A stretch of 64,000 nucleotides of DNA, from assembly GCA_963741075.1 (NCBI GenBank), contig CAVUGS010000012.1, positions 26,351-90,350 of the forward strand. Reading direction: 5' to 3'. Positions 1 to 64,000 of the stretch are shown here, one piece after another. A program made the position numbers and the translations under genes. The notes under the pieces are model-generated. The model was not told the DNA's origin. It searched no databases and saw nothing but the letters and a program-made list of their open reading frames with translations. Source of the DNA: an uncultured Thermoleophilia bacterium. Its GTDB lineage: Bacteria; Actinomycetota; Thermoleophilia; UBA2241. The stretch's first letter is position 1. The number at the start of each line of letters is the position of its first letter.

Positions 1-576
1 GTCTCGCTGGGCCTGTACGCGACCATCGTGCAGTCGCCGGAGTATCGCGACGCCAAGCGCGAGACCACCCTCACCGCGCTTCCCGAGATGCTCGGCCCGG
101 GCAGCGAGCCGTTCGACCTGCGGTTCACCACTGCCGACGGCGAGCGGCAGGAGGGCGCGCACGTCATCCAGGTCTCCAACGGACCCTACGGCACCACGGC
201 CGGAGGCCTGGCTTCACGTCCGCGCCTCGACACCGGCGAGCTCGGCATCTTCTCCTTCGCCGTGCCGGACGCCGTGAGCGCCACGCGAGCGATCGCCGCA
301 CTGACGACGGCACATCCCGAGCTGTACCCCGGCTACAGGACCTGGAGCGCGCCGAGCTTTGAGATCACCTCGGGATCGCCCATCGCCGTGGGCCTTGACG
401 GCGAGGCGCTCACCATGGACCCGCCGCTCGTGTTCTCATCGCGCCCCGGCGTGCTGCGCCTGCGTCTGCCCAGGGGCGCCATCGGCTACTCGCCCGCGGC
501 GCGCGCGACTGGGGTCCACAGCTTGCTCAGCCTGTGGAAGGTGGTGCTCGGACGGCCAGTCGCCATCGGCGATTGA
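1..576 (+). CDS. Diacylglycerol kinase family protein, C-terminal part (5' truncated by window)
   Basis: Frame open from base 1 (VSLGLYATIVQSPEYRDAK...). VSNGPY and the GLDGEALTMDPPLVFSSRPGVLRL end are typical of DAGK/YegS C-termini. Confidence 0.75.
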   Translation, partial: VSLGLYATIVQSPEYRDAKRETTLTALPEMLGPGSEPFDLRFTTADGERQEGAHVIQVSNGPYGTTAGGLASRPRLDTGELGIFSFAVPDAVSATRAIAALTTAHPELYPGYRTWSAPSFEITSGSPIAVGLDGEALTMDPPLVFSSRPGVLRLRLPRGAIGYSPAARATGVHSLLSLWKVVLGRPVAIGD

Positions 577-602
577 CCAGGGGGTGCGCCGCATGTGCAC
601 CG

Positions 603-2381
603 TCAGTAGTCCGAGTCCTGCTCCTCCAGCGCGTCGACCCAGCGGTGCGGCGCGTCGTCGGACTCGGGGTCGTGGGCGGCGATATCCCTGAGCGCGGGCT
701 TCACCTTGGCGAAGAAGTGCTCGCGGTCCAGTTCCTTGAGCAGTCCGTAGGTCTCGACGCGCTCCTGGAGGCGTGAGCGGAGCTCGACGAAGGCGATGTG
801 GATCCCGAGCTCGTTGAGCTCGTGGTCGAGTCCCTTGAGCATGTCGGCGGCGGTGACGTCGATGTCGGTGATGGCCTCGCACTGCAGCACGATCCAGCGG
901 GGCTTGCGCTCCCGGACCAGCTTGCGGATCTGCTGCCGGAAGATGCCGGCATTGGCGAAGAACAGCGGCGCCTCCCAGCGGTAGATGACGACGCCCTCCT
1001 CCTGCTCCGCGTCCGGGTACCGCTCGACGTCGTGCCACCCCTTGAGCTCGTGCACGTAGCCCAGCACGGCCCCGGGCGGCCACCAGCTGCGGCGGAAGAA
1101 CAGCAGGATCGAGAGGATGGCGGCGATCAGGATCCCCTGGAGCACACCGAAGAAGACGACCCCCGCCGTGGCTACGAGCGAGAGGAACAGCGCCGTCCTG
1201 CGCACGCGCGCGAACCGGCGCAGCACGGCGACGTCTGCGAGCGAGATGGCCGCCATGATGACGACGGCGGCCAGCGCGGTCTGCGGGAGGTCGGCGAGCA
1301 GCGACGGCACCAGGACGAGCATGAGGATCACGACGCCTGCGCCGACGAGGCCGGTGACCTGCGACTTGGCGCCGGCCTGCTCGGCGACGGCCGTCCGCGA
1401 GCCGCTGACCGAGATCGCGAAGCCCTGGAACATGCCCGCCGCCGCGTTCGAGGCGCCCACGGCTATCATCTCGCGGTTGGCGTCGACCTCGTCACCGCGG
1501 CGGGCGGCGAAACTGGAGGAAGTGGCAATGGTGTCGGTGAGCGAGACCAGCACGATGCCGGCCGCGGCGGCCGCGAGCGCGGCGAGGTCGCCGGCGCTCG
1601 TCCATGGGATCGAGGGTGTCGGCAGCCCCGACGGGAGCGTGCCGACCGTCTTCACGCCCTCGGCGGCCAGATCGAAGACGGCCGACACCACGGTGGCCGC
1701 CACGACCGCGACCAGGACGGCCGGGATCTTCTTCGAGAGGCGCGGCAGTCCGAGCAGGAGCGCGAGTGCGCCGAGGCCGACGAGGAGCGCCGTCGTATTC
1801 GTCTGGTCCAGGTTCGAGAAGAACGCACCGACCTTGTCGACGAACGAGTCTGCGTCGGTGGAGAAGCCGAAGAGCTTGGGGAGCTGACCGACGATGATGG
1901 TGATCGCCAGCCCGTTCATGTAGCCGACCTGGACCTCCTTGGAGAGCAAGTCGGCGATGAACCCGAGCTTGCCGAGGCCCAAACCGATCTCGATGAGACC
2001 CACCATGAGCGCCAGCATGCCGGCAAGGGCGATCGCGCTGGCGGTGTCGTTCGCCACGATGAGCGGCGTGATGGCCGCGAAGATCAGCGGGGAGACGGAT
2101 GAATCCGGGCCGAGGACCAGCACGCGCGACGGCCCGAGGAGTGCGTAGACGACGAGGCAGGCGATGGTCGTGTAGAGGCCGGTGACGGGAGGGAGACCGG
2201 CCAGCTCGGCATACGCCAGCCCCTGCGGCACGAGGATCGCCGCGAGCACGATGCCGGCGACGAGGTCGAAGCGCAGCCACGCCGGCTTGTACGTCCGCAG
2301 CATGCCGATCCCGGGCACGGCCGAATCCAGCCGGCTCCTCTTGATCGGCCCCGCCTCAGTCGTCTCGGGCTGCGTCGTCAT
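603..2381 (-). CDS. SulP family anion permease with C-terminal STAS domain
   Basis: Intact 592 aa. DLVAGIVLAAILVPQGLAYAELAG SulP signature, many TM segments, STAS (LFFANA, DIDVTA). Confidence 0.95.
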   Translation of the reverse strand: MTTQPETTEAGPIKRSRLDSAVPGIGMLRTYKPAWLRFDLVAGIVLAAILVPQGLAYAELAGLPPVTGLYTTIACLVVYALLGPSRVLVLGPDSSVSPLIFAAITPLIVANDTASAIALAGMLALMVGLIEIGLGLGKLGFIADLLSKEVQVGYMNGLAITIIVGQLPKLFGFSTDADSFVDKVGAFFSNLDQTNTTALLVGLGALALLLGLPRLSKKIPAVLVAVVAATVVSAVFDLAAEGVKTVGTLPSGLPTPSIPWTSAGDLAALAAAAAGIVLVSLTDTIATSSSFAARRGDEVDANREMIAVGASNAAAGMFQGFAISVSGSRTAVAEQAGAKSQVTGLVGAGVVILMLVLVPSLLADLPQTALAAVVIMAAISLADVAVLRRFARVRRTALFLSLVATAGVVFFGVLQGILIAAILSILLFFRRSWWPPGAVLGYVHELKGWHDVERYPDAEQEEGVVIYRWEAPLFFANAGIFRQQIRKLVRERKPRWIVLQCEAITDIDVTAADMLKGLDHELNELGIHIAFVELRSRLQERVETYGLLKELDREHFFAKVKPALRDIAAHDPESDDAPHRWVDALEEQDSDY

Positions 2382-2411
2382 CGCCCCCCTGCTTTACCGG
2401 TCGGTCACGAA

Positions 2412-2420
2412 TGGTAGCAT
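2412..2420 (+). promoter_or_regulatory. Extended -10 (TGG-TAGCAT) 6 nt before GTG: probable leaderless promoter
   Basis: TGn+TAnnnT at 2412-2420, start codon at 2427, no SD. Confidence 0.5.
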
Positions 2421-2426
2421 CTGCCC

Positions 2427-3041
2427 GTGGCCGATACAGCAGCCAAGCAGGACATCCGAAGCATCGCGCGCGAGGTGTTCCACGAACTCGTGGTGCTCGA
2501 CACCGCCGTGTACCAGGCGATCGAGGCTACACCCACGCCGCTCATCGACGCACCATTACGGCGTCTCTCCAACTCGGCCAACCACGCCAAGCTGTACATG
2601 GGCATCGCCGCGCTGCTGTTCGCCGTCGGCGGCAAGAGGGGCCGCCGGGCCGCCGTCACAGGCATGGCCGCCGTCGGGCTGAACTCGTTCGTCGTGAACG
2701 TCCCAATGAAGTTCGCTGGACATCGCCCTCGACCGGAACGCGGGGTCGTCCGGTTCGAAGAAGCGCGGCACGTGAAGATGCCGACGTCGACTTCGTTCCC
2801 GTCCGGGCACTCGGCCTCGGGCTTCGCGTTCGCCGCCGGTGTCGCCGAGGCCATCCCGGCGCTCGGCGTGCCGCTCAGAGGCCTTGCCACTGTGGTCGCG
2901 TATTCGCGCGTCCACTCCGGGGTGCACTACCCCGGAGACGTCATCGTAGGGTCACTGATCGGGATGGCCGTCGGGGAGAGCACGGTGCTCGCTTCGCGCG
3001 CGGTCCGCAGGCGGCTGCCCGGCGGCAAGCAGACGGACTAG
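2427..3041 (+). CDS. PAP2 family phosphatase
   Basis: K..RPRP, SFPSGHS and SRVHSGVHYPGDV motifs. TAG stop. Confidence 0.92.
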   Translation: MADTAAKQDIRSIAREVFHELVVLDTAVYQAIEATPTPLIDAPLRRLSNSANHAKLYMGIAALLFAVGGKRGRRAAVTGMAAVGLNSFVVNVPMKFAGHRPRPERGVVRFEEARHVKMPTSTSFPSGHSASGFAFAAGVAEAIPALGVPLRGLATVVAYSRVHSGVHYPGDVIVGSLIGMAVGESTVLASRAVRRRLPGGKQTD

Positions 3042-3046
3042 CTAGT

Positions 3047-3078
3047 CCGCCGCCTCCGCGGCGCCGCGGAGGCGGCGG
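3047..3078. terminator. Perfect 14-bp hairpin between convergent genes
   Basis: CCGCCGCCTCCGCG-GCGC-CGCGGAGGCGGCGG just after the PAP2 stop. Confidence 0.65.
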
Positions 3079-3254
3079 CTGGAGGTTCGCTCGCAGGGCG
3101 GAGCATCACGCCGGCACGCTGACCGCCGGCTGCATCGCCGGGATGATCTTCGCAGGGACTTCTTCTGGTTCATCGCCCTGGCGGCGAAGCGAAGCCATCT
3201 GCGCGGCGATCATCGCTCACGCGGCGTGGGCCAGAGGGCTGCGCGCGATCCTCG

Positions 3255-3851
3255 TCATCGCAGCGCCAGCAGGATCCAGGTGACGGCCGGCGGGACGCCG
3301 AAGAGCGCGATGCAGGCCGCCAGTACGGGGTGGGTCGGCAGGGCGGCGATGTGGTCGTCGGAGATGAGCAGCACGCCCAGCAGGAGCGCCGCGATCGTCG
3401 CGACGGCGCAGGCCGTCCCCAGGAAGTCGGGATGGCCGGACTGCTGACGAAGGGCGCAGACGCCGACGAACGCGAGTCCGGCCAGCAGGGAGCACCCGAA
3501 GGGGAGGACCCACCAGAGGCGCTGCGGCAGGGTGCGTCTCGGGGCGGTGGCCGGCTCTGCCGGCCGGGTGACCCAGTGTTCGGCGTCCGTCGGCGTCCTC
3601 GGAGAAGGCCGCGCGCCCGGGTATCGATCCGTCGGCGGGCGCGACATGCTGTCGCGAGCCGGCGCTCCTGTCTGATGGGGCGAGGCGGCGGCGTCATCGA
3701 CGGTGGAGCCGCCGATCGGCTCGGCGAAGACGGGGGTGAAAGCAGGGTCGGCGACCACGGGCTCGCCGTCGGCACCGGCGATGCCGGCGAGCGAAGGTGG
3801 TTCGGGTGCTTGCGGCGCTTCGGGCGCGTTCGGGATCAGGTCGTCCGTCAC
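3255..3851 (-). CDS. Hypothetical membrane protein (disordered N-terminus, 3 C-terminal TM segments)
   Basis: Pro/Ala-rich N-terminus, then three hydrophobic helices. Lies directly after purF. Confidence 0.55.
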   Translation of the reverse strand: MTDDLIPNAPEAPQAPEPPSLAGIAGADGEPVVADPAFTPVFAEPIGGSTVDDAAASPHQTGAPARDSMSRPPTDRYPGARPSPRTPTDAEHWVTRPAEPATAPRRTLPQRLWWVLPFGCSLLAGLAFVGVCALRQQSGHPDFLGTACAVATIAALLLGVLLISDDHIAALPTHPVLAACIALFGVPPAVTWILLALR

Positions 3852-3867
3852 ATCCGCCCGCAGTCGA

Positions 3868-5305
3868 TCAGGGGTCGCAGGCGGCTGCGGCCGCGCCCTT
3901 CTCGAAGCGCATCTTGCACATCGCGTACTCCTCGGGCACCTCGATGGGGTAGTCGCCGTCGAAGCAGGCGCGGCAGAACTGCTCGCGCGGCAGGCCGGTG
4001 CTGGCCTGGAGGCCGTCGAGCGTGAGGTAGTGCAGGCTGGTGGCGCCGACGTGGTCGCGGATCTCGTCCACCGTCTTGTTGGACGCGATGAGCTCGGCGC
4101 GCGTGGCCATGTCGATGCCGTAGAAGCAGGGCCACTGGATGGGCGGCGAGCTGATGCGCAGGTGCACCTCGGCGGCGCCGGCGCCGAACAGCATGTGCGA
4201 CCAGCCGGCGCGTCGTGTTGCCGCGGACGATGGAGTCGTCGACGACGATGAGCCGCTTGCCCTTGATCACCGAGGTCAGCGGGTTGAGCTTCATGCGGAT
4301 GCCCACCTGGCGCAGGTTGTCGTCGGGCTGGATGAAGGTGCGGTGCACGTAGCGGTTCTTGATGAGGCCCTCGGTGTAGGGGATGCCGGAGGCGGCGGCG
4401 TAGCCGATCGCCGCCGGCATGCCCGTGTCCGGCACCGGGACGACCAGGTCGGCCTCGACGGGCGCTTCCATCGAGAGCTGCCTGCCCATGTTCTGGCGCA
4501 CGACGTGCAGCGTCTTGCCGTTCATGACGCTGTCCGGCCGGGCGAAGTAGATGAACTCGAAGATGCAGAGGGCCGGGCGCGAGCCCTCGAGCTCGACGCG
4601 CTCGCTGCGCAGGCCGTGCTCCTTGTCGGCGATCACGATCTCGCCCGGCTGGATCTCGCGCACGAAGTCGGCGCCGATGATGTCGAGGCCGGAGGTCTCG
4701 CTGCTGAACACCGGGTGGCCCTCGTAGTCGCCGAGGCAGAGCGGGCGCACGCCGTAGGGATCGCGGAAGCCGACGACGGCGCCGCCGCTCATCACCGCGG
4801 CGGAGAACGCCCCGCGGATCTTGCTGACGGCCGTCCGCACGCCCTCGAGCAGGTCACCCTCGGACTCGTGTGCGATGAGCGCCGTGATGACCTCGGTGTC
4901 GGTGGTGCCCGAGAACTTGACCCCCTGGGCGACGAGCTCGTCGCGCAGCTCGGTGGTGTTGACGAGGTTGCCGTTGTGACCCAGGGCGATGACGTCGCCG
5001 TTGCGGCTGCGCACCAGCGGCTGCGAGTTCTGCCAGTGGCTGGCGCCGGTGGTGCTGTAGCGCACGTGGCCGATGGCGTGCTGGCCGCTGAGGCTCTGCA
5101 GCATCTGCTCGTTGAACACCTGGCTGACGAGGCCGAGGTCCTTGATGACGGTGACCTGGCCGTCGTCGGACACGGCGATGCCGGCGCTCTCCTGGCCGCG
5201 ATGCTGCAGGGCGTACAGCCCGAAGAAGGTCAGGCGCGCGACGTCGTGGCCCGGCGCGTGGATGCCGAAGACGCCACAGCTGTCGTGGAGACGATCGTCG
5301 TACAA
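3868..5305 (-). CDS. purF: Amidophosphoribosyltransferase (one frameshift near 4195)
   Basis: HDSCGVFG N-terminal Cys, LQHRGQES, VDDSIVRGNT. C-terminus (ISSPP, CFYGID, CRACF) is in ORF 3868..4194. Confidence 0.95.
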
Positions 5306-5319
5306 GACGCTCGGTTCTG

Positions 5320-7627
<2,308 letters not shown>

Positions 7628-7631
<4 letters not shown>

Positions 7632-8356
7632 GCCGTCACCTCCGCGCCGCGCAGGGCGTCGATCATGGAGCCGAAGAAGACGCGGCCGTCGGCCCCGCCG
7701 GCGAGCTCGGCCTCCACGGAGTTCTCCGGGTGCGGCATCATGCCGAACACGTTGCGGGTGTCGTTGCAGACGCCGGCGATGTCGTCGAGCGCGCCGTTGG
7801 GATTGGCGCCCTCGGCCCGCTCGCCGGCGGCGTTGACGTAGCGCACGACGATCTGGTCGTTGGCCTTCATCTTCTCGAAGGTCGCCGGGTCGACCGTGTA
7901 GTTGCCCTCGTTGTGCTTGACGACGATGCGCAGCACGTCGCCCTGCTCGCAGGCGCCGGTGAACGGCGTGTCCGCCGTCTCCACGCGCAGGTTGACGTAC
8001 CTGCAGACGAACTTGAGGCCCGTGTTCCGGATGAGGCCGCCGGGCAGGAGGCCGGCCTCGATCAGGATCTGGAAGCCGTTGCAGATGCCCATCACGAGCC
8101 CGCCGTCCGCGGCGAAGTCGGTGATGGACTGCATGATGGGGCTGAAGCGGGCGATGGCGCCGCAGCGCAGGTAGTCGCCGTAGCTGAACCCGCCGGGGAT
8201 GACGATGCCGTCGACGCCCTTGAGGTCGGTGTCCTTGTGCCAGAGGTACTCGGCGGTGACGCCGGGGAAGGTCTCGAGCGCGTGGTGCGTGTCGCCGTCG
8301 GTGTTGATGCCGGGGAAGACGACGACGCCGATGCGCAGGGGAGAAGCAGCGGTCAT
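7628..8356 (-). CDS. purQ: FGAM synthase glutaminase subunit PurQ
   Basis: [24 protein letters not shown]. Confidence 0.97.
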
Positions 8357-8363
8357 CGCGGCG

Positions 8364-8615
8364 TCACCCCTCGGTGATCTCGAAGGTGTAGTCCTCGATG
8401 ATCGGGTTGGAGAGGAGCTTGCGGCACATGTCGTCGACCTGGGCGCGGGCGGCCTCTTCGCTGAGGCCCGCGCCGTCGATGGTGAGATCGACGATCTTGC
8501 CGATGCGGACGCCGCTCACACCCTCGAAGCCGAGGTTGGGGAGCGACCGTTCGACGGCTGCTCCCTGGGGGTCGAGGATGCCCTGTTTCGGGACGACGTA
8601 GACACGGACCTTCAT
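8364..8615 (-). CDS. purS: FGAM synthase subunit PurS
   Basis: MKVRVYVVPKQGILDPQG...LLSNPIIEDY, 83 aa, upstream of purQ. Confidence 0.95.
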   Translation of the reverse strand: MKVRVYVVPKQGILDPQGAAVERSLPNLGFEGVSGVRIGKIVDLTIDGAGLSEEAARAQVDDMCRKLLSNPIIEDYTFEITEG

Positions 8616-8717
8616 CGATTCACCTGCCCGGAGAATGTGTGCGGGGACGCGCCCGAGTCTATCGCAGATGCGGGCCGGGCGGGGCCTGCCTGCGGCGCCC
8701 CGCCCGCCCCCGGACGT

Positions 8718-8752
8718 GCAGGGAGGGCCGCCCTGCGGGCGCCCCTCCCTGC
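8718..8752 (-). terminator. Hairpin downstream of the multicopper oxidase
   Basis: GCAGGGAGGG...CCCTCCCTGC 10-bp stem with an inner CGCCC/GGGCG stem, 27 nt past the stop. Confidence 0.5.
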
Positions 8753-8778
8753 GGTCCATCCGGTCCGTTCGCACGGTC

Positions 8779-10631
8779 CTACTTGACGACCTCGAACGGC
8801 CGCATCATGTCGTTCTCCTCGTGCTCGAGGATGTGGCAGTGATAGACCCAGTTGCCGTAGCTCCTGGTCTTCCAGTCGTAGTCCAGCAGCGACGTCACGG
8901 GCAGCGTGAACTTGGCCCGCGTCCTCGTCACCATGCCCGGGATAGGCCTTCACGGTGTCCTTGTAGCCCATCTCCTCTGGGGCCGGCGGGATCGGAGTCG
9001 CCGACCAGGTAGTCGCTGAGTCTGGGCTTGAGCAGCGGGTCCCGCCCGAGCCGTGTCGGACGCGAGGTAGGCTTCCCAAGCCGCCGTGTAGCCGTCGACG
9101 TCGATCGCCTGCCGGTTCACGACCTGGGATGCCACCAGGTGCGGGTGCATCGGGTGGGCGTCCACGGTCAGGTTGATCCAGCGCCAGGTCTCGGTGGTAC
9201 CGGCCTTGATGAAGTCGGTCGTCGGGTCCATGAAGTGGTAGCCGTTGAGCAGCACCTCGTCGGGACCTCTGCTCCGTACCGCGTCCGTGCGTTCTCCTTG
9301 GCGACGATGTCCCGCGGCGCGCACGCCCGGCGTCGCCGACCAGCCGCGGCACGGCCGGCAGCTTCAGCTTGGCGGGCGGCACGCTGCGTGTCGGGGTCGT
9401 TCGCCGGCACCGGCGTGTTGATGTTGATCTTCATGAGGTCGGCGACCTGCGGGGCGTCGCCGTCCGGATACGGCTCGTTGGCGTCGTTGTGTCATCATGA
9501 CTCGTGCTGCCGAGCGGCAGGCCGGTGAAGTCGACGATGACGTCGAAGCGCTCGCCGGGGGCGATCAGCAGCTGGGTCTTCTCACCGGCTTGGGCAGCAG
9601 GCCCTGCTCGGAGCCGATGACCCAGAACGGGAGGTCGCGCCGGCGCCCGTGTCGAAGCTCAGGTCGTAGAAGCGGGCCTGCGAGCCGTTCAGGAGGCGCA
9701 GCCGGTAGCGCCGCGGCTGCGCGTCCAGGTACGGATAGGCCTTGCCGTTGACGACCGGGGTGTCGCCGAAGAACTCGGGCACCCAGACCGGGTGGACGGG
9801 CGCTGATGCCCATCGGTCGGGTAGAACAGCGTGCCGTCGTCGTTGAACTGCTTGTCCTGGAGCACCAGCGGCAGGTGGTACTTGCCGTAGCCGGACGGGA
9901 CCTTCTGGCCGTTGATCGTCGTGCCGTTGTCGACCTTGTCGAAGATCAGGTAGGCGGCGGCCAGGCCGAGGTACGGCTTGAACCGCGTGGCCCCCATGGT
10001 GTGGTCGTGGTACCAGAGCAGCGACGCCGGCTGGTCGTTCACGTAGGTGAAGGTGTCGGTGACGTAGTCCTCGCCCTTCTGGCCGTCGGCCGTCCACCAC
10101 TGCATCGGGCGTGCCGTCGAAGCGCGCCGCGGTGTGCCCGCCGTGGAGGTGCGGGATCGCCGCGCCGGTCGGCACATCGACCCGGCGCTCCGGGGATCGT
10201 CGGGTCGATCGAGTCCTTGAGCGGGAAGGCGCTCGGGTCGGTCGGCAGGTTGTTGATGTACTTGACCACCACCGGCCTGCCCGATCTGCGCGACGATCGT
10301 CGGGCCGAGCAGGACGGGCGTCTTGCCCGGGCTGCCCGTACGTCCAGACGGTCGCCGGGCCCAGGCACTGAGTTGAACTGGTGCTGGCTGGCCGTCATGT
10401 TGATCTCGTAGTAGTCGGCCCAGCTGAGTAGGCCGGGTTGAAGGTCTTCTGCGCCACCGGCGGCACCGGCAGCGGGTCGACCCATTTGTCCATCGGCGGA
10501 CTGGCCTGTGCGGCTGCCGCGATGGCCAGGAGGCCGGCGGCCAGCAGGGCGACCGCAAGGACCACGAGGCCGGCGCGCTTCTTCCACCGCGTATCTGACC
10601 GGTGTGGACTCGTCGTGGAGTAGGTAGTCAT
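8779..10631 (-). CDS. Secreted CotA/bilirubin-oxidase-like multicopper oxidase (many frameshifts)
   Basis: All four Cu motifs are present: [28 protein letters not shown]. Sec-type signal peptide ending AAAQA. Confidence 0.9.
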
Positions 10632-10697
10632 CGTGCTCCCCTTGTCGTCTCTGGCAAGCTGAACTGGCGCGGTGGCGCCGGACTCATCTCCGCCCGC

Positions 10698-11151
10698 TCA
10701 CGCGAGCGGCGGGATGACGGCTCTGGTTGCCGGAGGTGGAGCCCGGGGTGAGTTGCCGCGGTCCGCTCGGGAGGCAGGCTCGGCGACGATCTGGAGCAGC
10801 AGCCGGGTCCCCAAGGTCGGATGCGGCCGGACCAGCCCAGACGTGGGCAGCTCGAGACCGACGACCCCGCGCGCCAACCTCCGCTCGGAGGGCGGCGGGG
10901 GCGCGTCGCGCCGCTCGATCCCGTGCTGGCCCGCGTCAGTCGTGTAGAGATCGCGGCGCGTTTCCGGCATACTTCCAGCCCGCGGCCGTTTCGGGCGGGC
11001 GGGCTGCCGTCGGCGTGGGCCGGGATGCGGCCAGTGCCGCCACGACGACGAGGAGGACGACCGCGAGCCGCCGGCCCCAGACGGGACCTGGCTGATCGAC
11101 TGAGGCCCGGTGCGGCCGTCGCCGACCTCGTTGTGTTGCGCGCCCAGCCAC
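10698..11151 (-). CDS. Putative leader/arrest peptide ORF with hydrophobic N-region and C-terminal RAPP motif (frameshifted)
   Basis: RRLAVVLLVVVAALA hydrophobic segment in ORF 10936..11151. ...NSPRAPPPATRAVIPPLA* in ORF 10698..10970, ending 66 nt upstream of the oxidase start. Confidence 0.45.
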
Positions 11152-11367
11152 TAGACGGTGATCCCCTTCCCACCTGCCGGATCCGTGCGGAAGCGCACGG
11201 CGCCTGACCGTCCCTCATGGTGCTGGGCGGGTGACGGGGTCGAACAGCGCCTTTGCGCCAGATTTCACCTAGACGAATGTCAGACTGGCGTCCGCGTCCG
11301 TGCGTGACGAACGGCCGTTGCCAGACTGGACGACGATTAGGGTCTGTCCGGGGTGCGCCTGTCTGCC

Positions 11368-11606
11368 TCAAGCGGCCTTCTGCCCGGTCTCCTGCGGCTG
11401 GTGGGCGGCGACGTATCGCCCATCTCGTCGGACTGCTTCTTGAAGTCCTCGAGCGGACCTGCAGGCCGTGTAGGTACGTGCTGTACTTGGCGGTGTCCGC
11501 CGCCATGGGGCGGCACTCCTCCAATTGCTCGTCGGGTCGTGTCCATGAAGTCGGTGGCGCTCTGCCCGAGAGTCTGGATGCGTGTTCGCGTCTCTGACCG
11601 GCTCAT
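11368..11606 (-). CDS. Small helical hypothetical protein (~80 aa, frameshifted)
   Basis: Rebuilt across frames: MSRSETRTRIQTLGQSATDFMDTTRR..LEECRPMAADTAKYSTYLHGLQGPLEDFKKQSDEMG..AAHQPQETGQKAA. Confidence 0.35.
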
Positions 11607-11783
11607 TACGAACCTCCGCATGCCGGTTTGGGGGGCTGGGAATCGTGCACTGGTGCAACTCTCGAGCCGTTCCCGCGGCGGCGTGATGACTGTTCTGACG
11701 CTTCCGCGCCGCGCAGGGCGTTTGGGGCGGGGAAATACCCGTGGGAGGCTTTCAGCGTTCACGAGTGATTCCGGGAGGTGGCG

Positions 11784-12971
11784 ATGGCACGAGTACAGAT
11801 GTATTCGATGGAATGGTGCCCGTACTGCGCCAAGGCCAAGGCGCTTCTCGGCGCCAAGGGGATCGAGTACGACGAGGTCGACGTCACGGACGACGAGCCG
11901 GCCGCGCTCGAGATGGTGCAGCGCACGGGCCAGCGTGGCGTGCCGCAGTTCTTCATCGACGACCAGTGGATCGGCGGCTACGACAGCCTCGCGTACCTGA
12001 ACGCGACGGGGAGCCTCGACAAGCTGTTCGGCATCGAGTCGACGGTGGACCTCACGAAGGTGTGGGACGTGGCGGTGGTGGGCGGCGGACCGGCCGGCCT
12101 GTCGGCCGCCATGTACGCCGCCCGCAAGAACCTCTCGACGATCCTCATCGCGCTGGACCTGGGCGGGCAGGTCGGCATCACGCACCTGGTGACCAACTAC
12201 CCCGGTCTGGCGGTGGTCGAGGGACCCGAGCTGGTCCGGCTGATGTTCGAGCAGGCTTACATGTACGGGCTCGAGCGCCTCATCGGCGAGCGCGTGGACA
12301 ACCTGCGCGTCGACGGCCGGGCCAAGGTGCTGGAGCTGGCCTCCGGCAAGGAGGTCAAGGCTCGGTCGGTGATCCTCGCCAGCGGCGCGGAGAAGCGCCG
12401 GCTCGAGATCCCCGGCGAGGACAAGTACGCCGGCCGCGGCGTGGTGTACTGCTCCACCTGTGACGGTCCGTTCTACCGCGGCAAGACCATCGCCATCGTC
12501 GGCGGCGGCAGCTCGGCGCTCGAGGCGGCCGTCGAGATGAGCGGCATCGCGAAGAGGGTGCACGTGGTCAGCCGCGGCCCGTGGAGCGGCGAGGAGTGGC
12601 TCAGGGACAAGGCCGGATCGGCCCCCGGCGTCAGGCCGCTCGTCGGCTACGAGCCGGTGGAGATCCTGGGCGACGAGGTGGTCGACAGGCTCGTCATCCG
12701 CGACATCGAGACGCGCAAGCAGCGCACCCTCCTGGTGGACGGCGTGTTCATCGAGGTCGGCCTGTCGCCCAACTCCGCGCTCGTGCTGGACCTCGCCCGC
12801 ACCAACCAGCGGGGCGAGGTGATCGTCGACGAGTGGGGCGACACCGGGATACGCGGCGTCTTCGCCGCCGGCGACGTCACCGCCAACAAGGACAAGCAGA
12901 TCGTCATCGCCGCCGGGGAGGGCGCAAAGGCTGCGCTGGCGGCGTTCGACTACCTGATCTCGCAGCGCTGA
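11784..12971 (+). CDS. Glutaredoxin-thioredoxin reductase fusion
   Basis: N-terminal Grx (WCPYC, VPQFFI) fused to TrxB-like reductase (GGGPAGLSAA, CSTCDG, FAAGD). SD GGAGG. Confidence 0.9.
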   Translation: MARVQMYSMEWCPYCAKAKALLGAKGIEYDEVDVTDDEPAALEMVQRTGQRGVPQFFIDDQWIGGYDSLAYLNATGSLDKLFGIESTVDLTKVWDVAVVGGGPAGLSAAMYAARKNLSTILIALDLGGQVGITHLVTNYPGLAVVEGPELVRLMFEQAYMYGLERLIGERVDNLRVDGRAKVLELASGKEVKARSVILASGAEKRRLEIPGEDKYAGRGVVYCSTCDGPFYRGKTIAIVGGGSSALEAAVEMSGIAKRVHVVSRGPWSGEEWLRDKAGSAPGVRPLVGYEPVEILGDEVVDRLVIRDIETRKQRTLLVDGVFIEVGLSPNSALVLDLARTNQRGEVIVDEWGDTGIRGVFAAGDVTANKDKQIVIAAGEGAKAALAAFDYLISQR

Positions 12972-13009
12972 GCGCCGGGGTCGTCGCCGGCGCATGCCGG
13001 CGCCGCTCT

Positions 13010-14822
13010 TCAGGCGGAGCCGGTGTGCTCCAGGATGAAGTCGACGGTGCGCCGGTCGTAGTCGACGCGGTGCCGGAGGCCGCTGATCTCGTGCCCCTCG
13101 TCGGGGTAGACGACGTAGTCGCAGACGCGGCCGCGGGCACGCAGGACCTCGGCGACCTCGGCGATCTGGCGCGGCGGGCAGCGGGGGTCGAGGGCGCCGC
13201 CGAGGAGCAGGAGCGGCGCCTCTACATCATCCAGGTGGTTGATCGGCGAGTAGTACTCGAGCCGCGCCCGGTCCTTCTCGATGTCGCCGGCTGTTCTCGC
13301 GGTCCCACCAGCGCAGGTCCTCGCGGATGGTGGGGTCCAGCTGGCTGTCGATGAAGTCGAAGAAGGGCACGCCGGCGACGCCCGCGGCCCAGAGGTCCGG
13401 GAACTGCGTCACGGCAGCCATGGTGTGGAAGCCGCCCCAGCTGCGACCGGTGATCGCGATGCGCGCCGGGTCGCAGCCCAGCTCCACCAGGAACTCGTGC
13501 GCGGCCGCCACGTCGAGCACCTCGCCCTGGCCCATCAGCCAGCGATTGGCGAGCTGCCAGCGGCGGCCGTAGCCGTCGCTGCCGCGGTAGTTGGGGTGCA
13601 GCACGGTGAGGCCGGCGGCCACGAAGGCCTGTCGCAGCGGGTCCCACTCGTTGGAGTGGTGCCAGGTCGGGCCGCCGTGCACGATGACGACGGCGGCCCC
13701 GTTGGGCTCGTCCGGCTGGACGAGGATGCCGGGCACCTCGGCGAGGTGGTCCCAGCTGGTGAACCACACCGGGCTGCCCGAGACGAAGGGAGTCTCCCGC
13801 AGCTCGTCCGGCAGCGAGTCGGTGAGCGCGGTCACGTCGCCGTCGTCCAGCTCGACGCGGTACAGGTCGGGCGGGGCGTCGGGACGGCTGAGGACGCAGA
13901 GGAGGGCGGCGCCGTCCGGGGTGAAGCTCGGCGCGTAGTGGTTTCCGGGGCCGATGCTGTACTCCATCACGGCGCCGTCGCGCAGGTCGACGTGACAGAG
14001 GCCGGTCTCGCCCTCCGCGTCGACGAGGAACGCCAGCGCGGCGCCGTCCGGCGCCCACACCGGGTGGTGCGCGTCGACGTGGTGGTCCTCCCACGCCCAG
14101 GTGATGGACCCGGACGCCAGCTCGTAGACGCCGATCGCCGGGTGTTCGCCGGGGCCGCCGGAGAAGGCCAGGCGGCGGCCGTCCGGCGACCAGGCGAGCT
14201 GCCCGGCGAAGAACTCGTCCGAGCCGCCCAGCCAGCGCGTCTCGCCAGACTCCACGTCGATGACGGCGACGGCCGTGTCCTGGCCGCGCGTGCCGGTCGT
14301 GACCGCCAGGAGCGTCCCGTCGGGCGACCAGCGCGGAGAGCACTCGGTGTACGGGTGCTCGGTGAGGTAGCGGAGCGCGTCGCCGCCCGGGCTCGGCTGC
14401 GCCGGCATGACGGCGACGGCGTAGCCGGCGCCGTGGGAGACCGTCATCGCCAGCCAGGCGCCGTCCGGCGAGAGGTCGGGGTCCGGCAGGGGCGCGAGGT
14501 CCGGCGTGTCCGGGAGCAGGTTGACCACGCGCCCGCCGTCGACGTCGTAGCGGTAGATGTCGTAGCACTCCGAGCCGCGGTCGTCGCAGGTGAAGTACAG
14601 GGACCGGCCGTCGGGTGAGAACTGCGGGCAGCCGCAGCGGTCGGCGAGGTTACCGACCCGGACGGGCTCTCCGTCGGGCAGGCTCTGGATGAAGATCTGC
14701 CAGTCGCCGTCGCGGTACCACTCGAAGGCGACGGCGTCACCGGCGGCCGCGAGCGCGTACGGTCTGTAGTCCTGTCCCACGGCCGGCGCGGCGGCCAGCT
14801 GCTCGATGAGCGGAGTCCCCAC
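13010..14822 (-). CDS. S9 family peptidase with N-terminal beta-propeller (frameshift near the C-terminus)
   Basis: PD40-like repeats (WSPDG), VHGGP, NYRGSDGYG, GRSWGG nucleophile, LDPRC and YPDEGH. Confidence 0.9.
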
Positions 14823-15200
14823 TGGTGACCCTCCAGTCCTGCTGCTCCGGCAGACCTCGGGGCCGTCGCGCCTCGCCGGCGCGCGACCCCGCACGCGGCC
14901 AGTCTAGCGTGAGGAGCGTCACCCCGCACACGCACTCATCTCCACCCTGGGTATGACGACGGCGCCGTCCGCGCCGTCTACGCTGGTCGCGCCACGATCA
15001 CCTGTCCGGCGCGCCCTCGGCGCAGGCGGCGATCAGGGCCGGCCAGTCAAGAGGCGGCCCGGTCGCTCCGGGAGGTGATGGAGAATGCGCTGTGTGGCGT
15101 ACCGTGCGCGCGGGTCAGCCGCGCGTCGCGAGTCTGACGGCGTCCCTCCCATCAGCACCCCCCTGCCCGGGCGCGGGGCTCCCTAGGCCTGTCGGCCGGG

Positions 15201-15935
15201 ATGCCTGCCGAATCCCCCAGCCCCCACCTCCCCAGGGGGGCCGGCGGCCCGCTCCGGCGGGCCGCCGGCCGGGTCTGCCCGCCCGCGCCCGAACCGTCGG
15301 CCGAGCCCGCCGTGCCTGCGGCGCTCGTCCTCGATCCCGATCCGCTGACGCGGCTCCTGGTCGTCTCGGCCGCGTCGGCACTTGGGTTGCGGGTGCCGGC
15401 AGAGCCCGGCCGCGCGGGGCGGGACGGGCGGTCCGCGGCCGCCGTCGTCTTCGTGCCGCTCGCGTCCGCAGCCGACTGCCGCGCGAGCGTGCGCCGCCGC
15501 CCGCGCCTGCGCCGGCCCGGAGGCGCTCGTGGCCGGCTACGCCGCCGCGCCGGCGGCGGTGCTCGCGGCGCACCGCGCCCACCGCTGCGCCGATCTGGTC
15601 CTGCTGCTCACGGCCGGCGCCGGGGGCCGTGCTTCGCCCACCTGCCGGCGCAGGACGAGGTCACCGCCGCCGGCCTCACGGAGCGCGAGGCGGACGTGCT
15701 CGTGCTGTTGCTCGGCGGGCTGACGACTCCGGCCATCGCCCGGCGGCTCTGCGTCTCCCCGAGCACCGCCCGCACGCACTGCCGGGCGGTGCTGCGCAAG
15801 CTGGGGGCCGGCGACCGGCGGGCGCTGCGTGCCCGGCTCCTCGCCGGCCGCCGCCCCGAGGTTTGCCCAGGCGGCCGCGCCAACTTTGCCGAGGAATGGG
15901 CCGTGGCGGCGCCCCGCCACGCGCCCCATACTTGA
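15201..15935 (+). CDS. LuxR-type HTH regulator with receiver-like N-terminus (frameshifted)
   Basis: GLTEREADVLVLLLGGLTTPAIARRLCVSPSTARTHCRAVLRKLG. Confidence 0.7.
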   Translation: MPAESPSPHLPRGAGGPLRRAAGRVCPPAPEPSAEPAVPAALVLDPDPLTRLLVVSAASALGLRVPAEPGRAGRDGRSAAAVVFVPLASAADCRASVRRRPRLRRPGGARGRLRRRAGGGARGAPRPPLRRSGPAAHGRRRGPCFAHLPAQDEVTAAGLTEREADVLVLLLGGLTTPAIARRLCVSPSTARTHCRAVLRKLGAGDRRALRARLLAGRRPEVCPGGRANFAEEWAVAAPRHAPHT

Positions 15936-16008
15936 GTGCAGGTTGCGGAACCGCCGTCTCCGGACGGTCCGCGACCGTTCGCGAGCACCGGCAGCGCGGG
16001 GGGAGCGC

Positions 16009-17507
16009 ATGAGCAACGAAGCGGCCGACGGGCACGCCCGCACGCAGTCTCAAGCGGGCGCAGGTCCGCGTCATCACCGTCTTCTTCATGATCTACATCC
16101 TCGTGTCGGGCGGCTCGTTCGGCATCGAGGACATGGTGTCGTGGTCGGGACCGGGGCTCACGCTCCTGCTCCTGATCCTGCTGCCCGATCTTCTGGAGCC
16201 TGCCCATGGCGCTCATCGCCAGCGAGCTCGGCTCGGCGATCCCGGGCGAGGGCGGCTTCTACGTCTGGGCGCGCCGCGGCCCTGGGCGACTTCTGGGGCT
16301 TCCAGACGGCCTGGTGGTGGTCGCTCTCCATCTTCGTCGACTCGTCCGTGTACATCGTGCTCGCCGTCGGCTACCTGCAGAACTGGCTGCGACTTCAGCC
16401 AGCTGTGGTTCTACGTCATCTGCTGGGCGATCATCGCGGTGTTCGCGCTCATGAACATCATCGGCGTCAAGGTCATCGCGCTCAGCTCCACGCTGTTCTC
16501 GATGCATCATCCTGGCGCCGTTCTTCGTGCTCATCGTCGTCGGGCTGGCCAAGTGGAACTTCGACCCGCTCACGCCGGTCACGCGTGCCCGGCCGAGCCG
16601 TTCTTCGGCACCGGCGGGGTGTTCGCCCTGGGCCTGGCCATCGGCGTCTGGATGTACTCGGGCTACGAGTCGATGTCCACGCTGTCGGGCGAGATCCGCA
16701 ACCCGCAGAGGGTCATCCCCCGGGCGCTGATGCTGGCGGTGCCGTTCATCATCGTCATGTACGTGCTGCCCACGGTGGCGAGCCTCGCGGGCTACGGGCA
16801 CTGGGACACGCTTGGCGCCGTGGACGCCGGCGACGGCTACGTCTCGTTCGTCGAGATCGGCAAGGCGCTGGGCGGCTCGGCGCTCGGCGTGGCGCTGCTC
16901 GGTGTCGGCGCTGCTCGGCAACCTCGCGCTGTACCTGGACTACCTGGCGTCGGGGGCCCGGCCGCTCTTCGCGATCGCGGCGGACGGGCTGTTCCCCAGG
17001 TCCATCGCGCGCGTCAGCGGGCGCTTCGGCACGCCCGATCGCCGCCATCCTGCTGATGGCCGCGCTCAACGCGGTGCTCATCGTCGGGCCGTTCCAGAAC
17101 CTGGTCGTCATCGACGTGATCCTGTTCATCTCGGCCTACGTGCTCATCTTCATCTCGGCCGTGCGCCTGCGCGTCACCGAGCCGGACCTCAAGCGCCCGT
17201 TCCGCGTGCCGCTCGGGACCAAGGGGATGATCGCCATGGTGATCCCGCCCATCCTCATCGTCGTCGTTCACCATCTACGTCAACGCGATCGACCGCAGCA
17301 CCGAGCTCTTCGGCACGACCGGGCTTCAAGCTGCTCGGCCAGGACGTGGGCTGGTACGGCATCGCCGGGTTCGCGGCGCTGCTCTCGGGCCCGGTGCTGT
17401 ACTACCTCTTCCGGGCCATCTATGGTGGGCCGAGCACGCCGTCGCGCGGGGCCGGCGACGCGGCGATCGCCATCGCCGAGGCCGAGGCAGCGGAGGACGC
17501 GGCCTGA
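16009..17507 (+). CDS. APC family amino acid/polyamine permease (many frameshifts)
   Basis: GGSFGIED, ELGSAIPGEGGFYVW, WMYSGYES, GEIRNPQRVIPRA, RPFRVP. Confidence 0.88.
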
Positions 17508-18939
17508 TGCGAGACGCAGCATCCAGGTCCTCTCCGAGGACGAGAAGGCGCAGGTCCACGAGCGCACGCTCAAGGTGCTGAGCACCGTCGGCATGCGCTG
17601 CGACACGGCCGAGGGGCGCCGGATCCTCGCGGATGCCGGCGCCCACGTCGACGAGGCGACGCGCAGGGTCCGCTTTCCCGCCGAGCTGGTCGAGAGCCTG
17701 CTGGCGCAGGCGCGCACCGCTTCACCGTCCACGGCCGCCGGCCGGACTGGAGCTTCCCCGTCGGCGCCGGCGACTTCACGCTGCTGGCCGACGGCGGCGC
17801 CACTCGGTGTTCGACGCGCGGTCCGGCGAGCGCCGCCCCACCACCTTCGACGACTGGCGCGCCGCCACGCGGCTCCTCGACGCCTCGACGACGTCGGCTT
17901 CTACTGGTGTCCCATCGACTACTCCGCCGACTACGAGCGGCCCGGCGGCTTCGTGCGCTACTACACCGACGTCTTCGGCACCTTCGGCAAGCACGTGCAG
18001 GACTCGTTCGGCACGCCGGAGCTGGCGCCGTGGCTCAAGGAGGTGCTCGACATCGTGTTCGGCGGGCCGCAGGCGGTACGCGAGCGGCATGCCCATGTCG
18101 TTCCTCATCACGCCGGCCTCGCCGCTGACCATCGAGCACGACTACACGCAGACGTGGCTGGAACTGCGCGACTACGGTCTGCCGGTGGCGGTCATGCCGA
18201 TGCCGCTGCAGGGCGCGACGGCGCCCGGCAGCCGGCTCGGCACGCTGCTCGCCGCCAACTGCGAGACGATCGGCACGCTGTGCCTGGTCCAGGCGGCGGC
18301 CCGGGCACGCCGGTGTTCTACGCGCCGGTGGTGGCGACCATGGACCCGCGCACGGGGCTGTACGCCGCCGGCGCGATCGAGCACGCGGTGCTCTGCGTCG
18401 CCGGCACCGAGATGGCCCGCTACTACGGCCTGCCGGCCGAGTCCTCGGGCCTCTGCACGCAGACCTACGAGCCGGACCTGCAGACCGCCTGGGAGAAGGC
18501 CGACGGCGGGCTGCTCGTCGCGCTCGCCGGCCCGGACGTCCTCGTCGGTCCGGGCCTGCTCGGGGGCGCCACCATCCTGTGCCTCGAGCAGATCGTCCTC
18601 GACGTCGAGATGATCCGGCGCGCCCGCCGGGCGCGCGCCGGCATCCCGGTGCGCGACGACCTCTGGCTCGACGAGATCCTGGACAAGGTCGGGCCCTGCG
18701 GCTCGTTTCTCGGCGAGCGGTCCACGCGCATTGGCGTCCGCGCCGGCGAGTGGCGCCTCAGCGACTTCGGCGTGCAGGGCAGCTGGGACGCGTGGCGGGC
18801 GGCGGGGTCGCCGGGCACCGTCGCCGCCGCCCGCGAGCGCGTCGAGCAGATCCTCGCCGCGCAGGTCTCGCTGCCGTACAGCGAGGACCAGGCGGCGGCC
18901 CTCGCGGCGCTGCAGCGCCGCGCCGACGCCGCCTCCTGA
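17507..18939 (+). CDS. MttB-superfamily methyltransferase, non-pyrrolysine type (frameshifted)
   Basis: IQVLSEDEKAQVHERTLKVL, SPLTIEHD, MPMPLQGATAPGSRLGTLLAANCE, DLQTAWEK, LEQIVLD. Cys (TGC 18454-56) at the Pyl-equivalent site. TGATG-coupled to the permease. Confidence 0.88.
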
Positions 18940-19057
18940 CCGCGCCGCCGCTCCGCCCGCCGTCTGCCGCGTCGTCAGCGACGCCGGCGCCGGTGGACGC
19001 GCCTCGCTGGCGCTCCGGACGACCATCCGAAAGGGCACGCTGGACGGAGCGCCCGCG

Positions 19058-20365
<1,308 letters not shown>

Positions 20366-20486
20366 CGTTCTCCCGGTGGCGGCGGAGGCGGCGCGCGCCT
20401 CGCGGTCAGTCGTGCGACAAGTATACCGAGCGCCGGAGCGGGTGCTGAGCGACGCGAGGTCAGCGGGGGACGCGGAGGCGCGACCG

Positions 20487-22058
20487 CTACTGGCGGATGA
20501 TGACCGGCATGCCGATCACGACGCGGTCGAAGAGGTCGACGGCGTCCCAGTTGTGCATGCGGATGCAGCCGTGCGAGGCGTAGGTGCCGATGGAGCCGTC
20601 TTCGCTCGGCGGCACGCCGTGGATGCCGACGCCCGGGGCGCTCGTGCCCATCCAGCGGGTGCCCAGCGGGTTCTCGGTGCCCGGCGGGATGGGCTGCGCG
20701 TCCTTGGCCCAGTCCGAGTTGGGCGGGAGCCACGTGGGGTCCTTCTTCATGGTGACGATGGCGTACGTGCCGGTGGGCGTGGGGTAGGCCGGCTGGCCGG
20801 TCGCGACCGGGTAGCTCTTGACGAGCTCGCCGTCGCGGTAGAGGTAGAGGCGCAGGTCGCCGATGTCGACGATGATCTGGCCGCTGAGGGCGTTGAGCAC
20901 GTTGCCGCCGACGATGCCGTCGACCTCGAGGCCGTACTTGGCCTGCAGCTTGCGCACGGCCTTCTCGGTGTCGGCGTCGTAGAACGCCGGTCTTCTTGCC
21001 GGAGTAGACGCCGGCGTTGGCGCAGCTTGGACTGCAGCTCCCTGACGTCCTTGCCGCGGGCGCCCGGCCACAGGGTGGCGCTGCCGAAGTGCTCGGTGCT
21101 GTCGACGGTGAAGATCTGCTTGTTCGTGACGACGTTGCCGCCCTTGTCCGCCGCGGTCACGACCATGACGTGCTTGCCCTGGGCGAGGTCTGGCGCCTTG
21201 AACTTGGCCTTGGAGGCCGGGCCGGTGAGGTCGCGCTCCTCGCCGTCGAGGACGAACTTGACCGTGGGCACGCCGAGCTGGTCGGTGGCCTTGACGCGCA
21301 CGGAGATGCCGGCCTTCTTCATGGTCTTGTCGAGCGTGGTGACCTTGAGCACCGGCGGCTGGGCGTCGACGTACACGTCGAGCTGCTTGGTCGTCGCGTT
21401 GCCGGCGCGGTCGGTGGTGGTGATCGCGACGTCCGACGCGCCGTCCGGCAGCTCGGCGCTCACGGCGTACTTGCCGGAGGCGTCGGCCGTGCCGCTCGCC
21501 TTGATGGCGCCGTCGACGACGGTGACGGTGGCGTAGGGCTCGGTCTTGCCGCTGAACGTGGCCGGGTCGGTGTTGATGCGGCCCTCGTCGGCGGCTCCGT
21601 CGAGCTTGAGCGTCGGGATGCTCGTGTCGACGGTGAAGTGCCAGTCCTTGCGGACCTCGTGGCGGAAGAGGTTGGAGCTCTGCGCGCTGAAGGCGACCGC
21701 GTGCTCGCCGTCGGCGCAGGTCGCTGCGTGCGTGAGCGTGAGCGTGTCGCCGTCCCGCGTGGCGTCGGCCGTCACGTCCTTGCCGTCGAGCGTGACGGCG
21801 ACGTCCTGCAGCTTGGCCAGGCCCCTGACGTCGAGGACGAGCGTGCGTGCGAGGGTCCTTGACGAAGGCGTCGGGCCCCGGCGTCACGGCGGAGACGCGG
21901 GGGACGCCGTAGAGCTGCCAGCCGACCACGGCCGCGAACACGCAAACCGCCGCGATGACGATGTACGGCCAGCGGCGGCGACGGCGTTGTTCTGCTCTAT
22001 AGACGTGGTACGGTGGCGTCCGGCACGGGCCCCTTCTTGGACGATATCTGCTCCGCAT
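20487..22058 (-). CDS. L,D-transpeptidase with TM anchor, Ig-like and peptidoglycan-binding domains (frameshifted)
   Basis: YPVATG, GIHG...SHGCIRM catalytic motif, [20 protein letters not shown]-binding motif. TAG stop. Confidence 0.88.
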
Positions 22059-22151
22059 TATACCGCAGGCTATCGGCAGTCTCTGGAACCCGTTCAGTCG
22101 CGCCGCATGGGCCGATGCGTCGCAGCGTGCGCAGGAGACGGCGACCGAGCG

Positions 22152-22157
22152 TATAAT
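22152..22157 (+). promoter_or_regulatory. Consensus -10 TATAAT, probable leaderless promoter of larB
   Basis: TATAAT 8 nt before ATG 22166, no SD. Confidence 0.5.
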
Positions 22158-22165
22158 CTCGCTGC

Positions 22166-22937
22166 ATGGACCACTCTCTCGACGATCTCTTCGCCGACGT
22201 CGCCGCCGGCCGGCTCTCCGCCGCGGACGGCGCCGAGCGGCTGCGCAGCCTCGGCTACGTCTCGGTGGGCGACTTCGCCCTCCTCGACGTCTCGCGGGCG
22301 GCGCGCAAGGGCGTGCCCGAGGTGGTGTACGCCGAGGGCAAGACGGTCGAGCAGGTCGTCGCCATCACCCGCCGCTTCCTCGAGCACAACGCCGTCGTGC
22401 TCTGCAGCCGCGTCGTCGGACGAGCAGGCGGCGGCGCTGGCCGGCGGCGTGGACGGCGCGGTCGAGCACGACCCGCGCAGCCGCGTCGTGGTCGTGCGCC
22501 GCGCGGACGCGCCGCCGCCGCAGGTGCGCGGCGCGGTCGGCGTGCTCGCGGCCGGCACCAGCGACGTGGCCGTCGCCGGCGAGGCGGTCGCGATGATCCG
22601 CGCCATGGGGGTCGACGCCCTGACCGCCTTCGACGTGGGCGTCGCCGGCCTGCACCGGCTCTCGGCGCCGCTCGAGGAGATGCGCGCCGCCGGCGTCGGC
22701 GCGCTCGTCGTCGCCGCCGGCATGGAGGGCGCGCTGCCCTCCGTCGTCGCCGGCCTCGTCGCCGTGCCGGTCATCGGCCTGCCGACGTCGTCCGGCTACG
22801 GCTTCGGCGGCCGCGGCGAGGCGGCGCTCATGGGCATGCTGCAGAGCTGCAGCCCCGGGCTCGCCGTGGTGAACATCGACAACGGCGTCGGCGCCGGCGC
22901 CACCGCCGCGCTCATCGCCCGCGGCGCCGCGGGATGA
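22166..22937 (+). CDS. larB: Nickel-pincer cofactor biosynthesis protein LarB (frameshift near 22430)
   Basis: [65 protein letters not shown]. Confidence 0.88.
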
Positions 22938-23381
22938 GCTCCGTCCCCTTCGTCCTGCGCGACCACCGCGAGCAGCTGTGGCGGCGCTGGGCCGAGTCGC
23001 TCGGCGACGACGTCGCCGCCGACTACCGCGAGCTCATGAGCAGCCCGCTCGGCGAGCGCTTCGTGCGCGCCTTCGTCGACGACCTCATCGCCTGGAGCGA
23101 GGCCGAGGACTACGAGGCGCCGGGGCAGCTGCGGCAGGCGTGCGAGCGCGTCGCCGCCGACGCCGCCCACCGGATGTCCCTCGGGCTTCACCGCGCTCGA
23201 CCTGGCGATGGCCCTGCAGGCCCTGCGCGGAGCGATCGTCGACGTGCTCCTCGACGCCCTGGTGCTCGGCGAGCTGCCCTCGTTCGCGGAGACGCTCGAG
23301 CAGCTCAAGGCCGCGGACGCGTTCATCGACCGGCTGGTCGCGGCGGTGCTCACGGCCGCTCCGCGACCGGCGGCGATGTGA
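22934..23381 (+). CDS. All-helical hypothetical protein, RsbRD-N/non-heme-globin-like (frameshift near 23185)
   Basis: ATGA-coupled to larB. 'HREQLWRRW' start and '[14 protein letters not shown]' resemble RsbR N-terminal domains. Confidence 0.5.
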
Positions 23382-23456
23382 CCGGCCCGCGGCGGCGGCC
23401 CGCCGGCCGCGGCCGCCGGGTTGCGGCCCCTCCGGGGCGCGACTAGGCTCTCGGGC

Positions 23457-24530
23457 ATGCTGAGGCTGGCGCTCATCTTCGGCGGACGCTCCGCCGAGCA
23501 CGAGATCTCCCTCGCTTCGGCCCGCTTCGTCCACTCCATGCTCGACCGGGACAAGTACGACGTCGTCCCGGTCGGCATCACGCCGGCCGGTCGCTGGGTC
23601 GTGCCGGCGGACTTCGACGCCGCCACCACCGAGGGCCTCGACGCGGCCGCCGTCGCAGACCGGCGCACCTCGTCTCGGACCCGACGCGCCCGGGCCTGGA
23701 GCTCGCCGACGGGTCGTTCCACCCGCTCGACTTCGCCTTCCCCATCATGCACGGCACCTTCGCCGAGGACGGCACCATCCAGGGCCTCCTCGAGATGGCC
23801 GGGCTCGCCTACGCCGGGTCCGGCGTGCTGGGCAGCTCCGTCGGCATGGACAAGGAGCTCATGAAGGCCGTGTTCGCCAACGCGGGCCTGCCGCAGATGG
23901 ACTACGTGGTGCTGCGCGACGCCGCGGCCACCGGGCCGGACGCCGTGGCCGCCGTCGAGGCGCGCCTCGACTACCCGGTGTTCGTCAAGCCGGCCAACCT
24001 CGGCTCCAGCGTGGGCATGACCAAGGCCCACGACCGCGCCGAGCTGGGGCCGGCGCTCGAGCTGGCCGCCGTCTACGACCGCAAGACGATCGTCGAGGCG
24101 GCCTGCGACGGCCGCGAGCTCGAGTGCAGCCTGCTCGGCAACGACGACGTCCGCGCGTCGGTCGCCGGCGAGGTCATCCCGGCCAACGAGTTCTACGACT
24201 ACGAGTCGAAGTACACCGAGGGCAAGATGGCCTTCACGATCCCCGCCGACGTCGACGAGCGGCACAGCGAGCGCGTGCGCGAGCTCGCGGTGGCCGCGTT
24301 CAAGGCCATCGACGCGAGCGGCTTCTCCCGCTGCGACTTCTTCCTCGAGGCGGCCACCGACCGGGTGATCCTCAACGAGATCAACACGATCCCGGGCATG
24401 ACCGCCATGAGCGGCTTCCCGCGGCTGTGGGCGGCGTCCGGCGTGGACGGCCGCGGCGCTGGTCGAGGAGATCGTGCGGCTGGGGCTCGAGCGCCACGAG
24501 CGGCTCGCCCGGCTCAAGATGGCGCGCTAG
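23457..24530 (+). CDS. ddl: D-alanine--D-alanine ligase (frameshifts)
   Basis: GGRSAEHEISL, HGTFAEDGTIQG, VKPANLGSSVG, FYDYESKY, NEINTIPGMT. TAGGCT -10 lies 7 nt before ATG. Confidence 0.95.
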
Positions 24531-24567
24531 CGCCGCTCTCCCGCGCGGTCCCCGGCCCTGCTTCCTT

Positions 24568-24982
24568 CTACTCCGCGCTGCCCGTGCGCGTGGGGTGCGT
24601 CGTGCGCTCGCACCCAGTCCTTGAGCGGCGGGATCGTCCCCAGGTACGCTGAACGCGTAGGTGTCGGCGGTCGCTCTTGGCCGTCACCGTGAACTTGACC
24701 GTACCGTTTTCGGTCTGCACGGCCTTGAAGCCGACCATCTTGATGCCCGACTTGGCGAGGTACTGCTCGGCGGCGAGCTTGGCGGCGGGGACGCTGAGCG
24801 TCTGCGCGTACTCGGTGCGCGCCTCGTCGGCGGCGGACGTCGCGTCGTCGGCGGACTGGTAGGCGCTGAAGATCGCCATGCCGTCGAGGATGACCACGGC
24901 GATGACGAGCGAGGATGACGGCGACCCAGATGACCTCACGGATGAAGCCGTCCTGATTGCGCAGGCGAGCGCGCTGCGACAC
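24568..24982 (-). CDS. Small TadE/TadG-like membrane-anchored protein (frameshifted)
   Basis: MSQRARLRNQDGFIREVIW + one TM + helix 'AADEART..AAKLAAEQYL' + beta strands. SD GGAGG. Confidence 0.45.
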
Positions 24983-25040
24983 AGTTCCTCCTTCGTCCGC
25001 CGGCCGATACCCCCCTGTATCGGCGGGAGTGGCGAACAGT

Positions 25041-25855
25041 TTACTCCAGAGGACCGGTGAGGCGGATACAGAGGACGGCGAGGTCGTCGGCCGGCGGGCG
25101 CGCCGAGAACCGCTCGCCCGCCTCCACGAGGCGCGCGACGACGTCCGCGGCGCGCGCGCCGTGCGCTCCCGTCGAGCTCGCCCGTCCATCTTCGCCTCGA
25201 AGAAGCGCCCGTCCGCGTCGCGCAGCTCGGCGATGCCGTCGGTGAAGACGACGATGAGGTCGCCCTCGGCGAGCTGCAGGATCTCCGTCGGGTACGGCTC
25301 GAGGGCGGCGTCGAGCTCGACGCCGATGGCCGGCTCGGTCATCAGCAGCGGGCGTTCGACGCCGCCGGCGCGCACGAGGAACGGCGTCGGGTGTCCCGCG
25401 GTGGCCAGCTGCAGCAGGCCCGTGCGCGGGGTGAGCTGGCCGAACAGCACGGTGACGAAGCGGTCCGTGTCGGGGTCGAAGTCGGGCTGCTCGAGCAGTC
25501 CGTTGCGGAGCTCCTGCAGCGCTTCGCCGGGGCGCGTCGGCCAGGACAGCTGGCCGCCGTGCACGGCGGCGCGCAGCATGAACTTGGTGACGAACGTGGT
25601 GGCCATGGCGTCCACGCCCTTGCCGGCGACGTCGCCGATGGCGAAGGCGAGGCTGCCCGAGGGCGGCCGCGTGTAGTAGTCGACGAAGTCGCCGCCGCTG
25701 AGCACGCCGGCGCTGGCCGAGCGGTAGGTGAAGGCGATGTCGAGGCCGGCCAGCTCCGGCGGCGCGGCCGGCAGCAGGCGCCGCTGCAGGCGCTCGGCGA
25801 CGTCGGCCAGCGTCGCGAGGGCGTCGTGCTCCCGTGGGGCGGGCGGGACCGTCAC
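25041..25855 (-). CDS. Stand-alone PP2C/SpoIIE (RsbU-like) phosphatase (frameshift near 25190)
   Basis: LQRRLLP, SGGDFVD, GDVAGKG, AGHP, FTDGIAE, DDLAVL. GTGA-coupled to the upstream gene. Confidence 0.88.
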
Positions 25856-26391
25856 CGTCGCCGGGCCGTGGACCAGAGCAGGACCGCCTGCACGGCGAGC
25901 GCGCCGAGGGCGATGGCGAGGACGACGTCCGGGCGCAGGCCGAGCACGCCGACGAGGACGGCGAACACGACCGCCCACAGCAGCGCCCCGGGCAGCACCC
26001 GCACGAGGAACCGCCGCCGGAAGCTGAGGACCAGCAGCCGGCGGCGCATGCCGCTGCCGCGCTCGTTGTCGTCCAGGTAGCTGGAGCCGCGCGAGTGCAG
26101 CGTGCCGGTGAGGTCGCGGCCGTCGGCGGTGTACACCCGGCACTGCAGCGGCAGGCCGGCGCGCTGGCGCAGCACGGCGTCCTGTGCGCGCGTGAAGTAC
26201 TCGACGAGGGAGAAGAACCGGTCGTCGGCCGAGAGCTTGGGGTTCGCGAGGCGCACGTCGAGGTACAGGCGATCCTCGGCCGGGTCGTACTTGATCTCGC
26301 TGCGCCAGCCGCGGCGGTTGAAGAAGTTGCCCAGGAACCGGTCGAGGTCGCCCGGGATGTTCTCCACGTCTGGTCGCTCCGTCACGCCCAT
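25852..26391 (-). CDS. Hypothetical membrane protein (2 C-terminal TM)
   Basis: 179-aa ORF. TAGAAT -10 sits 6 nt upstream of ATG (leaderless). Confidence 0.7.
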   Translation of the reverse strand: MGVTERPDVENIPGDLDRFLGNFFNRRGWRSEIKYDPAEDRLYLDVRLANPKLSADDRFFSLVEYFTRAQDAVLRQRAGLPLQCRVYTADGRDLTGTLHSRGSSYLDDNERGSGMRRRLLVLSFRRRFLVRVLPGALLWAVVFAVLVGVLGLRPDVVLAIALGALAVQAVLLWSTARRR

Positions 26392-26552
26392 GCCTCGATT
26401 CTACCCATCCCCTGCTTCATCGGCAGCCGGGCGTCCGGAGTGGAGTCCGGCAGCCTGCCGCGCGTTCGAAGTGCCGCCGTGGCAGTGCGATAGAATCCCC
26501 GACTTGATGGGGCGGCCGCCGGCCGCCTCGCGTGAACGTACAGGAGCTCTCC

Positions 26553-27820
26553 GTGAAGATCGCAGTCATCGGCCTGGGCTACGTCGGCCTGCCGCTGGCG
26601 ATGGTGTTCGCCGAGTCCGGCGTCGAGGTCGTCGGCATCGAGGCCGTGGCCGCGCGGTGCGACGAGATCAACGCCGGCCGCAGCTACATCCAGGACGTCC
26701 CGAGCGAGGCGCTCAAGGCGATGGTCGACAAGGGCCTCATCCACGCCACCACCGACTACGCCGCCACCGAGGACTGCGACGCGGACATCATCTGCCTGCC
26801 GACGCCGCTCAACGCCAACCGCGAGCCGGACCTCACGCTGGTCAAGGACGCGACGGCCAAGCTGGCCGGGCACCTGCGGCGCGGCCAGCTCGTCACCCTC
26901 GAGAGCACCACCTACCCGGGCACCACGCGCGACGAGCTGGCGCCCATCCTCGAGGCCGGCTCGGGCATGACCGCCGGCGTCGACTTCCACCTCGCCTTCT
27001 CGCCCGAGCGCGTCGACCCCGGGCGCACCGACTACACCACCAAGAGCACGCCCAAGGTCGTCGGCGGGCTCACGCCGGCCTGCACGGCGCGGGCGCTGGA
27101 GGTCTACGGGCCCGCGCTCGACCACGTCGTGCCGGTCAGCACGCCCGAGGTCGCGGAGATGACCAAGCTGCTCGAGAACATCTTCCGCAGCGTCAACATC
27201 GCGCTCATGAACGAGCTCGCGATGCTCTGCGACCGCATGAAGATCGACGTGTGGGAGGTCATCGACGCCGCCGCCACCAAGCCCTTCGGCTTCATGAAGT
27301 TCCAGCCCGGGCCCGGGCCTCGGCGGCCACTGCATCCCCATCGACCCGTTCTACCTGAGCTGGAAGGCGCGCGAGTTCGACTTCTGGACGGAGTTCATCG
27401 AGCTGGCCGGCAAGGTCAACGAGAACATGCCGTACTTCTGCGTCGAGAAGCTCCACCGGGCGCTCAACACCCGCGGCAAGAGCCTCAACGGCGCCAAGCG
27501 TGCTGGTGCTGGGCGTCGCCTACAAGGCCGACATCGACGACCTGCGCGAGAGCCCGGCGCTCAAGGTCATCCGCCTGCTGCGCGAGCACGGCGCCGACGT
27601 GGACTACCACGATCCGTACTGCGCCGCGCTCCCCGAGTTCGGCCTCGAGTCGATCGACCTCGAGGAGTACCGGCGCGTCGCCGGCTACGACGCCGTCGTC
27701 ATCGTCACCGCGCACTCGGCGCTCGACTACCGCACGATCGTCCACGAGGCCGACCTGGTGGTCGACTTCCGCAACGCCACGGCCGGCATCCCGAGCGCCG
27801 GCAACGTCTGGAAACTGTAA
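26553..27820 (+). CDS. UDP-N-acetylglucosamine/hexose 6-dehydrogenase (WbpA-like; frameshifts)
   Basis: [51 protein letters not shown]. Confidence 0.92.
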
Positions 27821-27837
27821 GAGGGGAGACCCAACTC

Positions 27838-28866
27838 GTGAGCTGACAAGGTCCGCGTCGGCGTGGTCGGGCTCGGCTATTGGGGCCCGAACCTCGCGCG
27901 CAACTTCGACCGCCTGCCCGGCGCCGAGCTCGCGTACTGCTGCGACCTCGACGAGGCCAACCTGGCCAAGGCGCGCGAGCCTGTACCCGTCCACCACGGT
28001 CACCGACGACTACGCGCAGCTGCTCGCCGACGACGAGCTGGACGCCATCGTCGTCGCCACCTCGGTGCCCACCCACTACGCGCTCGGCAAGAAGGCGCTC
28101 GAGGCCGGCAAGCACACCTTCATCGAGAAGCCCATCGCGCTCAAGGCCGCCGACGCCCAGGACCTCCTGGACACGGCCGAGGAGTACGGCGTCAAGCTCA
28201 TGGTCGGCCACCTGCTCGAGTACCACCCCGCCGTCGCCAAGATGAAGGAGCTCATCGACTCCGGCGAGCTCGGCAAGGTCTTCTACGCCTACGCCAACCG
28301 CCTCAACCTCGGCAAGGTGCGCACCGACGAGAACGCCCTCTGGAGCTTCGGTCCCCACGACATCTCGGTGCTCAACTACCTCACCGGCGACGAGCCGGTG
28401 GAGGTCAGCGCCCGCGGCGAGTGCTACCTGCAGGACGACGTCGAGGACGTGGTGTTCGGCTACATCAAGTACAAGAGCGGCGTCGTCGGCCACCTGCACG
28501 TGAGCTGGCTCGACCCGCACAAGAGCCGCAAGATCACCGTGGTCGGCGAGAAGAAGATGGTCGTCTTCGACGACATGGAGTCGGAGCGCAAGATCACCGT
28601 CTACGACAAGGGCGCCACCACGACGCGCACCAAGTTCGAGACCTACGGCGAGTTCGTCACCCTGCACTTCGGCGACATCCACATCCCCAAGATCGGCAAC
28701 GACGAGCCGCTGCGCCTCGAGATGCCAGCACTTCGTCGACTGCATCGTGAACGACGAGCAGCCGCGCAGCGACGGCCGCGACGCGCTCAACGTGGTCAAG
28801 GTGCTCGACGCCATGGAGATCAGCCTGCGCGAGGGCGGCCGCCCCGTGAAGACCGCGGAGCTGTGA
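27838..28866 (+). CDS. Gfo/Idh/MocA oxidoreductase (WbpB/WlbA-like; frameshifts)
   Basis: [35 protein letters not shown]. Confidence 0.88.
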
Positions 28867-29584
28867 CGGTGGCCCTGCACGCCAGCGGCCTGGGCCACAA
28901 CCTGCTCCTCGGCGACGGCGTCGTCGTCGGCGCGGACGTGGTGTTCGGCGCCAACGTCGTCGTGTACGAGGACACCGTGATCGGCGACGGCTGCTTCATC
29001 CAGGACGGCGCCGTGCTCGGCAAGGTGCCGAGCCTCTCGCCGACCAGCACCGCCAAGCGCGGCGAGCTGCGCGCCGCTGGTGCTCGGCCCCGGCTGCGTG
29101 GTCAGCACCGGGGCCGTGGCCTACCGCGGCACCACGCTCGGCCCCGGCTGCATCCTCGGCGACTACGCCGGCGTGCGCGAGCGCTGCACCCTCGGTCGAG
29201 AAGGTCGTCGTCGGGCGCAGCAGCGTGGTCGAGAACGACACGGTGATCGGCGACTTCACCAAGATCCAGACCAACGTGTACATCACCGCGTACATGACCA
29301 TCGAGGACCGCTGCTTCATCGCCCCGTGCGTGCAGACCACCAACGACAACTTCATGGGCCGCACCGAGAAGCGCCACAAGCTGATCAAGGGCGCGACCAT
29401 CCGCCGCGGCGCCCGCGTCGGCGGCGGCGTGGTGCTCTGCCCGGCGATCGAGATCGGCGAAGAGGCGTTCATCGCCGCCGGCGCCGTGGTGACCAAGGAC
29501 GCGCCGGCCCGCAAGGTGCTCATGGGCGTGCCGGCGCGCGTCGTGCGCGACGTCTACGAGGACGAGCTGCTCGAGAACCAGTGA
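28863..29584 (+). CDS. Hexapeptide-repeat N-acetyltransferase (WbpD/WlbB-like; frameshifts)
   Basis: Left-handed beta-helix repeats, TTNDNFM, GAVVTKD, GVPARVV. Confidence 0.88.
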
Positions 29585-29630
29585 GACCGTGTCCCGGTCG
29601 CCTTGCGGCGCCGGGATTGATCGGCCCGAG

Positions 29631-29663
29631 GGGGCGAGGTGTCGTCGACGCCTCGCCCCTTTT
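29631..29663 (+). terminator. Intrinsic terminator of the nucleotide-sugar operon
   Basis: GGGGCGAGG...CCTCGCCCC stem followed by TTTT. Confidence 0.75.
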
Positions 29664-29825
29664 CATTGCCGACGCCGGTTGTAGAATCGCGTCATCGAGA
29701 ACTTTTGCTCGTCGTGTGGATGGAAGGGGGCGCCACTGCGATGACCTGTGTGCCGGCCGGCCGGTGATCTTCCCGCCGCGCCGGCTTCGTTCGTTCTGTG
29801 ACTTCACTCATCAGGGGGGTGCACA

Positions 29826-31500
29826 GTGACGGAACCACCGCCTCAGGAACACCACGAGCACCACATGTTCCACGACGAGATGGACGCGCAGCACAAGCGC
29901 GACACGGAGCAGCTCGCCAAGTTCGGCTACAACCAGGACCTGCGGCGCTCCCTCGGCTTCTTCTCCACCTTCGCCATCGCCTTCAGCTTCATCTCGGCGA
30001 CCAACGGCTTCTACGCCCTCTTCTACTACGGCCTCGACATCGGCGGCCCCGCCGGCCTCATCTGGCAGTGGCCGATCATCGTCTTCGGCCAGTTCATGGT
30101 CGCGCTGGTGTTCGCCGAGGCGGCCTCGCACTACCCGCTGGCCGGCGGCATCTACCAGTGGGCCAAGCGCTTCATGGGCGGCGACTACGGCTGGTGGGTC
30201 GCCTGGGTCTTCGCCACCGCGCTCGTGGTCACGGTCGCGGCCGTCGCCTTCGGCGTGGCGCCGATCGTCTGCGCCCTCATGGGCTGGGATGCGAGCAACA
30301 CGACGACGCTGCTCATCATCGCGGTCTGCTATCGCCGTGGGGCCGATGATCTTGAACGTGCTCAGCGTCAAGGTCACGGCCTTCTTCAACAACATCGGGA
30401 CCGTCACCGAGATCATCGGGCTCGTGGTGATCTCCATCGCGCTGTACGCCGCGGTCATCTTCGGCAAGGGCGATCACCAGAGCCTGGGCGTGCTGTTCGA
30501 CACGACGCCGGGCGCCGGCTCGGGCGCTCTCTTCGGCTACGGCAGCATCTTCCTCGCCTCGATGCTCACCGGCGCCTGGGTGCTGTACGGCTTCGACACC
30601 GCCGGGGGACTCGCGGAAGAGACGATCAACCCGACGCGTGAGGTGCCGCGCGCAATGATCTTCGCGGTCGCCATCACCGCGATCATCAGCGCGTTCTGGC
30701 TGGTGTCGATGGTCCTCGCCATCCCGAACGTCGCCGAGACGCAGGCGCAGGGGACGGGGGCGATCGCGTACATCTTCGACGCGCACTTCCCGACCTGGGT
30801 CACGGACACCTTCCTGGTCACCGTGTGCATCGCCATCTTCGTCTGCTGCCTGGCGATCCAGGCGGCGACGTCGCGGCTGCTGTTCGCCTTCGGCCGCGAC
30901 AAGATGATCCCCGCCTCCAGGTTCTTCGGCTACGTGCATCCGGGCACCAAGACCCCGCTGGCGTCGGCGATCTTCGTGGCCGTGGCGGCGATCGTCGTGC
31001 TGCTGTACGTGAACCTTGGCGGCAGCGACCCGTTCATCGCGATCGCCCGCGTCACCGCCTGGGCCACGGCCGGTACCTACATCGCCTACCTGATGGTCGT
31101 CTTCGGCGGGCTTATCGCACGAGGCAGGGGCTGGCCGAAGGACAGGGCCTACTTCAACCTGGGCGCGTGGGGCTGGCCGGTCAACATCCTGGCAGTCGTG
31201 TACGGCGTCTTCATGATCATCAACCTGGTATGGCCGCGGACGCCCGACGCCGCGTGGTACGACAACTACCTCGTCATCGTCTCCCTGGTCGTCGTGGTCA
31301 TCGCCGGCGCCATCATCTATGCGATCCAGAAGGCCCGCGGCGTCGACCTCAGCGCGACGATCCACGAGATCGACGAGTCGCCGGCCGAGGCCGAGGCGGA
31401 GCTAGCTATGGCCGCCGGCGAGGCCGGCAAGGTCATGCCGGGCGGCGTAAGCGAGATGGCTGCAACCGACGACGAGGGAAAGGGGGGCGTCCAGCTCTGA
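29826..31500 (+). CDS. APC family amino acid/amine permease (frameshift near 30330)
   Basis: LRRSLGFFSTFAIAFSFIS, SHYPLAGGIYQW, GFDTAGGLAEET, SRLLFAFGRD. Confidence 0.92.
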
Positions 31501-31552
31501 TGTCCTGACCTGCGACAAGCCGTCCGTCGGGACGGTGGGACGGAGGTGCGGG

Positions 31553-31617
31553 GGCGGCGGCCGTCAAGGCCGCCGCCGTCGCGTACGGGGCGGGCGGCCG
31601 GGAGTGCCGCCCGCCCC
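31553..31617 (+). terminator. Tandem GC hairpins after the permease
   Basis: 10-bp stem at 31553-31577 and 12-bp stem at 31587-31617. Confidence 0.55.
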
Positions 31618-31722
31618 GCCGGCATCTGGTGCGGGCGGGGTGTGCGCCGAGGATGACGCCTGCAGGTCGCTTCAGGATGGGAATAGTCCGGGTTACACGT
31701 GGCAGACGAGCGCGAGGCGACC

Positions 31723-32514
31723 ATGAGCACCGAGGACGAACAGCCGACTGGCCCCGTCGCCGGCAAAGGCGTCCCGGAGGAGTCCGGCGGCGAGTCGACG
31801 CGGGCCGAGGAAGGCCCGACGCCGGCCGGTCGGGCCACCCGAAGATGAAGGCCCGGCGTATGGAGAGGTGCGGTACACGCGCCGCCGGATGCTGATCCTG
31901 GGCGGCGCGCTCGTCGCGGGCGTCGCCGCCGTCATCGCCGGCCTCAAGGCCTTCGGTGGCTCGGCCGCCGAGAAGGTCGGCGGCGCCATCAGCGATCAGT
32001 TCGGCCCGTTCCCCGTGCGCAGCGTCGAAACGTTCCCGATATCCCGCCCGAGCAAGTGGGTCGTCAAGGTCGACGGCCTCGTGGACTCGCCCGTGACCGT
32101 CGACCGCGCGGCTTGGACCAGCCTCCAGCGCGTGAAGGAGACGGTCGACTTCCACTGCGTCGAGGGCTGGGGCGTGGACGACGTGCGCTGGGGAGGCGTG
32201 GCGCCGTCCGTGCTGCTGGACCAGGCCGGCGTGAGGCCGGAGGCGAAGTACGCGGTCTTCCACGCCTACGGCGGCGTGTACCGCAGCAGCCTGCCGCTCG
32301 ACCTGATCCGGGACGAGCAGACGATGCTCGCCGACTCCCTGAACGGCGCGCCGCTGCCGCCCAAGCACGGCGGCCCCTTCGCCTGGTCGTGCCGAAGCAG
32401 CTCGGCTACAAGAACGTCAAGTGGGTGGAGCGCATCGAGCTCAGCGACGAGATCGTGACCGGGTACTGGGAGGCCAAGGGCTACCCCGAGGACGCGCCGG
32501 TCCCGGGTGGGTGA
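31723..32514 (+). CDS. MsrP/sulfite-oxidase-family molybdopterin oxidoreductase with Tat-like signal (frameshifts)
   Basis: TRRRMLILGG, DFHCVEGW, LPPKHGGP, PKQLGYKNVKW, GYWE. Confidence 0.82.
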
Positions 32515-32545
32515 TGCCGTCCTAGGTCGCGGCGGGAGGGCGCGC

Positions 32546-33298
32546 TCAGGGCTCCGCGAACGGAGTGCCTAGCGGAGTGGCCACCGGTGTGGCCGCGGGA
32601 GTCGACGTCGGCGTCCCGTCAGGCGTGGGAGTGCCGATGGCGTCCGGTACGACCGACGGGCTCGGGCTAGGCGTGCTCGATGGCTCGAACGGAGTCCCTG
32701 TGCCCGGCGACGCGGAAGGGTGCGGTTTCGGCTTCTCACTCCCCGTCCTCACCGCCAGCATCAGCGGGATGCGCAGCTCCTCGCTGCCCTGCGTCGCCAC
32801 GACGAGCCAGCCCGTGTACTCACTGGGCGTGACGTCCCGGGGTATTGCCAGCTGGACACGGACGGCGCTGGCTTCCCCCGGCGTGAGCAGGGATGTGTGG
32901 TTTGCCAGTTCGACCTGGTCGATCATCCCGCTCACGGAGCCGGTCACGACGAAAGTCACCTCCTGCGCCGTCGTCGCATGTAACTGAATGCGGAATACGT
33001 CGGGAGATGAGTCGTGGGTGCCCGGCGTCACGTCTCCGAAGTCCAGACACAGCACGCCATCCATGTCGAAGTACGCGATCGGCATGACCTTGGCCGCCTG
33101 CCCCGGGAAGTCCCAGTGCCGTGCCGTGGAGGTGCCCGCCACAAGGCTGCACGGACCCCCCCATGATCCCAGGGTGCCGGTGAGCGAGCCGGGCTTCGTG
33201 TCGCTGAAGTAGGCGTCCGTCTTGCTTCCCGCGTGTGCGGTGAGGGCCGCGGATAGGACCAGGCAGAGGGCCAGCACGATGAGCTTGAGCCTGATCAT
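32546..33298 (-). CDS. SipW-cognate signal peptide protein (TasA/camelysin-like) with Pro/Thr tail
   Basis: MIRLKLIVLALCLVLSAALTAHAGSKTDAYFSDTKPGSLTGT, FGDVTPG, P/T/S-rich C-terminus. ATGA-coupled to sipW. Confidence 0.75.
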   Translation of the reverse strand: MIRLKLIVLALCLVLSAALTAHAGSKTDAYFSDTKPGSLTGTLGSWGGPCSLVAGTSTARHWDFPGQAAKVMPIAYFDMDGVLCLDFGDVTPGTHDSSPDVFRIQLHATTAQEVTFVVTGSVSGMIDQVELANHTSLLTPGEASAVRVQLAIPRDVTPSEYTGWLVVATQGSEELRIPLMLAVRTGSEKPKPHPSASPGTGTPFEPSSTPSPSPSVVPDAIGTPTPDGTPTSTPAATPVATPLGTPFAEP

Positions 33299-34059
33299 GT
33301 CGTCTTCTGCCACGGTGAGCGGGGCAGCAGTTCCACAGGGAATCCCCAGCGGGCGTCTCTTGCCGGCACGGGTGTCTTCTTGCGCGGATAGCGCGACAAG
33401 TGAGCGCGGAGTTCCTCGGCCGAGCGGAAGCCGGCATGGCAGCCGGAACAGCGGAACAGGAGCCCTTCTTCGATCTGAGGCGAGCGTTGGGCCGGCGGCG
33501 GCGCTGGGTGCGGAGCGGGGACCAGCTGTGGTGCGCGGGTCTCGCTCCTTCGTCGATGCTCCGCACCACGCGCGTTGCCTATCCTGGCACCGGCGACATC
33601 GACAGGGAGGCTGTAGACGAGCCACGCGCAGATGACGGCGAGAAACAGCGAAGCGAGACCGGCGGGGTTCTTGAAGTAGACGATCCAGTAGCCGAGCATC
33701 CCGGGGGGCAGCGACGACGCCGCCGATGACCTGCGCGCGGGCAGATGGTCGAGGGATCCGCGGTGCGGTTGGCGTCCCCCTTGGTGCGCGAGCGTTGCCG
33801 TCGGCTTCTCGCTCGAGGAGACGATGCGTCACGATGCCGTTGCCGCGTGCGGTACGAGATGACCTGGCCTATCCGATAGTCGCCTTCACGCACGATGACC
33901 GCGCTCTTCGGACGGGATCGTCGGGCTCATGGAGCCGGTGTGGACGACGTACACGCTTGTACGGCAACACCCCGCACGCGAGCAGGATCAGCGGCACGAC
34001 GAACACCAGGACGGCGAACCCCAAGAGATACCTTTGCGGCGCTCTTGCTTCACGGTCAT
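33295..34059 (-). CDS. sipW: ER-type signal peptidase I (SipW-like) with C-terminal extension (frameshifts)
   Basis: TM + VVHTGSMSPTIP, GQVISY, IVTHRL, TKGDANRTADP, then a second TM. Confidence 0.82.
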
Positions 34060-34095
34060 CTGCCCTGCTTGACGGTAGTCCCTACGAGCTGGCCG

Positions 34096-34125
34096 GGGGC
34101 CTGGCGGCAATAGCCGCCAGGCCCC
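34096..34125. terminator. Perfect 13-bp intra-operon hairpin
   Basis: GGGGCCTGGCGGC-AATA-GCCGCCAGGCCCC between the first tasA-like gene and sipW. No U-tract. Confidence 0.6.
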
Positions 34126-34177
34126 GGAGGCAAGAGCTCAACTATCTCCGGTTACGAATCCTGCTCGTTACGTTCTT

Positions 34178-34810
34178 TCAGGGCGTTTGACCGACTTGGG
34201 TAGCGACGATCTGGAACGGCAGGCCGTTGAGCGTACGCCGAGCTGCGCATACCCGGGGTCGGGGTGAAGTAGCGTCGAGTGCCTTCAGCGGATAGGGGTT
34301 CCACACGCCGCCACCACCGATGGTCAGCTTGCCCGCATACATAAAGGTGAACGACATGGTTCCGTTGCCGCCGGCAGGGAGGTTGCCGACCAGCTTGATC
34401 GGTCCTCGGAATGGGCTGTGGCTTCCGTTGTTCGGCATGATCGTTCAGATTGTCTGAGAAGAAGACGACACCGCTATTGCTGTCCTGGATTGTGGCTTGG
34501 CCGTACGTGCCGAGATCGTTGATCGCGTGCAGGGCGTCTGGCTGCGGAAAGACGATCCAGATGTCCTGGTTGCTGGTGCCGGCGTTCGCGTAGTTGAGCG
34601 CTCACGGTCTGTGGCTCACCCGGCATGAGATTCGAAGAAGTGGAGCGTCGAGGTCGCGAAGTGTCGACTCTTGACTGAGCCGATGGTGCCGGTGACGGTG
34701 CCGTCCTTCGTGTCGCTGAAGTAGGCGCCTGTGGCGCCGCTGGCGACGGCCACGAGGCCGGCGATGAGGACGAGCGCGAGCGCGAGCCCGATGAGCTTGA
34801 ACTTGAACAT
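34178..34810 (-). CDS. SipW-cognate signal peptide protein (TasA/camelysin-like; frameshifts)
   Basis: MFKFKLIGLALALVLIAGLVAVASGATGAYFSDTKDGTVTGTIG, LMPGEPQTV, beta-rich body ending QIVATQVGQTP. Confidence 0.75.
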
Positions 34811-35365
34811 GAAATGTACCCCCTTCAGAGGGCCGGGTGGCCCTTTCCCATGGATCCCGCCGCCGTGGTGGTGCCTGCGCTGTACCCCTACCAGCAGGCG
34901 CCGGCGACGTCAGACTCAGTGTGCGGGACGACCACCCCCCTCGTTCACTCACCGTCGATCGTTGGGCACGCAGCGGCACGACCCGGGGGCCGACGCAGGT
35001 TCGAGGTGCGGCCTGTCTGGCCGCAGGAAGTGCCCTCCTCTCGCGCTGATGCAGATAGTCTGCCCGACGGCATGCAGCGCTAGGACAACCATAGTTGGAG
35101 CGCCAGACGGATGCAATGACATCCGTGTGCCCGGAGTTGGCTACGACTGCGTAGCAGCCGGCGGTCGATGCGCACGAGCTGAGCCGGCCACTCGGATCTT
35201 CGGCGCCGCCGGTCGTTCCGCGCCAAGCCTATCATCGGGTTTGGGGTCGGACGGCCGGTGGGCACCTTTCCCGCGGGCGGCAGAGAGGCCGCCCGGCGCG
35301 TTACACTGGAGCCCGCGCCGCACCGTCTGCGCTCCCCGACTATGCGATCCTCCAGGAGGCCGAGG

Positions 35366-35530
35366 ATGACCAAGTACATCTGCACCGTCTGCGACTACGT
35401 GTATGACCCCGAGGTGGGCGATCCCGACAGCGGCGTCGCGCCGGGCACGGCGTTCGAGGACCTGCCGGACGACTGGGTCTGCCCCGAGTGCGGCGTGGAC
35501 AAGGAAGAGTTCGAGGCCGTCGAGGACTGA
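35366..35530 (+). CDS. Rubredoxin
   Basis: [14 protein letters not shown]...[11 protein letters not shown], 54 aa, SD AGGAGG. Confidence 0.95.
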
Positions 35531-35542
35531 CGGCCTGCGGCC

Positions 35543-36767
35543 CTACCGGCCTGCGTTCGCCGGTACGGGCTTCAGCCCCTCGGCGAACGCGATCAGCTCC
35601 TGGCGGGTGAGCGCGCCGGTGACGAAGACCGCCCGGCGCGCTCCGCGCGACGAACAGCGACGGCCCACTCTCCTGATACCAGGTGATGGCCGTCGCGCCC
35701 TTGAGCGCTCCGTACTGCAGCGTCGTCTGCTGACGCGAGAGCTTTCCGGTGCCGGCCTCGCTCTGCCAGTCGCGGACGGCGGCCAGCGAGCGCAGCGTGG
35801 CAGGTCCGACCTGTTCGACGGTGAACTGCGAGAGGCCGCGCGTGTACAGCTGCAGGACCGCGGTCCCGCGCAGGCCGACCGGCAGATTCCACACCTTGTC
35901 GCTGATCCAGCTCACGGGGCGAAGCTCGGCGGGCACGGTCGCGACGGCCCTGAGCTCGTAGCCGTCCGGCGCCAGGCCTGAGACGAGAGGGGCGTACCCG
36001 GCGGTGCGGCCCGCCGCCGCCGGGGACTCCTCGTAGGCCGCCGTGTCCCCGATCGTCTCCGCCTCAGTACCCGCCGGCACGTCGACCCTGTAGGTCGTGC
36101 CGGCCGGCGGCGGCGCGTCCCAGTCGACCGTCGCCGTGAACGTGTCCTCGCCGTCGCTGTACCAGGTGACGATGCCGGTCTGCTGGTCCACGACGACGTC
36201 GATCAGCTTGCCGCCCATCGTCATCGCCGCGCGCCAGGTGGCGCGGTCGCCGTCCTTGATCGGCTTGATGCCGACGGCCTCGTCGCCGTCCTCCACCGCC
36301 GTGAGCACGACCGCGGCCAGGCCCTGGTAGTCCAGCGGGCTGTGCGTCGCGACGCGCCAGACGGGCGGCCACGCGCCGACGGTGCGGGTCAGCGCGGCGA
36401 AACGTCCGCCGTTGCCGCCGAGGGTCGTCTCGGTGCGCGTGGCCGCATCGTAGGCCGACTGCGGCGGATGGTAGCTGAAGACCGTCTCGCCCTCGGGGAG
36501 CGCAGCTCTGCCGCCGGCGTTCCCACCGGCGACCGCGCTGAAGGCTCCGTCCTGTCCGACCTCGCCCGAGGACGGCCGCCAGGTGTACGTCCCCGCGATC
36601 CCGGTGACCACGGGTGCGGTCGCCGCCGGGCCCGAGCGCAGGAAGAACATCCACGCGAGGGCGAAGACGATGGCGAGCGCGACGAGGGTCACGGCGAAGC
36701 TCGGCGGGCGTCGGTTCACCCACGCCGCGCCGACCCTCCGGCTCATCCTCTGGGGCGGGGTCGCCAT
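35543..36767 (-). CDS. Membrane-anchored LolA/RseB-fold-like protein (frameshift near 35645)
   Basis: One TM, then a beta-rich ectodomain. C-terminal half is similar to the 47404-48900 product (PDGY/PRGY, YTRG/YRRG, GALTRQEL/GDLTRDEL). Confidence 0.6.
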
Positions 36768-36824
36768 CAGTCCGTCACGCCCGTGGCCCTGCGGGCGGCG
36801 TGCCGCTCAAAGCTCTTGCGTGCA

Positions 36825-36962
36825 TTAGTCCTTGGGCCGTCCGCCCCACACGAAGAACAGGGGCAGCAGCAGAAGGGTGAAGCCGAGCTTGCGCGAGACG
36901 AAGAAGGTCAGCGCAGAGATCAGCAGGGCGGCGAGGATGGTGGTCCACCAGCGTGACGACAT
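36825..36962 (-). CDS. Small hydrophobic membrane protein (45 aa)
   Basis: MSSRWWTTILAALLISALTFFVSRKLGFTLLLLPLFFVWGGRPKD*. Confidence 0.55.
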   Translation of the reverse strand: MSSRWWTTILAALLISALTFFVSRKLGFTLLLLPLFFVWGGRPKD

Positions 36963-37119
36963 GGACCTAGCCTGCCCGCCTCGCCGTCCGGGCGCAAGCG
37001 CCGCGTGATGGCCGCAGGAGGCGCCGCACCACGAGCGGCGCCATCCGCGCCGTCTTGCCCTCGCCCGCGCACGCACGGACAATGGAGCCCGGCCTCACGG
37101 TCCAGTCCTGGAGGGAACC

Positions 37120-37831
37120 ATGCCGTCACGTCGGGCGCTCGCCGCCCTTCTCGTCCTGCTCGTCGCGCTCGTCGCCGGCGCGGCCGTGGGCGCTTCGGCC
37201 GCCCGCGCCGTCACGCGCGACGAGCTCATGAAGACGAGCCTGCTCGCCCTGCAGTGCGCCATCGAGAAGAGCGGCTCCGCGCACATGTACGTCTACCCTC
37301 ACCCGAGCTCCGTCTCGCCGACGGGCGGCCTCGCCAGCGTCTTCTGGCCGCGCGACCCGTGGACCGGCGGGCGTCTCACGCCCGGCGCCTCGCAGGGGCA
37401 CTACGCCTACGTTCGCGCGACGGACTACCGGAGCTACCGGCTCACCGGCTACCTCAGCGGCGGAAGGACCTTCGTCGTCACCGGCGGCATGACGCACACG
37501 CCGATGCTGGCCTACGACCATCGCGGCAAGGAGGGGCTCAACCTCCTCTTCCAGTACGTCAAGATGTGGTCGCGCAGCGCACGACGGGCGTCTGCCCACG
37601 GCGGCGATGGTCACGCGCGAGGGATCCGTGGGCCGGCAGCGGCGCGACCTGCTCTGGCCCAGCAACCCGTGGGACCACGGGGCCATGGAGCAGCGCGCCG
37701 ATCGCGGCTCCTTCGGCTACGTCCGCTCGGCCGACGGCAAGACGTTCACCCTGAACCTTCATCAGGCCCTGAAAGAGGACTACGTCCTCCAGGGCACGGC
37801 AGCACAATCGACCGCGGGAGACAGACCGTGA
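37120..37831 (+). CDS. Secreted protein with two WPxNP pilin-head-like domains (frameshift near 37590)
   Basis: Signal peptide ending AARA. Domains contain YP..WPRDPWTG and WPSNPWDH. Colinear with the 40064-41095 product. Confidence 0.8.
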
Positions 37832-39297
37832 AGCGGAACCTGTTCGCCGGCCGCCGCAGGAGTGGCGGCCTCAAGTTGGACGTGTTCACCGAGGACGAGA
37901 TCCAGGACATCCACCTGTCGACGCTCGAGGTGCTCGAGCGCACCGGCGTGTGGGTGGAGCTGGACGAGGCGCTCGACATCTACAGCGACGGCGGGTGCGT
38001 CGTCGACCGCGAGTCGCACATCGTGCGCATCCCGCCGCACGTGGTCGAGGACGCCATCGCCAGCGCGCCGCCGAGCGTGGTGCTCTGCGGCCGCGACCCG
38101 AGGAACGACATCTGCCTGGAGCCGGGCCGCGTGGGCTTCAGCAACTTCGGCGAGGGCATCCAGGTCATCGACCCGCGCACGGGCGAGCTGAGGGCCTCGA
38201 CGAAGAAGGACCTCGGAGAGATCGCCCGTCTGGTGGACGCGCTGGACGAGGTCGACGTGTTCGAGATGGCCGTCGTCTCCAGCGACCAGCCGCCGGCGTC
38301 GTTCTCGCTGCACAACCACGAGGCGGCCATCGTCAACCAGACGAAGCCGATCTCGGGCGGCGCCCAGGACGGCGACGCCGTCCACCGCACGGTGGACATG
38401 CTCGCCGCCGTCCAGGGCAGCAAGGACGCCGTGCGCGAGCGGCCGATGATGGTCATGGGCACCTGCCCGGTCAGCCCGCTCAAGCTCGTCAAGGACTTCT
38501 GCGAGATCGTCATCGAGTCCGCCCGCGTCGGCCTGCCGAGCTGCGTGCTCAGCATGGCCATGGCCGGCGGCTCGAGCCCGGTGACGCTCGCCGGCACGCT
38601 GGTCACCCACAACGCCGAGGTGCTCGCCGGCATCGTCCTCGGCCAGCTCACCGAGCGCGGCAGCAAGCAGCTCTACGGCTCGTCGACGACGGCCATGGAC
38701 CTGCGGCTCGTCGCGGCCTCGGTCGGCACGCCGGAGTGCGCGCTGATCAGCGCCGGCGCGGCGCAGCTCGCCAGGCAGTACCGCCTGCCGAGCTACATCG
38801 CCGGTGCGTAGGGGGACAGCAAGCTCAGTGACGTGCAGACCGGTCACGAGAAGACCCTCACGGCCCTCATGGCAGCGTTGGCAGGGACCAACCTGATCTA
38901 CGGCCTGGGAATGATCGAGTCGGGCGTCACCTTCGATTACGCGCAGCTGGTCATCGACAACGAGATCGCGCGCATGGTCAAGCACGTCGTCGGCGGCGTG
39001 CGCGTCGACGACGAGTCTCTGGCGGTGGACGACATCGCCGCCGTCGGTTCGTTCGGCGACTTCCTCAGCCTGGACGCGACGATGCGCCACATGCGCGACA
39101 CGTCGCAGCCGGAGCTCATCGACCGCCGCGTGCGCGAAGACTGGGAGGCGCGCGGCTCCAGCGACATGTACCAGCGCGCGATGGAGAAGGCGCGCGGCCT
39201 CCTGGAGACGCACCAGCCCGAGCCGCTGCCGGACGACGTGCTCAGGCAGGTGCGGAGCATCGTCGACAAGGCGGACCGGGAGCGGGCGACCGACTGA
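37828..39297 (+). CDS. mttB: Trimethylamine:corrinoid methyltransferase with in-frame TAG (codon 328), predicted pyrrolysine
   Basis: YIAGA-TAG(38809-11)-GDSKLSDVQTGHEKT continues in frame to TGA 39297. 489 aa, MttB motifs on both sides of the TAG. Confidence 0.9.
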
Positions 39298-39342
39298 CGG
39301 AGTCGCCCGCGGGGCTCACCGCCCGGTCGCCTCCGCCTCTCG

Positions 39343-40044
39343 TCAGCCGCCCGGCGATGTGCTCAGCTGGCCGAGCACCGGGAGCGCGCCGAGGGTGGTC
39401 GACCACCAGCCGTTGGTCAGCATCACCCTGAGCGCGTAGGTCGCCCCGCCGCCCGTGTAGCTGAAGCAGCCCACGGTGGTCCCGGCGGCCATGTCTGCGC
39501 CGGTCCAGGGGTTCTTGGGCCAGATGAAGCTCGTGCCGAAGCCTGTGGCAGTGACGACGTCGGGGGTTGGGTACGCGCCGGCATGTGACGCCGCGTAGGC
39601 CTCGACGTAGCGTTGCAGCAGCAACAGGTTCTGCTTCGATGCCGTGTTGCGCTCCGGTTTGAACCAGGCGGGGACGCCGCCCGTCAGCGGCCAATTGCCG
39701 CTCGACAGGTGGACGACGAACCTGTACGTCGCGCCGCTGGCGCTCGGGGTGTACGTGTAGGTGCCTCGCGCGGTGCCGGGCCCCATGATCCTTCCGGTCC
39801 AGGGGTTGGACGGCCAGATGCTCGTCGAGCCGGGGAGCCCGCCGCCCTTCTTGACCATCGACTTCGGAGGATAGATGAAGCGGTTGTTCTGTCCGTAGTC
39901 GTTGATGTACTTCTGGATGAGGAGCGCGCCGGCCTGCACCTGCTTGTCGACGAAGCTCACGGCCTCGGCGCGGGGCGCCGCGGCGGCGAGGAGCAGGGCG
40001 AGCACGGCGGTCGCAAGGACGACGGCGATCATGCGTCTGGTCAC
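39343..40044 (-). CDS. Secreted protein with two WPxNP pilin-head-like domains
   Basis: Signal peptide ending AEA. YPP..WPSNPWTG and YPT..WPKNPWTG. Confidence 0.82.
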   Translation of the reverse strand: MTRRMIAVVLATAVLALLLAAAAPRAEAVSFVDKQVQAGALLIQKYINDYGQNNRFIYPPKSMVKKGGGLPGSTSIWPSNPWTGRIMGPGTARGTYTYTPSASGATYRFVVHLSSGNWPLTGGVPAWFKPERNTASKQNLLLLQRYVEAYAASHAGAYPTPDVVTATGFGTSFIWPKNPWTGADMAAGTTVGCFSYTGGGATYALRVMLTNGWWSTTLGALPVLGQLSTSPGG

Positions 40045-40063
40045 GGGGTGCCTCCTGTGGTGG

Positions 40064-41095
40064 TCAGGGCTCCGGGGTGCCGGAGCCGCGCGCCGGCGCC
40101 GCAGGCGACGGCGCGGTGCCGCCGGCCTGGAAGTCGCCGGAGTGAAGATGGACGGTGAGGGTGAAGACGCCGGCGGCGCCGGGTGCGTACGTGAAGGCGC
40201 CGGGGCCGGTGCCCGGCAGCATCGCGGCGCCGCTGCTCGGGTCCTGCGGCCAGTCGGGATGCGCCGCGCCGACGGCGGCCGTCGGCGACATCTCGGTGAC
40301 CCTGGGCAGGGCGCCGGCGTGCTGCAGCGCCCACTGGTCGACGTAGCCCTTGAGGATCCGCCCGCTGCGGCGCAGGATCTCGTCCTCCAGGCTGGCCAGC
40401 AGCTGCTGCCAGGGGCTGGTCCTGATGGTCCCGGTGAGCACGTAGTCGCCCTTGAGGGCGCGGTGCAGGCGCAGCCGGTACGACGACCTGTCGGGGGCGA
40501 CCGCGTACGAGAACGAGCCGCGGTCGCGGCGCTGCACCATGACGGAGTGGTTCCACGGATTGCTCGGCCAGTAGTGGTGCTTCGGCTCGTTGCCCACGGG
40601 GCCGTCCGCGCGCACCTCACCCGGCATCGGGTACACGCCGTCGTGCGCGGCGGCGTAGTCCTCAACGTACTGACGGATGAGGTTGATGCCCTCTTCGCTG
40701 CGGTGGTCGTAGGCGAGCTTGACGAAGTGTGGCATGCCTCCGGAGAGGACGAAGGTGCGGCCGCCCTCGAGATAGCCGACGAGGTGGTAGCGGCGGCGGT
40801 CGCGGTTCACCGTGTAGCGGAAGTGCCCGCGACTGGTGCCCGGCGTCAGGTCGGAGCCGGTCCAGGGATCGTCGGGCCACCACGAGCCGCCGAGGTGTCC
40901 GGCGCGGACGGACGGGCCCCGCGGGTACGTGAAGAAGCGCTCGGCGCCCTGCCGGTCGATGAGGCCGCGCAAGGCCATCACGGCCTGGCGCATCTCGTCG
41001 TCGGGGGAGGCGGCGCGGGCCGGCGCGGCAGCGCCCGCGCCGACGCAGGCCGCCGCGAGCAGCGCGGCGCAGAGGATGAGCGTGAGTCGGATCAT
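40064..41095 (-). CDS. Secreted protein with three WPxNP pilin-head-like domains
   Basis: Signal peptide ending ARA. WPDDPWTG, WPSNPWNH, WPQDPSSG. Confidence 0.82.
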   Translation of the reverse strand: MIRLTLILCAALLAAACVGAGAAAPARAASPDDEMRQAVMALRGLIDRQGAERFFTYPRGPSVRAGHLGGSWWPDDPWTGSDLTPGTSRGHFRYTVNRDRRRYHLVGYLEGGRTFVLSGGMPHFVKLAYDHRSEEGINLIRQYVEDYAAAHDGVYPMPGEVRADGPVGNEPKHHYWPSNPWNHSVMVQRRDRGSFSYAVAPDRSSYRLRLHRALKGDYVLTGTIRTSPWQQLLASLEDEILRRSGRILKGYVDQWALQHAGALPRVTEMSPTAAVGAAHPDWPQDPSSGAAMLPGTGPGAFTYAPGAAGVFTLTVHLHSGDFQAGGTAPSPAAPARGSGTPEP

Positions 41096-41253
41096 GTGCT
41101 TGGTGATGGCCCCTTCTTCCTCTCCAGTGTCGCCGCAGGTGCGAGACGGGTCAACTGCGCCGGACATTCGCGGCCACGCGCCTGCTGATACGATTCGCCC
41201 CGGGCGCCGCGGAGCCTGCGGCCGCGCATCACTCTTGAGGCAAGGAGTTGCCG

Positions 41254-42640
41254 GTGGAAGCGAAGATCCCGACCCGTATGGGCGACGGGTTCATGGTCGA
41301 GATGTCGCGCAGCGAGCTGCGCGCCGATCTGGAGGACGCGACGCAGGCGGCGGCGCGCAAGGCCAAGGTCCCGCCGCTCGCGCAGGACGAGCTCGACCAC
41401 CTCCTGGACATCTACGCCTCGCGCGCCGCGTTCACCGCCGTCGACATCGGCGACCAGGTGGTCCTCAGCTGCGACGGCGGCGGCAGCAAGATGACCGGCA
41501 CCGACCTCCTCGACCTGCTCGAGAGCGAGCAGCGCCTGGGCCAGGACATCCTCGAGCTCTGGCACATCGAGTACAGCTACAAGGCCATCAAGACGATCCT
41601 GCCGTTCCAGCAGCAGGTGATGCAGAACTGCCAGCTGATGATGACGGCGCCGGTGCAGTACGGCGCGCAGCCCAACCTCGCCTTCTACAGCAAGCCCGAC
41701 GGACCGGCGGAGAACTGGTTCGAGCTGCTGCCGCGCGGCGACATCGCCGGCGCCCGCGCGGCCATCGACGAGGCCATGGATCACGCCACCAAGGACTTCA
41801 TCTACGTGGGCGAGGGCATGCTGGACGCCGGCGCCGACGGCATGGACTTCGACACCACCGGCGGCGCCGGCGACGCCGACTTCTTCAGCACGCTCCGCGC
41901 GGTGAAGCACCTGCGCGAGCACTACCCGGACGCCGGCATCGAGGTCGGCATGGCCGGCGAGTTCGTGATCGGCGTCCACGGCGAGCTCGAGTGGGACGGC
42001 CGCCGGCTGGCCGGGCTCTGGCCGAAGGAGCAACTCGAGGTGTGCCAGGACGCCGGCGCCACCATCTTCGGGCCGGCGGTGAACATCCGCACCGGCAAGA
42101 GCTGCGCCTGGAACGCGGCCTACTCGATCACGGTGACCAAGCCGTGCATGGACGTCGCCCGCATCCCCGTGCACCCCAACGTGGGCGAGGGAGTGGGCGG
42201 CGTGCCGGTGAACGGCTACCCGCCCGAGGACGCGGCGTCCCGGGCGGCCAAGGCGCACGTCGACATCCTCAAGTGCGACGGGTTGTAGGTGGGCTCGGGT
42301 GACTCCAGAGGCATGGACGTCACCCACGCGCTCGCCGCGGGCATGGGCGGGATGCGCACGGCCGGAGACCTGGTCGCGCGCATGCAGATGGCCCGCGGGA
42401 TGCGTCTGGACGAGGCGAAGCGGATACGTGGCCGAGAGGCTCGGCTGCACCGTCCGCGACCTCAGCGACAGCTACGCGATGGAGCAGATCCGCGGCGAGA
42501 AAGGCCTGGGCCGGATCCTCGACCACTCCAACCTGCACCCGGGCGAGCCGAACGCGATGATGGCCAAGTTCCGCATCGCCGAGCTGCTCGGCGTGCCGAT
42601 CAGGTCGGTGGAACGCTTTCGGGAGCTGGCGGGGCTGTGA
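41254..42640 (+). CDS. mtbB: Dimethylamine:corrinoid methyltransferase with in-frame TAG (codon 345), predicted pyrrolysine; 1-nt frameshift near 42423
   Basis: RMGDG, YGAQPNL..PDGP.EN, GADGMDFDTTG, GMAGEF, LAGLWP, CDGL-TAG(42286-88)-VGSGD..GM..AGDLVARMQ match the MtbB family. SD AAGGAG. Confidence 0.88.
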
Positions 42641-42739
42641 CGGGGCCGCCGTGGGGGCGGGCGGTTCTTCGGATGCCCGCTTGACCTCACGTCGAACGCT
42701 GCCGATAGGGGTGGCAGCGACTCTGGAGGGCAAAGCGAG

Positions 42740-43123
42740 ATGAAGCGGATCACGAGCGTGGTGCTCGTCGCGTTGCTGGCGCTCGGCGCCGCGGCGGCTC
42801 TCGGCGGCTGCGGTCTGCAGGACCAGGCCGTGGAGAACACCAGCGGCAAGATCGACGTGGCCAAGGACGCCGCCGTCAAGGCGCAGCTGCTGATGATCAA
42901 GACGGGCATCCAGGCGTACATCGCGACGAGCAGCACGCCGCCGGCCGACGCGTCGCAGGCGACGCTGGGCAACTTCGTGAGCCCCTGGCCCACGAACCCC
43001 TTCTCCAACAAGCCGATGAAGCCGGGAGGGGGCGCGGGCGACTACGTCTACGCGCCCGGCGCCGGCGCCGCGTACACGCTGTCGGTCAATCTCTCCGACG
43101 GGACGCAGTACACGGCGCCGTGA
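42740..43123 (+). CDS. Lipoprotein with a single WPxNP pilin-head-like domain
   Basis: Lipobox LGGC. WPTNPFSNKPMKPGGGAGDYVY. Confidence 0.82.
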   Translation: MKRITSVVLVALLALGAAAALGGCGLQDQAVENTSGKIDVAKDAAVKAQLLMIKTGIQAYIATSSTPPADASQATLGNFVSPWPTNPFSNKPMKPGGGAGDYVYAPGAGAAYTLSVNLSDGTQYTAP

Positions 43124-43174
43124 TTTGAGGCCACCCTCGGCAATTGCTACCCTAGTCTGAAGAAGGGGGTCGGT

Positions 43175-44290
43175 GTGGTGGGGTTCTCGGGGAGCGGGTG
43201 GCGCGTGAGACTCGGGCTGGTGGCGCTGGGCGTCGCCTGCCTGATCGGCATCTCCATCCCCATCGCCATGGGCGGCGACTCCACGCCCACGTGGCAGCTC
43301 AAGAGCTACTACAGCCGCGGCGTGGACCGGAGCTTCAAGGCCGACCTCTACGAGGAGATGCCCAAGGTGCCGCGCGTGCTCGTCTTCGGCGGCTCGCGCA
43401 GCCTGCGCATGGACCCGGCCACCATCAAGCGCAAGACCGGCCTCACGGCGTTCAACTTCGGCGTCCACAACGGCCGCCCCGAGGACGCCTGGGCGGTCAC
43501 CGACTGGGCGCTGGACAGCCATCCCGACAAGCCCCCGGCGGTCATCTGGTGCATGCAGGCGACCACGCTGGCCGACGTACCCATGAACCCCGGCCTCATC
43601 GTCGACGAGCGCCTCTCCCAGGCGTTCCCGCAGTCACTCATCGACGCCAAGATGAGCTGGGCCATGAAGCAGCCCAAGCGCAACATCCTCTCCGGCCGCC
43701 GGTACGGCTTCGACGGCATGCTGTGGTGGAACAGCTATGACGCCAAACGCCAGGCGGGCCTCACGCTGCAGCGGTCCCTCGACGGCTACCTCGACGCCGA
43801 CATGCTGGCCAGGGCCGGCAACGGCAAGATCCCGCGCGACACGCGGTCCATGGCGTACTTCGTGCGGACCATCCGTCTGCTCAACAAGCACCGCATCAAG
43901 CCGCTCATCGTGATCATGCCGTACCATCCGCGGGCGCTCAGCGCGTTCCTCTCGGTGGGCTGGGGCGTCAAGGAGAGGTGGCTGAGGACCTACCTCTCCA
44001 AGCTGTCCGAGCACCTGGACTTCAGGGTGCTGAACTGCCTGCGGATCAGCACCTTCGGCGGCACGGCGAACGGGTTCTACGACGGCGCGCACCTCACCGC
44101 GGACAACTCGCGGCGGCTCATCCGCTACTGCATCGCGCACGCGCCGTCGTGCTTCAGGCTGCCCCCGCCGCCGAAGCCCACGCCGAGCCCGTCGCCGAGC
44201 TCGAGCGCGAGCCCGGCGCCGCTGGTGCCCGCCCCGGCGTACACGCCGGTGCCCGAGGACACGAGCGCCCCGGCGGACTTCCTCGAGTAG
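43175..44290 (+). CDS. Exported SGNH/DltD-AlgX-like protein with Pro/Ser tail
   Basis: N-terminal TM/signal, VLVFGGSRS (block I), FYDGAHL (DxxH). TAG stop. Confidence 0.6.
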   Translation: MVGFSGSGWRVRLGLVALGVACLIGISIPIAMGGDSTPTWQLKSYYSRGVDRSFKADLYEEMPKVPRVLVFGGSRSLRMDPATIKRKTGLTAFNFGVHNGRPEDAWAVTDWALDSHPDKPPAVIWCMQATTLADVPMNPGLIVDERLSQAFPQSLIDAKMSWAMKQPKRNILSGRRYGFDGMLWWNSYDAKRQAGLTLQRSLDGYLDADMLARAGNGKIPRDTRSMAYFVRTIRLLNKHRIKPLIVIMPYHPRALSAFLSVGWGVKERWLRTYLSKLSEHLDFRVLNCLRISTFGGTANGFYDGAHLTADNSRRLIRYCIAHAPSCFRLPPPPKPTPSPSPSSSASPAPLVPAPAYTPVPEDTSAPADFLE

Positions 44291-44344
44291 GTCGCGGCGC
44301 GCGGGCGCGCGGCGCCGCCGCGGCGGGCTGCGCGGAGGCGCCGC

Positions 44345-45721
44345 TCAGGCGCCGATCAGCTTCTTGACGCAGGTCGCCCGCTTGCTCGGGCGCCCCGTCC
44401 GCGCCTCCACGTCGTCGGCGCTCCCCATGGCCTTGAGCGCCGCGTTCACGCCGATCCAGCGCAGCGGCTCGGGCTCCCAGGCCCTGGAGCGGTGGTTGAC
44501 CCAAGGCAGCCGGGTGAGCTCCGTCTCCTGTCGGAGGATGAGGTCGCGCAGCGTGCGGGCGGCGAGGTTCGTCGTCGACACGCCGTCGCCGACGTAGGCG
44601 CCGGCCCAGGCCATGCCGGAGTCGCGGTCCAGGCCGACCGAGGTGTACCAGTCGCGGGGGGCCGCGACCGCCCCTCCCCAGTGGTGGGTGACCTTCGCGT
44701 CGCCGATGGCGGGGAAGAGCTCACCGAGCAGGGAGCGGAGGTGGTCGCGGACGGCCGGGTCGCGTTCGTAGGCCTCGCTCAGGCGGGAGCCGAAGTGATA
44801 CGGGGCGCCGCGCCCGCCGATGGCGATGCGGCCGTCCTCGGTGCGCATGGCGTAGAAGATGAGGAAGCGGAAGTCGCCGAAGACCTCGCGCCGGGACCAG
44901 CCGACCTCGTCCCAGAAGGCCGCGGGGAGCGGTTCCGTGCCGATCATCAGCGAGTAGATCGGCACCAGCGTGCGCTCGTAGCCGGGGAGCTCGGGCGTGA
45001 ACGCCTCGGTGGCGCGCACGACGACGTCGGCGCGCACGTCGCCAAGCGCGGTGGCGGCGAGGTGGGGCTCGAGCCTGGTGACCGGGGTGTGCTCGTAGAT
45101 GGGCACCCCCAGGCCTTCGACGACGTCGGCGAGCCCGCGGGCCAGCCGGGCCGGGTCCACACAGGCGCCGTGCGGCGTGTACGTGGCGCCCAGACACCCG
45201 GCCACCTTGACGCGCTCGCGCATGTCGGCGGCGCCGAGCAGGACGTAGTCCTCCTCGCCGAAGCCCCACGAGCGCTCGTACTCGATCTCCCTGCGGGCGC
45301 GCAGCAACTGGACCGGCGTGAGTGCGAGGTCCATCTGGCCGCCGAGGTGGAAGCGCGCGTCGATGCCCTCTTCGTCCACGACGCGCGCGACCTCGTACAC
45401 GGTGCGGTGCAGGGCGCGCTGCTGGTCGACGACCGCCTGCCGCCCGTGCGTCCGGGCCGCCAGCTCACGGGAGCCGGGGAAGGTGGTGTGGCACCAGCCG
45501 CCGTTGCGTCCCGAGGCTCCGAAGCCGGCGATCTCGCGCTCGAGCACGGCCACGCGCAGGTGCGGGTCGGCCTTCTTGAGGTAGTAGGCCGTCCACAGAC
45601 CGGTGTAGCCGGCGCCGACGATGGCGACATCCACGTCGGTGTCGCCGGGGAGCGAGGGACGCGGGGCGAGCTCGCCGGGGATGCCGTCGAGCCACATGCT
45701 GCGCGCGCGGTAGTCGGTCAT
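44345..45721 (-). CDS. FAD-dependent oxidoreductase (PuuB/DadA-like)
   Basis: DVAIVGAGYTGLWTA, GASGRNGG, HHWGG, YVGDGV. Confidence 0.88.
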   Translation of the reverse strand: MTDYRARSMWLDGIPGELAPRPSLPGDTDVDVAIVGAGYTGLWTAYYLKKADPHLRVAVLEREIAGFGASGRNGGWCHTTFPGSRELAARTHGRQAVVDQQRALHRTVYEVARVVDEEGIDARFHLGGQMDLALTPVQLLRARREIEYERSWGFGEEDYVLLGAADMRERVKVAGCLGATYTPHGACVDPARLARGLADVVEGLGVPIYEHTPVTRLEPHLAATALGDVRADVVVRATEAFTPELPGYERTLVPIYSLMIGTEPLPAAFWDEVGWSRREVFGDFRFLIFYAMRTEDGRIAIGGRGAPYHFGSRLSEAYERDPAVRDHLRSLLGELFPAIGDAKVTHHWGGAVAAPRDWYTSVGLDRDSGMAWAGAYVGDGVSTTNLAARTLRDLILRQETELTRLPWVNHRSRAWEPEPLRWIGVNAALKAMGSADDVEARTGRPSKRATCVKKLIGA

Positions 45722-45838
45722 GTCGGGCTCCTTCGAGGGTGGACCGATGCTAACAAACGCGTCGACGGTGCGGCAGACCGCCGAGTTTGCCCGGTGGAAC
45801 AAAGAGTGCGACGGCGACTCGCCCGGGAGGTGAGCACG

Positions 45839-46441
45839 GTGAGCGCGAGCAGGTTCGAAGAGGCGTACAAGGGCACCCCGCCCTGGGACATCGGCCGGGC
45901 GCAGCCGGCGTTCGAGCAGGTGGCGGCGGACGGCCTGGTGGCCGGGCCGGTGCTGGACGCGGGCTGCGGCACGGGCGAGAACGCCCTCTACTTCGCCGCG
46001 CGGGGTCTGGAGGTGGTCGGCGTGGACGCCGTGGACGCGGCCATCGCCGCCGCGCGCGCCAAGGCGGATGAGCGCGGCCTCCGGGCCGAGTTCCTCGTGC
46101 ACGACGCCCTCGCCCTCGGCGAGCTCGGGCGGCGGTTCCGCACCGTGCTCGACTCAGGCCTCTTCCACACCTTCGAGGACGACGAGCGGCCGCGCTACGT
46201 GGCTTCGCTCGCGGCCGCCACGGCCCTCGGTGCGCGCCTGTTCGTCCTCTGCTTCAGCGAGTACGAGCCCGGTGGAGGCGGACCCCGGCGCGTGACGCAG
46301 GCGGAGCTGCGCGAGGCGTTCGACCGGCCGCCGTTCCGCGTGCTCCGCATCGACGCGGCCGAGATGGCGACGAATCTCGAGGGCGGCGGCCGCAAGGCCT
46401 GGCTGGCGAGGGTGGAGCGGGTGGCGTCGCTGCGCGGGTAG
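45839..46441 (+). CDS. Class I SAM-dependent methyltransferase
   Basis: PPWDIGRAQ, VLDAGCGTGEN, VLDSGLFH. TAG stop. Confidence 0.9.
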   Translation: MSASRFEEAYKGTPPWDIGRAQPAFEQVAADGLVAGPVLDAGCGTGENALYFAARGLEVVGVDAVDAAIAAARAKADERGLRAEFLVHDALALGELGRRFRTVLDSGLFHTFEDDERPRYVASLAAATALGARLFVLCFSEYEPGGGGPRRVTQAELREAFDRPPFRVLRIDAAEMATNLEGGGRKAWLARVERVASLRG

Positions 46442-46464
46442 ATCCGGGCGCCGCCGCGGGTGCG

Positions 46465-47400
46465 TCAGGGAACGAGCACCAGCTTGCCCAGCGCGGGCCG
46501 CTCCATGATCAGGCGGTGGGCCCGTGGGGCCTCCGCGAGCGGAAGCTCGCGGCCGACCACGGGCTTGAGCACCCCGCTGCGCAGCCCGGCGTCCACGGCG
46601 GCGCGCGCGGCCGCCTCTTCCTCGGGCCGCGCGTTCGGCGTGCGCATGCCGAGGATGGTCCCCTCCGCGTTCATCAGGTCGCGCGCGTCGACCTGCACGA
46701 CGCCGCGGCTTCCCACCACGACGACCCGGCCGCGCATGGCGAGCGCCTTGAGGTCGTTCCCGAGGTTGACGTTGGCGAGGAACTCGACGATGAGGTCGAA
46801 GCCCCGGCCGTCGGTGAGCTCGAGCGCTTCCGCGAAGTGGCCGGGGTCGCGGTGGTCCAGCACGTGCACGTCGCCCTGGCCGGCGACCAGCTCTCTGCCG
46901 GCCTCGCTTCCGGCCGTGCCCGTGACGTCGAGGCCCGCGGCAAGCGCGAGCTGCACGGTCGCGATGCCCACGCCGCCGCTGGCGCCGTGGATCAGCACGC
47001 GCTCGCCGGCCGTCGCGCCGGCCCGCTGGACGAGGGCGCGGTAGGCCGTGTAGTAGGGCACGCCGACCGCGGCGCCCTGCGCGTACGAGAGGCCGTCCGG
47101 CAGCGGCCGCACATCCTCCTCGAGGCACAGGGCGTACTCGGCGTAGGTGCCGCTCAGCGATCCGGTGAGGTACACGCGCTCCCCGGTGTCGGCGCGGACG
47201 CCGGCGCCGTCGCCGCCGGGCGTGTAGGGCAGGGCGGGCAGCTCGGTGTAGCGACCCTCCCGAACGTAGGTCTCGTAGGGGTTGACCCCGGCCGCCTGCA
47301 CGCGGACGAGCACCTCTCCCTGCACCGGTTCGGGTTGGGGCAGTTCCTCGACCTGCAGGACGTCGGGACCGCCGAACTCGTGGACGCGGACGGCGCGCAT
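46465..47400 (-). CDS. NADPH:quinone reductase (zeta-crystallin family)
   Basis: AAGVNPYE, HGASGGVG, GKLVL. Confidence 0.92.
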   Translation of the reverse strand: MRAVRVHEFGGPDVLQVEELPQPEPVQGEVLVRVQAAGVNPYETYVREGRYTELPALPYTPGGDGAGVRADTGERVYLTGSLSGTYAEYALCLEEDVRPLPDGLSYAQGAAVGVPYYTAYRALVQRAGATAGERVLIHGASGGVGIATVQLALAAGLDVTGTAGSEAGRELVAGQGDVHVLDHRDPGHFAEALELTDGRGFDLIVEFLANVNLGNDLKALAMRGRVVVVGSRGVVQVDARDLMNAEGTILGMRTPNARPEEEAAARAAVDAGLRSGVLKPVVGRELPLAEAPRAHRLIMERPALGKLVLVP

Positions 47401-47403
47401 GGC

Positions 47404-48900
47404 TCAGTCTCCTATGGGCTGGAGGGAGCCGGCGATGCGCGCCAGTTCGTCCCTCGTGAGGTCGCCGGCCACGCTGACCGACACCTTACGGTCGCGGCCG
47501 GTGCTGACGTAGAGGTGTGGCCAGTCCGGCAGGCCGAGCACCACGCCGGCCGTCTGGCCGCGGAGGCTGCCGGTCGTGAGCTGGATACGGGTGGACTGGG
47601 CGAGCGCGACCGAGTTCTCGTCGAACGGGTCGTCTGAGCCGGGCGGGTTGTCCTGCCGCCAGCGGCTGACGATGCAGAAGCGGTCGAACCCGCGCCGGTA
47701 GGTGAGCACGACGGTGAGTGAGCCGACCTCGCCCTGGCGCACGGGACGGTACGCGCCGAGAAACGCGCCGTTCACCGCGCCGGTGACGCCGCTGAGACGG
47801 TAGCCGCGGGGGACCCACTCGGCCGCGTAGGGCGTGAAGCTGGTCGTCGCGCGCTCGCCGAGCGCGGCCGCCTGCCGCAGGCTCATGCGGCGGAACCGTT
47901 CGCTCATCGGCAGGAGCTTGTCCTTGACGTCGGCGGAGAGGCGGAACGTGCTCCGCGGCACGGCCCCGCCGACGCGTACGTTCTCGATACGCGTGCCGCT
48001 CACCTCGCCGTCGCTGCTCCAGTGCTCCACGGCGAGCGGGTAGCCGGACTGGGCGTCGACGACGATGCGGGCGGTGCCGTCGTCGCCTCCGCCCGCGAGC
48101 GGCTCCGGCACGGTGATGGACCAGGCGGTGCGCCCCTCCCACGTCACCGGAGTGACGGGGACATCGGGGTCCAGTTCGGCGATCACGGCGCGTGCATAGG
48201 CGGCGACGCTTCTGTCGAGCACCTGGGAGGCGCCCATCCACGGGCCGAAGAACGGGCCGGGATCCGGCAGGTCGCGCGCGACCTCGGAGTACAGCGCCTC
48301 GCCGTTGCGGAAGACGCAGCGACGCGCGACGCGCTTCACGGAATCGTAGGTGTAGGTGACGCCCCAGCCGGCCTGCTCGATGCGGTAGTCGCCGCCCGAG
48401 GTGAAGGTGAACGAGCCGACGGCGTGGGAGAACGGGCGGCCGCGCGCCGAGCCGTACTCGACGATATCGCCGCTGATGCTGCCGAGGTTCTCGAGCGCGT
48501 GCTGCACGCGGGCCAGCACGGTGCGGGCCGTGGCCTGCTGCGGCGTGGCCCGCTGGACGCCGGGCACGCCGGCCCAGGTGACGGCCACGGCGGCTACGAC
48601 CGCCGCCGCGACGGCTGCGACGGCGGCGAAGCGGATGCCGCGCCGCCGGCGCGGCGGCGCCGGCGGCACGCGCCGCGGGGCGCGGTACAGCGGAGGCGGT
48701 CCGCCGTCCGAGCCGGCGAGCTCGCGCATCCGCTCGCGGATGCGCTCGAAGTGGTCCGGGCGGTGCGCCGGCAGCGGCGACTCGCGCAGCTCGCGTCCCA
48801 GCTCGTCGTTCCAGCTCCCTCCTTCAGCGTGCGTGCGGCGGCCACTGAGCGGCGCGCCTTCGGCGCCCCGCTCGAAGACGTGGCTACGCCGGCCTTTCAC
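47404..48900 (-). CDS. Putative anti-sigma factor (cytoplasmic N-terminus, TM, LolA/RseB-like ectodomain)
   Basis: GTGA-coupled to the ECF sigma gene. One TM, large ectodomain. Confidence 0.7.
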   Translation of the reverse strand: MKGRRSHVFERGAEGAPLSGRRTHAEGGSWNDELGRELRESPLPAHRPDHFERIRERMRELAGSDGGPPPLYRAPRRVPPAPPRRRRGIRFAAVAAVAAAVVAAVAVTWAGVPGVQRATPQQATARTVLARVQHALENLGSISGDIVEYGSARGRPFSHAVGSFTFTSGGDYRIEQAGWGVTYTYDSVKRVARRCVFRNGEALYSEVARDLPDPGPFFGPWMGASQVLDRSVAAYARAVIAELDPDVPVTPVTWEGRTAWSITVPEPLAGGGDDGTARIVVDAQSGYPLAVEHWSSDGEVSGTRIENVRVGGAVPRSTFRLSADVKDKLLPMSERFRRMSLRQAAALGERATTSFTPYAAEWVPRGYRLSGVTGAVNGAFLGAYRPVRQGEVGSLTVVLTYRRGFDRFCIVSRWRQDNPPGSDDPFDENSVALAQSTRIQLTTGSLRGQTAGVVLGLPDWPHLYVSTGRDRKVSVSVAGDLTRDELARIAGSLQPIGD

Positions 48901-49466
48901 GACGTCTGCTCCCTCACATAGGCGTGCTCGCAGAGGAGCGTGCGCAGGCGGCTGCGGGCGGCGGCCAGACGGGACGAGACCGTCCCCTCCGGGACGCCGA
49001 CCACCTCCGCCGCCGTGCGGTAGTCGTAGCCGTACTGGTGGACGAGGATGACGAGCACGCGCTGCTCCACGGGGAGCTGGTCCAGCGCGTCCTCCAGGTC
49101 CGACCAGCGGGTGACGATCTCGCACGGGTCGTCGCAGGCGAAGTCCACCGGTGCGTCCTCGGACGTGAGCAGCTGGAAGCGGCGCTCACGACGCAGGTAG
49201 TCCAGGCAGGTGGTGTAGGTGATGCGGTAGAGCCACGTCCCCACTTCGCTGTCCCCGCGGAACGTGCGCAGCGCCTGATACGCCTTGAGAGAGGCGTCCT
49301 GCAGCGCGTCGTCCATCAGGACCGGGTCGCGGAGCATGCGGAACGCGAGGGCGCGCAGGCGGCTGTCGTAGTGCTTGAGCACGCGCACGAACGCCTCACC
49401 GTCGCCGCGCCGTGCGGCGCTCACGGTCTGCTCGTCGATCTCGCGTTCCGCCGGGTCGTAGGTCAC
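48897..49466 (-). CDS. ECF RNA polymerase sigma-70 factor
   Basis: DALQDASLKAY, FRGDSEVGTWLYRI, GVPEGTVSSRL. Confidence 0.93.
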   Translation of the reverse strand: MTYDPAEREIDEQTVSAARRGDGEAFVRVLKHYDSRLRALAFRMLRDPVLMDDALQDASLKAYQALRTFRGDSEVGTWLYRITYTTCLDYLRRERRFQLLTSEDAPVDFACDDPCEIVTRWSDLEDALDQLPVEQRVLVILVHQYGYDYRTAAEVVGVPEGTVSSRLAAARSRLRTLLCEHAYVREQTS

Positions 49467-49699
49467 GGGCTCGCATCCTGCCCCCGCTGTAGGCCGTGGG
49501 GCTGCTGGGAGGTTAGACGCCGCGTCGGTGTGGATCCGTCGTCCGCGGCGTTTCCGTGTGCGCCGATTCTATCGCCGCAGCGAGCAGGCCGCCCGCCGGG
49601 TGGGCGGGCGGCCTGCTGGTCGCGCTGCTCGTGTGCTGCCGGTCCCGGCGTCTTCACGTCCGAGCCGGTCCCCTGGCTCGTCGGTGCGCGGCTCCGGCG

Positions 49700-50722
49700 T
49701 CACGGCACGGAGTACGTGAGCCCGTTGCTGAGGTAACCGGTGAGCTTGTAGGCCTGACCGCCGCTGAGCTGCTCGTACACGTAGCTGCCCGGCGCCGTGC
49801 CCGGGGCCATCGGCTGGCTGGTGAACGGGTTGGTCGGCCAGGGGTCCACGTACTGCGAGAGGCCGCCGCCGTCGACGACGTCCTGCGGCGGCGGGTACAG
49901 GTTGTTGTTGTCGGCCGCCCAGGCCACGATGCCGACCTGCAGCTTGGCGATGTTGGCGACGGCCTGATTGTCGGCCGTGGGCGAGCCTGATGGGCTCGGG
50001 GTCGGCGACGTGGTCGGCGACGGCGAGGCGGAGGGCGATGGCGACACGGTCGGCGTGGGTGAAGGCGTCGGGGTGGCCGGGAGCAGCACCTCGACGCGCA
50101 CGAAGTACACGGGCTCGATCGACAGGTCGCCGGCGGCGAACTGGAGTTGGAGGCGATCGCCCGCTTCGTGGGTGAGCGTCCCCTGGACCTTGCCGGTCAC
50201 GCCGGTGAGTCCGATGGCCGAGGCCTGCACGCTGATCCTGAGCTCGCCGTCGACGAGGTCCGCGGTGGTGGTGCCGACCTTCTCGAGCCGGCCGTCGTAC
50301 TGGGAGATCGCGAACTGCTCGCCGGACCGTTTGATGATGAGCCCGCCGCCCGTGCCGGATTCCGGCGCCCAGTTGCCGATGAACTCGTCGCCGGCCGTGG
50401 TGGAGTCCGTGGGCCGCAGGTAGAAGTACCACAGGGCGGCCGCGGCGGCGACGACGGCGAGGACGATGAGGAGCCAGACCCACCAAGGGACGCCTCCGCC
50501 CTCGTTGCTGCGGCCGCGCGTCATCATCAGCGTCGGCTGGCTGGGGGGCGGCGGAGGAGCTGCGCCCGCCGCCGGCATCACCCGCGTGGCGCCGGTGTCG
50601 GAGCCGGGCATGACCTGCGTCTGGCCCTCGTCGGCCGGCGGCATCACGCGCGTCTCGTCGTCCGGCGGCGTGACCCGGGTCAGCTCGGTGTCGTCGTCTG
50701 GCAGTCTGCGCTCATCGTCCAT
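49700..50722 (-). CDS. Bitopic membrane protein: TxVMP-repeat tail, TM, beta domain, P/T linker, C-terminal WPxNP domain
   Basis: Intact 340 aa. C-terminal YPPP..WPTNPFTSQPMAPGTAPGSYVY. Confidence 0.82.
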   Translation of the reverse strand: MDDERRLPDDDTELTRVTPPDDETRVMPPADEGQTQVMPGSDTGATRVMPAAGAAPPPPPSQPTLMMTRGRSNEGGGVPWWVWLLIVLAVVAAAAALWYFYLRPTDSTTAGDEFIGNWAPESGTGGGLIIKRSGEQFAISQYDGRLEKVGTTTADLVDGELRISVQASAIGLTGVTGKVQGTLTHEAGDRLQLQFAAGDLSIEPVYFVRVEVLLPATPTPSPTPTVSPSPSASPSPTTSPTPSPSGSPTADNQAVANIAKLQVGIVAWAADNNNLYPPPQDVVDGGGLSQYVDPWPTNPFTSQPMAPGTAPGSYVYEQLSGGQAYKLTGYLSNGLTYSVP

Positions 50723-50788
50723 GCTCGCCCTCCACGCCGGGTGACGCTCGCGCGCCGTCAGTGGTTCGCCTCTACTACTTTGCCCAGT

Positions 50789-52075
50789 TCAGCCGATTCC
50801 CTGTTCCAACGCGGCCCAGAGATCGAAGAACGTGGGGCAGGTCTTGGCGACGCAGCCGGGGTCCTCGATCACGATCCCGGGCACGCGCAGGCCCAGGACG
50901 GAGAACGCCATGGCGATGCGGTGGTCGTCGTGGGGGTCGACGGAGGCCGCGCGAGGCGTGCCGGGGAACACGCGGAGCCAGTCGGGGCCGGACTCCGTCT
51001 TCACTCCGGTCCGGCGCAGGTTCTCCTCCACGGCGGCGATGCGGTCTGATTCCTTGAGCCGCACGTTGCCGATGCCGGTGACGGTGACCGGCGAGGTCGC
51101 CAGCGGCGCGATCGCCGCCAGCGTCATGAAGGTGTCGGGGATGTCGGTCATGTCGACGGTGAGGCCGGCCAGCGCAGCCGGGCCGGCCACGCGCACGCCC
51201 TCGGGCTCGTCGTCGACCGTGCAGCCCATGCACTCGAGCACGTCGAGGAACGCCACGTCGCCCTGCAGCGCGTGCTCGCGGTGCAGGCCCAGGACCTGCA
51301 CGCGGCCGGCGACCGCCGCCGCGGCGAAGAAGTACGAGGCGGTCGAGGCGTCGGGTTCCACGTCGTACTCGCGCCCGTCGTACGACCCCGGCGCGACGAC
51401 GAAGCGGTCGTCGCCGGCGTCGTCCGGCCGTGCGCCGAACTGCTCCATCATGCGCAGGGTCATGGTGACGTAGGGCCGGCTGACGAGGCCCTCGACGCGC
51501 AGGTCCAGGGGGGCGTGGCCGAGCGGCGCCGCCAGGAGCAGCGCCGAGACGAACTGGCTGGAGGTGTCGCCGGGGAGCCGCAGCACGCCCCCGGCGAGAC
51601 CGTGAGCCTGGAGCGTGAACGGCAGGCCGACGGCGTCGTCAGGCTCGGTGCGGGCGCCTTGCGCGCGCAGGGCGCCCAGCAGCGGGCCCAGCGGCCGGCG
51701 CCGCAGCTGCGGCGCCGCGTCGAACCGGTAGGCGCCGTCACCGGCCGCCGCGGCGGCGAGCAGGAACCGTGCGGCGGTGCCCGCCTCCGCGCAGAAGACG
51801 TCGGCGGCGGTCGCCGGGAAGCCGCCGCCGGCGCCCGTGACGAGCAGGTCGTCGCCCCGGCGCTCGACGGCGACGCCCAAGCTGCGCAGGCCGGCGGCGA
51901 ACGCGTCGGTGTCGCCGGCCTCCAGCGCGCCTCGCAATACGGACGTCCCCGAGGCGAGGCCGGCCAGGAGCAGCGCCCGGTTGGTCACGCTCTTGGATCC
52001 CGGCACGCGGACGACGACGTTCAGATCGGTCCGGGCAAGGCGGAGGGCGCGGGAGTCGCGGGTGGCGTCACTCAT
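50789..52075 (-). CDS. aroA: 3-phosphoshikimate 1-carboxyvinyltransferase
   Basis: PGSKSVTNR, SSQFVSALL, RLKESDRI, DDHRIAMA, KTCPTF. TAGGAT -10 lies 7 nt before ATG. Confidence 0.96.
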   Translation of the reverse strand: MSDATRDSRALRLARTDLNVVVRVPGSKSVTNRALLLAGLASGTSVLRGALEAGDTDAFAAGLRSLGVAVERRGDDLLVTGAGGGFPATAADVFCAEAGTAARFLLAAAAAGDGAYRFDAAPQLRRRPLGPLLGALRAQGARTEPDDAVGLPFTLQAHGLAGGVLRLPGDTSSQFVSALLLAAPLGHAPLDLRVEGLVSRPYVTMTLRMMEQFGARPDDAGDDRFVVAPGSYDGREYDVEPDASTASYFFAAAAVAGRVQVLGLHREHALQGDVAFLDVLECMGCTVDDEPEGVRVAGPAALAGLTVDMTDIPDTFMTLAAIAPLATSPVTVTGIGNVRLKESDRIAAVEENLRRTGVKTESGPDWLRVFPGTPRAASVDPHDDHRIAMAFSVLGLRVPGIVIEDPGCVAKTCPTFFDLWAALEQGIG

Positions 52076-52194
52076 GCCTTGCATCCTATCCCAGCCTCGG
52101 TGACCCTCGAGCCGGTCAGTCGACGTTGACTGCGGCGCGAAGCGGGTAATACTGAACGGATACGATGGCGTGGGCAAGCTTCGGGGGAGGCTTC

Positions 52195-52659
52195 GTGACG
52201 CGCAGGGGATTCCTCAAATGGCTGATTGCCGGCTTCGGCGCACTCTCGCTCGCCGGCGTGCTCTATCCGGTCGCGCGCTTCCTCAAGCCGCCGGCCGCCG
52301 TCTCGGCCGCTATCGGCCAGGTCGTCAACGCCGGCGCCCTGGAGACGTTCCCCGCCGGCCAACTCACGGCGATCATCGTCGGCGGCCAGCCCGCGGCGGT
52401 GCAGAACCTGAACGGCAAGTACACGGTGTACTCGCTCATCTGCACCCATCTGGGCTGCGTCCTCGGCGTCACCGGCGATACCTTCGCCTGCCCGTGCCAC
52501 GGCAGCAAGTTCTCGGCCATCGGCACCGTCACGCACGGACCGGCGACCCTGCCGCTGCCGACCTATCGCTCGCAGACCCAGAACGGCTCGCTGCTGGTCG
52601 GCCCGATCGACCTGAGCCGCGCCAAGTATCCGGCCTGGTACACGGGAGAGTTCGCATGA
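52195..52659 (+). CDS. Rieske iron-sulfur protein (Tat signal)
   Basis: TRRGFLKW, CTHLGC, CPCHGS. Alternative start at 52165. Confidence 0.93.
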   Translation: MTRRGFLKWLIAGFGALSLAGVLYPVARFLKPPAAVSAAIGQVVNAGALETFPAGQLTAIIVGGQPAAVQNLNGKYTVYSLICTHLGCVLGVTGDTFACPCHGSKFSAIGTVTHGPATLPLPTYRSQTQNGSLLVGPIDLSRAKYPAWYTGEFA

Positions 52660-53348
52660 CCACGACCGAGGGCAGTCCCGGCGCCCCTGCGCCCGTGGAG
52701 CGTGGCCTCGTCCCCTGGGTGGTCCGGCGCCTCGGGCTCACGGCCACCATGGAGGACCAGTACAACCGCATCGTGCCGAAGCACGCCACCAATTACATCT
52801 ACTGCTTCGGCGGCGTCGCCTTCATCCTCTTCGTCATCCTCGCGGTCACCGGCATCCTGCTGGCCGTCTACTACCAGCCGACGCCCGACACGGCCTATCA
52901 GAGCGTCCTCAACATCTCCGTGCACGTGCAGTTCGGCTGGTGGATCCGCTCGATCCACCGCTGGGCCGCCGGCGGGATGGTCCTGCTGGTCTTCGTGCAC
53001 CTGCTGCGCGTCTTCTTCACCGGCGCCTACAAGGCGCCGCGCGAGCTCAACTGGCTCACCGGCGTGGCGCTCCTCCTCATCACCCTGGGCTTCGGCTTCA
53101 CCGGCTATCTGCTGCCGTGGGACCAGAAGGCGTACTGGGCGACCAAGGTCGGCACGGACATCGCCGGCTCGGTGCCGCTGATCGGTCACTTCCTGCTCGT
53201 GAGCCTGCGCGGCGGCGACCAGATCAGCGCCGCCACGCTCGGCCGCTTCTACGACCTCCACGTGCTGGTGCTGCCGGCCATCATCGTGGTGCTGCTCATC
53301 GGGCACTTCTGGATGATCCGCCGTCACGGCATCTCAGGGCGGCTGTAG
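52656..53348 (+). CDS. Cytochrome b N-terminal (b6-like) subunit
   Basis: FGG..TGILLAVYYQP, RSIHRW, VHLLRVF, GYLLPWDQKAYWA, FYDLHV. Ends after helix D. Confidence 0.95.
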   Translation: MTTTEGSPGAPAPVERGLVPWVVRRLGLTATMEDQYNRIVPKHATNYIYCFGGVAFILFVILAVTGILLAVYYQPTPDTAYQSVLNISVHVQFGWWIRSIHRWAAGGMVLLVFVHLLRVFFTGAYKAPRELNWLTGVALLLITLGFGFTGYLLPWDQKAYWATKVGTDIAGSVPLIGHFLLVSLRGGDQISAATLGRFYDLHVLVLPAIIVVLLIGHFWMIRRHGISGRL

Positions 53349-53356
53349 GGGGCCCG

Positions 53357-53806
53357 ATGGCGAAGGCGAAGCGCAGACAGTACCCGACCAACGAGCCGCC
53401 GCGGTTCTACTGGGAGATCTGGCGCGACCCCGGGCAGGGCTACATCCCGTACTTCTGGGAGGAGCTCACGTCCCAGGCGATGATCCTCTTCCTCTTCCTC
53501 GGCGTGATCGGGGGCATCGCGCTGCTGTGGCCGGCCGATCTGGCGCCGCAGGCGAACGTGCTGGTCACGCCGTCCGGCATCAAGCCCGAATGGTACTTCC
53601 TCGGGCTGTTCCAGTTGATCAAGGTCATCCCGGAGATCGCGGGCCTGGTGCTCGTTGCGGTGGTCGTCGTGCTGATGGTGATCCTTCCCTTCGTCGACCG
53701 CAGTCCCGAGCGCAATCCGCTGCGTAAGCCCGTGACGACGACTATCGCCGTCGTCATCGTCGTCGCCCTCGTCGCCCTCACGATCTGGGGCGCGGTGACG
53801 CCGTGA
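53357..53806 (+). CDS. Cytochrome b C-terminal (subunit IV-like)
   Basis: IKPEWYF, LPFVD. Confidence 0.92.
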   Translation: MAKAKRRQYPTNEPPRFYWEIWRDPGQGYIPYFWEELTSQAMILFLFLGVIGGIALLWPADLAPQANVLVTPSGIKPEWYFLGLFQLIKVIPEIAGLVLVAVVVVLMVILPFVDRSPERNPLRKPVTTTIAVVIVVALVALTIWGAVTP

Positions 53807-53820
53807 CCACAGGAGGCACG

Positions 53821-54674
53821 ATGAAGCGCATTCCTGTGCGGGCCTGGCCCGCGCTCCTCGTCGGGCTGGCTCTCGCCGCCGCCGGATGCGCGAGTCTGGC
53901 GACGCCCGAGGCACCGAGCACCGGGTCCCCGGCGGCCACGGCCGTCGCCAACCTGAGCCAGCAGGTCAAGGACGGCGGGCAGCTCTACGTGAGCCTGGCC
54001 TGCGTCCGCTGTCACGCGCCCAACGGGGTCGGCGGCGTCCCGAATCGGCTCAACGTGGGCGGCGACAGCACGATCCCGCCGCTCAACAACCAGTTTCGCG
54101 ACCAGAGCGAGCAGTTCCGCAGCGCACCACAGATCAGCCAGGTCCTCCAGGAGGGCGCCATCCTCAGCAAGAAGCCCGGCGTGATCAACATGCCGTCGTG
54201 GAAGGGCGTCATCAACGATGCGCAGGCGAACGCGATCGCCGCCTACATCCTCGCGGGGTTCCCGGACACGGGTGCGACGTATGACCCCGACCCCGCGAAG
54301 GCGGCCGACATCTACAGCGCCTACGCCTGCATCGACTGCCACGGCCAGGTCGGCGGCACATCTCTCCCGTCGCCGGCGCCGAACCCGAAGACCGAGGACA
54401 AGCTCGTGCCCGCCTGCGCAACCCGGACGATCCCGTCCCGATGAGCGAGCTGCGCTCGGTGCTGATGGAGGGGTCGATCCCCGACCCCGGGACGAAGGGC
54501 GTCATCTTCATGCCGGCGTGGGGCCAGATCCTCTCTACGGACCAGGTGAACGCGATCCTGCCGTACATCGTCGACGGGCCAAAGGCGACGAAGCTTCCGG
54601 CACCGGAGCCCGCCTCGCCGCTGCCGCTGTCCGGCGGCTCGTCCATCACTCCGTCGTCTTCGGCGTCGCCGTGA
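53821..54674 (+). CDS. Di-heme c-type cytochrome lipoprotein (frameshift near 54420)
   Basis: Lipobox LAAAGC, CVRCH and CIDCH, distal Met motifs INMP/IFMP. Internal duplication. Confidence 0.85.
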
Positions 54675-54985
54675 TGAACGGGCTCGCCCTCATCCTTGCG
54701 CAGGGGATCCCCCTGGCGCCATCCCTGCAGGTGCGGCTCATCGCGCTGGTGGTCGTCGAGCTCGTCCTCCTCACGACCGCGGTGCTGCTCTACCTGCTGT
54801 GGGTGCGCCTCAAGGGCGAGCCGCTCGACGAGTGGTGGGAGCGGCGCATGCGGGGCGGGTTCTCGCCGCGCACGAGGGCCCTCATGGAGGAAGAGGAGCG
54901 CGAGCGGCTGGCGGCCGTCGCTGCGGGCGGCGCCTCCCCGACGACGAAGGGGCCGCCCGGGTCCGAGGGCGGAGCCGGCGACTAA
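54674..54985 (+). CDS. Small single-TM protein at the end of the bc operon
   Basis: TGATG coupling, one long hydrophobic helix. Confidence 0.55.
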   Translation: MNGLALILAQGIPLAPSLQVRLIALVVVELVLLTTAVLLYLLWVRLKGEPLDEWWERRMRGGFSPRTRALMEEEERERLAAVAAGGASPTTKGPPGSEGGAGD

Positions 54986-55023
54986 GCCAACGGCTCTCCA
55001 GGCCGCACCCCCGGTACGGGGCC

Positions 55024-56001
55024 TCAGCCGGCCAGTGCTCTGGCGTACAGTTCGTAGGCGGAGGTCGCCTGCATCCCGGCGCGCTCGTACAGGCGCAGCG
55101 GCCGGGTCTCACCCTCGGCGTCGACGCCCAGGTCCACGCGCAGCTGCCCGCGGGCGAAGAACGCGGCGAGGGCGTGCGCCAGCAGGGCCCCGCCGAGGCC
55201 GCGACGGCGCCAGGGACGGCGCACGCCGAGGCCTTTGATCCAGCCGAGGTCGCCGTGGTCGTAGGCGACGAGGCCACCGACGGCTTCGCCCGTGTCTCCG
55301 TCCCAGGCGATCCACCACAGGTCGGGGTCGAAGTCGGCGTGCCCGAGCAGGCGGGCGCGCCAGGCGTCGAAGGGCTCCTGGCTCTGGCGGAAGTGGTCCT
55401 CGAACGCCTCGTTCATCAGTCCGTACAGCGCGCGCTCGTCGGCCTCGAGCCGGAAGGGCCGGATCTCGAGGCCCGCGGGAACCTCCGCGAACGGGGCGCC
55501 GCCGCTGAGGTCGGCCGTCATCCGGTACACGGTGCGCGCGAGGGTGTAGCCGTGGCGCCGCAGGAGGTCGCGTTTGGCCCGGTTGGCGGCCATGCAGAAG
55601 ACGTCCAGCTTCGGTTCGGGGTAGCCGCGCTCCACCGCGAGCTGCGCGGCCCGCCGCTCGGCGAGGCCGAGCAGCCGGCCGCCGAGCTCCGGCTCGTGAT
55701 GCGCGGGATGCACCCACAGGTCGGCCTCGAGCTCGCCGGTGCGGAACTGGTCGCCGGCGTAGGCGTAGCCCACGAGCCCTTCGGGTCCCTCCGCCACCCA
55801 GGCGTCGCGGGACGGGTCGAAGCCCTCCATGGCCCAGTCGTTCTCGAGGTCGTCGAGGGTGCTGTCGGGCTGTCCGACCTCCGCCACGTCGCAGGCGCAC
55901 AGCAGGTCGACGATCTCCGGCAGGTCGCCGCGCGTGGCGGGCCGGATGCGGCTTGGCGCGCGGAGCCCGCCTTCCGTGGCTTGTCTACGGCGGCTGTTCA
56001 A
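55024..56001 (-). CDS. Tandem-GNAT acetyltransferase (MshD-like architecture)
   Basis: Two GNAT folds: WVHPAH..LGGRLL and GVRRPWRRRGLG..LYERAGM. Confidence 0.8.
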   Translation of the reverse strand: MNSRRRQATEGGLRAPSRIRPATRGDLPEIVDLLCACDVAEVGQPDSTLDDLENDWAMEGFDPSRDAWVAEGPEGLVGYAYAGDQFRTGELEADLWVHPAHHEPELGGRLLGLAERRAAQLAVERGYPEPKLDVFCMAANRAKRDLLRRHGYTLARTVYRMTADLSGGAPFAEVPAGLEIRPFRLEADERALYGLMNEAFEDHFRQSQEPFDAWRARLLGHADFDPDLWWIAWDGDTGEAVGGLVAYDHGDLGWIKGLGVRRPWRRRGLGGALLAHALAAFFARGQLRVDLGVDAEGETRPLRLYERAGMQATSAYELYARALAG

Positions 56002-56710
56002 GTGGTCTCCGCCGCGTCCTTGGTGAGCGGGATGGTCTGGTCGAAGTCGTCACCCGATGGAGCCGTGCCCACGATGCGCAGGTCGAGGTGGGTCGCGTCC
56101 ACGCTGCCGAAGATCATCTTGAAGTCGCCGGCGAGCGCCTTGAGCGTCGCCTTGAAGGCCTCGGCGTTGCCCTCGCCCGCCATCTGCGAGAAGTCGTCCA
56201 CGGTGATGACCAGGTCGGTGCCGTCCAGGTGAGCCGGCACGGTGATCTTCTGACTCTGGTCGTTCCCTGTGATGGCGACGGAGAACGCATCGCCCTGCTG
56301 CGCGACGGCGATGCTGGCGATGCCCTGCTGGGTGGCGGCCGTCCAGGTGCCGAGGAACTCCTCGCCGGTGGTGGCCGGACCGCGGAGGACGAAGAACCAC
56401 ACGAGGACGATGGCGATGACGGCGATGACGCCGATGACGAGCACCAGCTTGAGCAGGCCGGACGAACCGGCCGCGGCCGGCGCCGCGCCGCCGCGGGCTG
56501 CGGCTGGTACTCCGGCCCCCACTCACCTTGATTGCTGGAGGCCGGCGGAGCTCCGTAGGCCGGCGCGCCTGCGGCGCCCCCGTAGGCGGGGTGATAGTCG
56601 CCGGCGCCGGGAGCCGCGGCCATGCCGGCGCCGGCGACCGGCGCCCCGCACACGCCGCAGGTCCAGTCACCGTCTTTGAGCGGAGCACTGCAGCTGGGGC
56701 ACTCGGCCAT
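55998..56710 (-). CDS. Zinc-ribbon + TM + extracellular beta-domain protein (frameshift near 56520)
   Basis: CPSC..CGVC, then TM (LLKLVLVIGVIAVIAIVLVWFFVL), then EEFLGTW domain. Confidence 0.7.
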
Positions 56711-56814
56711 CAGATCCCCCTCGGGAGCCGGCTTCTGCGGCTGCGCAGACTCCGCGCGGCCGCCACGCCAAGTCTATCGGCTCGGGGACGCGCAGCCATG
56801 ACTCCGGCGCGCCG

Positions 56815-58116
56815 TCAGAACTCGAGCTTCTCCAGCCGGGCGAAGATCACGTCGCGCCCGGCCCGGTACTGGTCCGGGTCCATGGCCGCGTCGATCTCCT
56901 CGGCGGACATGACGGCCATGGCCTCGTCACTGGCCTTGATGAGGTCGCCGAAGTCGACGCCGTCGCGCCACGCCTGCATCGCCGCGTCCTGCACGACGCG
57001 GTAGGCGTCCTCGCGCAGCATGCCCTTGTCGACGAGGGCCAGCAGGACCGCCCCGCTGAAGACGAGGCGGTAGCTCTGGCCCAGGTTTGCCAGCATGCGC
57101 TCCTCGTCCACGACGAGGTTGTCGATGAGCCTGGTGAACTTCTGCAGCATGTAGTCGAGAAGGATCGTGCTGTCGGGCAGCACGATGCGCTCGGCCGAGC
57201 TGTGGCTGATGTCGCGCTCGTGCCACAGCGCCACGTTCTCCATGCCCACGAGCGCGTTGCCGCGCAGCACGCGCGCGCAGCCGGCCATGCGCTCGCTGAG
57301 GATAGGGTTGCGCTTGTGCGGCATGGCCGAGGACCCCTTCTGGCCTTTGCCGAACGCCTCCTCGGCCTCACGCACCTCGGTGCGCTGCAGGTGGCGCACC
57401 TCGGTGGCGAACTTCTCGATGCTCGAGCCGACGATGGCGATCGCGGAGAGAAAGGCGGCGTGCCGGTCGCGCTGCACCACCTGGTTGCTGATCGGCTCGC
57501 GGCCGATGTCGAGCTCCTCGCAGACGAGGTCCTCGACGCGCGGGTCGATGTTGTTGTACGCGCCGACGGCGCCGCTGATCTTGCCGACGGAGGCGTTGAC
57601 GGTGACGGTGCGCATGCGCTTGAGGTGGCGGCTGACCTCGAACGCCCAGATGCCGAGCTTCATGCCGAAGGTGATGGGCTCGGCGTGGATGCCGTGGGTG
57701 CGGCCCACCTCGACGGTGTCGCGGAACTCGAACGCGCGCCGCAGGAGCACCTCGCCGAGCGCGACGAGGTCGCGCTCGAGGAGCAGGCCGGCGCGCTTGA
57801 TCTGCAGCGCCAGGGCGGTGTCGAGCATGTCGCTGCTGGTCATGCCGTAGTGGACGTACTTGCTGGCCTCGCCGACGTACTCGGCGACGTTGGTGAGGAA
57901 GGCGATGACGTCGTGGTTGGTCGTCGCCTCGATCTCGTTGACGCGGGCCACGTCGAACGCAGCCTTGGCCTCGATCTCGCGGACCGCGTCGTCGGGGATC
58001 CTGCCGAGCCTGTTCCAGGCCTTCACGGCGGCGACCTCGACGTCCAGCCAGGCCTGCATCCGTGCCTCGTCGGTCCAGATCGCGCCCATCTCAGGGAGCG
58101 TGTAGCGCTCGATCAT
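56815..58116 (-). CDS. purB: Adenylosuccinate lyase
   Basis: MIERY, HDVIAF, GRTHGIHAEP, GSSAMPHKRNP. Confidence 0.97.
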   Translation of the reverse strand: MIERYTLPEMGAIWTDEARMQAWLDVEVAAVKAWNRLGRIPDDAVREIEAKAAFDVARVNEIEATTNHDVIAFLTNVAEYVGEASKYVHYGMTSSDMLDTALALQIKRAGLLLERDLVALGEVLLRRAFEFRDTVEVGRTHGIHAEPITFGMKLGIWAFEVSRHLKRMRTVTVNASVGKISGAVGAYNNIDPRVEDLVCEELDIGREPISNQVVQRDRHAAFLSAIAIVGSSIEKFATEVRHLQRTEVREAEEAFGKGQKGSSAMPHKRNPILSERMAGCARVLRGNALVGMENVALWHERDISHSSAERIVLPDSTILLDYMLQKFTRLIDNLVVDEERMLANLGQSYRLVFSGAVLLALVDKGMLREDAYRVVQDAAMQAWRDGVDFGDLIKASDEAMAVMSAEEIDAAMDPDQYRAGRDVIFARLEKLEF

Positions 58117-58246
58117 CGGTGCCCTCCGCGGCCGCCGGCGTCACGGCTGGGCCGGCTCCGCCGGCCGCCGCCTGTCGTCGCCCGCGATTCTCTCACACCG
58201 GCCGCGCGGCGCGGCGCACCTGGCGCGCCGCGCCGCTGGACGTGTG

Positions 58247-58885
58247 TCACTTCCCGATGGTGCTGCCGTCGGAGAGGTAGGCGACGAGCGAGTAGCTGTC
58301 TCCGCCGTCTACCGTCTTGTACACGTAGTCGCCTTTGCCCGTCCCCGGCTGCATGGGCTGGCCGGTGAACAGGTTCTTCGGCCAGGATGTCATCTGGCCC
58401 AGCGCTCCCGTCGGCGACACTTCAGCTGCCGGCGGGTACTTCTTGCCGCCGCCGGCCTTCCACTTCGCGAGGGCGCGCCGGATCGTGGTCAGCCCCAGAC
58501 CGACGGCGGCGTCGTTGTACTGCGCCTCGCTCACGCGCCTCAGCGTCGTCTTCTCCGGCTTCTCGACTGCGTCACCGCTGAGGTCGAGCGTGAGCTTGTC
58601 CGTCCCCGCCGGCACGAACGTCAGCGTCACCGCGTGCGTGTCGATGATCAGGGCGCCATCTTCGAGCGTCGGCGCAGGCGCCTCGTAGTCCGGATTCGCG
58701 TACACCTTGTACGCGTCGCCCGCCTTGAGGATGTGGACGAGCTGCATGCTCGCGTTACCGCCACCGGCCCAGTAGCCCGCCAACGGATCCTCGGCGGCCT
58801 TCGGCGCTCCGCCGCAGGCGGCGAAGGTCACGGCGAGAAGCACTGCGGCCAGCAGGGAGGTGAGTGGCAGGACGGCGCGCCGCAT
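58247..58885 (-). CDS. Lipoprotein: beta domain + C-terminal WPxNP domain
   Basis: Lipobox FAAC. DPLAGYW domain, then YPP..WPKNLFTGQPMQPGTGKGDYVY. Confidence 0.82.
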   Translation of the reverse strand: MRRAVLPLTSLLAAVLLAVTFAACGGAPKAAEDPLAGYWAGGGNASMQLVHILKAGDAYKVYANPDYEAPAPTLEDGALIIDTHAVTLTFVPAGTDKLTLDLSGDAVEKPEKTTLRRVSEAQYNDAAVGLGLTTIRRALAKWKAGGGKKYPPAAEVSPTGALGQMTSWPKNLFTGQPMQPGTGKGDYVYKTVDGGDSYSLVAYLSDGSTIGK

Positions 58886-58907
58886 ACGCCTGCGGCTCCG
58901 GCGCGTC

Positions 58908-59288
58908 TCAGCCACGGTACGCGACCGCTTCGATCTCGACGTGGAGCTCCTTGGGGAGGCGCGCCACCTCCACGGTGGAGCGCGCCGGGTACGGCTCCGC
59001 GAAGAACTCGCCGTACACTTCGTTGACGGCGGCGAACTCGTCCATGTCGCTGAGGAAGATGGTGGTCTTGACGACGTGCTCGAGGCCCAGGCCGGCGGCC
59101 TGGAGCGTGGCGCGCAGGTTCTCGAGCGCCTTGCGCGCCTGGTCTTTGGGCGTGTAGCCGACGATCTTGCCGTCGGTATCGAGCGCGATCTGTCCGGAGA
59201 CGAAGACGAAGTCGCCGACGCCGACGGCGGGCGAGTACGGGCCGACTGCCGGGGCGCCGTCGGGCGACGCGAAGACCTGCTTCTCCAT
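58908..59288 (-). CDS. RidA family enamine/imine deaminase
   Basis: GPYSPAV, VSGQI, KTTIFL, YPARSTVEV (catalytic Arg present), VEIEAVA. Confidence 0.93.
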   Translation of the reverse strand: MEKQVFASPDGAPAVGPYSPAVGVGDFVFVSGQIALDTDGKIVGYTPKDQARKALENLRATLQAAGLGLEHVVKTTIFLSDMDEFAAVNEVYGEFFAEPYPARSTVEVARLPKELHVEIEAVAYRG

Positions 59289-59315
59289 GGGGGGTGTCCT
59301 TTCTTGTGGGCCGCG

Positions 59316-59432
59316 TCAGGCGAGCAGCGCGCGCACGGCGACGTAGGCCAGCGCGACGGCGATGGCGAGCACCGCGATGTAGAGGAAGCCCGAGATCGTC
59401 CTCGGGCTGGGTGGCTTGTCGTTCCTCGGCAC
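59316..59432 (-). CDS. Small single-TM protein (38 aa)
   Basis: MPRNDKPPSPRTISGFLYIAVLAIAVALAYVAVRALLA* fills the gap between the two Rid genes. Confidence 0.4.
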   Translation of the reverse strand: MPRNDKPPSPRTISGFLYIAVLAIAVALAYVAVRALLA

Positions 59433-59442
59433 CCTGCGACTC

Positions 59443-59823
59443 TCAGTAGCGTTGCGCGATGGCGGCCACCTGCAGCCGCGCATCGCCGGGCAACCATGGT
59501 ACACCGGAGAGCGTGAGGGCGGGATACGGCGGGACGAAGTGGGCGGCGAGCGCGGCGTCGAGCGCCGCCCTGTCCGCCGGGTCGACGAGGTGGATCTCGA
59601 GGCTCACGACGTCCTCCAGCGAGAGGCCGGTGGAGCGGAGCTGGTGCTCGAGGTTGTCGAGGGCGCGGCCGGCCTGCTCGACCGCCGTGTGGCCGAAGAG
59701 CTCGCCGTTGACCTCGACCGGCAGCTGCGCCGAGATGAAGACGAAGTGGCCCGAGGAGATGCCGGGCGAGGCGGCGCCGGGCGGGCCCGGCGCCATGCTG
59801 GACCGGATGGGGTGTCTGCTCAT
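59443..59823 (-). CDS. Rid-family paralog lacking the catalytic Arg
   Basis: ISAQLP, ALDNL, YPALTLSGV, LQVAAIA. Confidence 0.8.
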   Translation of the reverse strand: MSRHPIRSSMAPGPPGAASPGISSGHFVFISAQLPVEVNGELFGHTAVEQAGRALDNLEHQLRSTGLSLEDVVSLEIHLVDPADRAALDAALAAHFVPPYPALTLSGVPWLPGDARLQVAAIAQRY

Positions 59824-60039
59824 GCCGCCAGTGTTCCCCGCCTGCGGCGTGGACGCACAACCGGGTGCGGCCGGCTGACCCCGCATCTCCTCCCTTGTGC
59901 GAACCTGGTGCCGCGGGGGGCGTCTCCGTTCTGTCGCCTGCGTTGCGGGCCACCCGGCCTTCTGCGATACTTTCAGTAGCCATCGGGGAGGGGGGCTTGC
60001 GCGATGCCTTCCCTTTCGGTAGGAGAAGGGGGGACCACC

Positions 60040-61254
60040 ATGGCAGCCCGCACGCTTTGGCTCGCGTGTCTCGTGATCACGGTCTCGTTGACTGTCCTTG
60101 GCGTGGCCGCCGTGCCTCGGGCCCGCGCGGGGGCGCTCCAGGCAACGACTGTCGGCGCCAACCAGGTCATCGCGGTCCCGTACCGTTCATGGAACAATCG
60201 GGCGCGTTACGCCACCGTGGTTCTGCCACGCGACTACGCGCCCGGCACCAACGAGGCCCTTCCCTGCATCGTCGAACCGCACGGCAGGGACACGTCGCCT
60301 CTGCGGCCAGCGTCGCAGTGGGGCGACCTGCCGACCACAGAGCGCTTCATGATCATCTGTCCGGACAGCTCGGGGAGGCGCCTCCCCTTCACGTCCTGGG
60401 GGGTCGACGGTCAGCTGCAGGACATCGCTGAGATCGTCGACGTCGTCGAGAGCAGTCTTCCCTGGGTGCACGTCGACCACCAGCGGCTGTACCTGGTCGG
60501 CATCAGTATGGGCGGGCAGGAGACGCTCTGCACTCTCGCCCGCTACCCCGACCGCTTCGCTGCCGGGTTGTGCGTCGACGGAAACGCCGACCTCGCGGCG
60601 CGGTACCGTGAGTTCCCGTTCGTCGGCATGGGCGACTCGCAGGCCCTGATGCGTCGCGAGGTCGGCGGCAGGCCCGGCGAGGTCCCCTGGCTCTACAAGC
60701 GTCGCAGCTCCACGCCGTTCGCCGGCACGCTGGCCACCTGTGGCGTGCCCATCGGCATTTGGTGGAGCAAGGACGACACGATCGGCTATCACCAAGCCGA
60801 GACGCAGACCGGCTACCTCTACCGGAGGATCAAGAGCCTTGCGCCCGACGCGCCAGTCGTGCAGGTCATCGGCAGGGGCAAGCATGGCACGATGCTCTCC
60901 GGTCATCCGGAGGCGGCCGTTGACTTCCTGCGTCCGAACGGTGTCTGGCGCACGCTGCCGGCGGCTCCGACCGCATGGGAGTACCGCAGCTGGCTGCCGT
61001 CGGCCGGCGCCTGGGGCTATCACGTCGTCACCACGGCCGGCAGCCATCGGCTGTGGAGGGTGCGCATCGCGCCGGGCAGCATCGCCGTCTCTTGCCCGAC
61101 GCCCCTGACCGTACAGGCGCCCTATGGCGCCGCCCTGCCTGCGCCCGCGGTTGTGACCGTCAACGGCGTCGTGCGGCAGATCATGCCGGTCGGTGGGCAC
61201 ATCAGCATCACATTCGCGGCGGGTTCGTCCACGGCTACCTACGCCACGGAATGA
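60040..61254 (+). CDS. Secreted alpha/beta hydrolase (esterase/PHB-depolymerase-like)
   Basis: Signal peptide, LPRDY, HGRD, GISMGG nucleophile elbow. Confidence 0.75.
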   Translation: MAARTLWLACLVITVSLTVLGVAAVPRARAGALQATTVGANQVIAVPYRSWNNRARYATVVLPRDYAPGTNEALPCIVEPHGRDTSPLRPASQWGDLPTTERFMIICPDSSGRRLPFTSWGVDGQLQDIAEIVDVVESSLPWVHVDHQRLYLVGISMGGQETLCTLARYPDRFAAGLCVDGNADLAARYREFPFVGMGDSQALMRREVGGRPGEVPWLYKRRSSTPFAGTLATCGVPIGIWWSKDDTIGYHQAETQTGYLYRRIKSLAPDAPVVQVIGRGKHGTMLSGHPEAAVDFLRPNGVWRTLPAAPTAWEYRSWLPSAGAWGYHVVTTAGSHRLWRVRIAPGSIAVSCPTPLTVQAPYGAALPAPAVVTVNGVVRQIMPVGGHISITFAAGSSTATYATE

Positions 61255-62423
61255 GGAAAGCCGGACCTCGCGGAGCGAGGCGGGCGCGGCCCTTGCTGCT
61301 TGCCGCCGCGCTGGCGTTCCTCCTCATCGCGGTGGCCGCGGCCGCCGCCTCCGCAGCCCGGGCTGGCACGCTGCCCGTGCCGACGGTGGCCGCCAGTTCC
61401 GGCATCCTCATCGACCGCGTCACCGGCCGCGTGCTGTGGTCCAGGCGCCCCGACCTTCGCCTGCCGATGGCCTCTACGACCAAGATCATGACGCTGCTCA
61501 TCGTCCTCGAGCACCGCCGCGACGTACTGGATGACTGGTTCGTGGTCTCCGACGCTGTCGCGGGGAGCACCGGCGTGGGGCTGCAGCCCGGGGACACGAT
61601 CACGTACCGCGGAGCGATAACCGGCATGATCGTCCGTAGCGCCACCGACTGCGCGGTCGCCCTTGCCGCCGACGTCGCCGGCAACGAGGACCGCTTCGTC
61701 GTGCTCATGAACCAGCACGCCAAGGCGTGGGGCCTCACCCGGACGCACTACACCAACGCCTCGGGAGCGCCCGAGGACCCGAGGCACGTGACCACGGCGC
61801 GCGAACTAGCTCGGTTGGGCAGGCGCGCCATGAGTGATGCGACGGTGCGCGGGTTCGTAGCCATCAAGGAATCGCTCGTCACCTGGGAGACCGGCAGCTA
61901 CCAGTGCCACTCCAAGAACTGGATTCTCGACTATCCGTGGGGCGAAGGGATCAAGCCGGGGTACACGCCCCTCGCCAAGTACTGCCTCGCAGCCGCCGGA
62001 CAACCGGGGCTGCGCCCTCTCATCAGCACGACGCTGCATGAGCCGTCGCGGGCCCGCAACATGCGCGACAACGCCGACCTGCTGCTGTACGGCTCGTCGC
62101 TCTACAGGCGGCGCGGCCTCGTCCACAGCGGCGACGTCGTCGCGCGGCGGACAATGCCCGACGGCGGCGCGCTCCCGTGCGTGGCGGGCGCATCGCTGGC
62201 CGGCGTCGTCGTGCGCAAGGGGGCCCAGGTGAAGCGCACGGTCTCGCTCGTCGCTGGCTTGACCACCGTGCCGGCGCCCGGCACCTATGTGGGCACCGCG
62301 ACCTACCGGGCCGACGGGGAGTCTCTCGGCACCGTGAATCTGTACGCGACGGCGCTGCCGGCGGCGTCGCCGGTCGTCAGAGCGTTGGACTCGCCGAGCC
62401 TCTCCGCTCTAGCCAACTTCTGA
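61251..62423 (+). CDS. S11 D-alanyl-D-alanine carboxypeptidase-like protein with non-canonical motifs
   Basis: MASTTK (SxxK), SATD at the SxN site, HYTNASG, KPGYT at the KTG site. ATGA-coupled. Confidence 0.8.
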   Translation: MRKAGPRGARRARPLLLAAALAFLLIAVAAAAASAARAGTLPVPTVAASSGILIDRVTGRVLWSRRPDLRLPMASTTKIMTLLIVLEHRRDVLDDWFVVSDAVAGSTGVGLQPGDTITYRGAITGMIVRSATDCAVALAADVAGNEDRFVVLMNQHAKAWGLTRTHYTNASGAPEDPRHVTTARELARLGRRAMSDATVRGFVAIKESLVTWETGSYQCHSKNWILDYPWGEGIKPGYTPLAKYCLAAAGQPGLRPLISTTLHEPSRARNMRDNADLLLYGSSLYRRRGLVHSGDVVARRTMPDGGALPCVAGASLAGVVVRKGAQVKRTVSLVAGLTTVPAPGTYVGTATYRADGESLGTVNLYATALPAASPVVRALDSPSLSALANF

Positions 62424-62444
62424 AAGTTCCGGTCGTCCCGCCCC

Positions 62445-63738
62445 TCAGGGCGCCAGGCGCATGATCACCGCGTCGGCCCCGGCTCCGGAGGCCCGGCACC
62501 AGCCCGCCACGTAGGCGCCGCCGTCGGGGGCGGCCTGCAGGTCGAGCGCCCGGCCAGCCGGTCTGGCAGCGTAGTCATAGCGCCAGGTCAAGCCGGACGC
62601 CGGCAGGAAGTGCAGCGCCGAGAAGACGGCGCCTGTCCTGCCGGCGACCCATGCGCCAGCTTGTGTCGTCGCCACGAGCTCGCCGCCGCAGCCGGCCGTA
62701 TCGCTCCAGATCAACGGAGCGGCGACCGGGGCGCCGGTCGCGTTCAACTGCACAATGAAGCCTTCGTCCACGCCGCTCGATCGCATGCGACCGACGGCGA
62801 TCGCGCCGTCCGCCGCCGTGCCGCCGACGTCGTTGAGCTCGTAGGGCGGAGTGAGTCCCAGGGCGCCGCCCCACTGCTGCGTGAACGGGGTGTACGGCGA
62901 GGCGAGCACCGATCCGTATCCGGGCGCCGCGGCGTCATCCGATGAGTCCATCGTCCAGACGATGCCGCCGGGCCTGCCGGAGATGGCGCTCGCGCTCGTG
63001 AACGCGGCGTCGCCGGGCAGGCGCACCGACCAGCGGCGCGATCCGCCGGGGGAGAATGAGTCCAACCGCGCCTCAGTTCCGGTGGCGGACGCGGACCAGC
63101 CGGAGAGGTGGAGGTTGTCCGCGGCGTCCGTCGTGACGTCGGTCACGCGCGTCCCCGGCGCCAGCGCCGCCCACCAGACGCGCGCACCCAGTCGGGAGTA
63201 GCGCAGCACGCGCGTGCGGTAGGCGGTGCCCGACCAGCTCTCGACGACGGCGTAGATGCCACCTCCTGCGAGGCCACACACGAAGCGGGCGTCGTCCTGC
63301 CAGTCCGAGCCGTAGTCAACGCGGCGCGACCAGGTGAGCCGGCCGTCTGCCGAGTACCGAAGGATTGCCGCGTCGCCCCCGCGTCCCGCCGTACAGGCCG
63401 GCGAGGTAGAGCCCGCCGCGGCCGTCGCGGCCCAGGTCCCAACACTGGTCGCAGCCCGACAGAGGGCCGTTCCACTGTCGTACCCAGGACGTCGTGCCGT
63501 TCGCGGCGTAGCGGACGAGCAGCATATCCGAGCCGTTCGCGGAGCTGACGGCACTGTAGCCGGCTGCGTAGGCGCCGCCGTCGGGAGCCGCGACGACAGA
63601 GGTGAAGGCGTCGCTGCCGTGCGCTCGGCCGAAGTAGACCTGCTGCCAGCTCACGCGCTCGGCGGCTGCGACCTGCACGATCACGAGCCCGGCGGCCGCC
63701 GCGAGCGCGGCGAGCACGATGACGAAGACAGTCCTCAT
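62445..63738 (-). CDS. Secreted beta-propeller repeat protein (frameshift near 63400)
   Basis: Signal peptide, then repeated 'DGGAYxAG...xxRYxxxG..W' blades. Confidence 0.7.
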
Positions 63739-63766
63739 GCGCGACTCCTCACTGACGGCTCCGTGC

Positions 63767-64000
63767 TTACAGGTCGAGGATCTTGGCCGCCAGGATGGCC
63801 GCGTTGCGGGCGCCGTTGATGGCGACGCACGCCACGGGCACGCCCGGCGGCATCTGCACGATGCTCAGCAGCGAGTCGAGGCCGCCCAGGTCGCTGGTCT
63901 TGATGGGCACGCCGATCACCGGGAGGTTGGTGTAGGCGGCCAGCACGCCGGGGAGGGCCGCCGCCTTGCCGGCGCCGCCGATGAGCACCTTGAGGCCGCG
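63767..64000 (-). CDS. purE: N5-CAIR mutase PurE, C-terminal part (5' outside window)
   Basis: [34 protein letters not shown]. Confidence 0.95.

What the first reader, a model, noticed from the sequence alone, without database searches (positions are those of the whole stretch)
10631..11151. RAPP arrest-peptide-like uORF whose codons can sequester the multicopper oxidase SD
Seen: the upstream ORF has a signal-like hydrophobic segment and ends RAPPPATRAVIPPLA*. Its Ala-Pro-Pro codons (mRNA GCUCCACCU, 10734-42) pair 8/8 with one bulge to the oxidase SD region AGGGGAGC (10635-42). A ~14-bp hairpin (10684-10717) covers the uORF stop. Established: RAPP-like motifs stall ribosomes (ApdA/ApdP), and Pro-motif leader ORFs control copper genes post-transcriptionally (CruR in Bordetella; CutF before multicopper oxidase CutO in Rhodobacter). 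Inference: stalling on RAPP frees the SD. No Cys pair is visible, so the signal could be secretion rather than Cu. The uORF needs frameshift correction.
Basis: partly seen in the sequence, partly recalled or inferred. Interest (0 to 1): 0.62.

Follow-up and report, generated by a model that had tools for sequence, protein, structure and literature searches.

The report
RAPP stalling leader before copper oxidase
A small exported leader peptide that ends in the ribosome-stalling motif Arg-Ala-Pro-Pro sits about 65 bases upstream of a multicopper oxidase gene in a few uncultured soil actinobacteria; it is a new, cysteine-free sequence family of a switch type that was catalogued in 2025, so it is real but not a new kind.

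Summary
On the minus strand, a 148-codon ORF (11151-10698) has a signal peptide. It ends in RAPP plus 11 residues and lies 66 nt before a multicopper oxidase (MCO) start. One extra base near 10950-10959 breaks it, probably consensus noise in an indel-ridden long-read MAG.

Nine further homologs exist, all uncultured Thermoleophilia or soil metagenome. All are intact, and the eight with DNA lie 62-66 nt before the same MCO. R(A/G)PP is invariant (8 RAPP, 2 RGPP) while its codons vary synonymously. In-frame pN/pS is 0.71, against about 1.1 off-frame. A QHGIE motif lies exactly 60 residues before the Arg. The stop-codon hairpin is conserved.

Across homologs only a 3-bp C:G core is fixed, there is no covariation, and predicted SD opening on stalling is modest.

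Fujiwara et al. 2025 (PMC12992588) already list 118 RAPP leaders before MCO-family genes and show that RAPP/RGPP peptides from Streptomyces arrest translation. This is therefore a new member of a known kind, and it is not DUF2946 or DUF6153.

The scan has found RAPP leaders of other families on other DNA. Stalling and regulation are untested.

The parts
10698..11151 (-). Leader ORF (uORF), 148 codons if the one extra base is discounted; GTG start 11151, TGA stop 10700-10698
   Evidence: Start codons align in 9 loci. Intact ORF in 9 of 10 homologs. In-frame pN/pS is 0.71 against 1.14 and 1.06 in the other frames.
11162..11170 (-). Shine-Dalgarno of the leader ORF (GGAAGGGGA, 10 nt before the GTG)
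   Evidence: A GGGGAG-type motif lies at the same place in all 9 loci.
11002..11073 (-). Signal peptide: Arg-rich n-region, hydrophobic core LAVVLLVVVAALAA, PxxA-T-A-A|RP cleavage-type site
   Evidence: AF2 gives one confident helix at residues 19-41 and nothing folded after it. No signal-peptide predictor was available.
10950..10959 (-). Site of the single +1 frame break (one extra base in GCGCCGCGAT)
   Evidence: P0005 (about 85% identical over the N-terminal part) reads straight through here.
10914..10928 (-). Codons of the QHGIE motif (Q-H-G-I invariant, E in 7 of 9), always 60 residues before the Arg of R(A/G)PP
   Evidence: There is no indel between this motif and RxPP in 9 sequences. 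Local pN/pS is 0.47-0.57.
10734..10745 (-). R-A-P-P codons (predicted stall site: first Pro in the P site, second Pro in the A site); also the proposed anti-SD
   Evidence: R(A/G)PP is invariant in 10 homologs with synonymous changes in the R, P and P codons. Stall geometry is taken from PMC12992588 and PMC7897499.
10684..10717 (-). Hairpin H1; its 5' arm is the last sense codons (PPLA) and the stop codon sits at the loop/3'-arm boundary
   Evidence: -21.8 kcal/mol, z = -3.85; 94% of cells paired in 9 loci, with G-U substitutions only.
10664..10681 (-). Hairpin H2 (CCGGCGC-CACC-GCGCCAG)
   Evidence: (95% of cells paired).
10651..10660 (-). AGCTTGCCAG, invariant in all 9 loci; function unknown
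   Evidence: RNAalifold pairs it with the GGCGGC codons five codons before the Arg, with no covariation.
10635..10642 (-). Shine-Dalgarno region of the MCO (AGGGGAGC), 6 nt from GGGG to the ATG
8779..10631 (-). Three-domain multicopper oxidase gene (CotA/CueO/PhsA-like). Here it is split by about 22 indels, mostly single G or C insertions.
   Evidence: The intact 625-aa ortholog in L024 hits PF07732, PF00394 and PF07731.
11253..11277 (-). Conserved dyad-like element TTCGTCTAGGTGAAATCTGGCGCAA about 100 nt before the leader start; candidate promoter or operator
11183..11200 (-). Conserved small hairpin CCGTGCG-CTTC-CGCACGG in the 5' leader

Best explanation
The ORF at 11151-10698 (minus strand) encodes a Sec-exported, otherwise unstructured leader peptide of the RAPP/RGPP arrest-peptide class.

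Proposed mechanism:
1. While the peptide is being exported, the ribosome pauses with ...R-A-P in the P site and Pro-tRNA in the A site, 11 codons before the stop.
2. In the free mRNA, the oxidase SD (GGGG) is paired with C-rich codons in the last 15 codons of the leader. These are the Pro-Pro codons in this genome and most relatives.
3. A ribosome held there keeps the SD free, so the multicopper oxidase 66 nt downstream is translated.
4. How long the pause lasts is probably set from outside the cell. Either pulling by the translocon or something bound by the exported QHGIE segment would do it. That segment sits a fixed 60 residues from the stall site, about where the chain leaves the translocon.

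Shown here: the gene is real and under selection; the motif, its spacing, the hairpin and the gene order are conserved.
Inferred: stalling itself, SD control, and the signal.
For: Family and context:
- Ten homologs, nine of them intact. All nine loci with DNA lie 62-66 nt upstream of the same MCO.
- R(A/G)PP is invariant (8 RAPP, 2 RGPP) and lies 10-11 residues before the stop.
- Third positions of the S, R, P and P codons vary freely.

Coding signal:
- pN/pS is 0.71 in frame, against 1.14 and 1.06 off frame.
- The strongest constraint is at QHGIE..ERRxARGV and at the C-terminus.

Peptide features:
- Start codons align, each with an SD.
- N-terminal helix only, the rest disordered.
- No indel between QHGIE and RxPP.

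RNA:
- With 90 nt of context, the SD G's pair with codons inside the stalled-ribosome footprint at p = 0.5-1.0 in 5 of 6 loci.
- The MCO starts with TTG in 5 of 9 loci.

Literature:
- RAPP and RGPP are the most robust arrest cores.
- They are enriched near the C-terminus of small secreted proteins.
- 118 RAPP against 41 AAPP leaders lie upstream of 'multicopper oxidase family protein' genes (11.3-fold).
- Seven Streptomyces lividans RAPP/RGPP peptides arrest in vitro and in vivo (PMC12992588).
- CutF-cutO gives the precedent of a stalling leader that unmasks an MCO ribosome-binding site.
Against:
- The anti-SD helix has no covariation and only a 3-bp invariant core. Pro codons (CCN CCN) will pair with a GGGG-type SD in any case.
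- With 240 nt of context, or when folding only the mRNA downstream of the stalled ribosome, predicted SD opening is small and uneven: none in J24, J25 and J21.
- In several loci an ACCUC just 5' of H1 is an alternative partner that a ribosome stalled at RAPP would not cover.
- Sakiyama et al. found no SD-sequestering hairpins for the actinobacterial ApcA and ApdA (PMC7897499).
- RAPP alone is not sufficient for stable arrest in ApdA and ApdP (same paper).
- There is no Cys, Met or His cluster to bind copper.
- In this genome the leader, the MCO and the neighbouring CMD gene are all broken.
- MCO orthologs in G009, G014 and G015 have no such leader.
Confidence: 0.55

Rival explanations
1. Same arrest peptide, opposite logic. 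The SD is opened mainly by ribosomes that reach the leader's stop codon and melt H1 and the adjacent ACCUC. Stalling at RAPP then throttles oxidase translation, and release of the stall by successful export turns it on. The exported oxidase would be made only when secretion works.
For: Predicted mean P(unpaired SD) is highest with a ribosome at the stop codon: 0.43, against 0.25 stalled and 0.12 free. H1 holds the stop at its loop edge in G000 and has 94% of cells paired across 9/9 loci. The ACCUC-type alternative anti-SD lies next to H1.
Against: The 62-66 nt spacer is long for coupling. Every characterised case (SecM, MifM, CutF, CruR) switches on through stalling. The fold differences are small and model-dependent.
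Confidence: 0.15
2. The ORF encodes a small secreted accessory or chaperone protein of the oxidase. RAPP is tolerated or incidental, and the two genes are merely co-transcribed.
For: The QHGIE..ERRxARGV island is conserved. CutF is also needed for CutO maturation (PMC8456105, title and abstract).
Against: AF2 finds no folded domain. The best-conserved part is the extreme C-terminus. The RAPP/RGPP interchange matches the two strongest arrest cores, and the motif is strongly avoided in proteomes. The linker keeps its length but not its sequence.
Confidence: 0.1
3. In this particular genome the locus is dead. The leader frameshift, about 22 indels in the oxidase and the deleted CMD gene are real decay, so nothing is regulated here even though the family is functional elsewhere.
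For: Indels are dense in the MCO. The CMD gene lacks about 170 nt and changes frame. G017 shows 0 breaks in the leader against about 15 in its MCO.
Against: Unrelated genes in the window (APC permease, MttB at 16-18 kb) are split in the same way. The indels are mostly single G or C insertions. MCO substitutions still favour third codon positions (0.15, 0.14, 0.26). Completeness is 67% with only 29 contigs. Another agent reached the same view for mtbB.
Confidence: 0.15
4. The region is not protein-coding, and its conservation reflects RNA structure or promoter elements of the oxidase.
For: H1, H2 and AGCTTGCCAG are conserved at the nucleotide level.
Against: The frame stays open over 133-149 codons in 9 of 10 homologs. 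Start codons and SDs align. There is a frame-specific excess of synonymous change, and synonymous variation inside the invariant SSR(A/G)PP.
Confidence: 0.03

Closest known systems
RAPP/RGPP-containing arrest peptides upstream of non-Sec genes (Fujiwara et al., EMBO J 2025, PMC12992588), including the listed group 'uORF upstream of multicopper oxidase family protein'
   Same: Small (148 aa) signal-bearing protein. RAPP or RGPP lies about 10 residues from the C-terminus. A co-directional copper-related gene follows immediately. The host is in Actinomycetota. The distance from motif to stop matches the Streptomyces DUF6153-type examples (RAPP plus 11 residues).
   Different: The sequence family is different: no Pfam or NCBIfam hit, only 5 clusters among 1.84 billion representatives, and all members come from uncultured Thermoleophilia or soil metagenomes. 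No Cys/His cluster is present. It was very probably outside that survey, whose listed genome ids are all RefSeq (GCF_) assemblies, which exclude MAGs. No peptide in front of an MCO was tested in that paper.
CutF-cutO of Rhodobacter capsulatus (DUF2946; PMC9973294; bioRxiv 10.1101/2025.02.05.636593)
   Same: An exported leader directly upstream of a multicopper oxidase. A C-terminal proline motif stalls the ribosome. An mRNA structure hides the oxidase ribosome-binding site. The signal peptide is required.
   Different: CutF is a DUF2946 protein with a CxxxC copper site and a PPP motif that EF-P relieves. Here there is no Cys, the motif is R(A/G)PP (reported refractory to EF-P), the host is Gram-positive, and the SD partner lies 90 nt away across two hairpins rather than in a local stem-loop.
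CruR of Bordetella pertussis (PMC9426467; arrest shown in PMC12992588)
   Same: C-terminal RAPP is essential for control of the downstream gene. The peptide is exported. The physiology is copper-linked.
   Different: CruR is DUF2946 with Cys. Its target is a TonB-dependent receptor, and the host is a proteobacterium.
ApdA (Amycolatopsis, Streptomyces) and ApdP, Sec-monitoring RAPP arrest peptides (PMC7897499, PMC10951233)
   Same: Actinobacterial. Cleavable signal peptide. 128-140 aa. RAPP near the C-terminus. Only the C-terminus is conserved among homologs.
   Different: Their downstream gene is secDF2, not an oxidase. No sequence similarity apart from RAPP.
DUF6153 family (actinobacterial RAPP/RGPP leaders upstream of DUF305 and MCO genes)
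   Same: Same architecture, and sometimes the same kind of downstream gene.
   Different: No Pfam match. The DUF6153 tail is RAPPDLSxLxxLRI, and the family carries Cys/His/Met-rich sensor regions.

Membership tests
RAPP/RGPP-class arrest peptides (criteria of PMC7897499 and PMC12992588) | Small ORF (80-200 aa; under 300 aa) | tested here: met
   148 codons; homologs have 133-149.
RAPP/RGPP-class arrest peptides (criteria of PMC7897499 and PMC12992588) | RAPP or RGPP close to the C-terminus and conserved among homologs | tested here: met
   Invariant in 10 of 10 (8 RAPP, 2 RGPP), 10-11 residues before the stop, with synonymous codon changes.
RAPP/RGPP-class arrest peptides (criteria of PMC7897499 and PMC12992588) | N-terminal signal or transmembrane segment | tested here: met
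   Arg-rich n-region, 14-residue hydrophobic core and an A-T-A|R site. AF2 helix at residues 19-41. No dedicated signal-peptide predictor was run.
RAPP/RGPP-class arrest peptides (criteria of PMC7897499 and PMC12992588) | Co-directional target gene immediately downstream | tested here: met
   The MCO start lies 62-66 nt after the stop in 9 of 9 loci.
RAPP/RGPP-class arrest peptides (criteria of PMC7897499 and PMC12992588) | Ribosome actually arrests at RAP|P, dependent on the Arg | not testable with these tools
   Needs in vitro translation or toeprinting.
Sec/YidC monitoring substrates (SecM, MifM, VemP, ApdA, ApdP, ApcA) | Downstream gene encodes a Sec or YidC component | tested here: not met
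   The downstream gene is a three-domain multicopper oxidase.
DUF2946 copper-sensing leaders (CutF, CruR) | Match to the DUF2946 profile | tested here: not met
   No Pfam family at E up to 10 for three members; no NCBIfam hit.
DUF2946 copper-sensing leaders (CutF, CruR) | Exported Cys motif (CxxxC) that binds copper | tested here: not met
   No conserved Cys in the alignment, and G000 has none.
DUF2946 copper-sensing leaders (CutF, CruR) | mRNA structure shielding the downstream ribosome-binding site, opened by the stalled ribosome | tested here: inconclusive
   The SD is predicted paired (P unpaired 0.00-0.24) and often pairs with the stall-site codons. There is no covariation, and opening on stall is modest.
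DUF6153 | Match to the DUF6153 profile and a RAPPDLSxLxxLRI-type tail | tested here: not met
   No Pfam hit. The tail here is RAPPxxxGVxxPLA, against the examples.

The most novel reading that the evidence does not exclude
The leader is a cysteine-free 'ruler' sensor. The exported QHGIE segment is held exactly 60 residues from the stall site by a linker that keeps its length but not its sequence. It binds Cu(II) or another extracytoplasmic ligand, or an oxidase substrate or product, just as it leaves the translocon. That binding sets how long the RAPP arrest lasts. The Pro-Pro codons double as the anti-SD of the oxidase. If so, this would be a transmembrane stalling sensor whose ligand chemistry differs from the Cys-based CutF and CruR.
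Probability: 0.2. Interest if true: 0.6.

Novelty: new member of a known kind. Interest (0 to 1): 0.38.

Why it matters
Arrest peptides that sense conditions outside the cell and gate translation of a neighbouring gene are a recently recognised, fast-growing class. Nearly all metal-linked examples studied so far use cysteine motifs and come from proteobacteria.

This family offers a compact Gram-positive example in front of a copper oxidase. It has no cysteines. It has a strictly fixed distance between a conserved exported motif and the stall site. It also has a testable link between the stall-site codons and the oxidase ribosome-binding site, a link that could not be found for ApdA and ApcA.

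It is useful as a test case for how such leaders read their signal. It does not change the picture of the class.

Tried and rejected
- Rfam at a permissive threshold over 10300-12000 gave only two chance-level hits.
- The consensus promoter/terminator scan found nothing.
- Pfam and NCBIfam gave no family for the leader.
- The word-indexed 5.8-billion protein search found only 2 proteins. The full HMM search found 5 clusters. The genome and metagenome scans added 3 loci. A first scan failed because the alignment rows were too gappy.
- The G066 hit (L016) was rejected as antisense noise in a permease gene.
- The contig of P0005, the closest intact relative, is not on record.
- The sliding-ribosome fold scan with 240 nt of context was too noisy to single out the stall position.
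- A genome-wide hunt for other R[AG]PP leaders in G000 returned mostly off-frame or frameshifted junk.
- My first dN/dS run joined the G000 pieces out of frame; it was discarded and redone.
- The G017 part of a codon-position script failed, so only the G000 figures are used.
- A Tat signal was considered and rejected, because the twin Arg is present in only about half of the homologs.
- An intrinsic terminator at H1/H2 was considered, but no U-tract follows.
Full report
**What is there**

The window is contig C12 of a 3.3-Mb, 29-contig, 67%-complete MAG. A same-genus genome carrying the same locus is recorded as an uncultured Thermoleophilia MAG.

On the minus strand the order of features is as follows:
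- a divergent glutaredoxin-thioredoxin-reductase fusion on the plus strand, 11778-12971, intact;
- a remnant of a CMD/AhpD-family gene, 11606-11368, which changes frame three times and lacks about 170 nt; it is intact in G017 and G009;
- a conserved non-coding leader;
- the ORF of interest, 11151-10698;
- a 66-nt spacer;
- a three-domain multicopper oxidase (MCO) starting at 10631.

**Check of the observation**

- Hairpin 10717-10684 folds at -21.8 kcal/mol (z = -3.85), with the stop codon straddling the loop/3'-arm boundary (loop GCGU).
- The GCUCC-A-CC: GGGGAGC helix appears in the minimum-energy fold of the 120-nt segment.
- The frame break is one extra base within GCGCCGCGAT (10959-10950). 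The closest relative, P0005, is about 85% identical over the N-terminal part and reads straight through this point.

**Is the frame break real?**

Three indirect observations point to consensus noise.
- The MCO carries about 22 indels relative to an intact ortholog. Most are single G or C insertions outside homopolymers.
- MCO substitutions still favour third codon positions.
- Unrelated genes at 16-18 kb, an APC permease and an MttB-like gene, are split in the same way.

An earlier agent judged a break in mtbB of this genome to be a consensus error too. True decay of this locus cannot be excluded. I give it about 15%.

**Is it a gene?**

Yes. Homologs were found in:
- two same-genus MAGs (G017, G062);
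- five JGI metagenome contigs and one Logan contig;
- one further protein cluster without DNA (P0005).

An exhaustive HMM search of 1.84 billion representatives found only five clusters, so the family is very small.

Nine of the ten copies are intact, with 133-149 codons. Start codons align, and each has a GGGGAG-type SD 8-12 nt upstream.

Pooled pN/pS is 0.71 in frame, against 1.14 and 1.06 in the other two frames. Third positions vary most.

Constraint is concentrated in two islands:
- D-x-G-Q-H-G-I-E...E-R-R-x-A-R-G-V (pN/pS 0.47-0.57);
- the C-terminus P-x-S-R-x-x-G-G-N-S-S-R-(A/G)-P-P...P-L-A* (pN/pS 0.45-0.52).

AF2 on the family alignment gives one confident helix, residues 19-41, which is the signal core. 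Nothing after it is folded.

**The motif**

R(A/G)PP is invariant, with eight RAPP and two RGPP copies, and always lies 10-11 residues before the stop. Its codons vary: CGG/CGT/CGA, GCT/GCG/GCC/GCA/GGC/GGT, CCA/CCC/CCT and CCT/CCA/CCC. Selection therefore acts on the peptide, not on a fixed RNA sequence.

RAPP and RGPP are the two cores that Fujiwara et al. found to give the most robust arrest, and this arrest was refractory to EF-P.

There is no indel between QHGIE and RxPP in nine sequences, although the linker between them evolves almost neutrally (pN/pS 0.9-1.0). This fixed 60-residue spacing is my own observation. Reading it as a 'ruler' for a co-translational sensor is inference.

**mRNA features**

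Two GC hairpins follow the motif in all nine loci.
- H1: its 5' arm is the PLA codons and its loop or loop edge holds the stop codon. 94% of cells are paired.
- H2: 95% of cells are paired.

An invariant AGCTTGCCAG comes next, followed by AAGGGGA and an ATG or TTG start.

It has three invariant C-G pairs and no covariation beyond shuffles. Pro-Pro codons will pair with a GGGG-type SD regardless of selection.

The fold predictions differ with context:

| Context folded | Result |
|---|---|
| 90 nt of upstream context | SD G's pair with codons under a RAPP-stalled ribosome at p = 0.5-1.0 in five of six loci |
| 240 nt of upstream context | Result is noisy; no clear stall-specific opening |
| Free mRNA from 30 nt before the Arg codon | Mean P(SD unpaired) 0.12 |
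| Only the mRNA downstream of the stalled ribosome | Mean P(SD unpaired) 0.25 |
| Ribosome at the stop codon | Mean P(SD unpaired) 0.43 |

SD masking is therefore plausible, but neither its mechanism nor its sign is settled. The opposite-logic coupling model is kept as a rival.

**Comparison with what is known**

Fujiwara et al. 2025 (PMC12992588) surveyed 52,895 genomes. Their findings were:
- RAPP/RGPP is depleted in proteomes but enriched near the C-terminus of small secreted or membrane proteins.
- These proteins lie upstream of diverse genes, including copper-related ones, and Actinomycetota are among the hosts.
- Their source data list 118 RAPP against 41 AAPP leaders upstream of 'multicopper oxidase family protein' genes (11.3-fold, p = 3.6e-48). 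Of the 118, 108 have signal peptides.
- Seven Streptomyces lividans peptides and CruR were shown to arrest.

CutF-cutO is the worked example of a stalling leader in front of an MCO.

The present family fits the class criteria of size, signal, conserved C-terminal R(A/G)PP and adjacent co-directional gene. It is not DUF2946 or DUF6153, has no Cys motif, and is not a Sec monitoring substrate. I file it as a new member of a known kind.

This scan has already reported RAPP-type leaders of other families on other DNA. None has this sequence.

**Distribution**

In the genus, about nine genomes carry the orthologous MCO. Only G000, G017 and G062 have the leader. G009, G014 and G015 have a short AT-rich upstream region instead. 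The leader is thus a lineage-specific addition.

**Verdict**

- The leader belongs to the arrest-peptide class: about 0.7.
- It controls oxidase translation through SD masking that stalling relieves: about 0.45-0.5.
- The signal, whether export force or an extracytoplasmic ligand such as copper, is open.

Noticed in passing
window 11253-11277 (minus strand); also L002, L014, L019, L021-L025: A conserved element, CTTTCGTCTAGGTGAAATCTGGCACAAGTGCACTGG, lies about 100-130 nt upstream of the leader start in all 9 loci. It has dyad symmetry (TTTC-nn-CTAG-nn-GAAA). J21 has TTTG..CAAG, a change on both half-sites. It may be an operator or promoter for an unknown regulator.
   Followed up: partly
window 10651-10660 (minus strand): AGCTTGCCAG is invariant in 9 of 9 loci, between hairpin H2 and the MCO SD. 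RNAalifold pairs it with the GGCGGC (Gly-Gly) codons upstream of the Arg. It is also partly complementary to TCTGGCGCAAG in the upstream conserved element. Function unknown.
   Followed up: partly
window 11183-11200 (minus strand): A small conserved hairpin, CCGTGCG-CTTC-CGCACGG, lies just before the leader's SD in most loci.
   Followed up: no
window 11368-11606 (minus strand): Remnant of a CMD/AhpD-family gene with a CxxC motif (HCPYCTYFH in relatives). About 170 nt are missing and the frame changes three times here. The gene is intact in G017 and G009, frameshifted in G062, and absent from L019, L021 and L022.
   Followed up: partly
window 8779-10631 (minus strand); L013 (G017), L003 (G009): The MCO is split by many single-base insertions in three MAGs of the genus (about 22 indels in G000, about 15 frame changes in G017). 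Neighbouring genes such as the Grx-TrxR fusion are intact, as is the G017 leader. This uneven error density is unexplained.
   Followed up: partly
window 15800-18900: An APC-family permease and an MttB-like methyltransferase are each spread over several frames. This fits frequent indel errors in this assembly.
   Followed up: partly
L009 (G014), L005 (G015), L003 (G009): MCO orthologs without the leader start MKKR/MKVRK. G014 and G015 also carry an AT-rich inverted-repeat-like sequence (CGTTAACGTTGAYTAA) upstream, which may be a different, transcriptional control.
   Followed up: no
L025:804-806: One homolog ends its leader with TAG instead of TGA. Earlier notes report pyrrolysine (TAG) decoding in this genome's lineage. 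No consequence was examined.
   Followed up: no

What the first reader, a model, noticed from the sequence alone, without database searches (positions are those of the whole stretch)
37828..39297. MttB with an in-frame amber codon at the pyrrolysine site in an apparent actinobacterium
Seen: the ORF stops at TAG 38809-11 (YIAGA*). The same frame continues GDSKLSDVQTGHEKT...LVIDNE to TGA 39297, giving a full 489-aa MttB with TAG at codon 328. Established: Methanosarcina MttB (~495 aa) carries pyrrolysine at about residue 334, in the context AG-x-O-x-D-[A/S]K-x2-D-x-Q-x-G-HEK. Inference: this organism decodes UAG as Pyl and demethylates trimethylamine. That is best known in methanogens, some Firmicutes and Desulfobacterota, and is unusual for a ~70% GC actinobacterium-like genome. 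Local errors are indels, so a chance stop exactly at the Pyl site is unlikely.
Basis: partly seen in the sequence, partly recalled or inferred. Interest (0 to 1): 0.88.

Follow-up and report, generated by a model that had tools for sequence, protein, structure and literature searches.

The report
Pyrrolysine-encoding trimethylamine methyltransferase in Thermoleophilia
This is a real trimethylamine methyltransferase gene whose in-frame TAG encodes the 22nd amino acid pyrrolysine, in an uncultured soil actinobacterium (class Thermoleophilia) that carries the full pyrrolysine machinery. The trait is rare in the phylum, near-universal in this bacterium's family, and already reported for related genomes.

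Summary
Window 37828-39297 (+) is one 489-codon MttB frame with a single TAG at 38809-11.

- **Pyl site.** The TAG aligns exactly to Pyl334 of the solved Methanosarcina barkeri MttB. It is invariant in 80 aligned genes despite synonymous change around it.
- **Family.** The protein passes NCBIfam's Pyl-MttB equivalog cut-off and keeps the catalytic Gly, Met and Tyr.
- **Machinery.** The same genome (a 3.3-Mb indel-rich MAG) has tRNA-Pyl(CUA), split bacterial-type pylSc and pylSn, and pylB, pylC and pylD. In the closest relative this cluster and the mttB ortholog lie on one 2-Mb contig.
- **More Pyl genes.** The genome has about seven TAG-mttB paralogs, at least five TAG-mtbB (one in this window) and a TAG-mtmB.
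- **Distribution.** PylSc and TAG-mttB co-occur in 77 of 401 sampled Thermoleophilia, confined to two families. A phylum-wide sample of 401 gave 2 hits.
- **UAG stays ambiguous.** RF1 is kept and TAG ends about 23% of confident ORFs.

The kind is already published (PylRS in two Actinobacteria; Stordalen Actinobacteriota expressing Pyl mttB/mtbB), so this is a new member of a known kind.

Unexplained extra: fixed rare codons form a small hairpin 66 nt after the TAG.

The parts
37828..39297 (+). mttB: pyrrolysine-type trimethylamine:corrinoid methyltransferase, 489 codons. GTG start at 37828, TGA stop at 39295-97.
   Evidence: PF06253 scores 312 bits. TIGR02369 trimeth_pyl equivalog scores 699 bits against a cut-off of 525. 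It scores 401.9 bits to M. barkeri MttB 7xcm/7xcl over residues 2-484. G108, M243 and Y358 correspond to the catalytic Gly110, Met249 and Tyr364.
38809..38811 (+). In-frame TAG, the pyrrolysine codon (codon 328).
   Evidence: It aligns to X334 (Pyl334) of PDB 7xcl. It is invariant in 80 of 80 aligned sequences.
38809..38908 (+). Match to Rfam RF02510, PYLIS_3 ('pyrrolysine insertion sequence mttB').
   Evidence: 64.8 bits against a gathering score of 38, model positions 1-100, starting exactly at the TAG. The model largely reflects coding conservation, and a function is unproven.
38875..38892 (+). Synonymously constrained 11-mer GCGTTGGCAGG (38875-38885) and small hairpin GUUGG[CAGGGA]CCAAC (38877-38892), 66 nt 3' of the TAG.
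   Evidence: Leu351 TTG and Ala352 GCA are fixed in 50 of 50 non-redundant genes. They are the only fixed rare codons in about 490 columns. On 111 distinct sequences, 90.8% of cells pair and 24 cells changed on both sides, against 4.8 in shuffles. Non-Pyl paralogs use CTC at that column.
41248..42640 (+). mtbB: pyrrolysine-type dimethylamine methyltransferase. TAG at 42286-88, an assembly +1 frameshift near 42420, and the stop at 42638-40 in the shifted frame.
   Evidence: PF09505 scores 443 bits over profile positions 13-399. The C-terminus continues in the next frame. The ortholog in L007 is intact with the same TAG.
42286..42385 (+). Match to Rfam RF02509, PYLIS_2 ('pyrrolysine insertion sequence mtbB'), starting at the mtbB TAG.
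   Evidence: 60.5 bits against a gathering score of 36.

Best explanation
The ORF is a functional mttB gene of an uncultured Thermoleophilia bacterium, and its UAG at codon 328 is translated as pyrrolysine.

How it most likely works:
1. PylB, PylC and PylD make pyrrolysine from two lysines.
2. The split bacterial-type synthetase (PylSc plus PylSn) charges the amber-suppressor tRNA-Pyl(CUA).
3. Pyl-tRNA competes with release factor 1 at UAG, so decoding is ambiguous rather than reassigned.
4. Full-length MttB uses the pyrroline imine of Pyl328, helped by Tyr358 and the Gly108 carbonyl, to bind and activate trimethylamine.
5. MttB passes one methyl group to the Co(I) of a corrinoid protein encoded elsewhere in the genome.
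6. The TAG-containing mtbB and mtmB genes would remove the remaining methyl groups.

Shown here: gene identity, the position of the Pyl codon, a complete pyl gene set, clade-wide co-occurrence, and retention of RF1 and of TAG stops.

Inferred: actual Pyl insertion, trimethylamine as the substrate of this particular paralog, which corrinoid partner it uses, and the fate of the methyl group.
For: - Frame and TAG.
- TIGR02369 equivalog at 699 bits against a cut-off of 525.
- TAG aligned to X334 of 7xcl, with G108, M243 and Y358 conserved.
- TAG invariant in 80 sequences and present once in every one of the 150 listed TIGR02369-level matches from the 83 Thermoleophilia genomes that have one.
- tRNA-Pyl(CUA) is the only CUA tRNA among 48 found. 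It has a 6-bp anticodon stem, a 3-nt variable loop, a 5-nt D-loop and a G discriminator.
- PylSc scores 323.6 bits against 178 and is closest to D. hafniense PylSc 3dsq/2zni.
- PylSn 125.7, PylC 343, PylD 197.6 and PylB 323.5 bits.
- In the closest relative, whose MttB is 97% identical, the cluster amidase-pylSc / corrinoid / rSAM / pylSn / pylT-pylD-pylC-pylB is contiguous. It lies on the same 1,999,427-bp contig as the mttB ortholog.
- Other Pyl genes: 7 PF06253 matches with an in-frame TAG, about seven TAG-mttB paralogs, at least 5 TAG-mtbB and a TAG-mtmB.
- PylSc and TAG-mttB co-occur in 77 genomes, occur alone in 6 each, and are both absent in 312 of 401.
- RF1 is present and TAG accounts for 221 of 949 confident stops.
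- Rfam PYLIS_3 and PYLIS_2 hits start at the two TAGs.
- Published expression of Pyl mttB/mtbB in related Actinobacteriota MAGs.
Against: - There is no protein-level evidence of Pyl here.
- The genome is a 67%-complete MAG with many indel errors.
- pylB is split by a frameshift and scores just below its cut-off, as it does in the relative.
- No corrinoid protein gene lies on the window's contig, so the partner is unassigned.
- With about seven Pyl-MttB paralogs, the substrate of this copy need not be trimethylamine itself.
Confidence: 0.92

Rival explanations
1. Nonsense pseudogene or assembly error: the TAG is a recent mutation or a base-calling error in a decaying mttB copy.
For: The assembly is error-prone, with frameshifts in mtbB, pylB, mtmB and prfA. 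Reads could not be checked.
Against: The errors seen are indels, not substitutions. The same TAG occurs at the same column in 79 other loci from about 50 independent MAGs, with synonymous variation around it. It also occurs in every one of the 150 listed TIGR02369-level matches from the 83 genomes that have one. Coding signal continues after it at GC3 0.94. It sits exactly on Pyl334.
Confidence: 0.01
2. The TAG is real but not read as pyrrolysine. Either translation stops, giving a 327-aa product with or without a separately made C-terminal piece, or a near-cognate tRNA inserts a standard amino acid.
For: RF1 is present and TAG is a common stop, so some termination at this codon is expected. 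No proteomic data are available.
Against: A complete pyl cassette with a canonical tRNA-Pyl is present. It co-occurs with TAG-mttB across 401 genomes. The C-terminal 161 codons carry the catalytic Tyr358 and the dimerisation loop, and there is no conserved start signal after the TAG. Pyl is the catalytic residue in the solved enzyme (PMC9842639).
Confidence: 0.04
3. Pyl is inserted, but this paralog acts on a methylated amine other than trimethylamine. The seven Pyl-MttB copies would have diverged in substrate.
For: About seven TAG-containing MttB paralogs, roughly 60-65% identical to each other, sit in a genome of about 3.3 Mb. This copy has no adjacent corrinoid gene. It is flanked by exported proteins of unknown function.
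Against: It exceeds the equivalog cut-off built for TMA methyltransferases. It keeps all residues named as catalytic in M. barkeri MttB. Characterised members that use quaternary amines lack Pyl (PMC10805028; PMC8604678, abstract listed).
Confidence: 0.12

Closest known systems
Methanosarcina barkeri MttB (PDB 7xcl/7xcm/7xcn; Pyl334)
   Same: Same fold family and length, scoring 401.9 bits over residues 2-484. The UAG is at the homologous position. Gly110, Met249 and Tyr364 are conserved as G108, M243 and Y358.
   Different: The host is bacterial with about 70% GC. Thr111 is replaced by Glu109. There is no adjacent mttC. The conserved TTG-GCA hairpin after the UAG is not matched in M. barkeri: the codon for Ala358 there is GCC, judging by the primer printed in PMC9842639.
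Bacterial Pyl system of Desulfitobacterium hafniense (pylT, split pylSc/pylSn, pylBCD)
   Same: The synthetase is split. PylSc is most similar to D. hafniense PylSc (3dsq/2zni, 317 bits). TAG remains a frequent stop and RF1 is kept.
   Different: The gene order differs. pylB-pylC-pylD-pylT is followed by an unknown gene, pylSn, a radical-SAM gene and a corrinoid-protein gene. pylSc is convergent at the far end. The phylum is Actinomycetota.
Actinobacteriota MAGs of Stordalen Mire reported to express Pyl-encoding mttB and mtbB (Ellenbogen et al. 2023, PMC10805028), and the two PylRS-positive Actinobacteria of Guo et al. 2022 (PMC9630628)
   Same: Same phenomenon in the same phylum. MAG bog_752 from that site carries homologs 63-64% identical, with the TAG (L049 and L080).
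   Different: In the passages I read, the first paper identified Pyl genes by truncation at the amber codon. Searches of its text for pylS, pylB and tRNA found nothing. Here the full pyl cassette, its family-wide distribution and its co-occurrence with TAG-mttB are documented.
Rfam PYLIS_3 (RF02510) and PYLIS_2 (RF02509)
   Same: Both models match above their gathering scores, starting exactly at the two TAGs. The mtbB hairpin in PYLIS_2 contains the fixed GGA codon.
   Different: The consensus structure of PYLIS_3 does not contain the GUUGG/CCAAC hairpin found here. The source paper saw no common structure for mttB (PMC3639795).

Membership tests
Pyl-dependent trimethylamine methyltransferase MttB (NCBIfam TIGR02369; Pfam PF06253) | Whole-protein HMM score above the curated equivalog cut-off. 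| tested here: met
   699 bits against a cut-off of 525. PF06253 scores 312 bits.
Pyl-dependent trimethylamine methyltransferase MttB (NCBIfam TIGR02369; Pfam PF06253) | In-frame UAG at the position of Pyl334 of M. barkeri MttB. | tested here: met
   Codon 328 aligns to X334 of 7xcl.
Pyl-dependent trimethylamine methyltransferase MttB (NCBIfam TIGR02369; Pfam PF06253) | Conserved Gly110 and Tyr364 (reported 100% conserved in Pyl-MttBs), and Met249. | tested here: met
   G108, Y358 and M243 in the alignment. Residue roles come from PMC9842639.
Pyl-dependent trimethylamine methyltransferase MttB (NCBIfam TIGR02369; Pfam PF06253) | Cognate corrinoid protein (MttC) encoded next to it. | tested here: not met
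   None of the 25 TIGR02370 matches lies on contig C12. The two above cut-off are on C13 and C19. Adjacency is usual but does not define the enzyme.
Pyl-dependent trimethylamine methyltransferase MttB (NCBIfam TIGR02369; Pfam PF06253) | Trimethylamine-dependent methylation of Co(I)-corrinoid protein. | not testable with these tools
   This needs an enzyme assay.
Pyrrolysine-decoding organism (pyl cassette) | tRNA-Pyl with a CUA anticodon and the atypical architecture: 6-bp anticodon stem, 3-nt variable loop, small D-loop. | tested here: met
   C19:227364-227436, sequence and fold. The same gene is present in the relative.
Pyrrolysine-decoding organism (pyl cassette) | Pyrrolysyl-tRNA synthetase (PylSc, plus PylSn in bacteria). 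| tested here: met
   PylSc scores 323.6 bits against 178 and 317 bits to D. hafniense PylSc. PylSn scores 125.7 bits against 51.
Pyrrolysine-decoding organism (pyl cassette) | Biosynthesis genes pylB, pylC and pylD. | tested here: met
   PylC scores 343 bits against 248. PylD scores 197.6 bits against 150. PylB scores 323.5 bits against 348, with only profile positions 107-345 in one frame, which is an apparent assembly frameshift.
Pyrrolysine-decoding organism (pyl cassette) | Pyrrolysine detected in protein. | not testable with these tools
   This needs mass spectrometry.
Rfam PYLIS_3 (RF02510) | Covariance-model score above the gathering threshold immediately 3' of the UAG. | tested here: met
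   64.8 bits against 38 at 38809-38908. The single-sequence fold is no better than shuffles (z = 0.28).

The most novel reading that the evidence does not exclude
In a large bacterial clade of Pyl-mttB genes (Thermoleophilia, Desulfobacterota and unassigned metagenome lineages), selection holds a cis-acting RNA signal around the Pyl codon. The signal would be a TTG codon immediately 5' of the UAG whenever that residue is Leu, plus a 5-bp hairpin built from otherwise rare codons (GCG-TTG-GCA) 66-84 nt 3' of it. mtbB has a counterpart, a fixed GGA inside the PYLIS_2 hairpin. The signal would bias UAG towards pyrrolysine insertion, or protect the message, in organisms that keep RF1 and use TAG for about a quarter of their stops. 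That would make it a working bacterial PYLIS, which current opinion holds to be unnecessary.
Probability: 0.2. Interest if true: 0.75.

Novelty: new member of a known kind. Interest (0 to 1): 0.42.

Why it matters
- **Ecology.** A whole family of soil and peat Thermoleophilia (74 of 80 sampled genomes with PylSc, 75 with TAG-mttB) appears to be a genuine pyrrolysine user. It has unusually many Pyl methyltransferase genes. This lineage is therefore a likely major bacterial consumer of methylamines in anoxic soils, competing with methylotrophic methanogens.
- **Annotation.** Standard gene calling truncates these genes at the TAG, and about a dozen genes per genome are affected.
- **Tools.** The family offers high-GC, bacterial-type PylRS/tRNA-Pyl pairs that may interest genetic-code-expansion work.
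- **Mechanism.** The synonymous-site constraint near the UAG gives a concrete, mutable target for asking whether bacteria use mRNA context to separate 'sense' from 'stop' UAG.

Tried and rejected
- **tRNA or Rfam hit next to pylSc on contig C29.** Nothing was found. pylT turned out to lie at the end of contig C19. The relative's contiguous locus shows that the C19 end and the C29 start are the two halves of one cluster.
- **PYLIS-like fold right after the UAG.** The single-sequence fold has z = 0.28. RNAalifold on 20 sequences gave 0 compensatory pairs. I rejected a large conserved structure.
- **Long-range pairing of UUGGCAGG with CCUGCCGA at codons 319-321.** It is fully complementary in only 10-23 of 50 sequences, so it is not supported.
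- **TTGGCA as a sigma-70 -35 box, a sigma-54 -24 box or an internal start.** I considered these by eye. No matching -10 or -12 element and no suitably spaced start codon is present, so I rejected them.
- **Pfam on the flanking ORFs** (37120-37827, 39343-40665, 40064-41167, 42740-43123, 43175-44290, 35340-36767, 32546-33832). No family matched.
- **Literature search for 'pyrrolysine' plus 'Thermoleophilia'.** Only an unrelated soil paper came up.

Full report
**1. Observation**

Window 37828-39297 (+) translates as a single frame with one internal stop (YIAGA*GDSKLSDVQTGHEKT) and a terminal TGA. The internal stop is TAG at 38809-11. Reading it through gives 489 residues with the TAG as codon 328. 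A GGGAGA motif 6 nt upstream supports the GTG start at 37828. Third-position GC is 0.90 before the TAG and 0.94 after it, so coding signal continues.

**2. What the gene is**

- The read-through protein matches Pfam MTTB at 312 bits.
- It matches NCBIfam TIGR02369, the equivalog model for the pyrrolysine-type trimethylamine methyltransferase, at 699 bits against a curated cut-off of 525.
- Against solved structures, the best hit is M. barkeri MttB (7xcm/7xcl, 401.9 bits over residues 2-484). In 7xcl the unknown residue X334 (pyrrolysine) is aligned to codon 328.
- The structural paper names Gly110, Met249 and Tyr364 as the key residues around Pyl334 (PMC9842639). They correspond to G108, M243 and Y358 here. 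Thr111 is Glu109, but that contact is made by the main chain.

**3. More than chance**

A scan of one genome per species found 564 relatives. The best 79 loci are almost all uncultured Thermoleophilia or Actinomycetota MAGs, plus a few Desulfobacterota, at 59-98% identity. In the alignment of the 123 nt around the site, T-A-G is invariant in all 80 sequences while adjacent third positions vary freely. Rfam's PYLIS_3 model matches at 38809-38908, starting on the TAG, at 64.8 bits against a gathering score of 38.

**4. The machinery**

The window lies on contig C12 of a 3.33-Mb, 29-contig MAG estimated at 67% complete.

- ARAGORN finds 48 tRNAs. One is tRNA-Pyl(CUA), at C19:227364-227436, and no other has a CUA anticodon.
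- Its fold has a 6-bp anticodon stem, a 3-nt variable loop, a 5-nt D-loop, one base between the acceptor and D stems, and a G discriminator. From my own knowledge, these are the hallmarks of tRNA-Pyl.
- Immediately upstream lie pylB (323.5 bits; cut-off 348; only profile positions 107-345 are in one frame, an apparent indel), pylC (343 against 248) and pylD (197.6 against 150).
- Downstream lie pylSn (125.7 against 51), a radical-SAM gene and a corrinoid-protein gene (226 against 215). The contig then ends.
- pylSc (323.6 against 178) sits at the very start of contig C29. It is most similar to the D. hafniense PylSc structures (317 bits).

In the closest relative, genome G331, contig C3 has the same length (1,999,427 bp) as CAWCSR010000003.1, which carries the 97%-identical MttB. 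There the whole set is contiguous: amidase, pylSc, corrinoid protein, rSAM, pylSn, an unknown gene, pylT, pylD, pylC, pylB. The mttB ortholog lies about 277 kb away on the same contig. This rules out a binning artefact and shows that the C19 end and the C29 start are one locus.

**5. Other Pyl genes in the genome**

- PF06253 gives 43 matched pieces, roughly 25 loci. Seven contain an in-frame TAG.
- A second Pyl gene lies in this window. It is mtbB, about 41248-42640, with its TAG at 42286-88 and 443 bits to PF09505. Its C-terminus is displaced by a +1 assembly indel near 42420. The ortholog in L007 is intact. Rfam PYLIS_2 matches at its TAG.
- At least four more TAG-mtbB copies exist.
- A TAG-mtmB lies on C13 next to a corrinoid gene (context GMGL-TAG-GPETT).

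**6. How UAG is used**

Among 949 long ORFs with strong coding signal, the stops are TGA 684, TAG 221 and TAA 44. This count is approximate because of the indels. prfA (RF1) is present at 434 bits against a cut-off of 423. UAG is therefore not reassigned. As in other Pyl bacteria, it is both a stop and a Pyl codon.

**7. Distribution**

- In 401 genomes drawn evenly from the class, PylSc is found in 83. These are 45 of 49 in the same genus, 29 of 31 others in the same family, and 9 in a second family.
- TIGR02369-level MttB is also found in 83, and all of the 150 matches listed carry exactly one TAG.
- The two sets share 77 genomes. Six have only one and six only the other, mostly incomplete MAGs. 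The remaining 312 have neither.
- Two small (1.7-1.8 Mb), 98%-complete genomes of the same genus lack both, which suggests loss.
- In 401 genomes drawn from the whole phylum, only 2 have PylSc.

**8. Comparison with the literature**

- Guo et al. 2022 list PylRS in two Actinobacteria (PMC9630628).
- Ellenbogen et al. 2023 report that some Actinobacteriota MAGs at Stordalen Mire express Pyl-encoding mttB and mtbB, judged by truncation at the amber codon. Searches of their text for pylS, pylB and tRNA found nothing (PMC10805028).
- MAG bog_752 from that site is among the homologs here (L049 and L080).

The phenomenon is therefore known. What this analysis adds is the complete cassette, its unusual gene order, its near-universality in one Thermoleophilia family, and the copy numbers.

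**9. An unexplained extra**

I made a codon alignment of 50 non-redundant Pyl-mttB genes (below 90% nucleotide identity). The lowest synonymous variability in the gene is at codons 348-357. Only two columns of about 490 have a rare codon fixed, and they are adjacent. They are Leu351 TTG (50/50; TTG is 6.9% of Leu codons) and Ala352 GCA (50/50; GCA is 5.9% of Ala codons). Ala350 is GCG in 49 of 50.

- In the own genome, GCNTTGGCAGG occurs six times. Four of those are in TAG-mttB paralogs, exactly 22 codons after the TAG.
- Non-Pyl paralogs with Leu at that column use CTC.
- A metagenome pattern scan added about 120 more loci with GC from 0.43 to 0.73. Over 129 non-redundant genes, TTG-GCA occurs in 92.
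- The bases can form GYUGG[CAGGNR]CCARC, whose 3' arm is fixed by the protein (Ala/Thr354-Asn355).
- On 111 distinct sequences, 90.8% of cells pair, against 86.2 ± 0.4 in shuffles. Twenty-four cells changed on both sides, against 4.8 ± 1.9. The double changes include G-C to A-U (14) and U-A to C-G (5; TTG becomes CTG exactly where Asn AAC becomes AGC or GGC).
- Caveat: the double changes may trace to a few events and partly follow GC content. A 5-bp stem is also weak.
- Sequences that look archaeal by protein motif lack the hairpin. The PYLIS_3 consensus does not contain it. The source paper saw no common structure in mttB.
- In mtbB (75 non-redundant genes), the only fixed rare codons in 110 columns are Leu -1 (TTG 66, TTA 6, CTG 2) and Gly +26 (GGA 74/74). 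The latter lies inside the PYLIS_2 hairpin.
- In mttB, a Leu at position -1 is always TTG or TTA. The one mtmB also reads TTG-TAG.

I cannot say what this does. A link to UAG decoding is a hypothesis only.

**10. Verdict**

The gene is a new member of a known kind. Interest is moderate, because the phenomenon has already been reported in related MAGs. It is raised somewhat by the family-wide distribution and by the synonymous-site signal near the Pyl codon.

Noticed in passing
window 41248-42640 (+), TAG at 42286-88: A second Pyl gene: dimethylamine methyltransferase mtbB with the amber codon at its own Pyl site. It has a +1 assembly frameshift near 42420. Rfam PYLIS_2 matches at 42286-42385.
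   Followed up: yes
window 38875-38892 (+), and the homologous position in L007-L085 and L098 onward: GCG-TTG-GCA, 22-24 codons after the Pyl codon, is fixed in 50 of 50 diverse Pyl-mttB genes although TTG and GCA are rare codons there. The bases form a 5-bp hairpin with some double changes. Non-Pyl paralogs and archaeal-like genes lack it.
   Followed up: partly
mtbB codon -1 and codon +26 (window 42283-85 and 42364-66); mttB loci; G000:C13:20108-20113: A Leu directly before the Pyl UAG is TTG or TTA, almost never CTN, in mttB, mtbB and the one mtmB. mtbB also has Gly+26 fixed as GGA (74/74), followed by GAT-CTG.
   Followed up: partly
G000:C19:224000-230672 plus G000:C29:1-2002; L097 10204-19982: The pyl cluster has an unusual layout. 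pylB-pylC-pylD-pylT comes first, then an unannotated roughly 310-aa gene on the other strand, pylSn, a radical-SAM gene and a corrinoid-protein gene. pylSc is convergent at the end, next to a cell-wall amidase. In the window's genome the cluster is cut by a contig break.
   Followed up: partly
whole genome G000 (e.g. C26:214403-232429, C2:219321-222259, C9:165563-172200): Very large MttB-superfamily expansion: 43 matched pieces, roughly 25 loci, mostly non-Pyl, with several tandem arrays. There are also about 15 corrinoid-protein genes.
   Followed up: no
window 37120-37827 (+), 39343-40665 (-), 40064-41167 (-), 42740-43123 (+): mttB and mtbB are flanked and separated by paralogous exported proteins with a repeated WPxDPW/WPxNP...PG...Y.Y motif and no Pfam match. 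The arrangement is conserved in relatives.
   Followed up: no
genomes G002 and G014 (same genus): Two small (1.7-1.8 Mb), 98%-complete genomes of the same genus lack both pylSc and Pyl-mttB. This suggests loss of the trait in a reduced lineage.
   Followed up: no
window 26508-29246; G000:C29:44821-45872; G000:C13:19521-20810: Many genes are broken by single-base indels (UDP-glucose dehydrogenase-like ORF, prfA, mtmB, pylB). This probably explains the 67% completeness estimate. Gene-level absences in this MAG should not be trusted.
   Followed up: partly
window 35258-35530 (+) and 44345-45730 (-): A rubredoxin (88 bits) lies upstream and a DAO-family FAD oxidoreductase (186 bits) lies downstream of the methyltransferase genes. 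Any link to methylamine metabolism is unknown.
   Followed up: no

What the first reader, a model, noticed from the sequence alone, without database searches (positions are those of the whole stretch)
37120..58885. Expanded family of an unnamed pilin-head-like WPxNP domain: 10 copies in 6 exported proteins
Seen: an ~85-90 aa module, D-[amphipathic helix]-[Y/W]..YP....V...WPx[N/D]P[W/F]TG..M.PG...G.[Y/F].Y....[Y/F].L...LS.G. Copies: 37120-37831 (x2), 39343-40044 (x2), 40064-41095 (x3), 42740-43123 (x1), 49700-50722 (x1), 58247-58885 (x1). All are exported, but by three routes: Sec signal peptide, lipobox, or internal TM with P/T linker. Inference: the helix-YP-loop-beta-meander pattern resembles type IV pilin/GspG head domains. 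None has a class III prepilin (G|F...E) peptide, so this may be a lineage-specific surface system built from pilin heads without pilus assembly. I cannot name the family.
Basis: partly seen in the sequence, partly recalled or inferred. Interest (0 to 1): 0.8.

Follow-up and report, generated by a model that had tools for sequence, protein, structure and literature searches.

The report
Pilin heads exported without pilin signals
Six conserved genes of an uncultured soil actinobacterium (class Thermoleophilia) carry ten copies of the globular head of the organism's own type IV pilin, but with ordinary secretion, lipoprotein or membrane-anchor signals instead of the pilin signal, so a pilus building block seems to have been re-used as a free-standing envelope domain whose function is still unknown.

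Summary
Ten copies of a ~90-aa WPxNP module lie in six ORFs at the stated coordinates. All pairs are related far beyond chance.

The pilin reading is now shown by sequence. On another contig the same genome encodes a genuine class III PilA (G|FTLIELL...) inside a type IV pilus locus, and its head is this domain. A profile of the ten copies aligns with a profile of 17 genuine PilA heads at 99.5% probability (E 5e-23). Several of those PilA orthologues pass Pfam's T2SSG (GspG) cut-off. The six window proteins hit no Pfam, NCBIfam or PDB sequence model directly. AlphaFold gives a confident helix-plus-sheet domain. Foldseek support is weak: TM 0.53 to Thermus PilA4, and no significant E-value.

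None of the six has a class III peptide. They carry Sec-type signals, lipobox cysteines, or an internal TM with a P/T stalk.

The family is confined to one uncultured Thermoleophilia family, with 1-16 copies per genome and up to six per protein. It is syntenic in about 40 species and under purifying selection.

Function is inferred only. Most likely these are non-polymerising envelope or surface proteins that use the pilin head as a binding scaffold.

This is a new variant of a known kind, of moderate interest.

The parts
37120..37831 (+). P1. A Sec-signal protein with two pilin-head copies: a at 37213-37491 and b at 37574-37801. The frame is broken near 37572. The TGA stop (37829-31) overlaps the GTG start (37828) of the Pyl-type mttB.
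   Evidence: intact orthologue in L004:1702-2520
39343..40044 (-). P2. A Sec-signal protein (MTRRMIAVV...AEA|VS) with two copies: a at 39673-39954 and b at 39385-39651. It starts 19 nt after the P3 stop, so P3 and P2 form an operon.
40064..41095 (-). P3. A Sec-signal protein with three copies: a at 40733-41005, b at 40424-40711 and c at 40112-40390. Copies a and b are the closest paralogues of P1 a and b.
   Evidence: The AlphaFold model has three repeats of one helix plus three strands, pLDDT 83.6.
42740..43123 (+). P4. A 127-aa lipoprotein (lipobox ...LGGC|G) with one copy at 42860-43117. It lies 100 nt downstream of the Pyl-type mtbB.
   Evidence: AlphaFold gives pLDDT above 93 over the domain.
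49700..50722 (-). P5. In order: an N-terminal ~78-aa Pro-rich cytoplasmic extension, a TM segment, an uncharacterised ~100-aa domain, a ~50-aa P/T/S linker, and a C-terminal pilin head at 49706-49978.
58247..58885 (-). P6. A lipoprotein (...FAAC|GG) with an uncharacterised N-terminal domain and one C-terminal copy at 58250-58519.
   Evidence: Homology with orthologues begins at Cys24.

Best explanation
The WPxNP module is the soluble part of this lineage's own type IVa major pilin PilA: the amphipathic alpha1-C helix plus the alpha-beta loop and beta-sheet head. PilA is a T2SSG/GspG-like pilin.

In one uncultured family of Thermoleophilia this part was duplicated away from the class III signal peptide and the hydrophobic alpha1-N polymerisation helix. 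It was then placed behind ordinary export signals and multiplied. These steps are shown.

The following is inferred. The products leave the cytoplasm by Sec. They are either released or wall-associated (P1-P3, with 2-3 heads in tandem), tethered by a lipid (P4, P6), or tethered by a TM helix with a P/T stalk (P5). Without alpha1-N and Glu5 they cannot enter a type IV filament, so they work as monomeric or beads-on-a-string envelope proteins.

The anchored forms are topological copies of an unassembled pilin sitting in the membrane. The conserved residues (YP, WPxNP[WF], G..Y.Y, Y.L) are core-packing residues shared with PilA, and none are catalytic-type. The domain is therefore most likely a stable display or binding scaffold, for adhesion, matrix formation or protein-protein contact at the cell surface, with the variable loops carrying specificity.
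For: Homology to pilin:
- The genome's genuine PilA (MKRFRKGQRG|FTLIELLIVIIIIGILAAIAIPMF...YVDNWPNNPWT) is hit by the ten-copy profile (sequence).
- It lies in a locus with PilM, PilD, PilC, PilT and PilB.
- hhalign of the copies against 17 genuine PilA heads gives 99.5% probability, E 4.9e-23.
- An HMM built only from pilin heads hits all ten copies.
- The ten-copy HMM hits 108 of 120 PilA orthologues over at least 70 positions.
- PilA orthologues pass Pfam N_methyl, and some pass T2SSG.

Fold:
- The P4 model has a 42-residue helix, a short helix and three strands, with domain pLDDT above 93.
- The only full-length Foldseek matches are pilins: 6xxd PilA4 at TM 0.53, 4lw9 EpsG at 0.41, 6t8s PilA1 at 0.42.

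Not pilins:
- No class III motif occurs in the window or in the 150 best representatives.
- The lipobox Cys of P4 is invariant.
- There are up to six heads per chain.

Real genes:
- Synteny is kept in about 40 species-level genomes.
- dN/dS is 0.2-0.55.
- All 21 sampled genomes of the family carry 1-16 copies.

Graded series:
- Leaderless forms that keep alpha1-N (...AAIAIPMFLNQRDKAKDS...) behind long N-terminal extensions are shown.
- They group with true pilins, followed by the C14 form, then P5/P4, then P6, then the tandem secreted forms.
Against: - No experimental or expression evidence exists.
- Export routes are read by eye, not by a trained predictor.
- Foldseek E-values are all above 0.4, and the three-domain model gave only noise. 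The structural support on its own is weak, and the case rests on sequence homology.
- The tree is unrooted and built on ~96 columns, so the direction from pilin to non-pilin is inferred from the wide distribution of pilins.
- Nothing identifies a ligand or partner. No informative domain fusions were found.
- dN/dS is fairly high for proteins under strong constraint.
- Conserved adjacency to methylamine methyltransferase genes hints at a more specific role that this explanation ignores.
Confidence: 0.6

Rival explanations
1. The proteins belong functionally to the methylated-amine pathway. They would be extracytoplasmic partners (sensing, capture or uptake of TMA/DMA) of the pyrrolysine-containing methyltransferases MttB and MtbB with which P1-P4 are interleaved.
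For: - The P1 stop overlaps the mttB start (GTGA at 37828-31), and P1 abuts mttB in the same way in L004, where the P1 stop lies at 2518-2520.
- P4 lies 100 nt downstream of mtbB.
- The P4-mtbB adjacency is kept in more than 30 genomes.
- It is kept even where the order is swapped to P4 then mtbB, in L039 and L041.
Against: - The P genes persist where mttB (L003, L009, L012, L016) or mtbB (L014, L037) is absent.
- P5, P6 and the C14 copy are unlinked to these genes.
- No transporter or sensor gene lies in the cluster.
- A 90-aa pilin head has no known small-molecule pocket.
- All the genomes belong to one family, so shared order may simply be inherited.
Confidence: 0.12
2. They are pilus-head mimics. 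Secreted or surface-tethered copies of the PilA head would act as decoys for pilus-binding phages. Alternatively they would act as docking sites or regulators that contact the cell's own or its neighbours' pili.
For: - The domain is the exposed part of the organism's own major pilin.
- The forms closest to PilA (C14, P5, P4) are membrane-tethered with the head outward.
- The genome has a complete pilus locus with two pilA genes.
Against: - Identity to PilA heads is only ~25-40%. The tandem secreted copies are the most diverged, which is poor for mimicry of a phage receptor surface.
- The genes are not linked to the pilus locus.
- They show no diversifying hotspots or defence-island context. 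This was not tested beyond the neighbours.
Confidence: 0.1
3. They are unconventional pilins that are still processed and polymerised by the type IV machinery, or by another filament system.
For: - They share the pilin head.
- Some relatives retain the alpha1-N sequence AAIAIPMF.
- The genome encodes PilD, PilB and PilC.
Against: - The Gly-1/Phe+1/Glu+5 motif is absent in all six.
- After signal cleavage P1-P4 and P6 have no hydrophobic helix.
- Two to six heads in one chain cannot pack into a type IV filament.
- P5 and the alpha1-N-retaining forms have 50-100-aa cytoplasmic extensions in place of a short leader.
Confidence: 0.05
4. They are decaying leftovers of pilin gene duplications with no function.
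For: - P1 is frameshifted in this assembly, and P1 is present in only a few relatives.
- dN/dS is relatively high.
Against: - Intact orthologues with conserved order exist in about 40 species.
- dN/dS is below 1 in every comparison.
- The P4 lipobox and 46 columns are invariant across 18 orthologues.
- Ribosome-binding sites are good.
- The assembly shows indels in unrelated essential-looking genes too, including MtbB, PilA, PilC and PilT. The P1 break is therefore probably an error.
Confidence: 0.03

Closest known systems
Type IVa major pilin PilA of the same lineage (Pfam N_methyl PF07963 + T2SSG PF08334-like head), e.g. G000 C7:204068-204517 and orthologues P0272-P0390
   Same: The head domain is the same. 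It comprises the alpha1-C helix (…KDAAVKEGIHSIQVGVQSYAVDNND-YP), the YVDNWPKNP[WF]T loop, G-[DN]-Y-x-Y, and the F-x-L-x-G strand. The profile-profile match is 99.5%.
   Different: The window proteins lack the class III leader, Phe1/Glu5 and the hydrophobic alpha1-N. Instead they have Sec, lipoprotein or TM-plus-stalk export signals, and up to three heads per chain here (six elsewhere).
Major pseudopilins GspG/PulG/EpsG/XcpT of type II secretion (Pfam T2SSG; e.g. PDB 4lw9)
   Same: The overall helix-plus-small-sheet head is shared. The motif W-P-x-N-P-W corresponds to the D-P-W-G-x-P-Y region. Foldseek gives TM 0.41 to EpsG. PilA orthologues of this lineage pass the T2SSG cut-off.
   Different: The six proteins do not hit the T2SSG model directly, even at E <= 1. 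There is no N-methylation motif. No calcium-site or secretion-system context was seen.
Geobacter sulfurreducens GSU1497 (PilA-C / Spc)
   Same: It is a pilin globular part encoded apart from the alpha1 helix and carrying its own signal peptide. [quoted passage not shown]
   Different: GSU1497 is a single copy encoded next to the short pilin, and it rejoins that pilin. Here both pilA genes are full length. The head genes are unlinked to the pilus locus, keep alpha1-C, and have expanded into a multigene, multi-repeat family.
Recombinant N-terminally truncated ('delta-N') pilins used for crystallography
   Same: The same segment of the pilin, alpha1-C plus head, exists as a soluble, monomeric, non-polymerising protein (established knowledge of pilin structural biology).
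   Different: Those are laboratory constructs. Here the truncation is natural, exported and conserved.

Membership tests
Type IV pilin / pseudopilin (class III signal peptide proteins) | Short basic leader ending in Gly, followed by Phe/Met +1 and Glu +5 (prepilin peptidase site, Pfam N_methyl) | tested here: not met
   The motif is absent in all six proteins and in every frame of the window. Pfam N_methyl is not hit. The same scan finds it in the genome's true pilins on C7 and C26.
Type IV pilin / pseudopilin (class III signal peptide proteins) | About 20-25 hydrophobic residues of alpha1-N at the mature N-terminus, for membrane retention and filament core packing | tested here: not met
   After the predicted cleavage sites P1-P4 and P6 start directly with the amphipathic helix. 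P5 has a TM segment, but behind a ~78-aa extension and separated from the head by ~150 residues.
Type IV pilin / pseudopilin (class III signal peptide proteins) | Globular head: alpha1-C packed on an antiparallel beta-sheet, homologous to known pilin heads | tested here: met
   hhalign gives 99.5% to genuine PilA heads. A pilin-only HMM hits all copies. AlphaFold models show a helix plus three strands. The best full-length Foldseek hits are pilins, but not significant.
Type IV pilin / pseudopilin (class III signal peptide proteins) | Processing by PilD and polymerisation by a PilB/PilC machine | not testable with these tools
   The machinery genes exist on contig C7, unlinked to the window. 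No biochemical data are available.
Pfam T2SSG (PF08334) | Score at or above the gathering threshold (21 bits) against the family model | tested here: not met
   The six proteins give no hit even at E <= 1. Their PilA homologues reach 26.4 and 30.6 bits. Membership is therefore only transitive, at superfamily level.
Bacterial lipoproteins (Lgt/Lsp pathway) for P4 and P6 | Signal peptide ending in a lipobox with invariant Cys +1 | tested here: met
   P4 has ...AALGGC|G, with Cys24 invariant in 18 orthologues. P6 has ...TFAAC|GG, with orthologue homology starting at the Cys. The -3/-2 positions are not strictly canonical, and no predictor was available.

The most novel reading that the evidence does not exclude
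A whole bacterial family has released the pilin head from type IV filament machinery. It has turned the head into a general-purpose, Sec/Lsp-exported envelope module that builds a pilus-independent surface system. On this reading the tandem-head chains (2-6 heads) form a wall-associated coat or matrix, and the lipid- and TM-tethered heads act as its membrane attachment points. Alternatively they serve as extracytoplasmic partners of the neighbouring pyrrolysine-dependent methylamine genes. Leaderless forms that keep alpha1-N would be surviving intermediates of this transition.
Probability: 0.2. Interest if true: 0.75.

Novelty: new variant of a known kind. Interest (0 to 1): 0.5.

Why it matters
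Type IV pilins are defined by their signal peptide and polymerisation helix, and the head is normally seen only as cargo of that system. Here the head is kept and the defining pilin features are discarded. The result is a conserved multigene family of 654 clusters at 50% identity, with up to 16 copies per genome. It includes a graded series of intermediates that still carry alpha1-N without a cleavage site.

This gives a natural example of how a filament subunit is exapted into ordinary secreted, lipid-anchored and membrane-anchored proteins. It also shows that signal-based pilin finders and Pfam miss a sizeable set of pilin-fold envelope proteins in uncultured soil Actinomycetota.

In practice, the domain deserves a family model so that these 'hypothetical proteins' are annotated.

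Tried and rejected
- **Direct family searches.** Searches of the six proteins against Pfam and NCBIfam, and of the ten-copy profile against PDB sequences, gave only sub-threshold noise such as 2C_adapt, SefA, FlgD and the reaction-centre S subunit.
- **Foldseek with the three-domain P3 model.** It returned only spurious low-TM hits such as PURA, HIV RT and PCNA. Multi-domain queries are unsuitable here.
- **The search for related loci with the divergent ten-copy alignment.** It failed for lack of a conserved 7-10-column stretch. An alignment of P4 orthologues worked.
- **Rosetta-stone search.** I looked for informative extra domains in longer family members and found none.
- **Shared N-terminal domain in P5, P6 and ORF 55998-56522.** There is only a weak 44-residue match between P5 and ORF 55998 (E 3e-5 pairwise). 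Nothing is significant for P6 against P5 outside the pilin head.
- **A Geobacter-like split pilin, with an alpha1-only pilin needing a separate head.** Rejected, because both pilA genes on C7 encode full heads.
- **Literature.** Searches found no description of this family.
Full report
**Observation**

The region contains six ORFs carrying ten copies of a ~90-residue module:
- P1, 37120-37831 (+), two copies.
- P2, 39343-40044 (-), two copies.
- P3, 40064-41095 (-), three copies.
- P4, 42740-43123 (+), one copy.
- P5, 49700-50722 (-), one copy.
- P6, 58247-58885 (-), one copy.

Aligned, the copies share invariant P29, W47, P48, G64 and Y68 and near-invariant P51. The consensus is helix ... YP ... 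WPxNPWTG..M.PG...G.Y.Y......Y.L...LS.G. A genome-wide scan with their profile finds exactly these ten in the window, at E 7e-35 to 8e-25, and two more on other contigs. Nearly all pairwise BLASTP comparisons are significant, at 1e-4 to 1e-37.

All six genes have GGAGG-type ribosome-binding sites and TGA stops. P2 starts 19 nt after P3.

P1 changes frame near 37572. Its orthologue in L004 is uninterrupted and reads ...TWSRAHDGRLP.... The assembly also shows indels in MtbB, PilA, PilC and PilT, so I regard the break as a probable sequencing error.

**What the domain is**

Direct searches of the six proteins found nothing in Pfam or NCBIfam. The ten-copy profile found nothing in PDB sequences.

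The decisive lead came from the organism's own genome, a 3.3-Mb assembly that is 67% complete, in 29 contigs. The twelfth profile hit (C7:204068-204517, E 5.5e-11) is a textbook type IV pilin, MKRFRKGQRG|FTLIELLIVIIIIGILAAIAIPMFLNQRDKAKDAGVKEGVHSIQVGVQSYAVDNDDAYP...YVDNWPNNPWT. It sits in a locus with PilM, the prepilin peptidase PilD, PilC, PilT and PilB, plus a second full-length pilA and minor pilins.

Its many orthologues are annotated PilA or GspG and carry Pfam N_methyl. They show the same head motif...YVDNWPKNP[FW]TN..M....GDYTY.....F.L.GH.SNG.DFTVP. Several pass the T2SSG gathering score, at 26.4 and 30.6 bits against a cut-off of 21.

Three reciprocal tests tie the window copies to these pilin heads:
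- The profile of the ten copies aligns with a profile of 17 genuine PilA heads at 99.5% probability, E 4.9e-23, over 94 columns.
- An HMM built only from the pilin heads hits all ten window copies and the C14 copy. With Z set to 1e5, E runs from 3e-20 (the C14 copy; 2e-15 for P5) to 5e-4.
- The ten-copy HMM hits 108 of 120 PilA orthologues over at least 70 positions.

AlphaFold models are confident. The P4 domain has pLDDT above 93, with a 42-residue helix, a short helix and three strands. P3 has pLDDT 83.6 and shows three such units.

Foldseek is only weakly supportive. The only full-length matches to P4 are pilins, namely Thermus PilA4 6xxd at TM 0.53, EpsG 4lw9 at 0.41 and C. difficile PilA1 6t8s at 0.42, but all E-values exceed 0.4. 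The P3 search was noise. The identification therefore rests on sequence homology, which is strong.

**What the proteins are not**

None of the six has a class III signal peptide. No such motif occurs in any frame of the window, while the same scan recovers the true pilins elsewhere in the genome.

- P1-P3 have Sec-type signals ending in AxA.
- P4 and P6 have lipobox cysteines. Cys24 of P4 is invariant in 18 orthologues.
- P5 has a ~78-residue Pro-rich extension, a TM helix, an unknown domain, a ~50-residue P/T/S linker and then the head.

After cleavage the mature proteins begin with the amphipathic alpha1-C equivalent. P4's QDQAVENTSGKIDVAKDAAVKAQLLMIKTGIQAYIAT aligns with PilA's NQRDKAKDAAVKEGIHSIQVGVQSYAVDNN. 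The hydrophobic alpha1-N and Glu5 that drive polymerisation are missing. Chains with two to six heads cannot fit a type IV filament.

**Distribution and evolution**

- Against 1.84 billion representatives, the profile finds 654 clusters at E <= 1e-3, with up to six repeats per protein. None of the best 150 has a class III peptide.
- Related loci all come from uncultured Thermoleophilia or Actinomycetota MAGs.
- In an even sample of 121 genomes of the class, all 21 genomes of the window's family have 1-16 copies. Only 1 of 100 genomes from other families has a weak hit.
- The gene order up35340-(P1)-mttB-P2-P3-mtbB-P4-(X)-FAD oxidase-(anti-sigma, sigma)-P5-aroA ... purB-P6-ridA is kept in about 40 species-level genomes.
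- dN/dS against orthologues is 0.2-0.55. That indicates purifying but not stringent selection.
- Seven representatives retain the pilin alpha1-N (...AAIAIPMFLNQRDKAKDS...) behind long N-terminal extensions and without the G|FTLIE site.
- In a FastTree of 279 domains, the true pilins form one clade (support 84). That clade nests with these leaderless forms, followed by the C14-type, P5/P4, P6 and finally the large clade of tandem secreted domains.
- The tree is unrooted and short. I infer the direction from pilin to non-pilin from the universality of pilins.

**How it most likely works**

Shown:
- The homology to PilA heads.
- The loss of pilin signals.
- The presence of alternative export signals.
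- Conservation across species.

Inferred: the proteins are Sec-exported, non-polymerising envelope proteins. The lipid- and TM-anchored forms reproduce the topology of an unassembled pilin in the membrane, with the head outward. P5 adds a stalk long enough to cross the wall. The tandem forms are released or wall-associated strings of heads.

The conserved positions are shared with PilA and are aromatic, proline or glycine core residues. No catalytic-type residues are conserved. I therefore read the domain as a stable scaffold for binding or adhesion, with the variable loops carrying specificity.

I put about 0.95 on the homology, about 0.75 on non-polymerising Sec/Lsp export, and about 0.4 on the adhesive or binding-scaffold role. 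Overall confidence is 0.6.

**Rivals**

- *A role in methylamine metabolism.* The P1 stop overlaps the mttB start. P4 stays next to mtbB even where their order is reversed, in L039 and L041. However, the P genes persist where mttB or mtbB is missing, and three family members are unlinked to these genes. Confidence 0.12.
- *Pilus-head mimicry, as a phage decoy or pilus docking site.* This is conceivable but untested. Identity to PilA is low. Confidence 0.1.
- *Unconventional polymerising pilins.* Disfavoured by the evidence above. Confidence 0.05.
- *Decaying duplicates.* Disfavoured by the evidence above. Confidence 0.03.

**Comparison with what is known**

The closest relatives are the lineage's own PilA and, more distantly, the GspG/T2SSG pseudopilins.

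The only literature precedent I found for a pilin head encoded apart from alpha1 with its own signal peptide is Geobacter GSU1497 (PilA-C). It is a single gene next to the short pilin, which it rejoins (PMC5174107). Here the pilA genes are full length and the head genes form an expanded, dispersed family. Two further literature searches found no description of this family.

I treated it as a lead. My conclusion here rests on independent tests in this genome.

**Verdict**

This is a new variant of a known kind: pilin and T2SSG-like heads detached from the type IV filament pathway. It is a real, lineage-specific and previously unannotated family of unknown function. Interest is moderate, at 0.5.

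Noticed in passing
window 37828-39297 and 41248-42640; genome C29:60-785: mttB has an in-frame TAG at 38809-38811 and mtbB has one at 42286-42288. Both are confirmed as Pfam MTTB and Dimeth_PyL. The one-codon gap is conserved in relatives. The genome encodes a PylS C-terminal domain well above the curated cut-off, 323.6 against 178 bits. This Thermoleophilia lineage therefore very probably decodes UAG as pyrrolysine.
   Followed up: partly
window ~37572 (P1) and ~42425 (mtbB); genome C7:200-209 kb: Single-base frame changes interrupt P1, mtbB, both pilA genes, pilC, pilT and pilD-adjacent ORFs. P1 is intact in L004. The assembly is probably indel-rich. Many related MAGs carry 'MFD' isolate names and large contigs.
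   Followed up: partly
genome C7:195000-209300: A complete type IV pilus locus is present: pilM, pilN/O-like, minor pilins, the prepilin peptidase pilD, two tandem full-length pilA genes with the WPxNP head, pilC, pilT and pilB.
   Followed up: partly
genome C14:46440-47156 (+): This is a twelfth family member. It has a conserved ~100-aa N-terminal cytoplasmic domain (MLVATFGPNTAWQGREI...GHGAIPAAGVLDYDRLGQLVWA...) with no Pfam hit, then a TM helix and one pilin head. Orthologues are P0172, P0243 and P0261, and some of them keep the pilin alpha1-N sequence.
   Followed up: partly
proteins P0195, P0215, P0233, P0239, P0261 (database representatives): These are leaderless 'pilins'. The full mature pilin sequence, including ...AAIAIPMFLNQRDKAKDS..., lies behind 50-130-residue Pro-rich or globular N-terminal extensions. 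The G|FTLIE cleavage site is missing. They are candidate intermediates between pilins and the non-pilin family.
   Followed up: partly
window 50100-50420 (P5), 55998-56522 (-), 58560-58810 (P6): A recurrent module just after the membrane anchor, [FY].G.W......L.I...G..Y.V.G..., precedes the pilin head in P5, P6 and many representatives (P0159, P0237, P0248, P0252, P0257, P0264). It also occurs alone in ORF 55998-56522. Pairwise support is weak, at E 3e-5 for P5 against ORF 55998 and none for P6 against P5. There is no Pfam hit.
   Followed up: partly
L039:2166-3820 and L041:2243-3773: In two more distant genomes the P4-like lipoprotein gene lies directly upstream of mtbB, on the same strand with a 126-nt gap. 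In the window it lies downstream. The pair stays together through a rearrangement.
   Followed up: partly
window 43175-44290 (+), 35340-36767 (-), 47404-49125 (-): These conserved neighbours have no Pfam match. One is a 371-aa membrane-anchored protein with a P/S-rich tail directly after P4. The other two are paralogous ~360-430-aa exported proteins, one of them downstream of an ECF-type sigma factor gene.
   Followed up: no
   Followed up: no

What the first reader, a model, noticed from the sequence alone, without database searches (positions are those of the whole stretch)
41254..42640. Second Pyl enzyme: dimethylamine methyltransferase MtbB with amber at the conserved site
Seen: KCDGL-TAG(42286-88)-VGSGDSRGMDVTHALAAGMGGMRTAGDLVARMQ in one frame, and full-length MtbB similarity once a single +1 indel near 42423 is corrected. 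Established: methanogen MtbB has VDGI-O-IGVGD..GM..AAGDLVARM (Pyl about residue 356), and MtbB and MttB are not homologous. Two unrelated families with TAG at their own Pyl sites, 3.5 kb apart, is strong independent support for real recoding. Together they imply TMA to DMA to MMA demethylation.
Basis: partly seen in the sequence, partly recalled or inferred. Interest (0 to 1): 0.86.

Follow-up and report, generated by a model that had tools for sequence, protein, structure and literature searches.

The report
Pyrrolysine-type dimethylamine methyltransferase gene, assembly-broken
This is a genuine gene for a pyrrolysine-containing dimethylamine methyltransferase in an uncultured soil actinobacterium (class Thermoleophilia); its one reading-frame break is almost certainly a sequencing-consensus error, and this gene type has already been reported in the phylum.

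Summary
Window 41254-42640 encodes an MtbB-family protein (PF09505, 456 bits) with one in-frame TAG at 42286-88. The last 71 codons sit in another frame because of one extra base, A42423.

- **TAG site.** All 8 MtbB paralogues in this genome and 40 frame-intact orthologues in other genomes carry the TAG in the same motif (DGL-O-VGxGD). The Rfam model for the mtbB pyrrolysine insertion sequence (RF02509) matches from exactly that TAG.
- **Decoding machinery.** The genome has tRNA-Pyl(CUA), pylB, pylC, pylD and pylS. It also has mtmB, many corrinoid proteins, RamA-like activases and an acetyl-CoA synthase cluster.
- **Frameshift.** It is best read as an assembly error. My frame tracker finds about 1500 stop-less frame switches in this genome, 10-40 times the rate in two same-genus controls. 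No orthologue shares the insertion. The shifted C-terminus still evolves mostly by synonymous change. Similar private 1-nt insertions occur only in Nanopore-only MAGs.
- **Novelty.** Pyl-encoding mtbB and mttB in Actinobacteriota MAGs were reported in 2023, so this is a new member of a known kind. Interest is modest.

The parts
41242..41247 (+). Shine-Dalgarno-like AAGGAG, 6 nt upstream of the GTG start
   Evidence: Read directly from the sequence. Orthologues start at the same codon, M-E-x-[KR]-I-P-T-R-M-G-D-G.
41254..42285 (+). mtbB codons 1-344, upstream of the Pyl codon
   Evidence: PF09505 455.9 bits and TIGR02368 348.2 bits. Identity to orthologues in Thermoleophilia MAGs is 81-97%.
42286..42288 (+). 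In-frame TAG, codon 345, the predicted pyrrolysine codon
   Evidence: Same column in 8 of 8 paralogues and at codon 345 in 43 of 50 orthologues; the other 7 are frame-broken upstream of it. It aligns to model positions 1-3 (UAG) of Rfam RF02509.
42286..42385 (+). PYLIS_2 (RF02509) match: two hairpins in the coding sequence just after the UAG. Helix 2 is at about 42352-42383.
   Evidence: 60.5 bits against a gathering score of 36, E=2.9e-13, model 1-100. Fold is -63.8 kcal/mol, z=-3.75. Helix 2 is 96.6% paired, with compensatory changes at 4 pairs.
42289..42422 (+). mtbB codons 346-390, same frame as the N-terminal part
42423..42423 (+). Extra A that shifts the frame; probably a consensus error
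   Evidence: Absent from all 50 orthologues. L039 has identical flanks without it. The frame tracker switches here.
42424..42640 (+). mtbB codons 391-461 plus the TGA stop (42638-42640), in the +1 frame as assembled
   Evidence: PF09505 profile 399-462. There are 5-7 synonymous against 1-2 nonsynonymous codon differences to the nearest relatives.
37828..39297 (+). Neighbouring Pyl-type mttB, with TAG at 38809-38811 and a PYLIS_3 match at 38809-38908
   Evidence: TIGR02369 gives 442.2 + 220.6 bits in two in-frame pieces. RF02510 gives 64.8 bits.

Best explanation
Window 41254-42640 is a real mtbB gene. It encodes a dimethylamine:corrinoid methyltransferase whose codon 345 (UAG) is translated as pyrrolysine. 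It is one of eight MtbB paralogues in an uncultured Thermoleophilia genome.

Shown here:
- family membership;
- the conserved UAG position;
- a covarying mRNA hairpin region after the UAG (Rfam PYLIS_2);
- a full Pyl toolkit in the genome: tRNA-Pyl(CUA), PylS, PylB, PylC, PylD;
- the downstream parts of a methylamine pathway: mttB, mtmB, corrinoid proteins, RamA-like activases, URO-D-type and pterin-binding methyltransferases, and acetyl-CoA synthase.

Inferred from established biochemistry of the methanogen enzymes:
- Pyl binds and activates dimethylamine so that one methyl group passes to Co(I) of a corrinoid protein encoded elsewhere in the genome, releasing monomethylamine.
- A second methyltransferase then passes the methyl group on, probably to tetrahydrofolate.
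- With MttB and MtmB this gives stepwise TMA to DMA to MMA to ammonia demethylation.

The single extra A at 42423 that breaks the frame is a consensus (assembly) error, not biology.
For: Family membership:
- PF09505 455.9 + 43.8 bits in two frames.
- The read-through protein scores TIGR02368 394.8 bits against a cut-off of 369.1.

UAG site:
- Same motif in 8 of 8 paralogues that are only 43-69% identical to each other.
- 40 of 50 orthologues have TAG at codon 345 and a stop at codon 462-463.
- RF02509 matches from the TAG in all 8 copies.

Decoding machinery:
- tRNA-Pyl(CUA) with a 6-bp anticodon stem and a 3-nt variable loop.
- pylB, pylC, pylD and pylS at 323.6 bits.
- pylS co-occurs with mtbB in 19 of 20 mtbB-positive relatives and in 0 of 11 mtbB-negative ones.

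Pathway parts.

Frameshift as artefact:
- 1509 stop-less frame switches genome-wide, 5.0 per 10 kb coding, against 0.12 and 0.46 in same-genus controls.
- pylB, mtmB and acsB are also split.
- The insertion is private to this assembly.
- Frame-breaking 1-nt insertions occur in 9 of 35 Nanopore-only 'MFD' orthologues against 0 of 16 others, p=0.043 (PMC12313526).
- The C-terminal 71 codons show 5-7 synonymous against 1-2 nonsynonymous differences.
Against: - No reads could be examined, so A42423 is not directly disproved.
- The inserted A is not a homopolymer extension.
- With eight paralogues, loss of one copy would be tolerated.
- pylS and the pylBCD-pylT cluster lie on other contigs of a MAG that is 67% complete.
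- No corrinoid protein, MT2 or RamA gene is adjacent to this copy.
- Pyl incorporation and DMA specificity are inferred from homology, not measured.
- The motif after Pyl (VGSGDSRGM) differs from the commoner VGVGDPLGM.
Confidence: 0.85

Rival explanations
1. The frameshift is real. This copy is a very recent pseudogene, one of eight redundant mtbB paralogues, and it yields a protein with a scrambled C-terminal 72 residues.
For: The base is in the assembly. Two of eight paralogues are frame-broken. Redundancy would relax selection on any one copy.
Against: About 1500 similar breaks occur genome-wide, including in pylB, acsB and mtmB, at 10-40 times the rate of the controls. The post-shift frame is open to the normal stop, with a synonymous-dominated divergence pattern. 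No orthologue shares the insertion.
Confidence: 0.1
2. TAG 42286 is an ordinary stop. The locus then encodes a truncated 344-residue protein, and the downstream similarity is a relic.
For: TAG ends about 22% of ordinary genes in this genome, so UAG is not fully reassigned.
Against: The downstream frame is conserved at the protein level in 40+ genomes with one TAG only. A complete Pyl toolkit co-occurs with the gene. A covarying PYLIS_2 structure follows the TAG. Expression of Pyl-type mtbB in Actinobacteriota is reported (PMC10805028).
Confidence: 0.03
3. The shift at 42423 is a programmed ribosomal frameshift that forms part of the gene's expression.
For: Both frames are open across the site.
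Against: No orthologue or paralogue has a shift at this site; all read straight through. There is no slippery motif at AAG-CGG-A-TAC.
Confidence: 0.01

Closest known systems
Methanosarcina barkeri MtbB1-3, dimethylamine:corrinoid methyltransferase (PF09505 / TIGR02368)
   Same: Full-length family match above the equivalog cut-off. There is a single in-frame UAG at the family's Pyl position. The motif DG-[LI]-O-[VI]-G-x-G-D...GM...AGDLVARM is shared, and the Rfam consensus from the UAG reads O-I-G-V-G-D-P.
   Different: The host is bacterial (Thermoleophilia, 70% GC), so the methyl acceptor is probably tetrahydrofolate and not coenzyme M. The motif after Pyl is VGSGDSRGM. No corrinoid gene is adjacent. 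TAG is still used for 22% of ordinary stops.
Pyl-encoding mttB/mtbB of Actinobacteriota MAGs from Stordalen Mire (Ellenbogen et al. 2023, PMC10805028)
   Same: Same phylum and the same gene pair. One orthologue found here, L065 (86% identical), comes from a Stordalen palsa MAG and has mttB directly upstream.
   Different: The paper reports presence and expression only. It gives no analysis of paralogue number, PYLIS structure or Pyl machinery for this genus.
Rfam RF02509 PYLIS_2 (pyrrolysine insertion sequence of mtbB)
   Same: The match covers the whole 100-nt model from the UAG, at 60.5 bits. Helix 2 is kept by compensatory changes at synonymous sites.
   Different: Any role in recoding is unproven for mtbB. 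The match partly reflects conserved coding sequence.
Bacterial Pyl systems of Desulfitobacterium, Acetohalobium and Bilophila (pylTScBCDSn with mttB/mttC)
   Same: UAG is read as Pyl in a bacterium, supported by pylT, pylS, pylB, pylC and pylD.
   Different: The phylum differs. Here pylB-pylC-pylD-pylT sit on one contig and pylS on another. MtbB, not MttB, is the expanded family, with 8 copies.

Membership tests
MtbB (PF09505 Dimeth_Pyl / TIGR02368 dimeth_PyL) | Full-length sequence match above the curated cut-off | tested here: met
   PF09505 455.9 bits against a cut-off of 25. With A42423 skipped, TIGR02368 scores 394.8 bits against a cut-off of 369.1 in one stretch, 5-457.
MtbB (PF09505 Dimeth_Pyl / TIGR02368 dimeth_PyL) | Single in-frame UAG at the family's pyrrolysine position | tested here: met
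   TAG 42286-88 aligns to UAG at positions 1-3 of RF02509. It is in the same column in 8 paralogues and at codon 345 in 43 of 50 orthologues.
MtbB (PF09505 Dimeth_Pyl / TIGR02368 dimeth_PyL) | Reading frame otherwise uninterrupted (a functional gene) | tested here: inconclusive
   As assembled, one extra A at 42423 breaks the frame. Genome-wide indel excess, private occurrence and the synonymous/nonsynonymous pattern all point to an artefact. Reads were not available.
MtbB (PF09505 Dimeth_Pyl / TIGR02368 dimeth_PyL) | Pyl biosynthesis and decoding genes in the same genome | tested here: met
   tRNA-Pyl(CUA) at C19:227364-227436. PylC scores 343 bits, PylD 196 bits, and PylB 103 + 325 bits in two frames. 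PylS scores 323.6 bits. pylS co-occurs with mtbB across relatives.
MtbB (PF09505 Dimeth_Pyl / TIGR02368 dimeth_PyL) | Cognate corrinoid protein, second methyltransferase and reductive activase | tested here: met
   The genome has 16 B12-binding_2 matches, 8 URO-D matches and 3 RACo/RamA loci. None lies next to this copy.
MtbB (PF09505 Dimeth_Pyl / TIGR02368 dimeth_PyL) | Dimethylamine-dependent methylation of a corrinoid protein; Pyl present in the protein | not testable with these tools
   This needs an enzyme assay and mass spectrometry.
PYLIS_2 (Rfam RF02509) | Covariance-model match above the gathering score, starting at the UAG | tested here: met
   60.5 bits against 36, model positions 1-100 at 42286-42385.
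PYLIS_2 (Rfam RF02509) | Base pairs maintained by compensatory change | tested here: met
   Helix 2 is 96.6% paired and has 4 pairs with changes on both sides. The covariation score for the two-helix structure is 0.182 against 0.079 in shuffles (0 of 500 reach it) and at most 0.038 when the partners are slid. Helix 1 is weaker, 90.5% paired, and is poorly kept in the paralogues.
Programmed ribosomal frameshift site | Shift site conserved in orthologues | tested here: not met
   None of the 50 orthologues has an indel at this position.

The most novel reading that the evidence does not exclude
In this orthologue group one mRNA often carries UAG twice. The internal UAG at codon 345 is read as Pyl and is followed by a covarying hairpin region (PYLIS_2). 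In 25 of 31 intact orthologues the terminator is also UAG, with no nearby back-up stop; in this window it is TGA. These bacteria keep TAG as about 22% of ordinary stops. The downstream structure could therefore be a true cis-acting signal that favours Pyl insertion over termination. That would make decoding context-dependent rather than a simple competition.
Probability: 0.2. Interest if true: 0.55.

Novelty: new member of a known kind. Interest (0 to 1): 0.3.

Why it matters
- **Ecology.** The gene adds to the evidence that an abundant, uncultured soil and peat actinobacterial genus uses the 22nd amino acid to strip methyl groups from methylamines. This bears on nitrogen and one-carbon cycling and on competition with methylotrophic methanogens.
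- **Annotation.** Two hazards stack in one gene here: a recoded stop and a long-read indel. Either one makes standard pipelines call fragments.
- **Discovery value.** The family, the recoding, the RNA element and the presence of Pyl-type mtbB in this phylum are all already described, so the discovery value is modest.

Tried and rejected
- **PDB by sequence.** No MtbB relative has a solved structure.
- **Structure prediction.** An AlphaFold model of the intact orthologue L039 (pLDDT 74.6, pTM 0.80) searched against the PDB gave only weak TIM-barrel matches: HisF, BHMT and IMPDH, with E of 5e-3 or worse and TM 0.2-0.4. This fits a barrel fold but does not inform membership.
- **Synonymous-site conservation after the TAG.** It is low (0.25 against a gene mean of 0.57) but not the lowest in the gene; codons 95-105 are lower. 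I therefore relied on covariation instead.
- **Pfam scans of the flanking ORFs.** The ORFs at 35631-36698, 37138-37795, 39364-41110 and 42737-44140 gave no hits, so no partner gene could be assigned locally.
- **In-frame stop count.** Genome-wide, TAG interrupts coding segments 41 times and TGA 97 times. This is only a slight TAG excess over terminal usage, too noisy to define a pyrroproteome.
- **Mis-specified queries.** One ncbifam query of the pylS locus used wrong coordinates and returned nothing. The genome search hit stands.
- **Programmed frameshift.** Rejected, because no orthologue has a shift at the site.

Full report
**1. Observation**

The frame that opens at GTG 41254 is preceded by AAGGAG at 41242-47. 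Pfam PF09505 (Dimeth_Pyl) matches residues 6-390 of this frame to profile positions 4-399 (455.9 bits). The remaining profile positions, 399-462, match the ORF 42299-42640 in the next frame (43.8 bits). NCBIfam TIGR02368 behaves the same way. The gene is therefore complete except for a 1-nt shift at profile position 399.

Alignment with four metagenomic relatives (83-93% amino-acid identity), and later with 50 orthologues, shows one extra base in the window. L039 reads AAGCGG-TACGTGGCCGAGAGGCTCGG and the window reads AAGCGGATACGTGGCCGAGAGGCTCGG.

**2. The TAG is the family's pyrrolysine codon**

- The genome (3.33 Mb, 29 contigs, 70% GC, 67% complete) holds eight PF09505 loci, each with exactly one TAG. 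Six are intact and two are frame-broken.
- In all eight the TAG sits in DG[LY]-TAG-[VI]GxGD, although the paralogues are only 43-69% identical to one another.
- The Rfam covariance model RF02509 (PYLIS_2, 'pyrrolysine insertion sequence mtbB') has UAG as its first three positions. It matches window 42286-42385 over its full length (60.5 bits against a gathering score of 36), and it matches all seven other copies from their TAGs.
- RF02510 (PYLIS_3, mttB) matches from TAG 38809 of the neighbouring mttB.
- Of 50 orthologues in other species' genomes, 40 have TAG at codon 345 and the terminator at codon 462-463. The other 10 are frame-broken elsewhere.
- All 18 same-genus genomes carry MtbB genes with one TAG, against 1 of 12 other genomes in the class.

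**3. Decoding machinery**

- ARAGORN finds a tRNA-Pyl(CUA) at C19:227364-227436. It has the 6-bp anticodon stem, 3-nt variable loop and small D-arm typical of tRNA-Pyl; that these features are typical is established knowledge.
- Directly upstream of it lie pylB, pylC (343 bits) and pylD (196 bits).
- pylB is itself split into two frames by an apparent 1-nt deletion.
- The catalytic domain of PylS is at C29:60-785 (323.6 bits against a cut-off of 178).
- pylS is present in 17 of 18 same-genus genomes and in the one other mtbB-positive genome. It is absent from all 11 mtbB-negative genomes. This argues against a binning artefact.

**4. Pathway context**

- No corrinoid, MT2 or RamA gene flanks this copy. 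The neighbours have no Pfam hit, or are a DAO-family oxidoreductase, a SAM methyltransferase and a zinc alcohol dehydrogenase.
- Elsewhere the genome has:
  - mtmB, in three frame pieces;
  - 16 B12-binding_2 matches, one directly after the best MtbB copy;
  - three RACo/RamA loci;
  - eight URO-D-family matches;
  - pterin-binding methyltransferases;
  - an acetyl-CoA synthase, also frame-split.
The chemistry itself is inferred from the methanogen enzymes.

**5. The frameshift**

Four indirect lines agree that the shift is a consensus error.

- (a) I trained a codon log-likelihood model on this genome and tracked the coding frame with a Viterbi pass.
  - I counted same-strand frame switches with no stop codon within 45 nt.
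  - G000 has 1509 such switches, or 5.0 per 10 kb of coding sequence. In 244 kb and 108 kb of two same-genus genomes the rates are 0.12 and 0.46.
  - The tracker places a switch at 42423/42425. That switch was not even counted, because one flank was shorter than 40 codons, so the total is conservative.
- (b) The insertion is private to this assembly. In the orthologue set, all frame-breaking events are private 1-nt insertions at different sites. They occur in 9 of 35 'MFD' MAGs and in 0 of 16 other MAGs (Fisher p=0.043). The MFD MAGs come from Nanopore-only assemblies polished once with Medaka (PMC12313526).
- (c) After the shift, codons 391-461 differ from the nearest relatives by 5-7 synonymous against 1-2 nonsynonymous codons, a ratio at least as synonymous-dominated as in the N-terminal part. 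The frame has therefore been under purifying selection up to the present.
- (d) With the A skipped, the protein passes the equivalog cut-off.

A very recent real mutation cannot be excluded. I give it about 10%.

**6. RNA element**

The 100 nt after the UAG have the most stable consensus fold of any window in the gene (RNAalifold -36.7, about 4 SD below the gene mean). The window's own sequence folds with z=-3.75.

On 39 orthologue and paralogue sequences, helix 2 (columns 67-98 of the alignment, about 42352-42383 in the window) is 96.6% paired. It shows compensatory changes at third-codon positions:
- pair 75/90: GC 23, CG 5, UA 4, UG 2, none unpaired;
- pair 69/96: GC 20, CG 11.

Shuffled and slid controls score far lower. 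This structure is already in Rfam, and a canonical mtbB structure was predicted in 2013 (PMC3639795), so it is confirmation and not discovery.

TAG ends about 22% of ordinary genes in this genome. In addition, 25 of 31 intact orthologues of this gene also terminate in TAG. This leaves open a context-dependent decoding role for the element.

**7. Comparison and novelty**

- The closest characterised relatives are the Methanosarcina MtbB enzymes.
- No MtbB structure is in the PDB by sequence.
- A model of an intact orthologue gives only weak TIM-barrel matches.
- Ellenbogen et al. [quoted passage not shown] One orthologue here, L065, is from a Stordalen palsa MAG with mttB directly upstream.
- Earlier notes of this scan on other pieces of the same genome reached the same reading, and I checked their main claims independently.

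**Verdict.** The gene is a new member of a known kind. The frameshift is an assembly artefact with about 0.88 probability. Interest is 0.3.

Noticed in passing
L001:10490-10512 (G000 C19, about 224.5 kb): pylB is split into two frames (TIGR03910 profile 7-106 and 107-345). The cause looks like a 1-nt deletion in ...GTC CTC (C)TG GAC CTG ACG ATG.... This is another likely consensus error, in an essential Pyl gene.
   Followed up: partly
L036-L087 (orthologues), codon 462: 25 of 31 intact orthologues of this mtbB end in TAG, the same codon that encodes Pyl 117 codons upstream. The next in-frame stop is 9-190 codons further on. In the window the terminator is TGA.
   Followed up: partly
window 8782-10583 and 16049-18292: In these stretches the coding frame switches every 60-300 nt without stops. 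They are the densest indel-error regions of the window. Across the genome, contigs differ widely, from 0 events on C1 and C23 to 9 per 10 kb on C18.
   Followed up: partly
window 39364-41110 (-): Two genes of about 234 and 348 codons on the opposite strand lie between mttB and mtbB. The second begins with a signal-peptide-like sequence. Neither has a Pfam hit. The same pair precedes mtbB in relative L004, whereas in L005 and L006 mttB and mtbB are directly adjacent.
   Followed up: no
window 42740-43123 and 43127-44140 (+): Directly downstream of mtbB is a small lipoprotein-like gene (MKRITSVVLVALLALGAAAALGGC...), followed by a 338-codon gene. Neither has a Pfam hit.
   Followed up: no
window 44348-45772 (-): An FAD-dependent oxidoreductase of the DAO family (PF01266, 186 bits) lies close to the methylamine genes. 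It could be an amine or sarcosine-type oxidase.
   Followed up: no
G000 C13:17225-28789: This looks like the core methylamine island. It holds a RamA-like gene, mtmB (in three frame pieces) followed by a corrinoid protein, and then the best-scoring mtbB (656.7 bits) followed by a corrinoid protein.
   Followed up: partly
G000 C15:140402-147448: A Wood-Ljungdahl-type cluster: a pterin-binding methyltransferase, a RACo-like activase and CdhC/AcsB. AcsB is split into three frame pieces.
   Followed up: no
G004 (same-genus genome): This genome has three listed MtbB matches, each with one TAG, but no pylS match at E<=1e-20, although it is 93% complete. Either pylS is in an assembly gap or this is a lineage losing Pyl decoding.
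   Followed up: no
window 42289-42315: This orthologue group has the invariant motif O-VGSGDSRGMDVTH, where most paralogues have O-VGVGDPLGM. It may mark a specificity variant.
   Followed up: no
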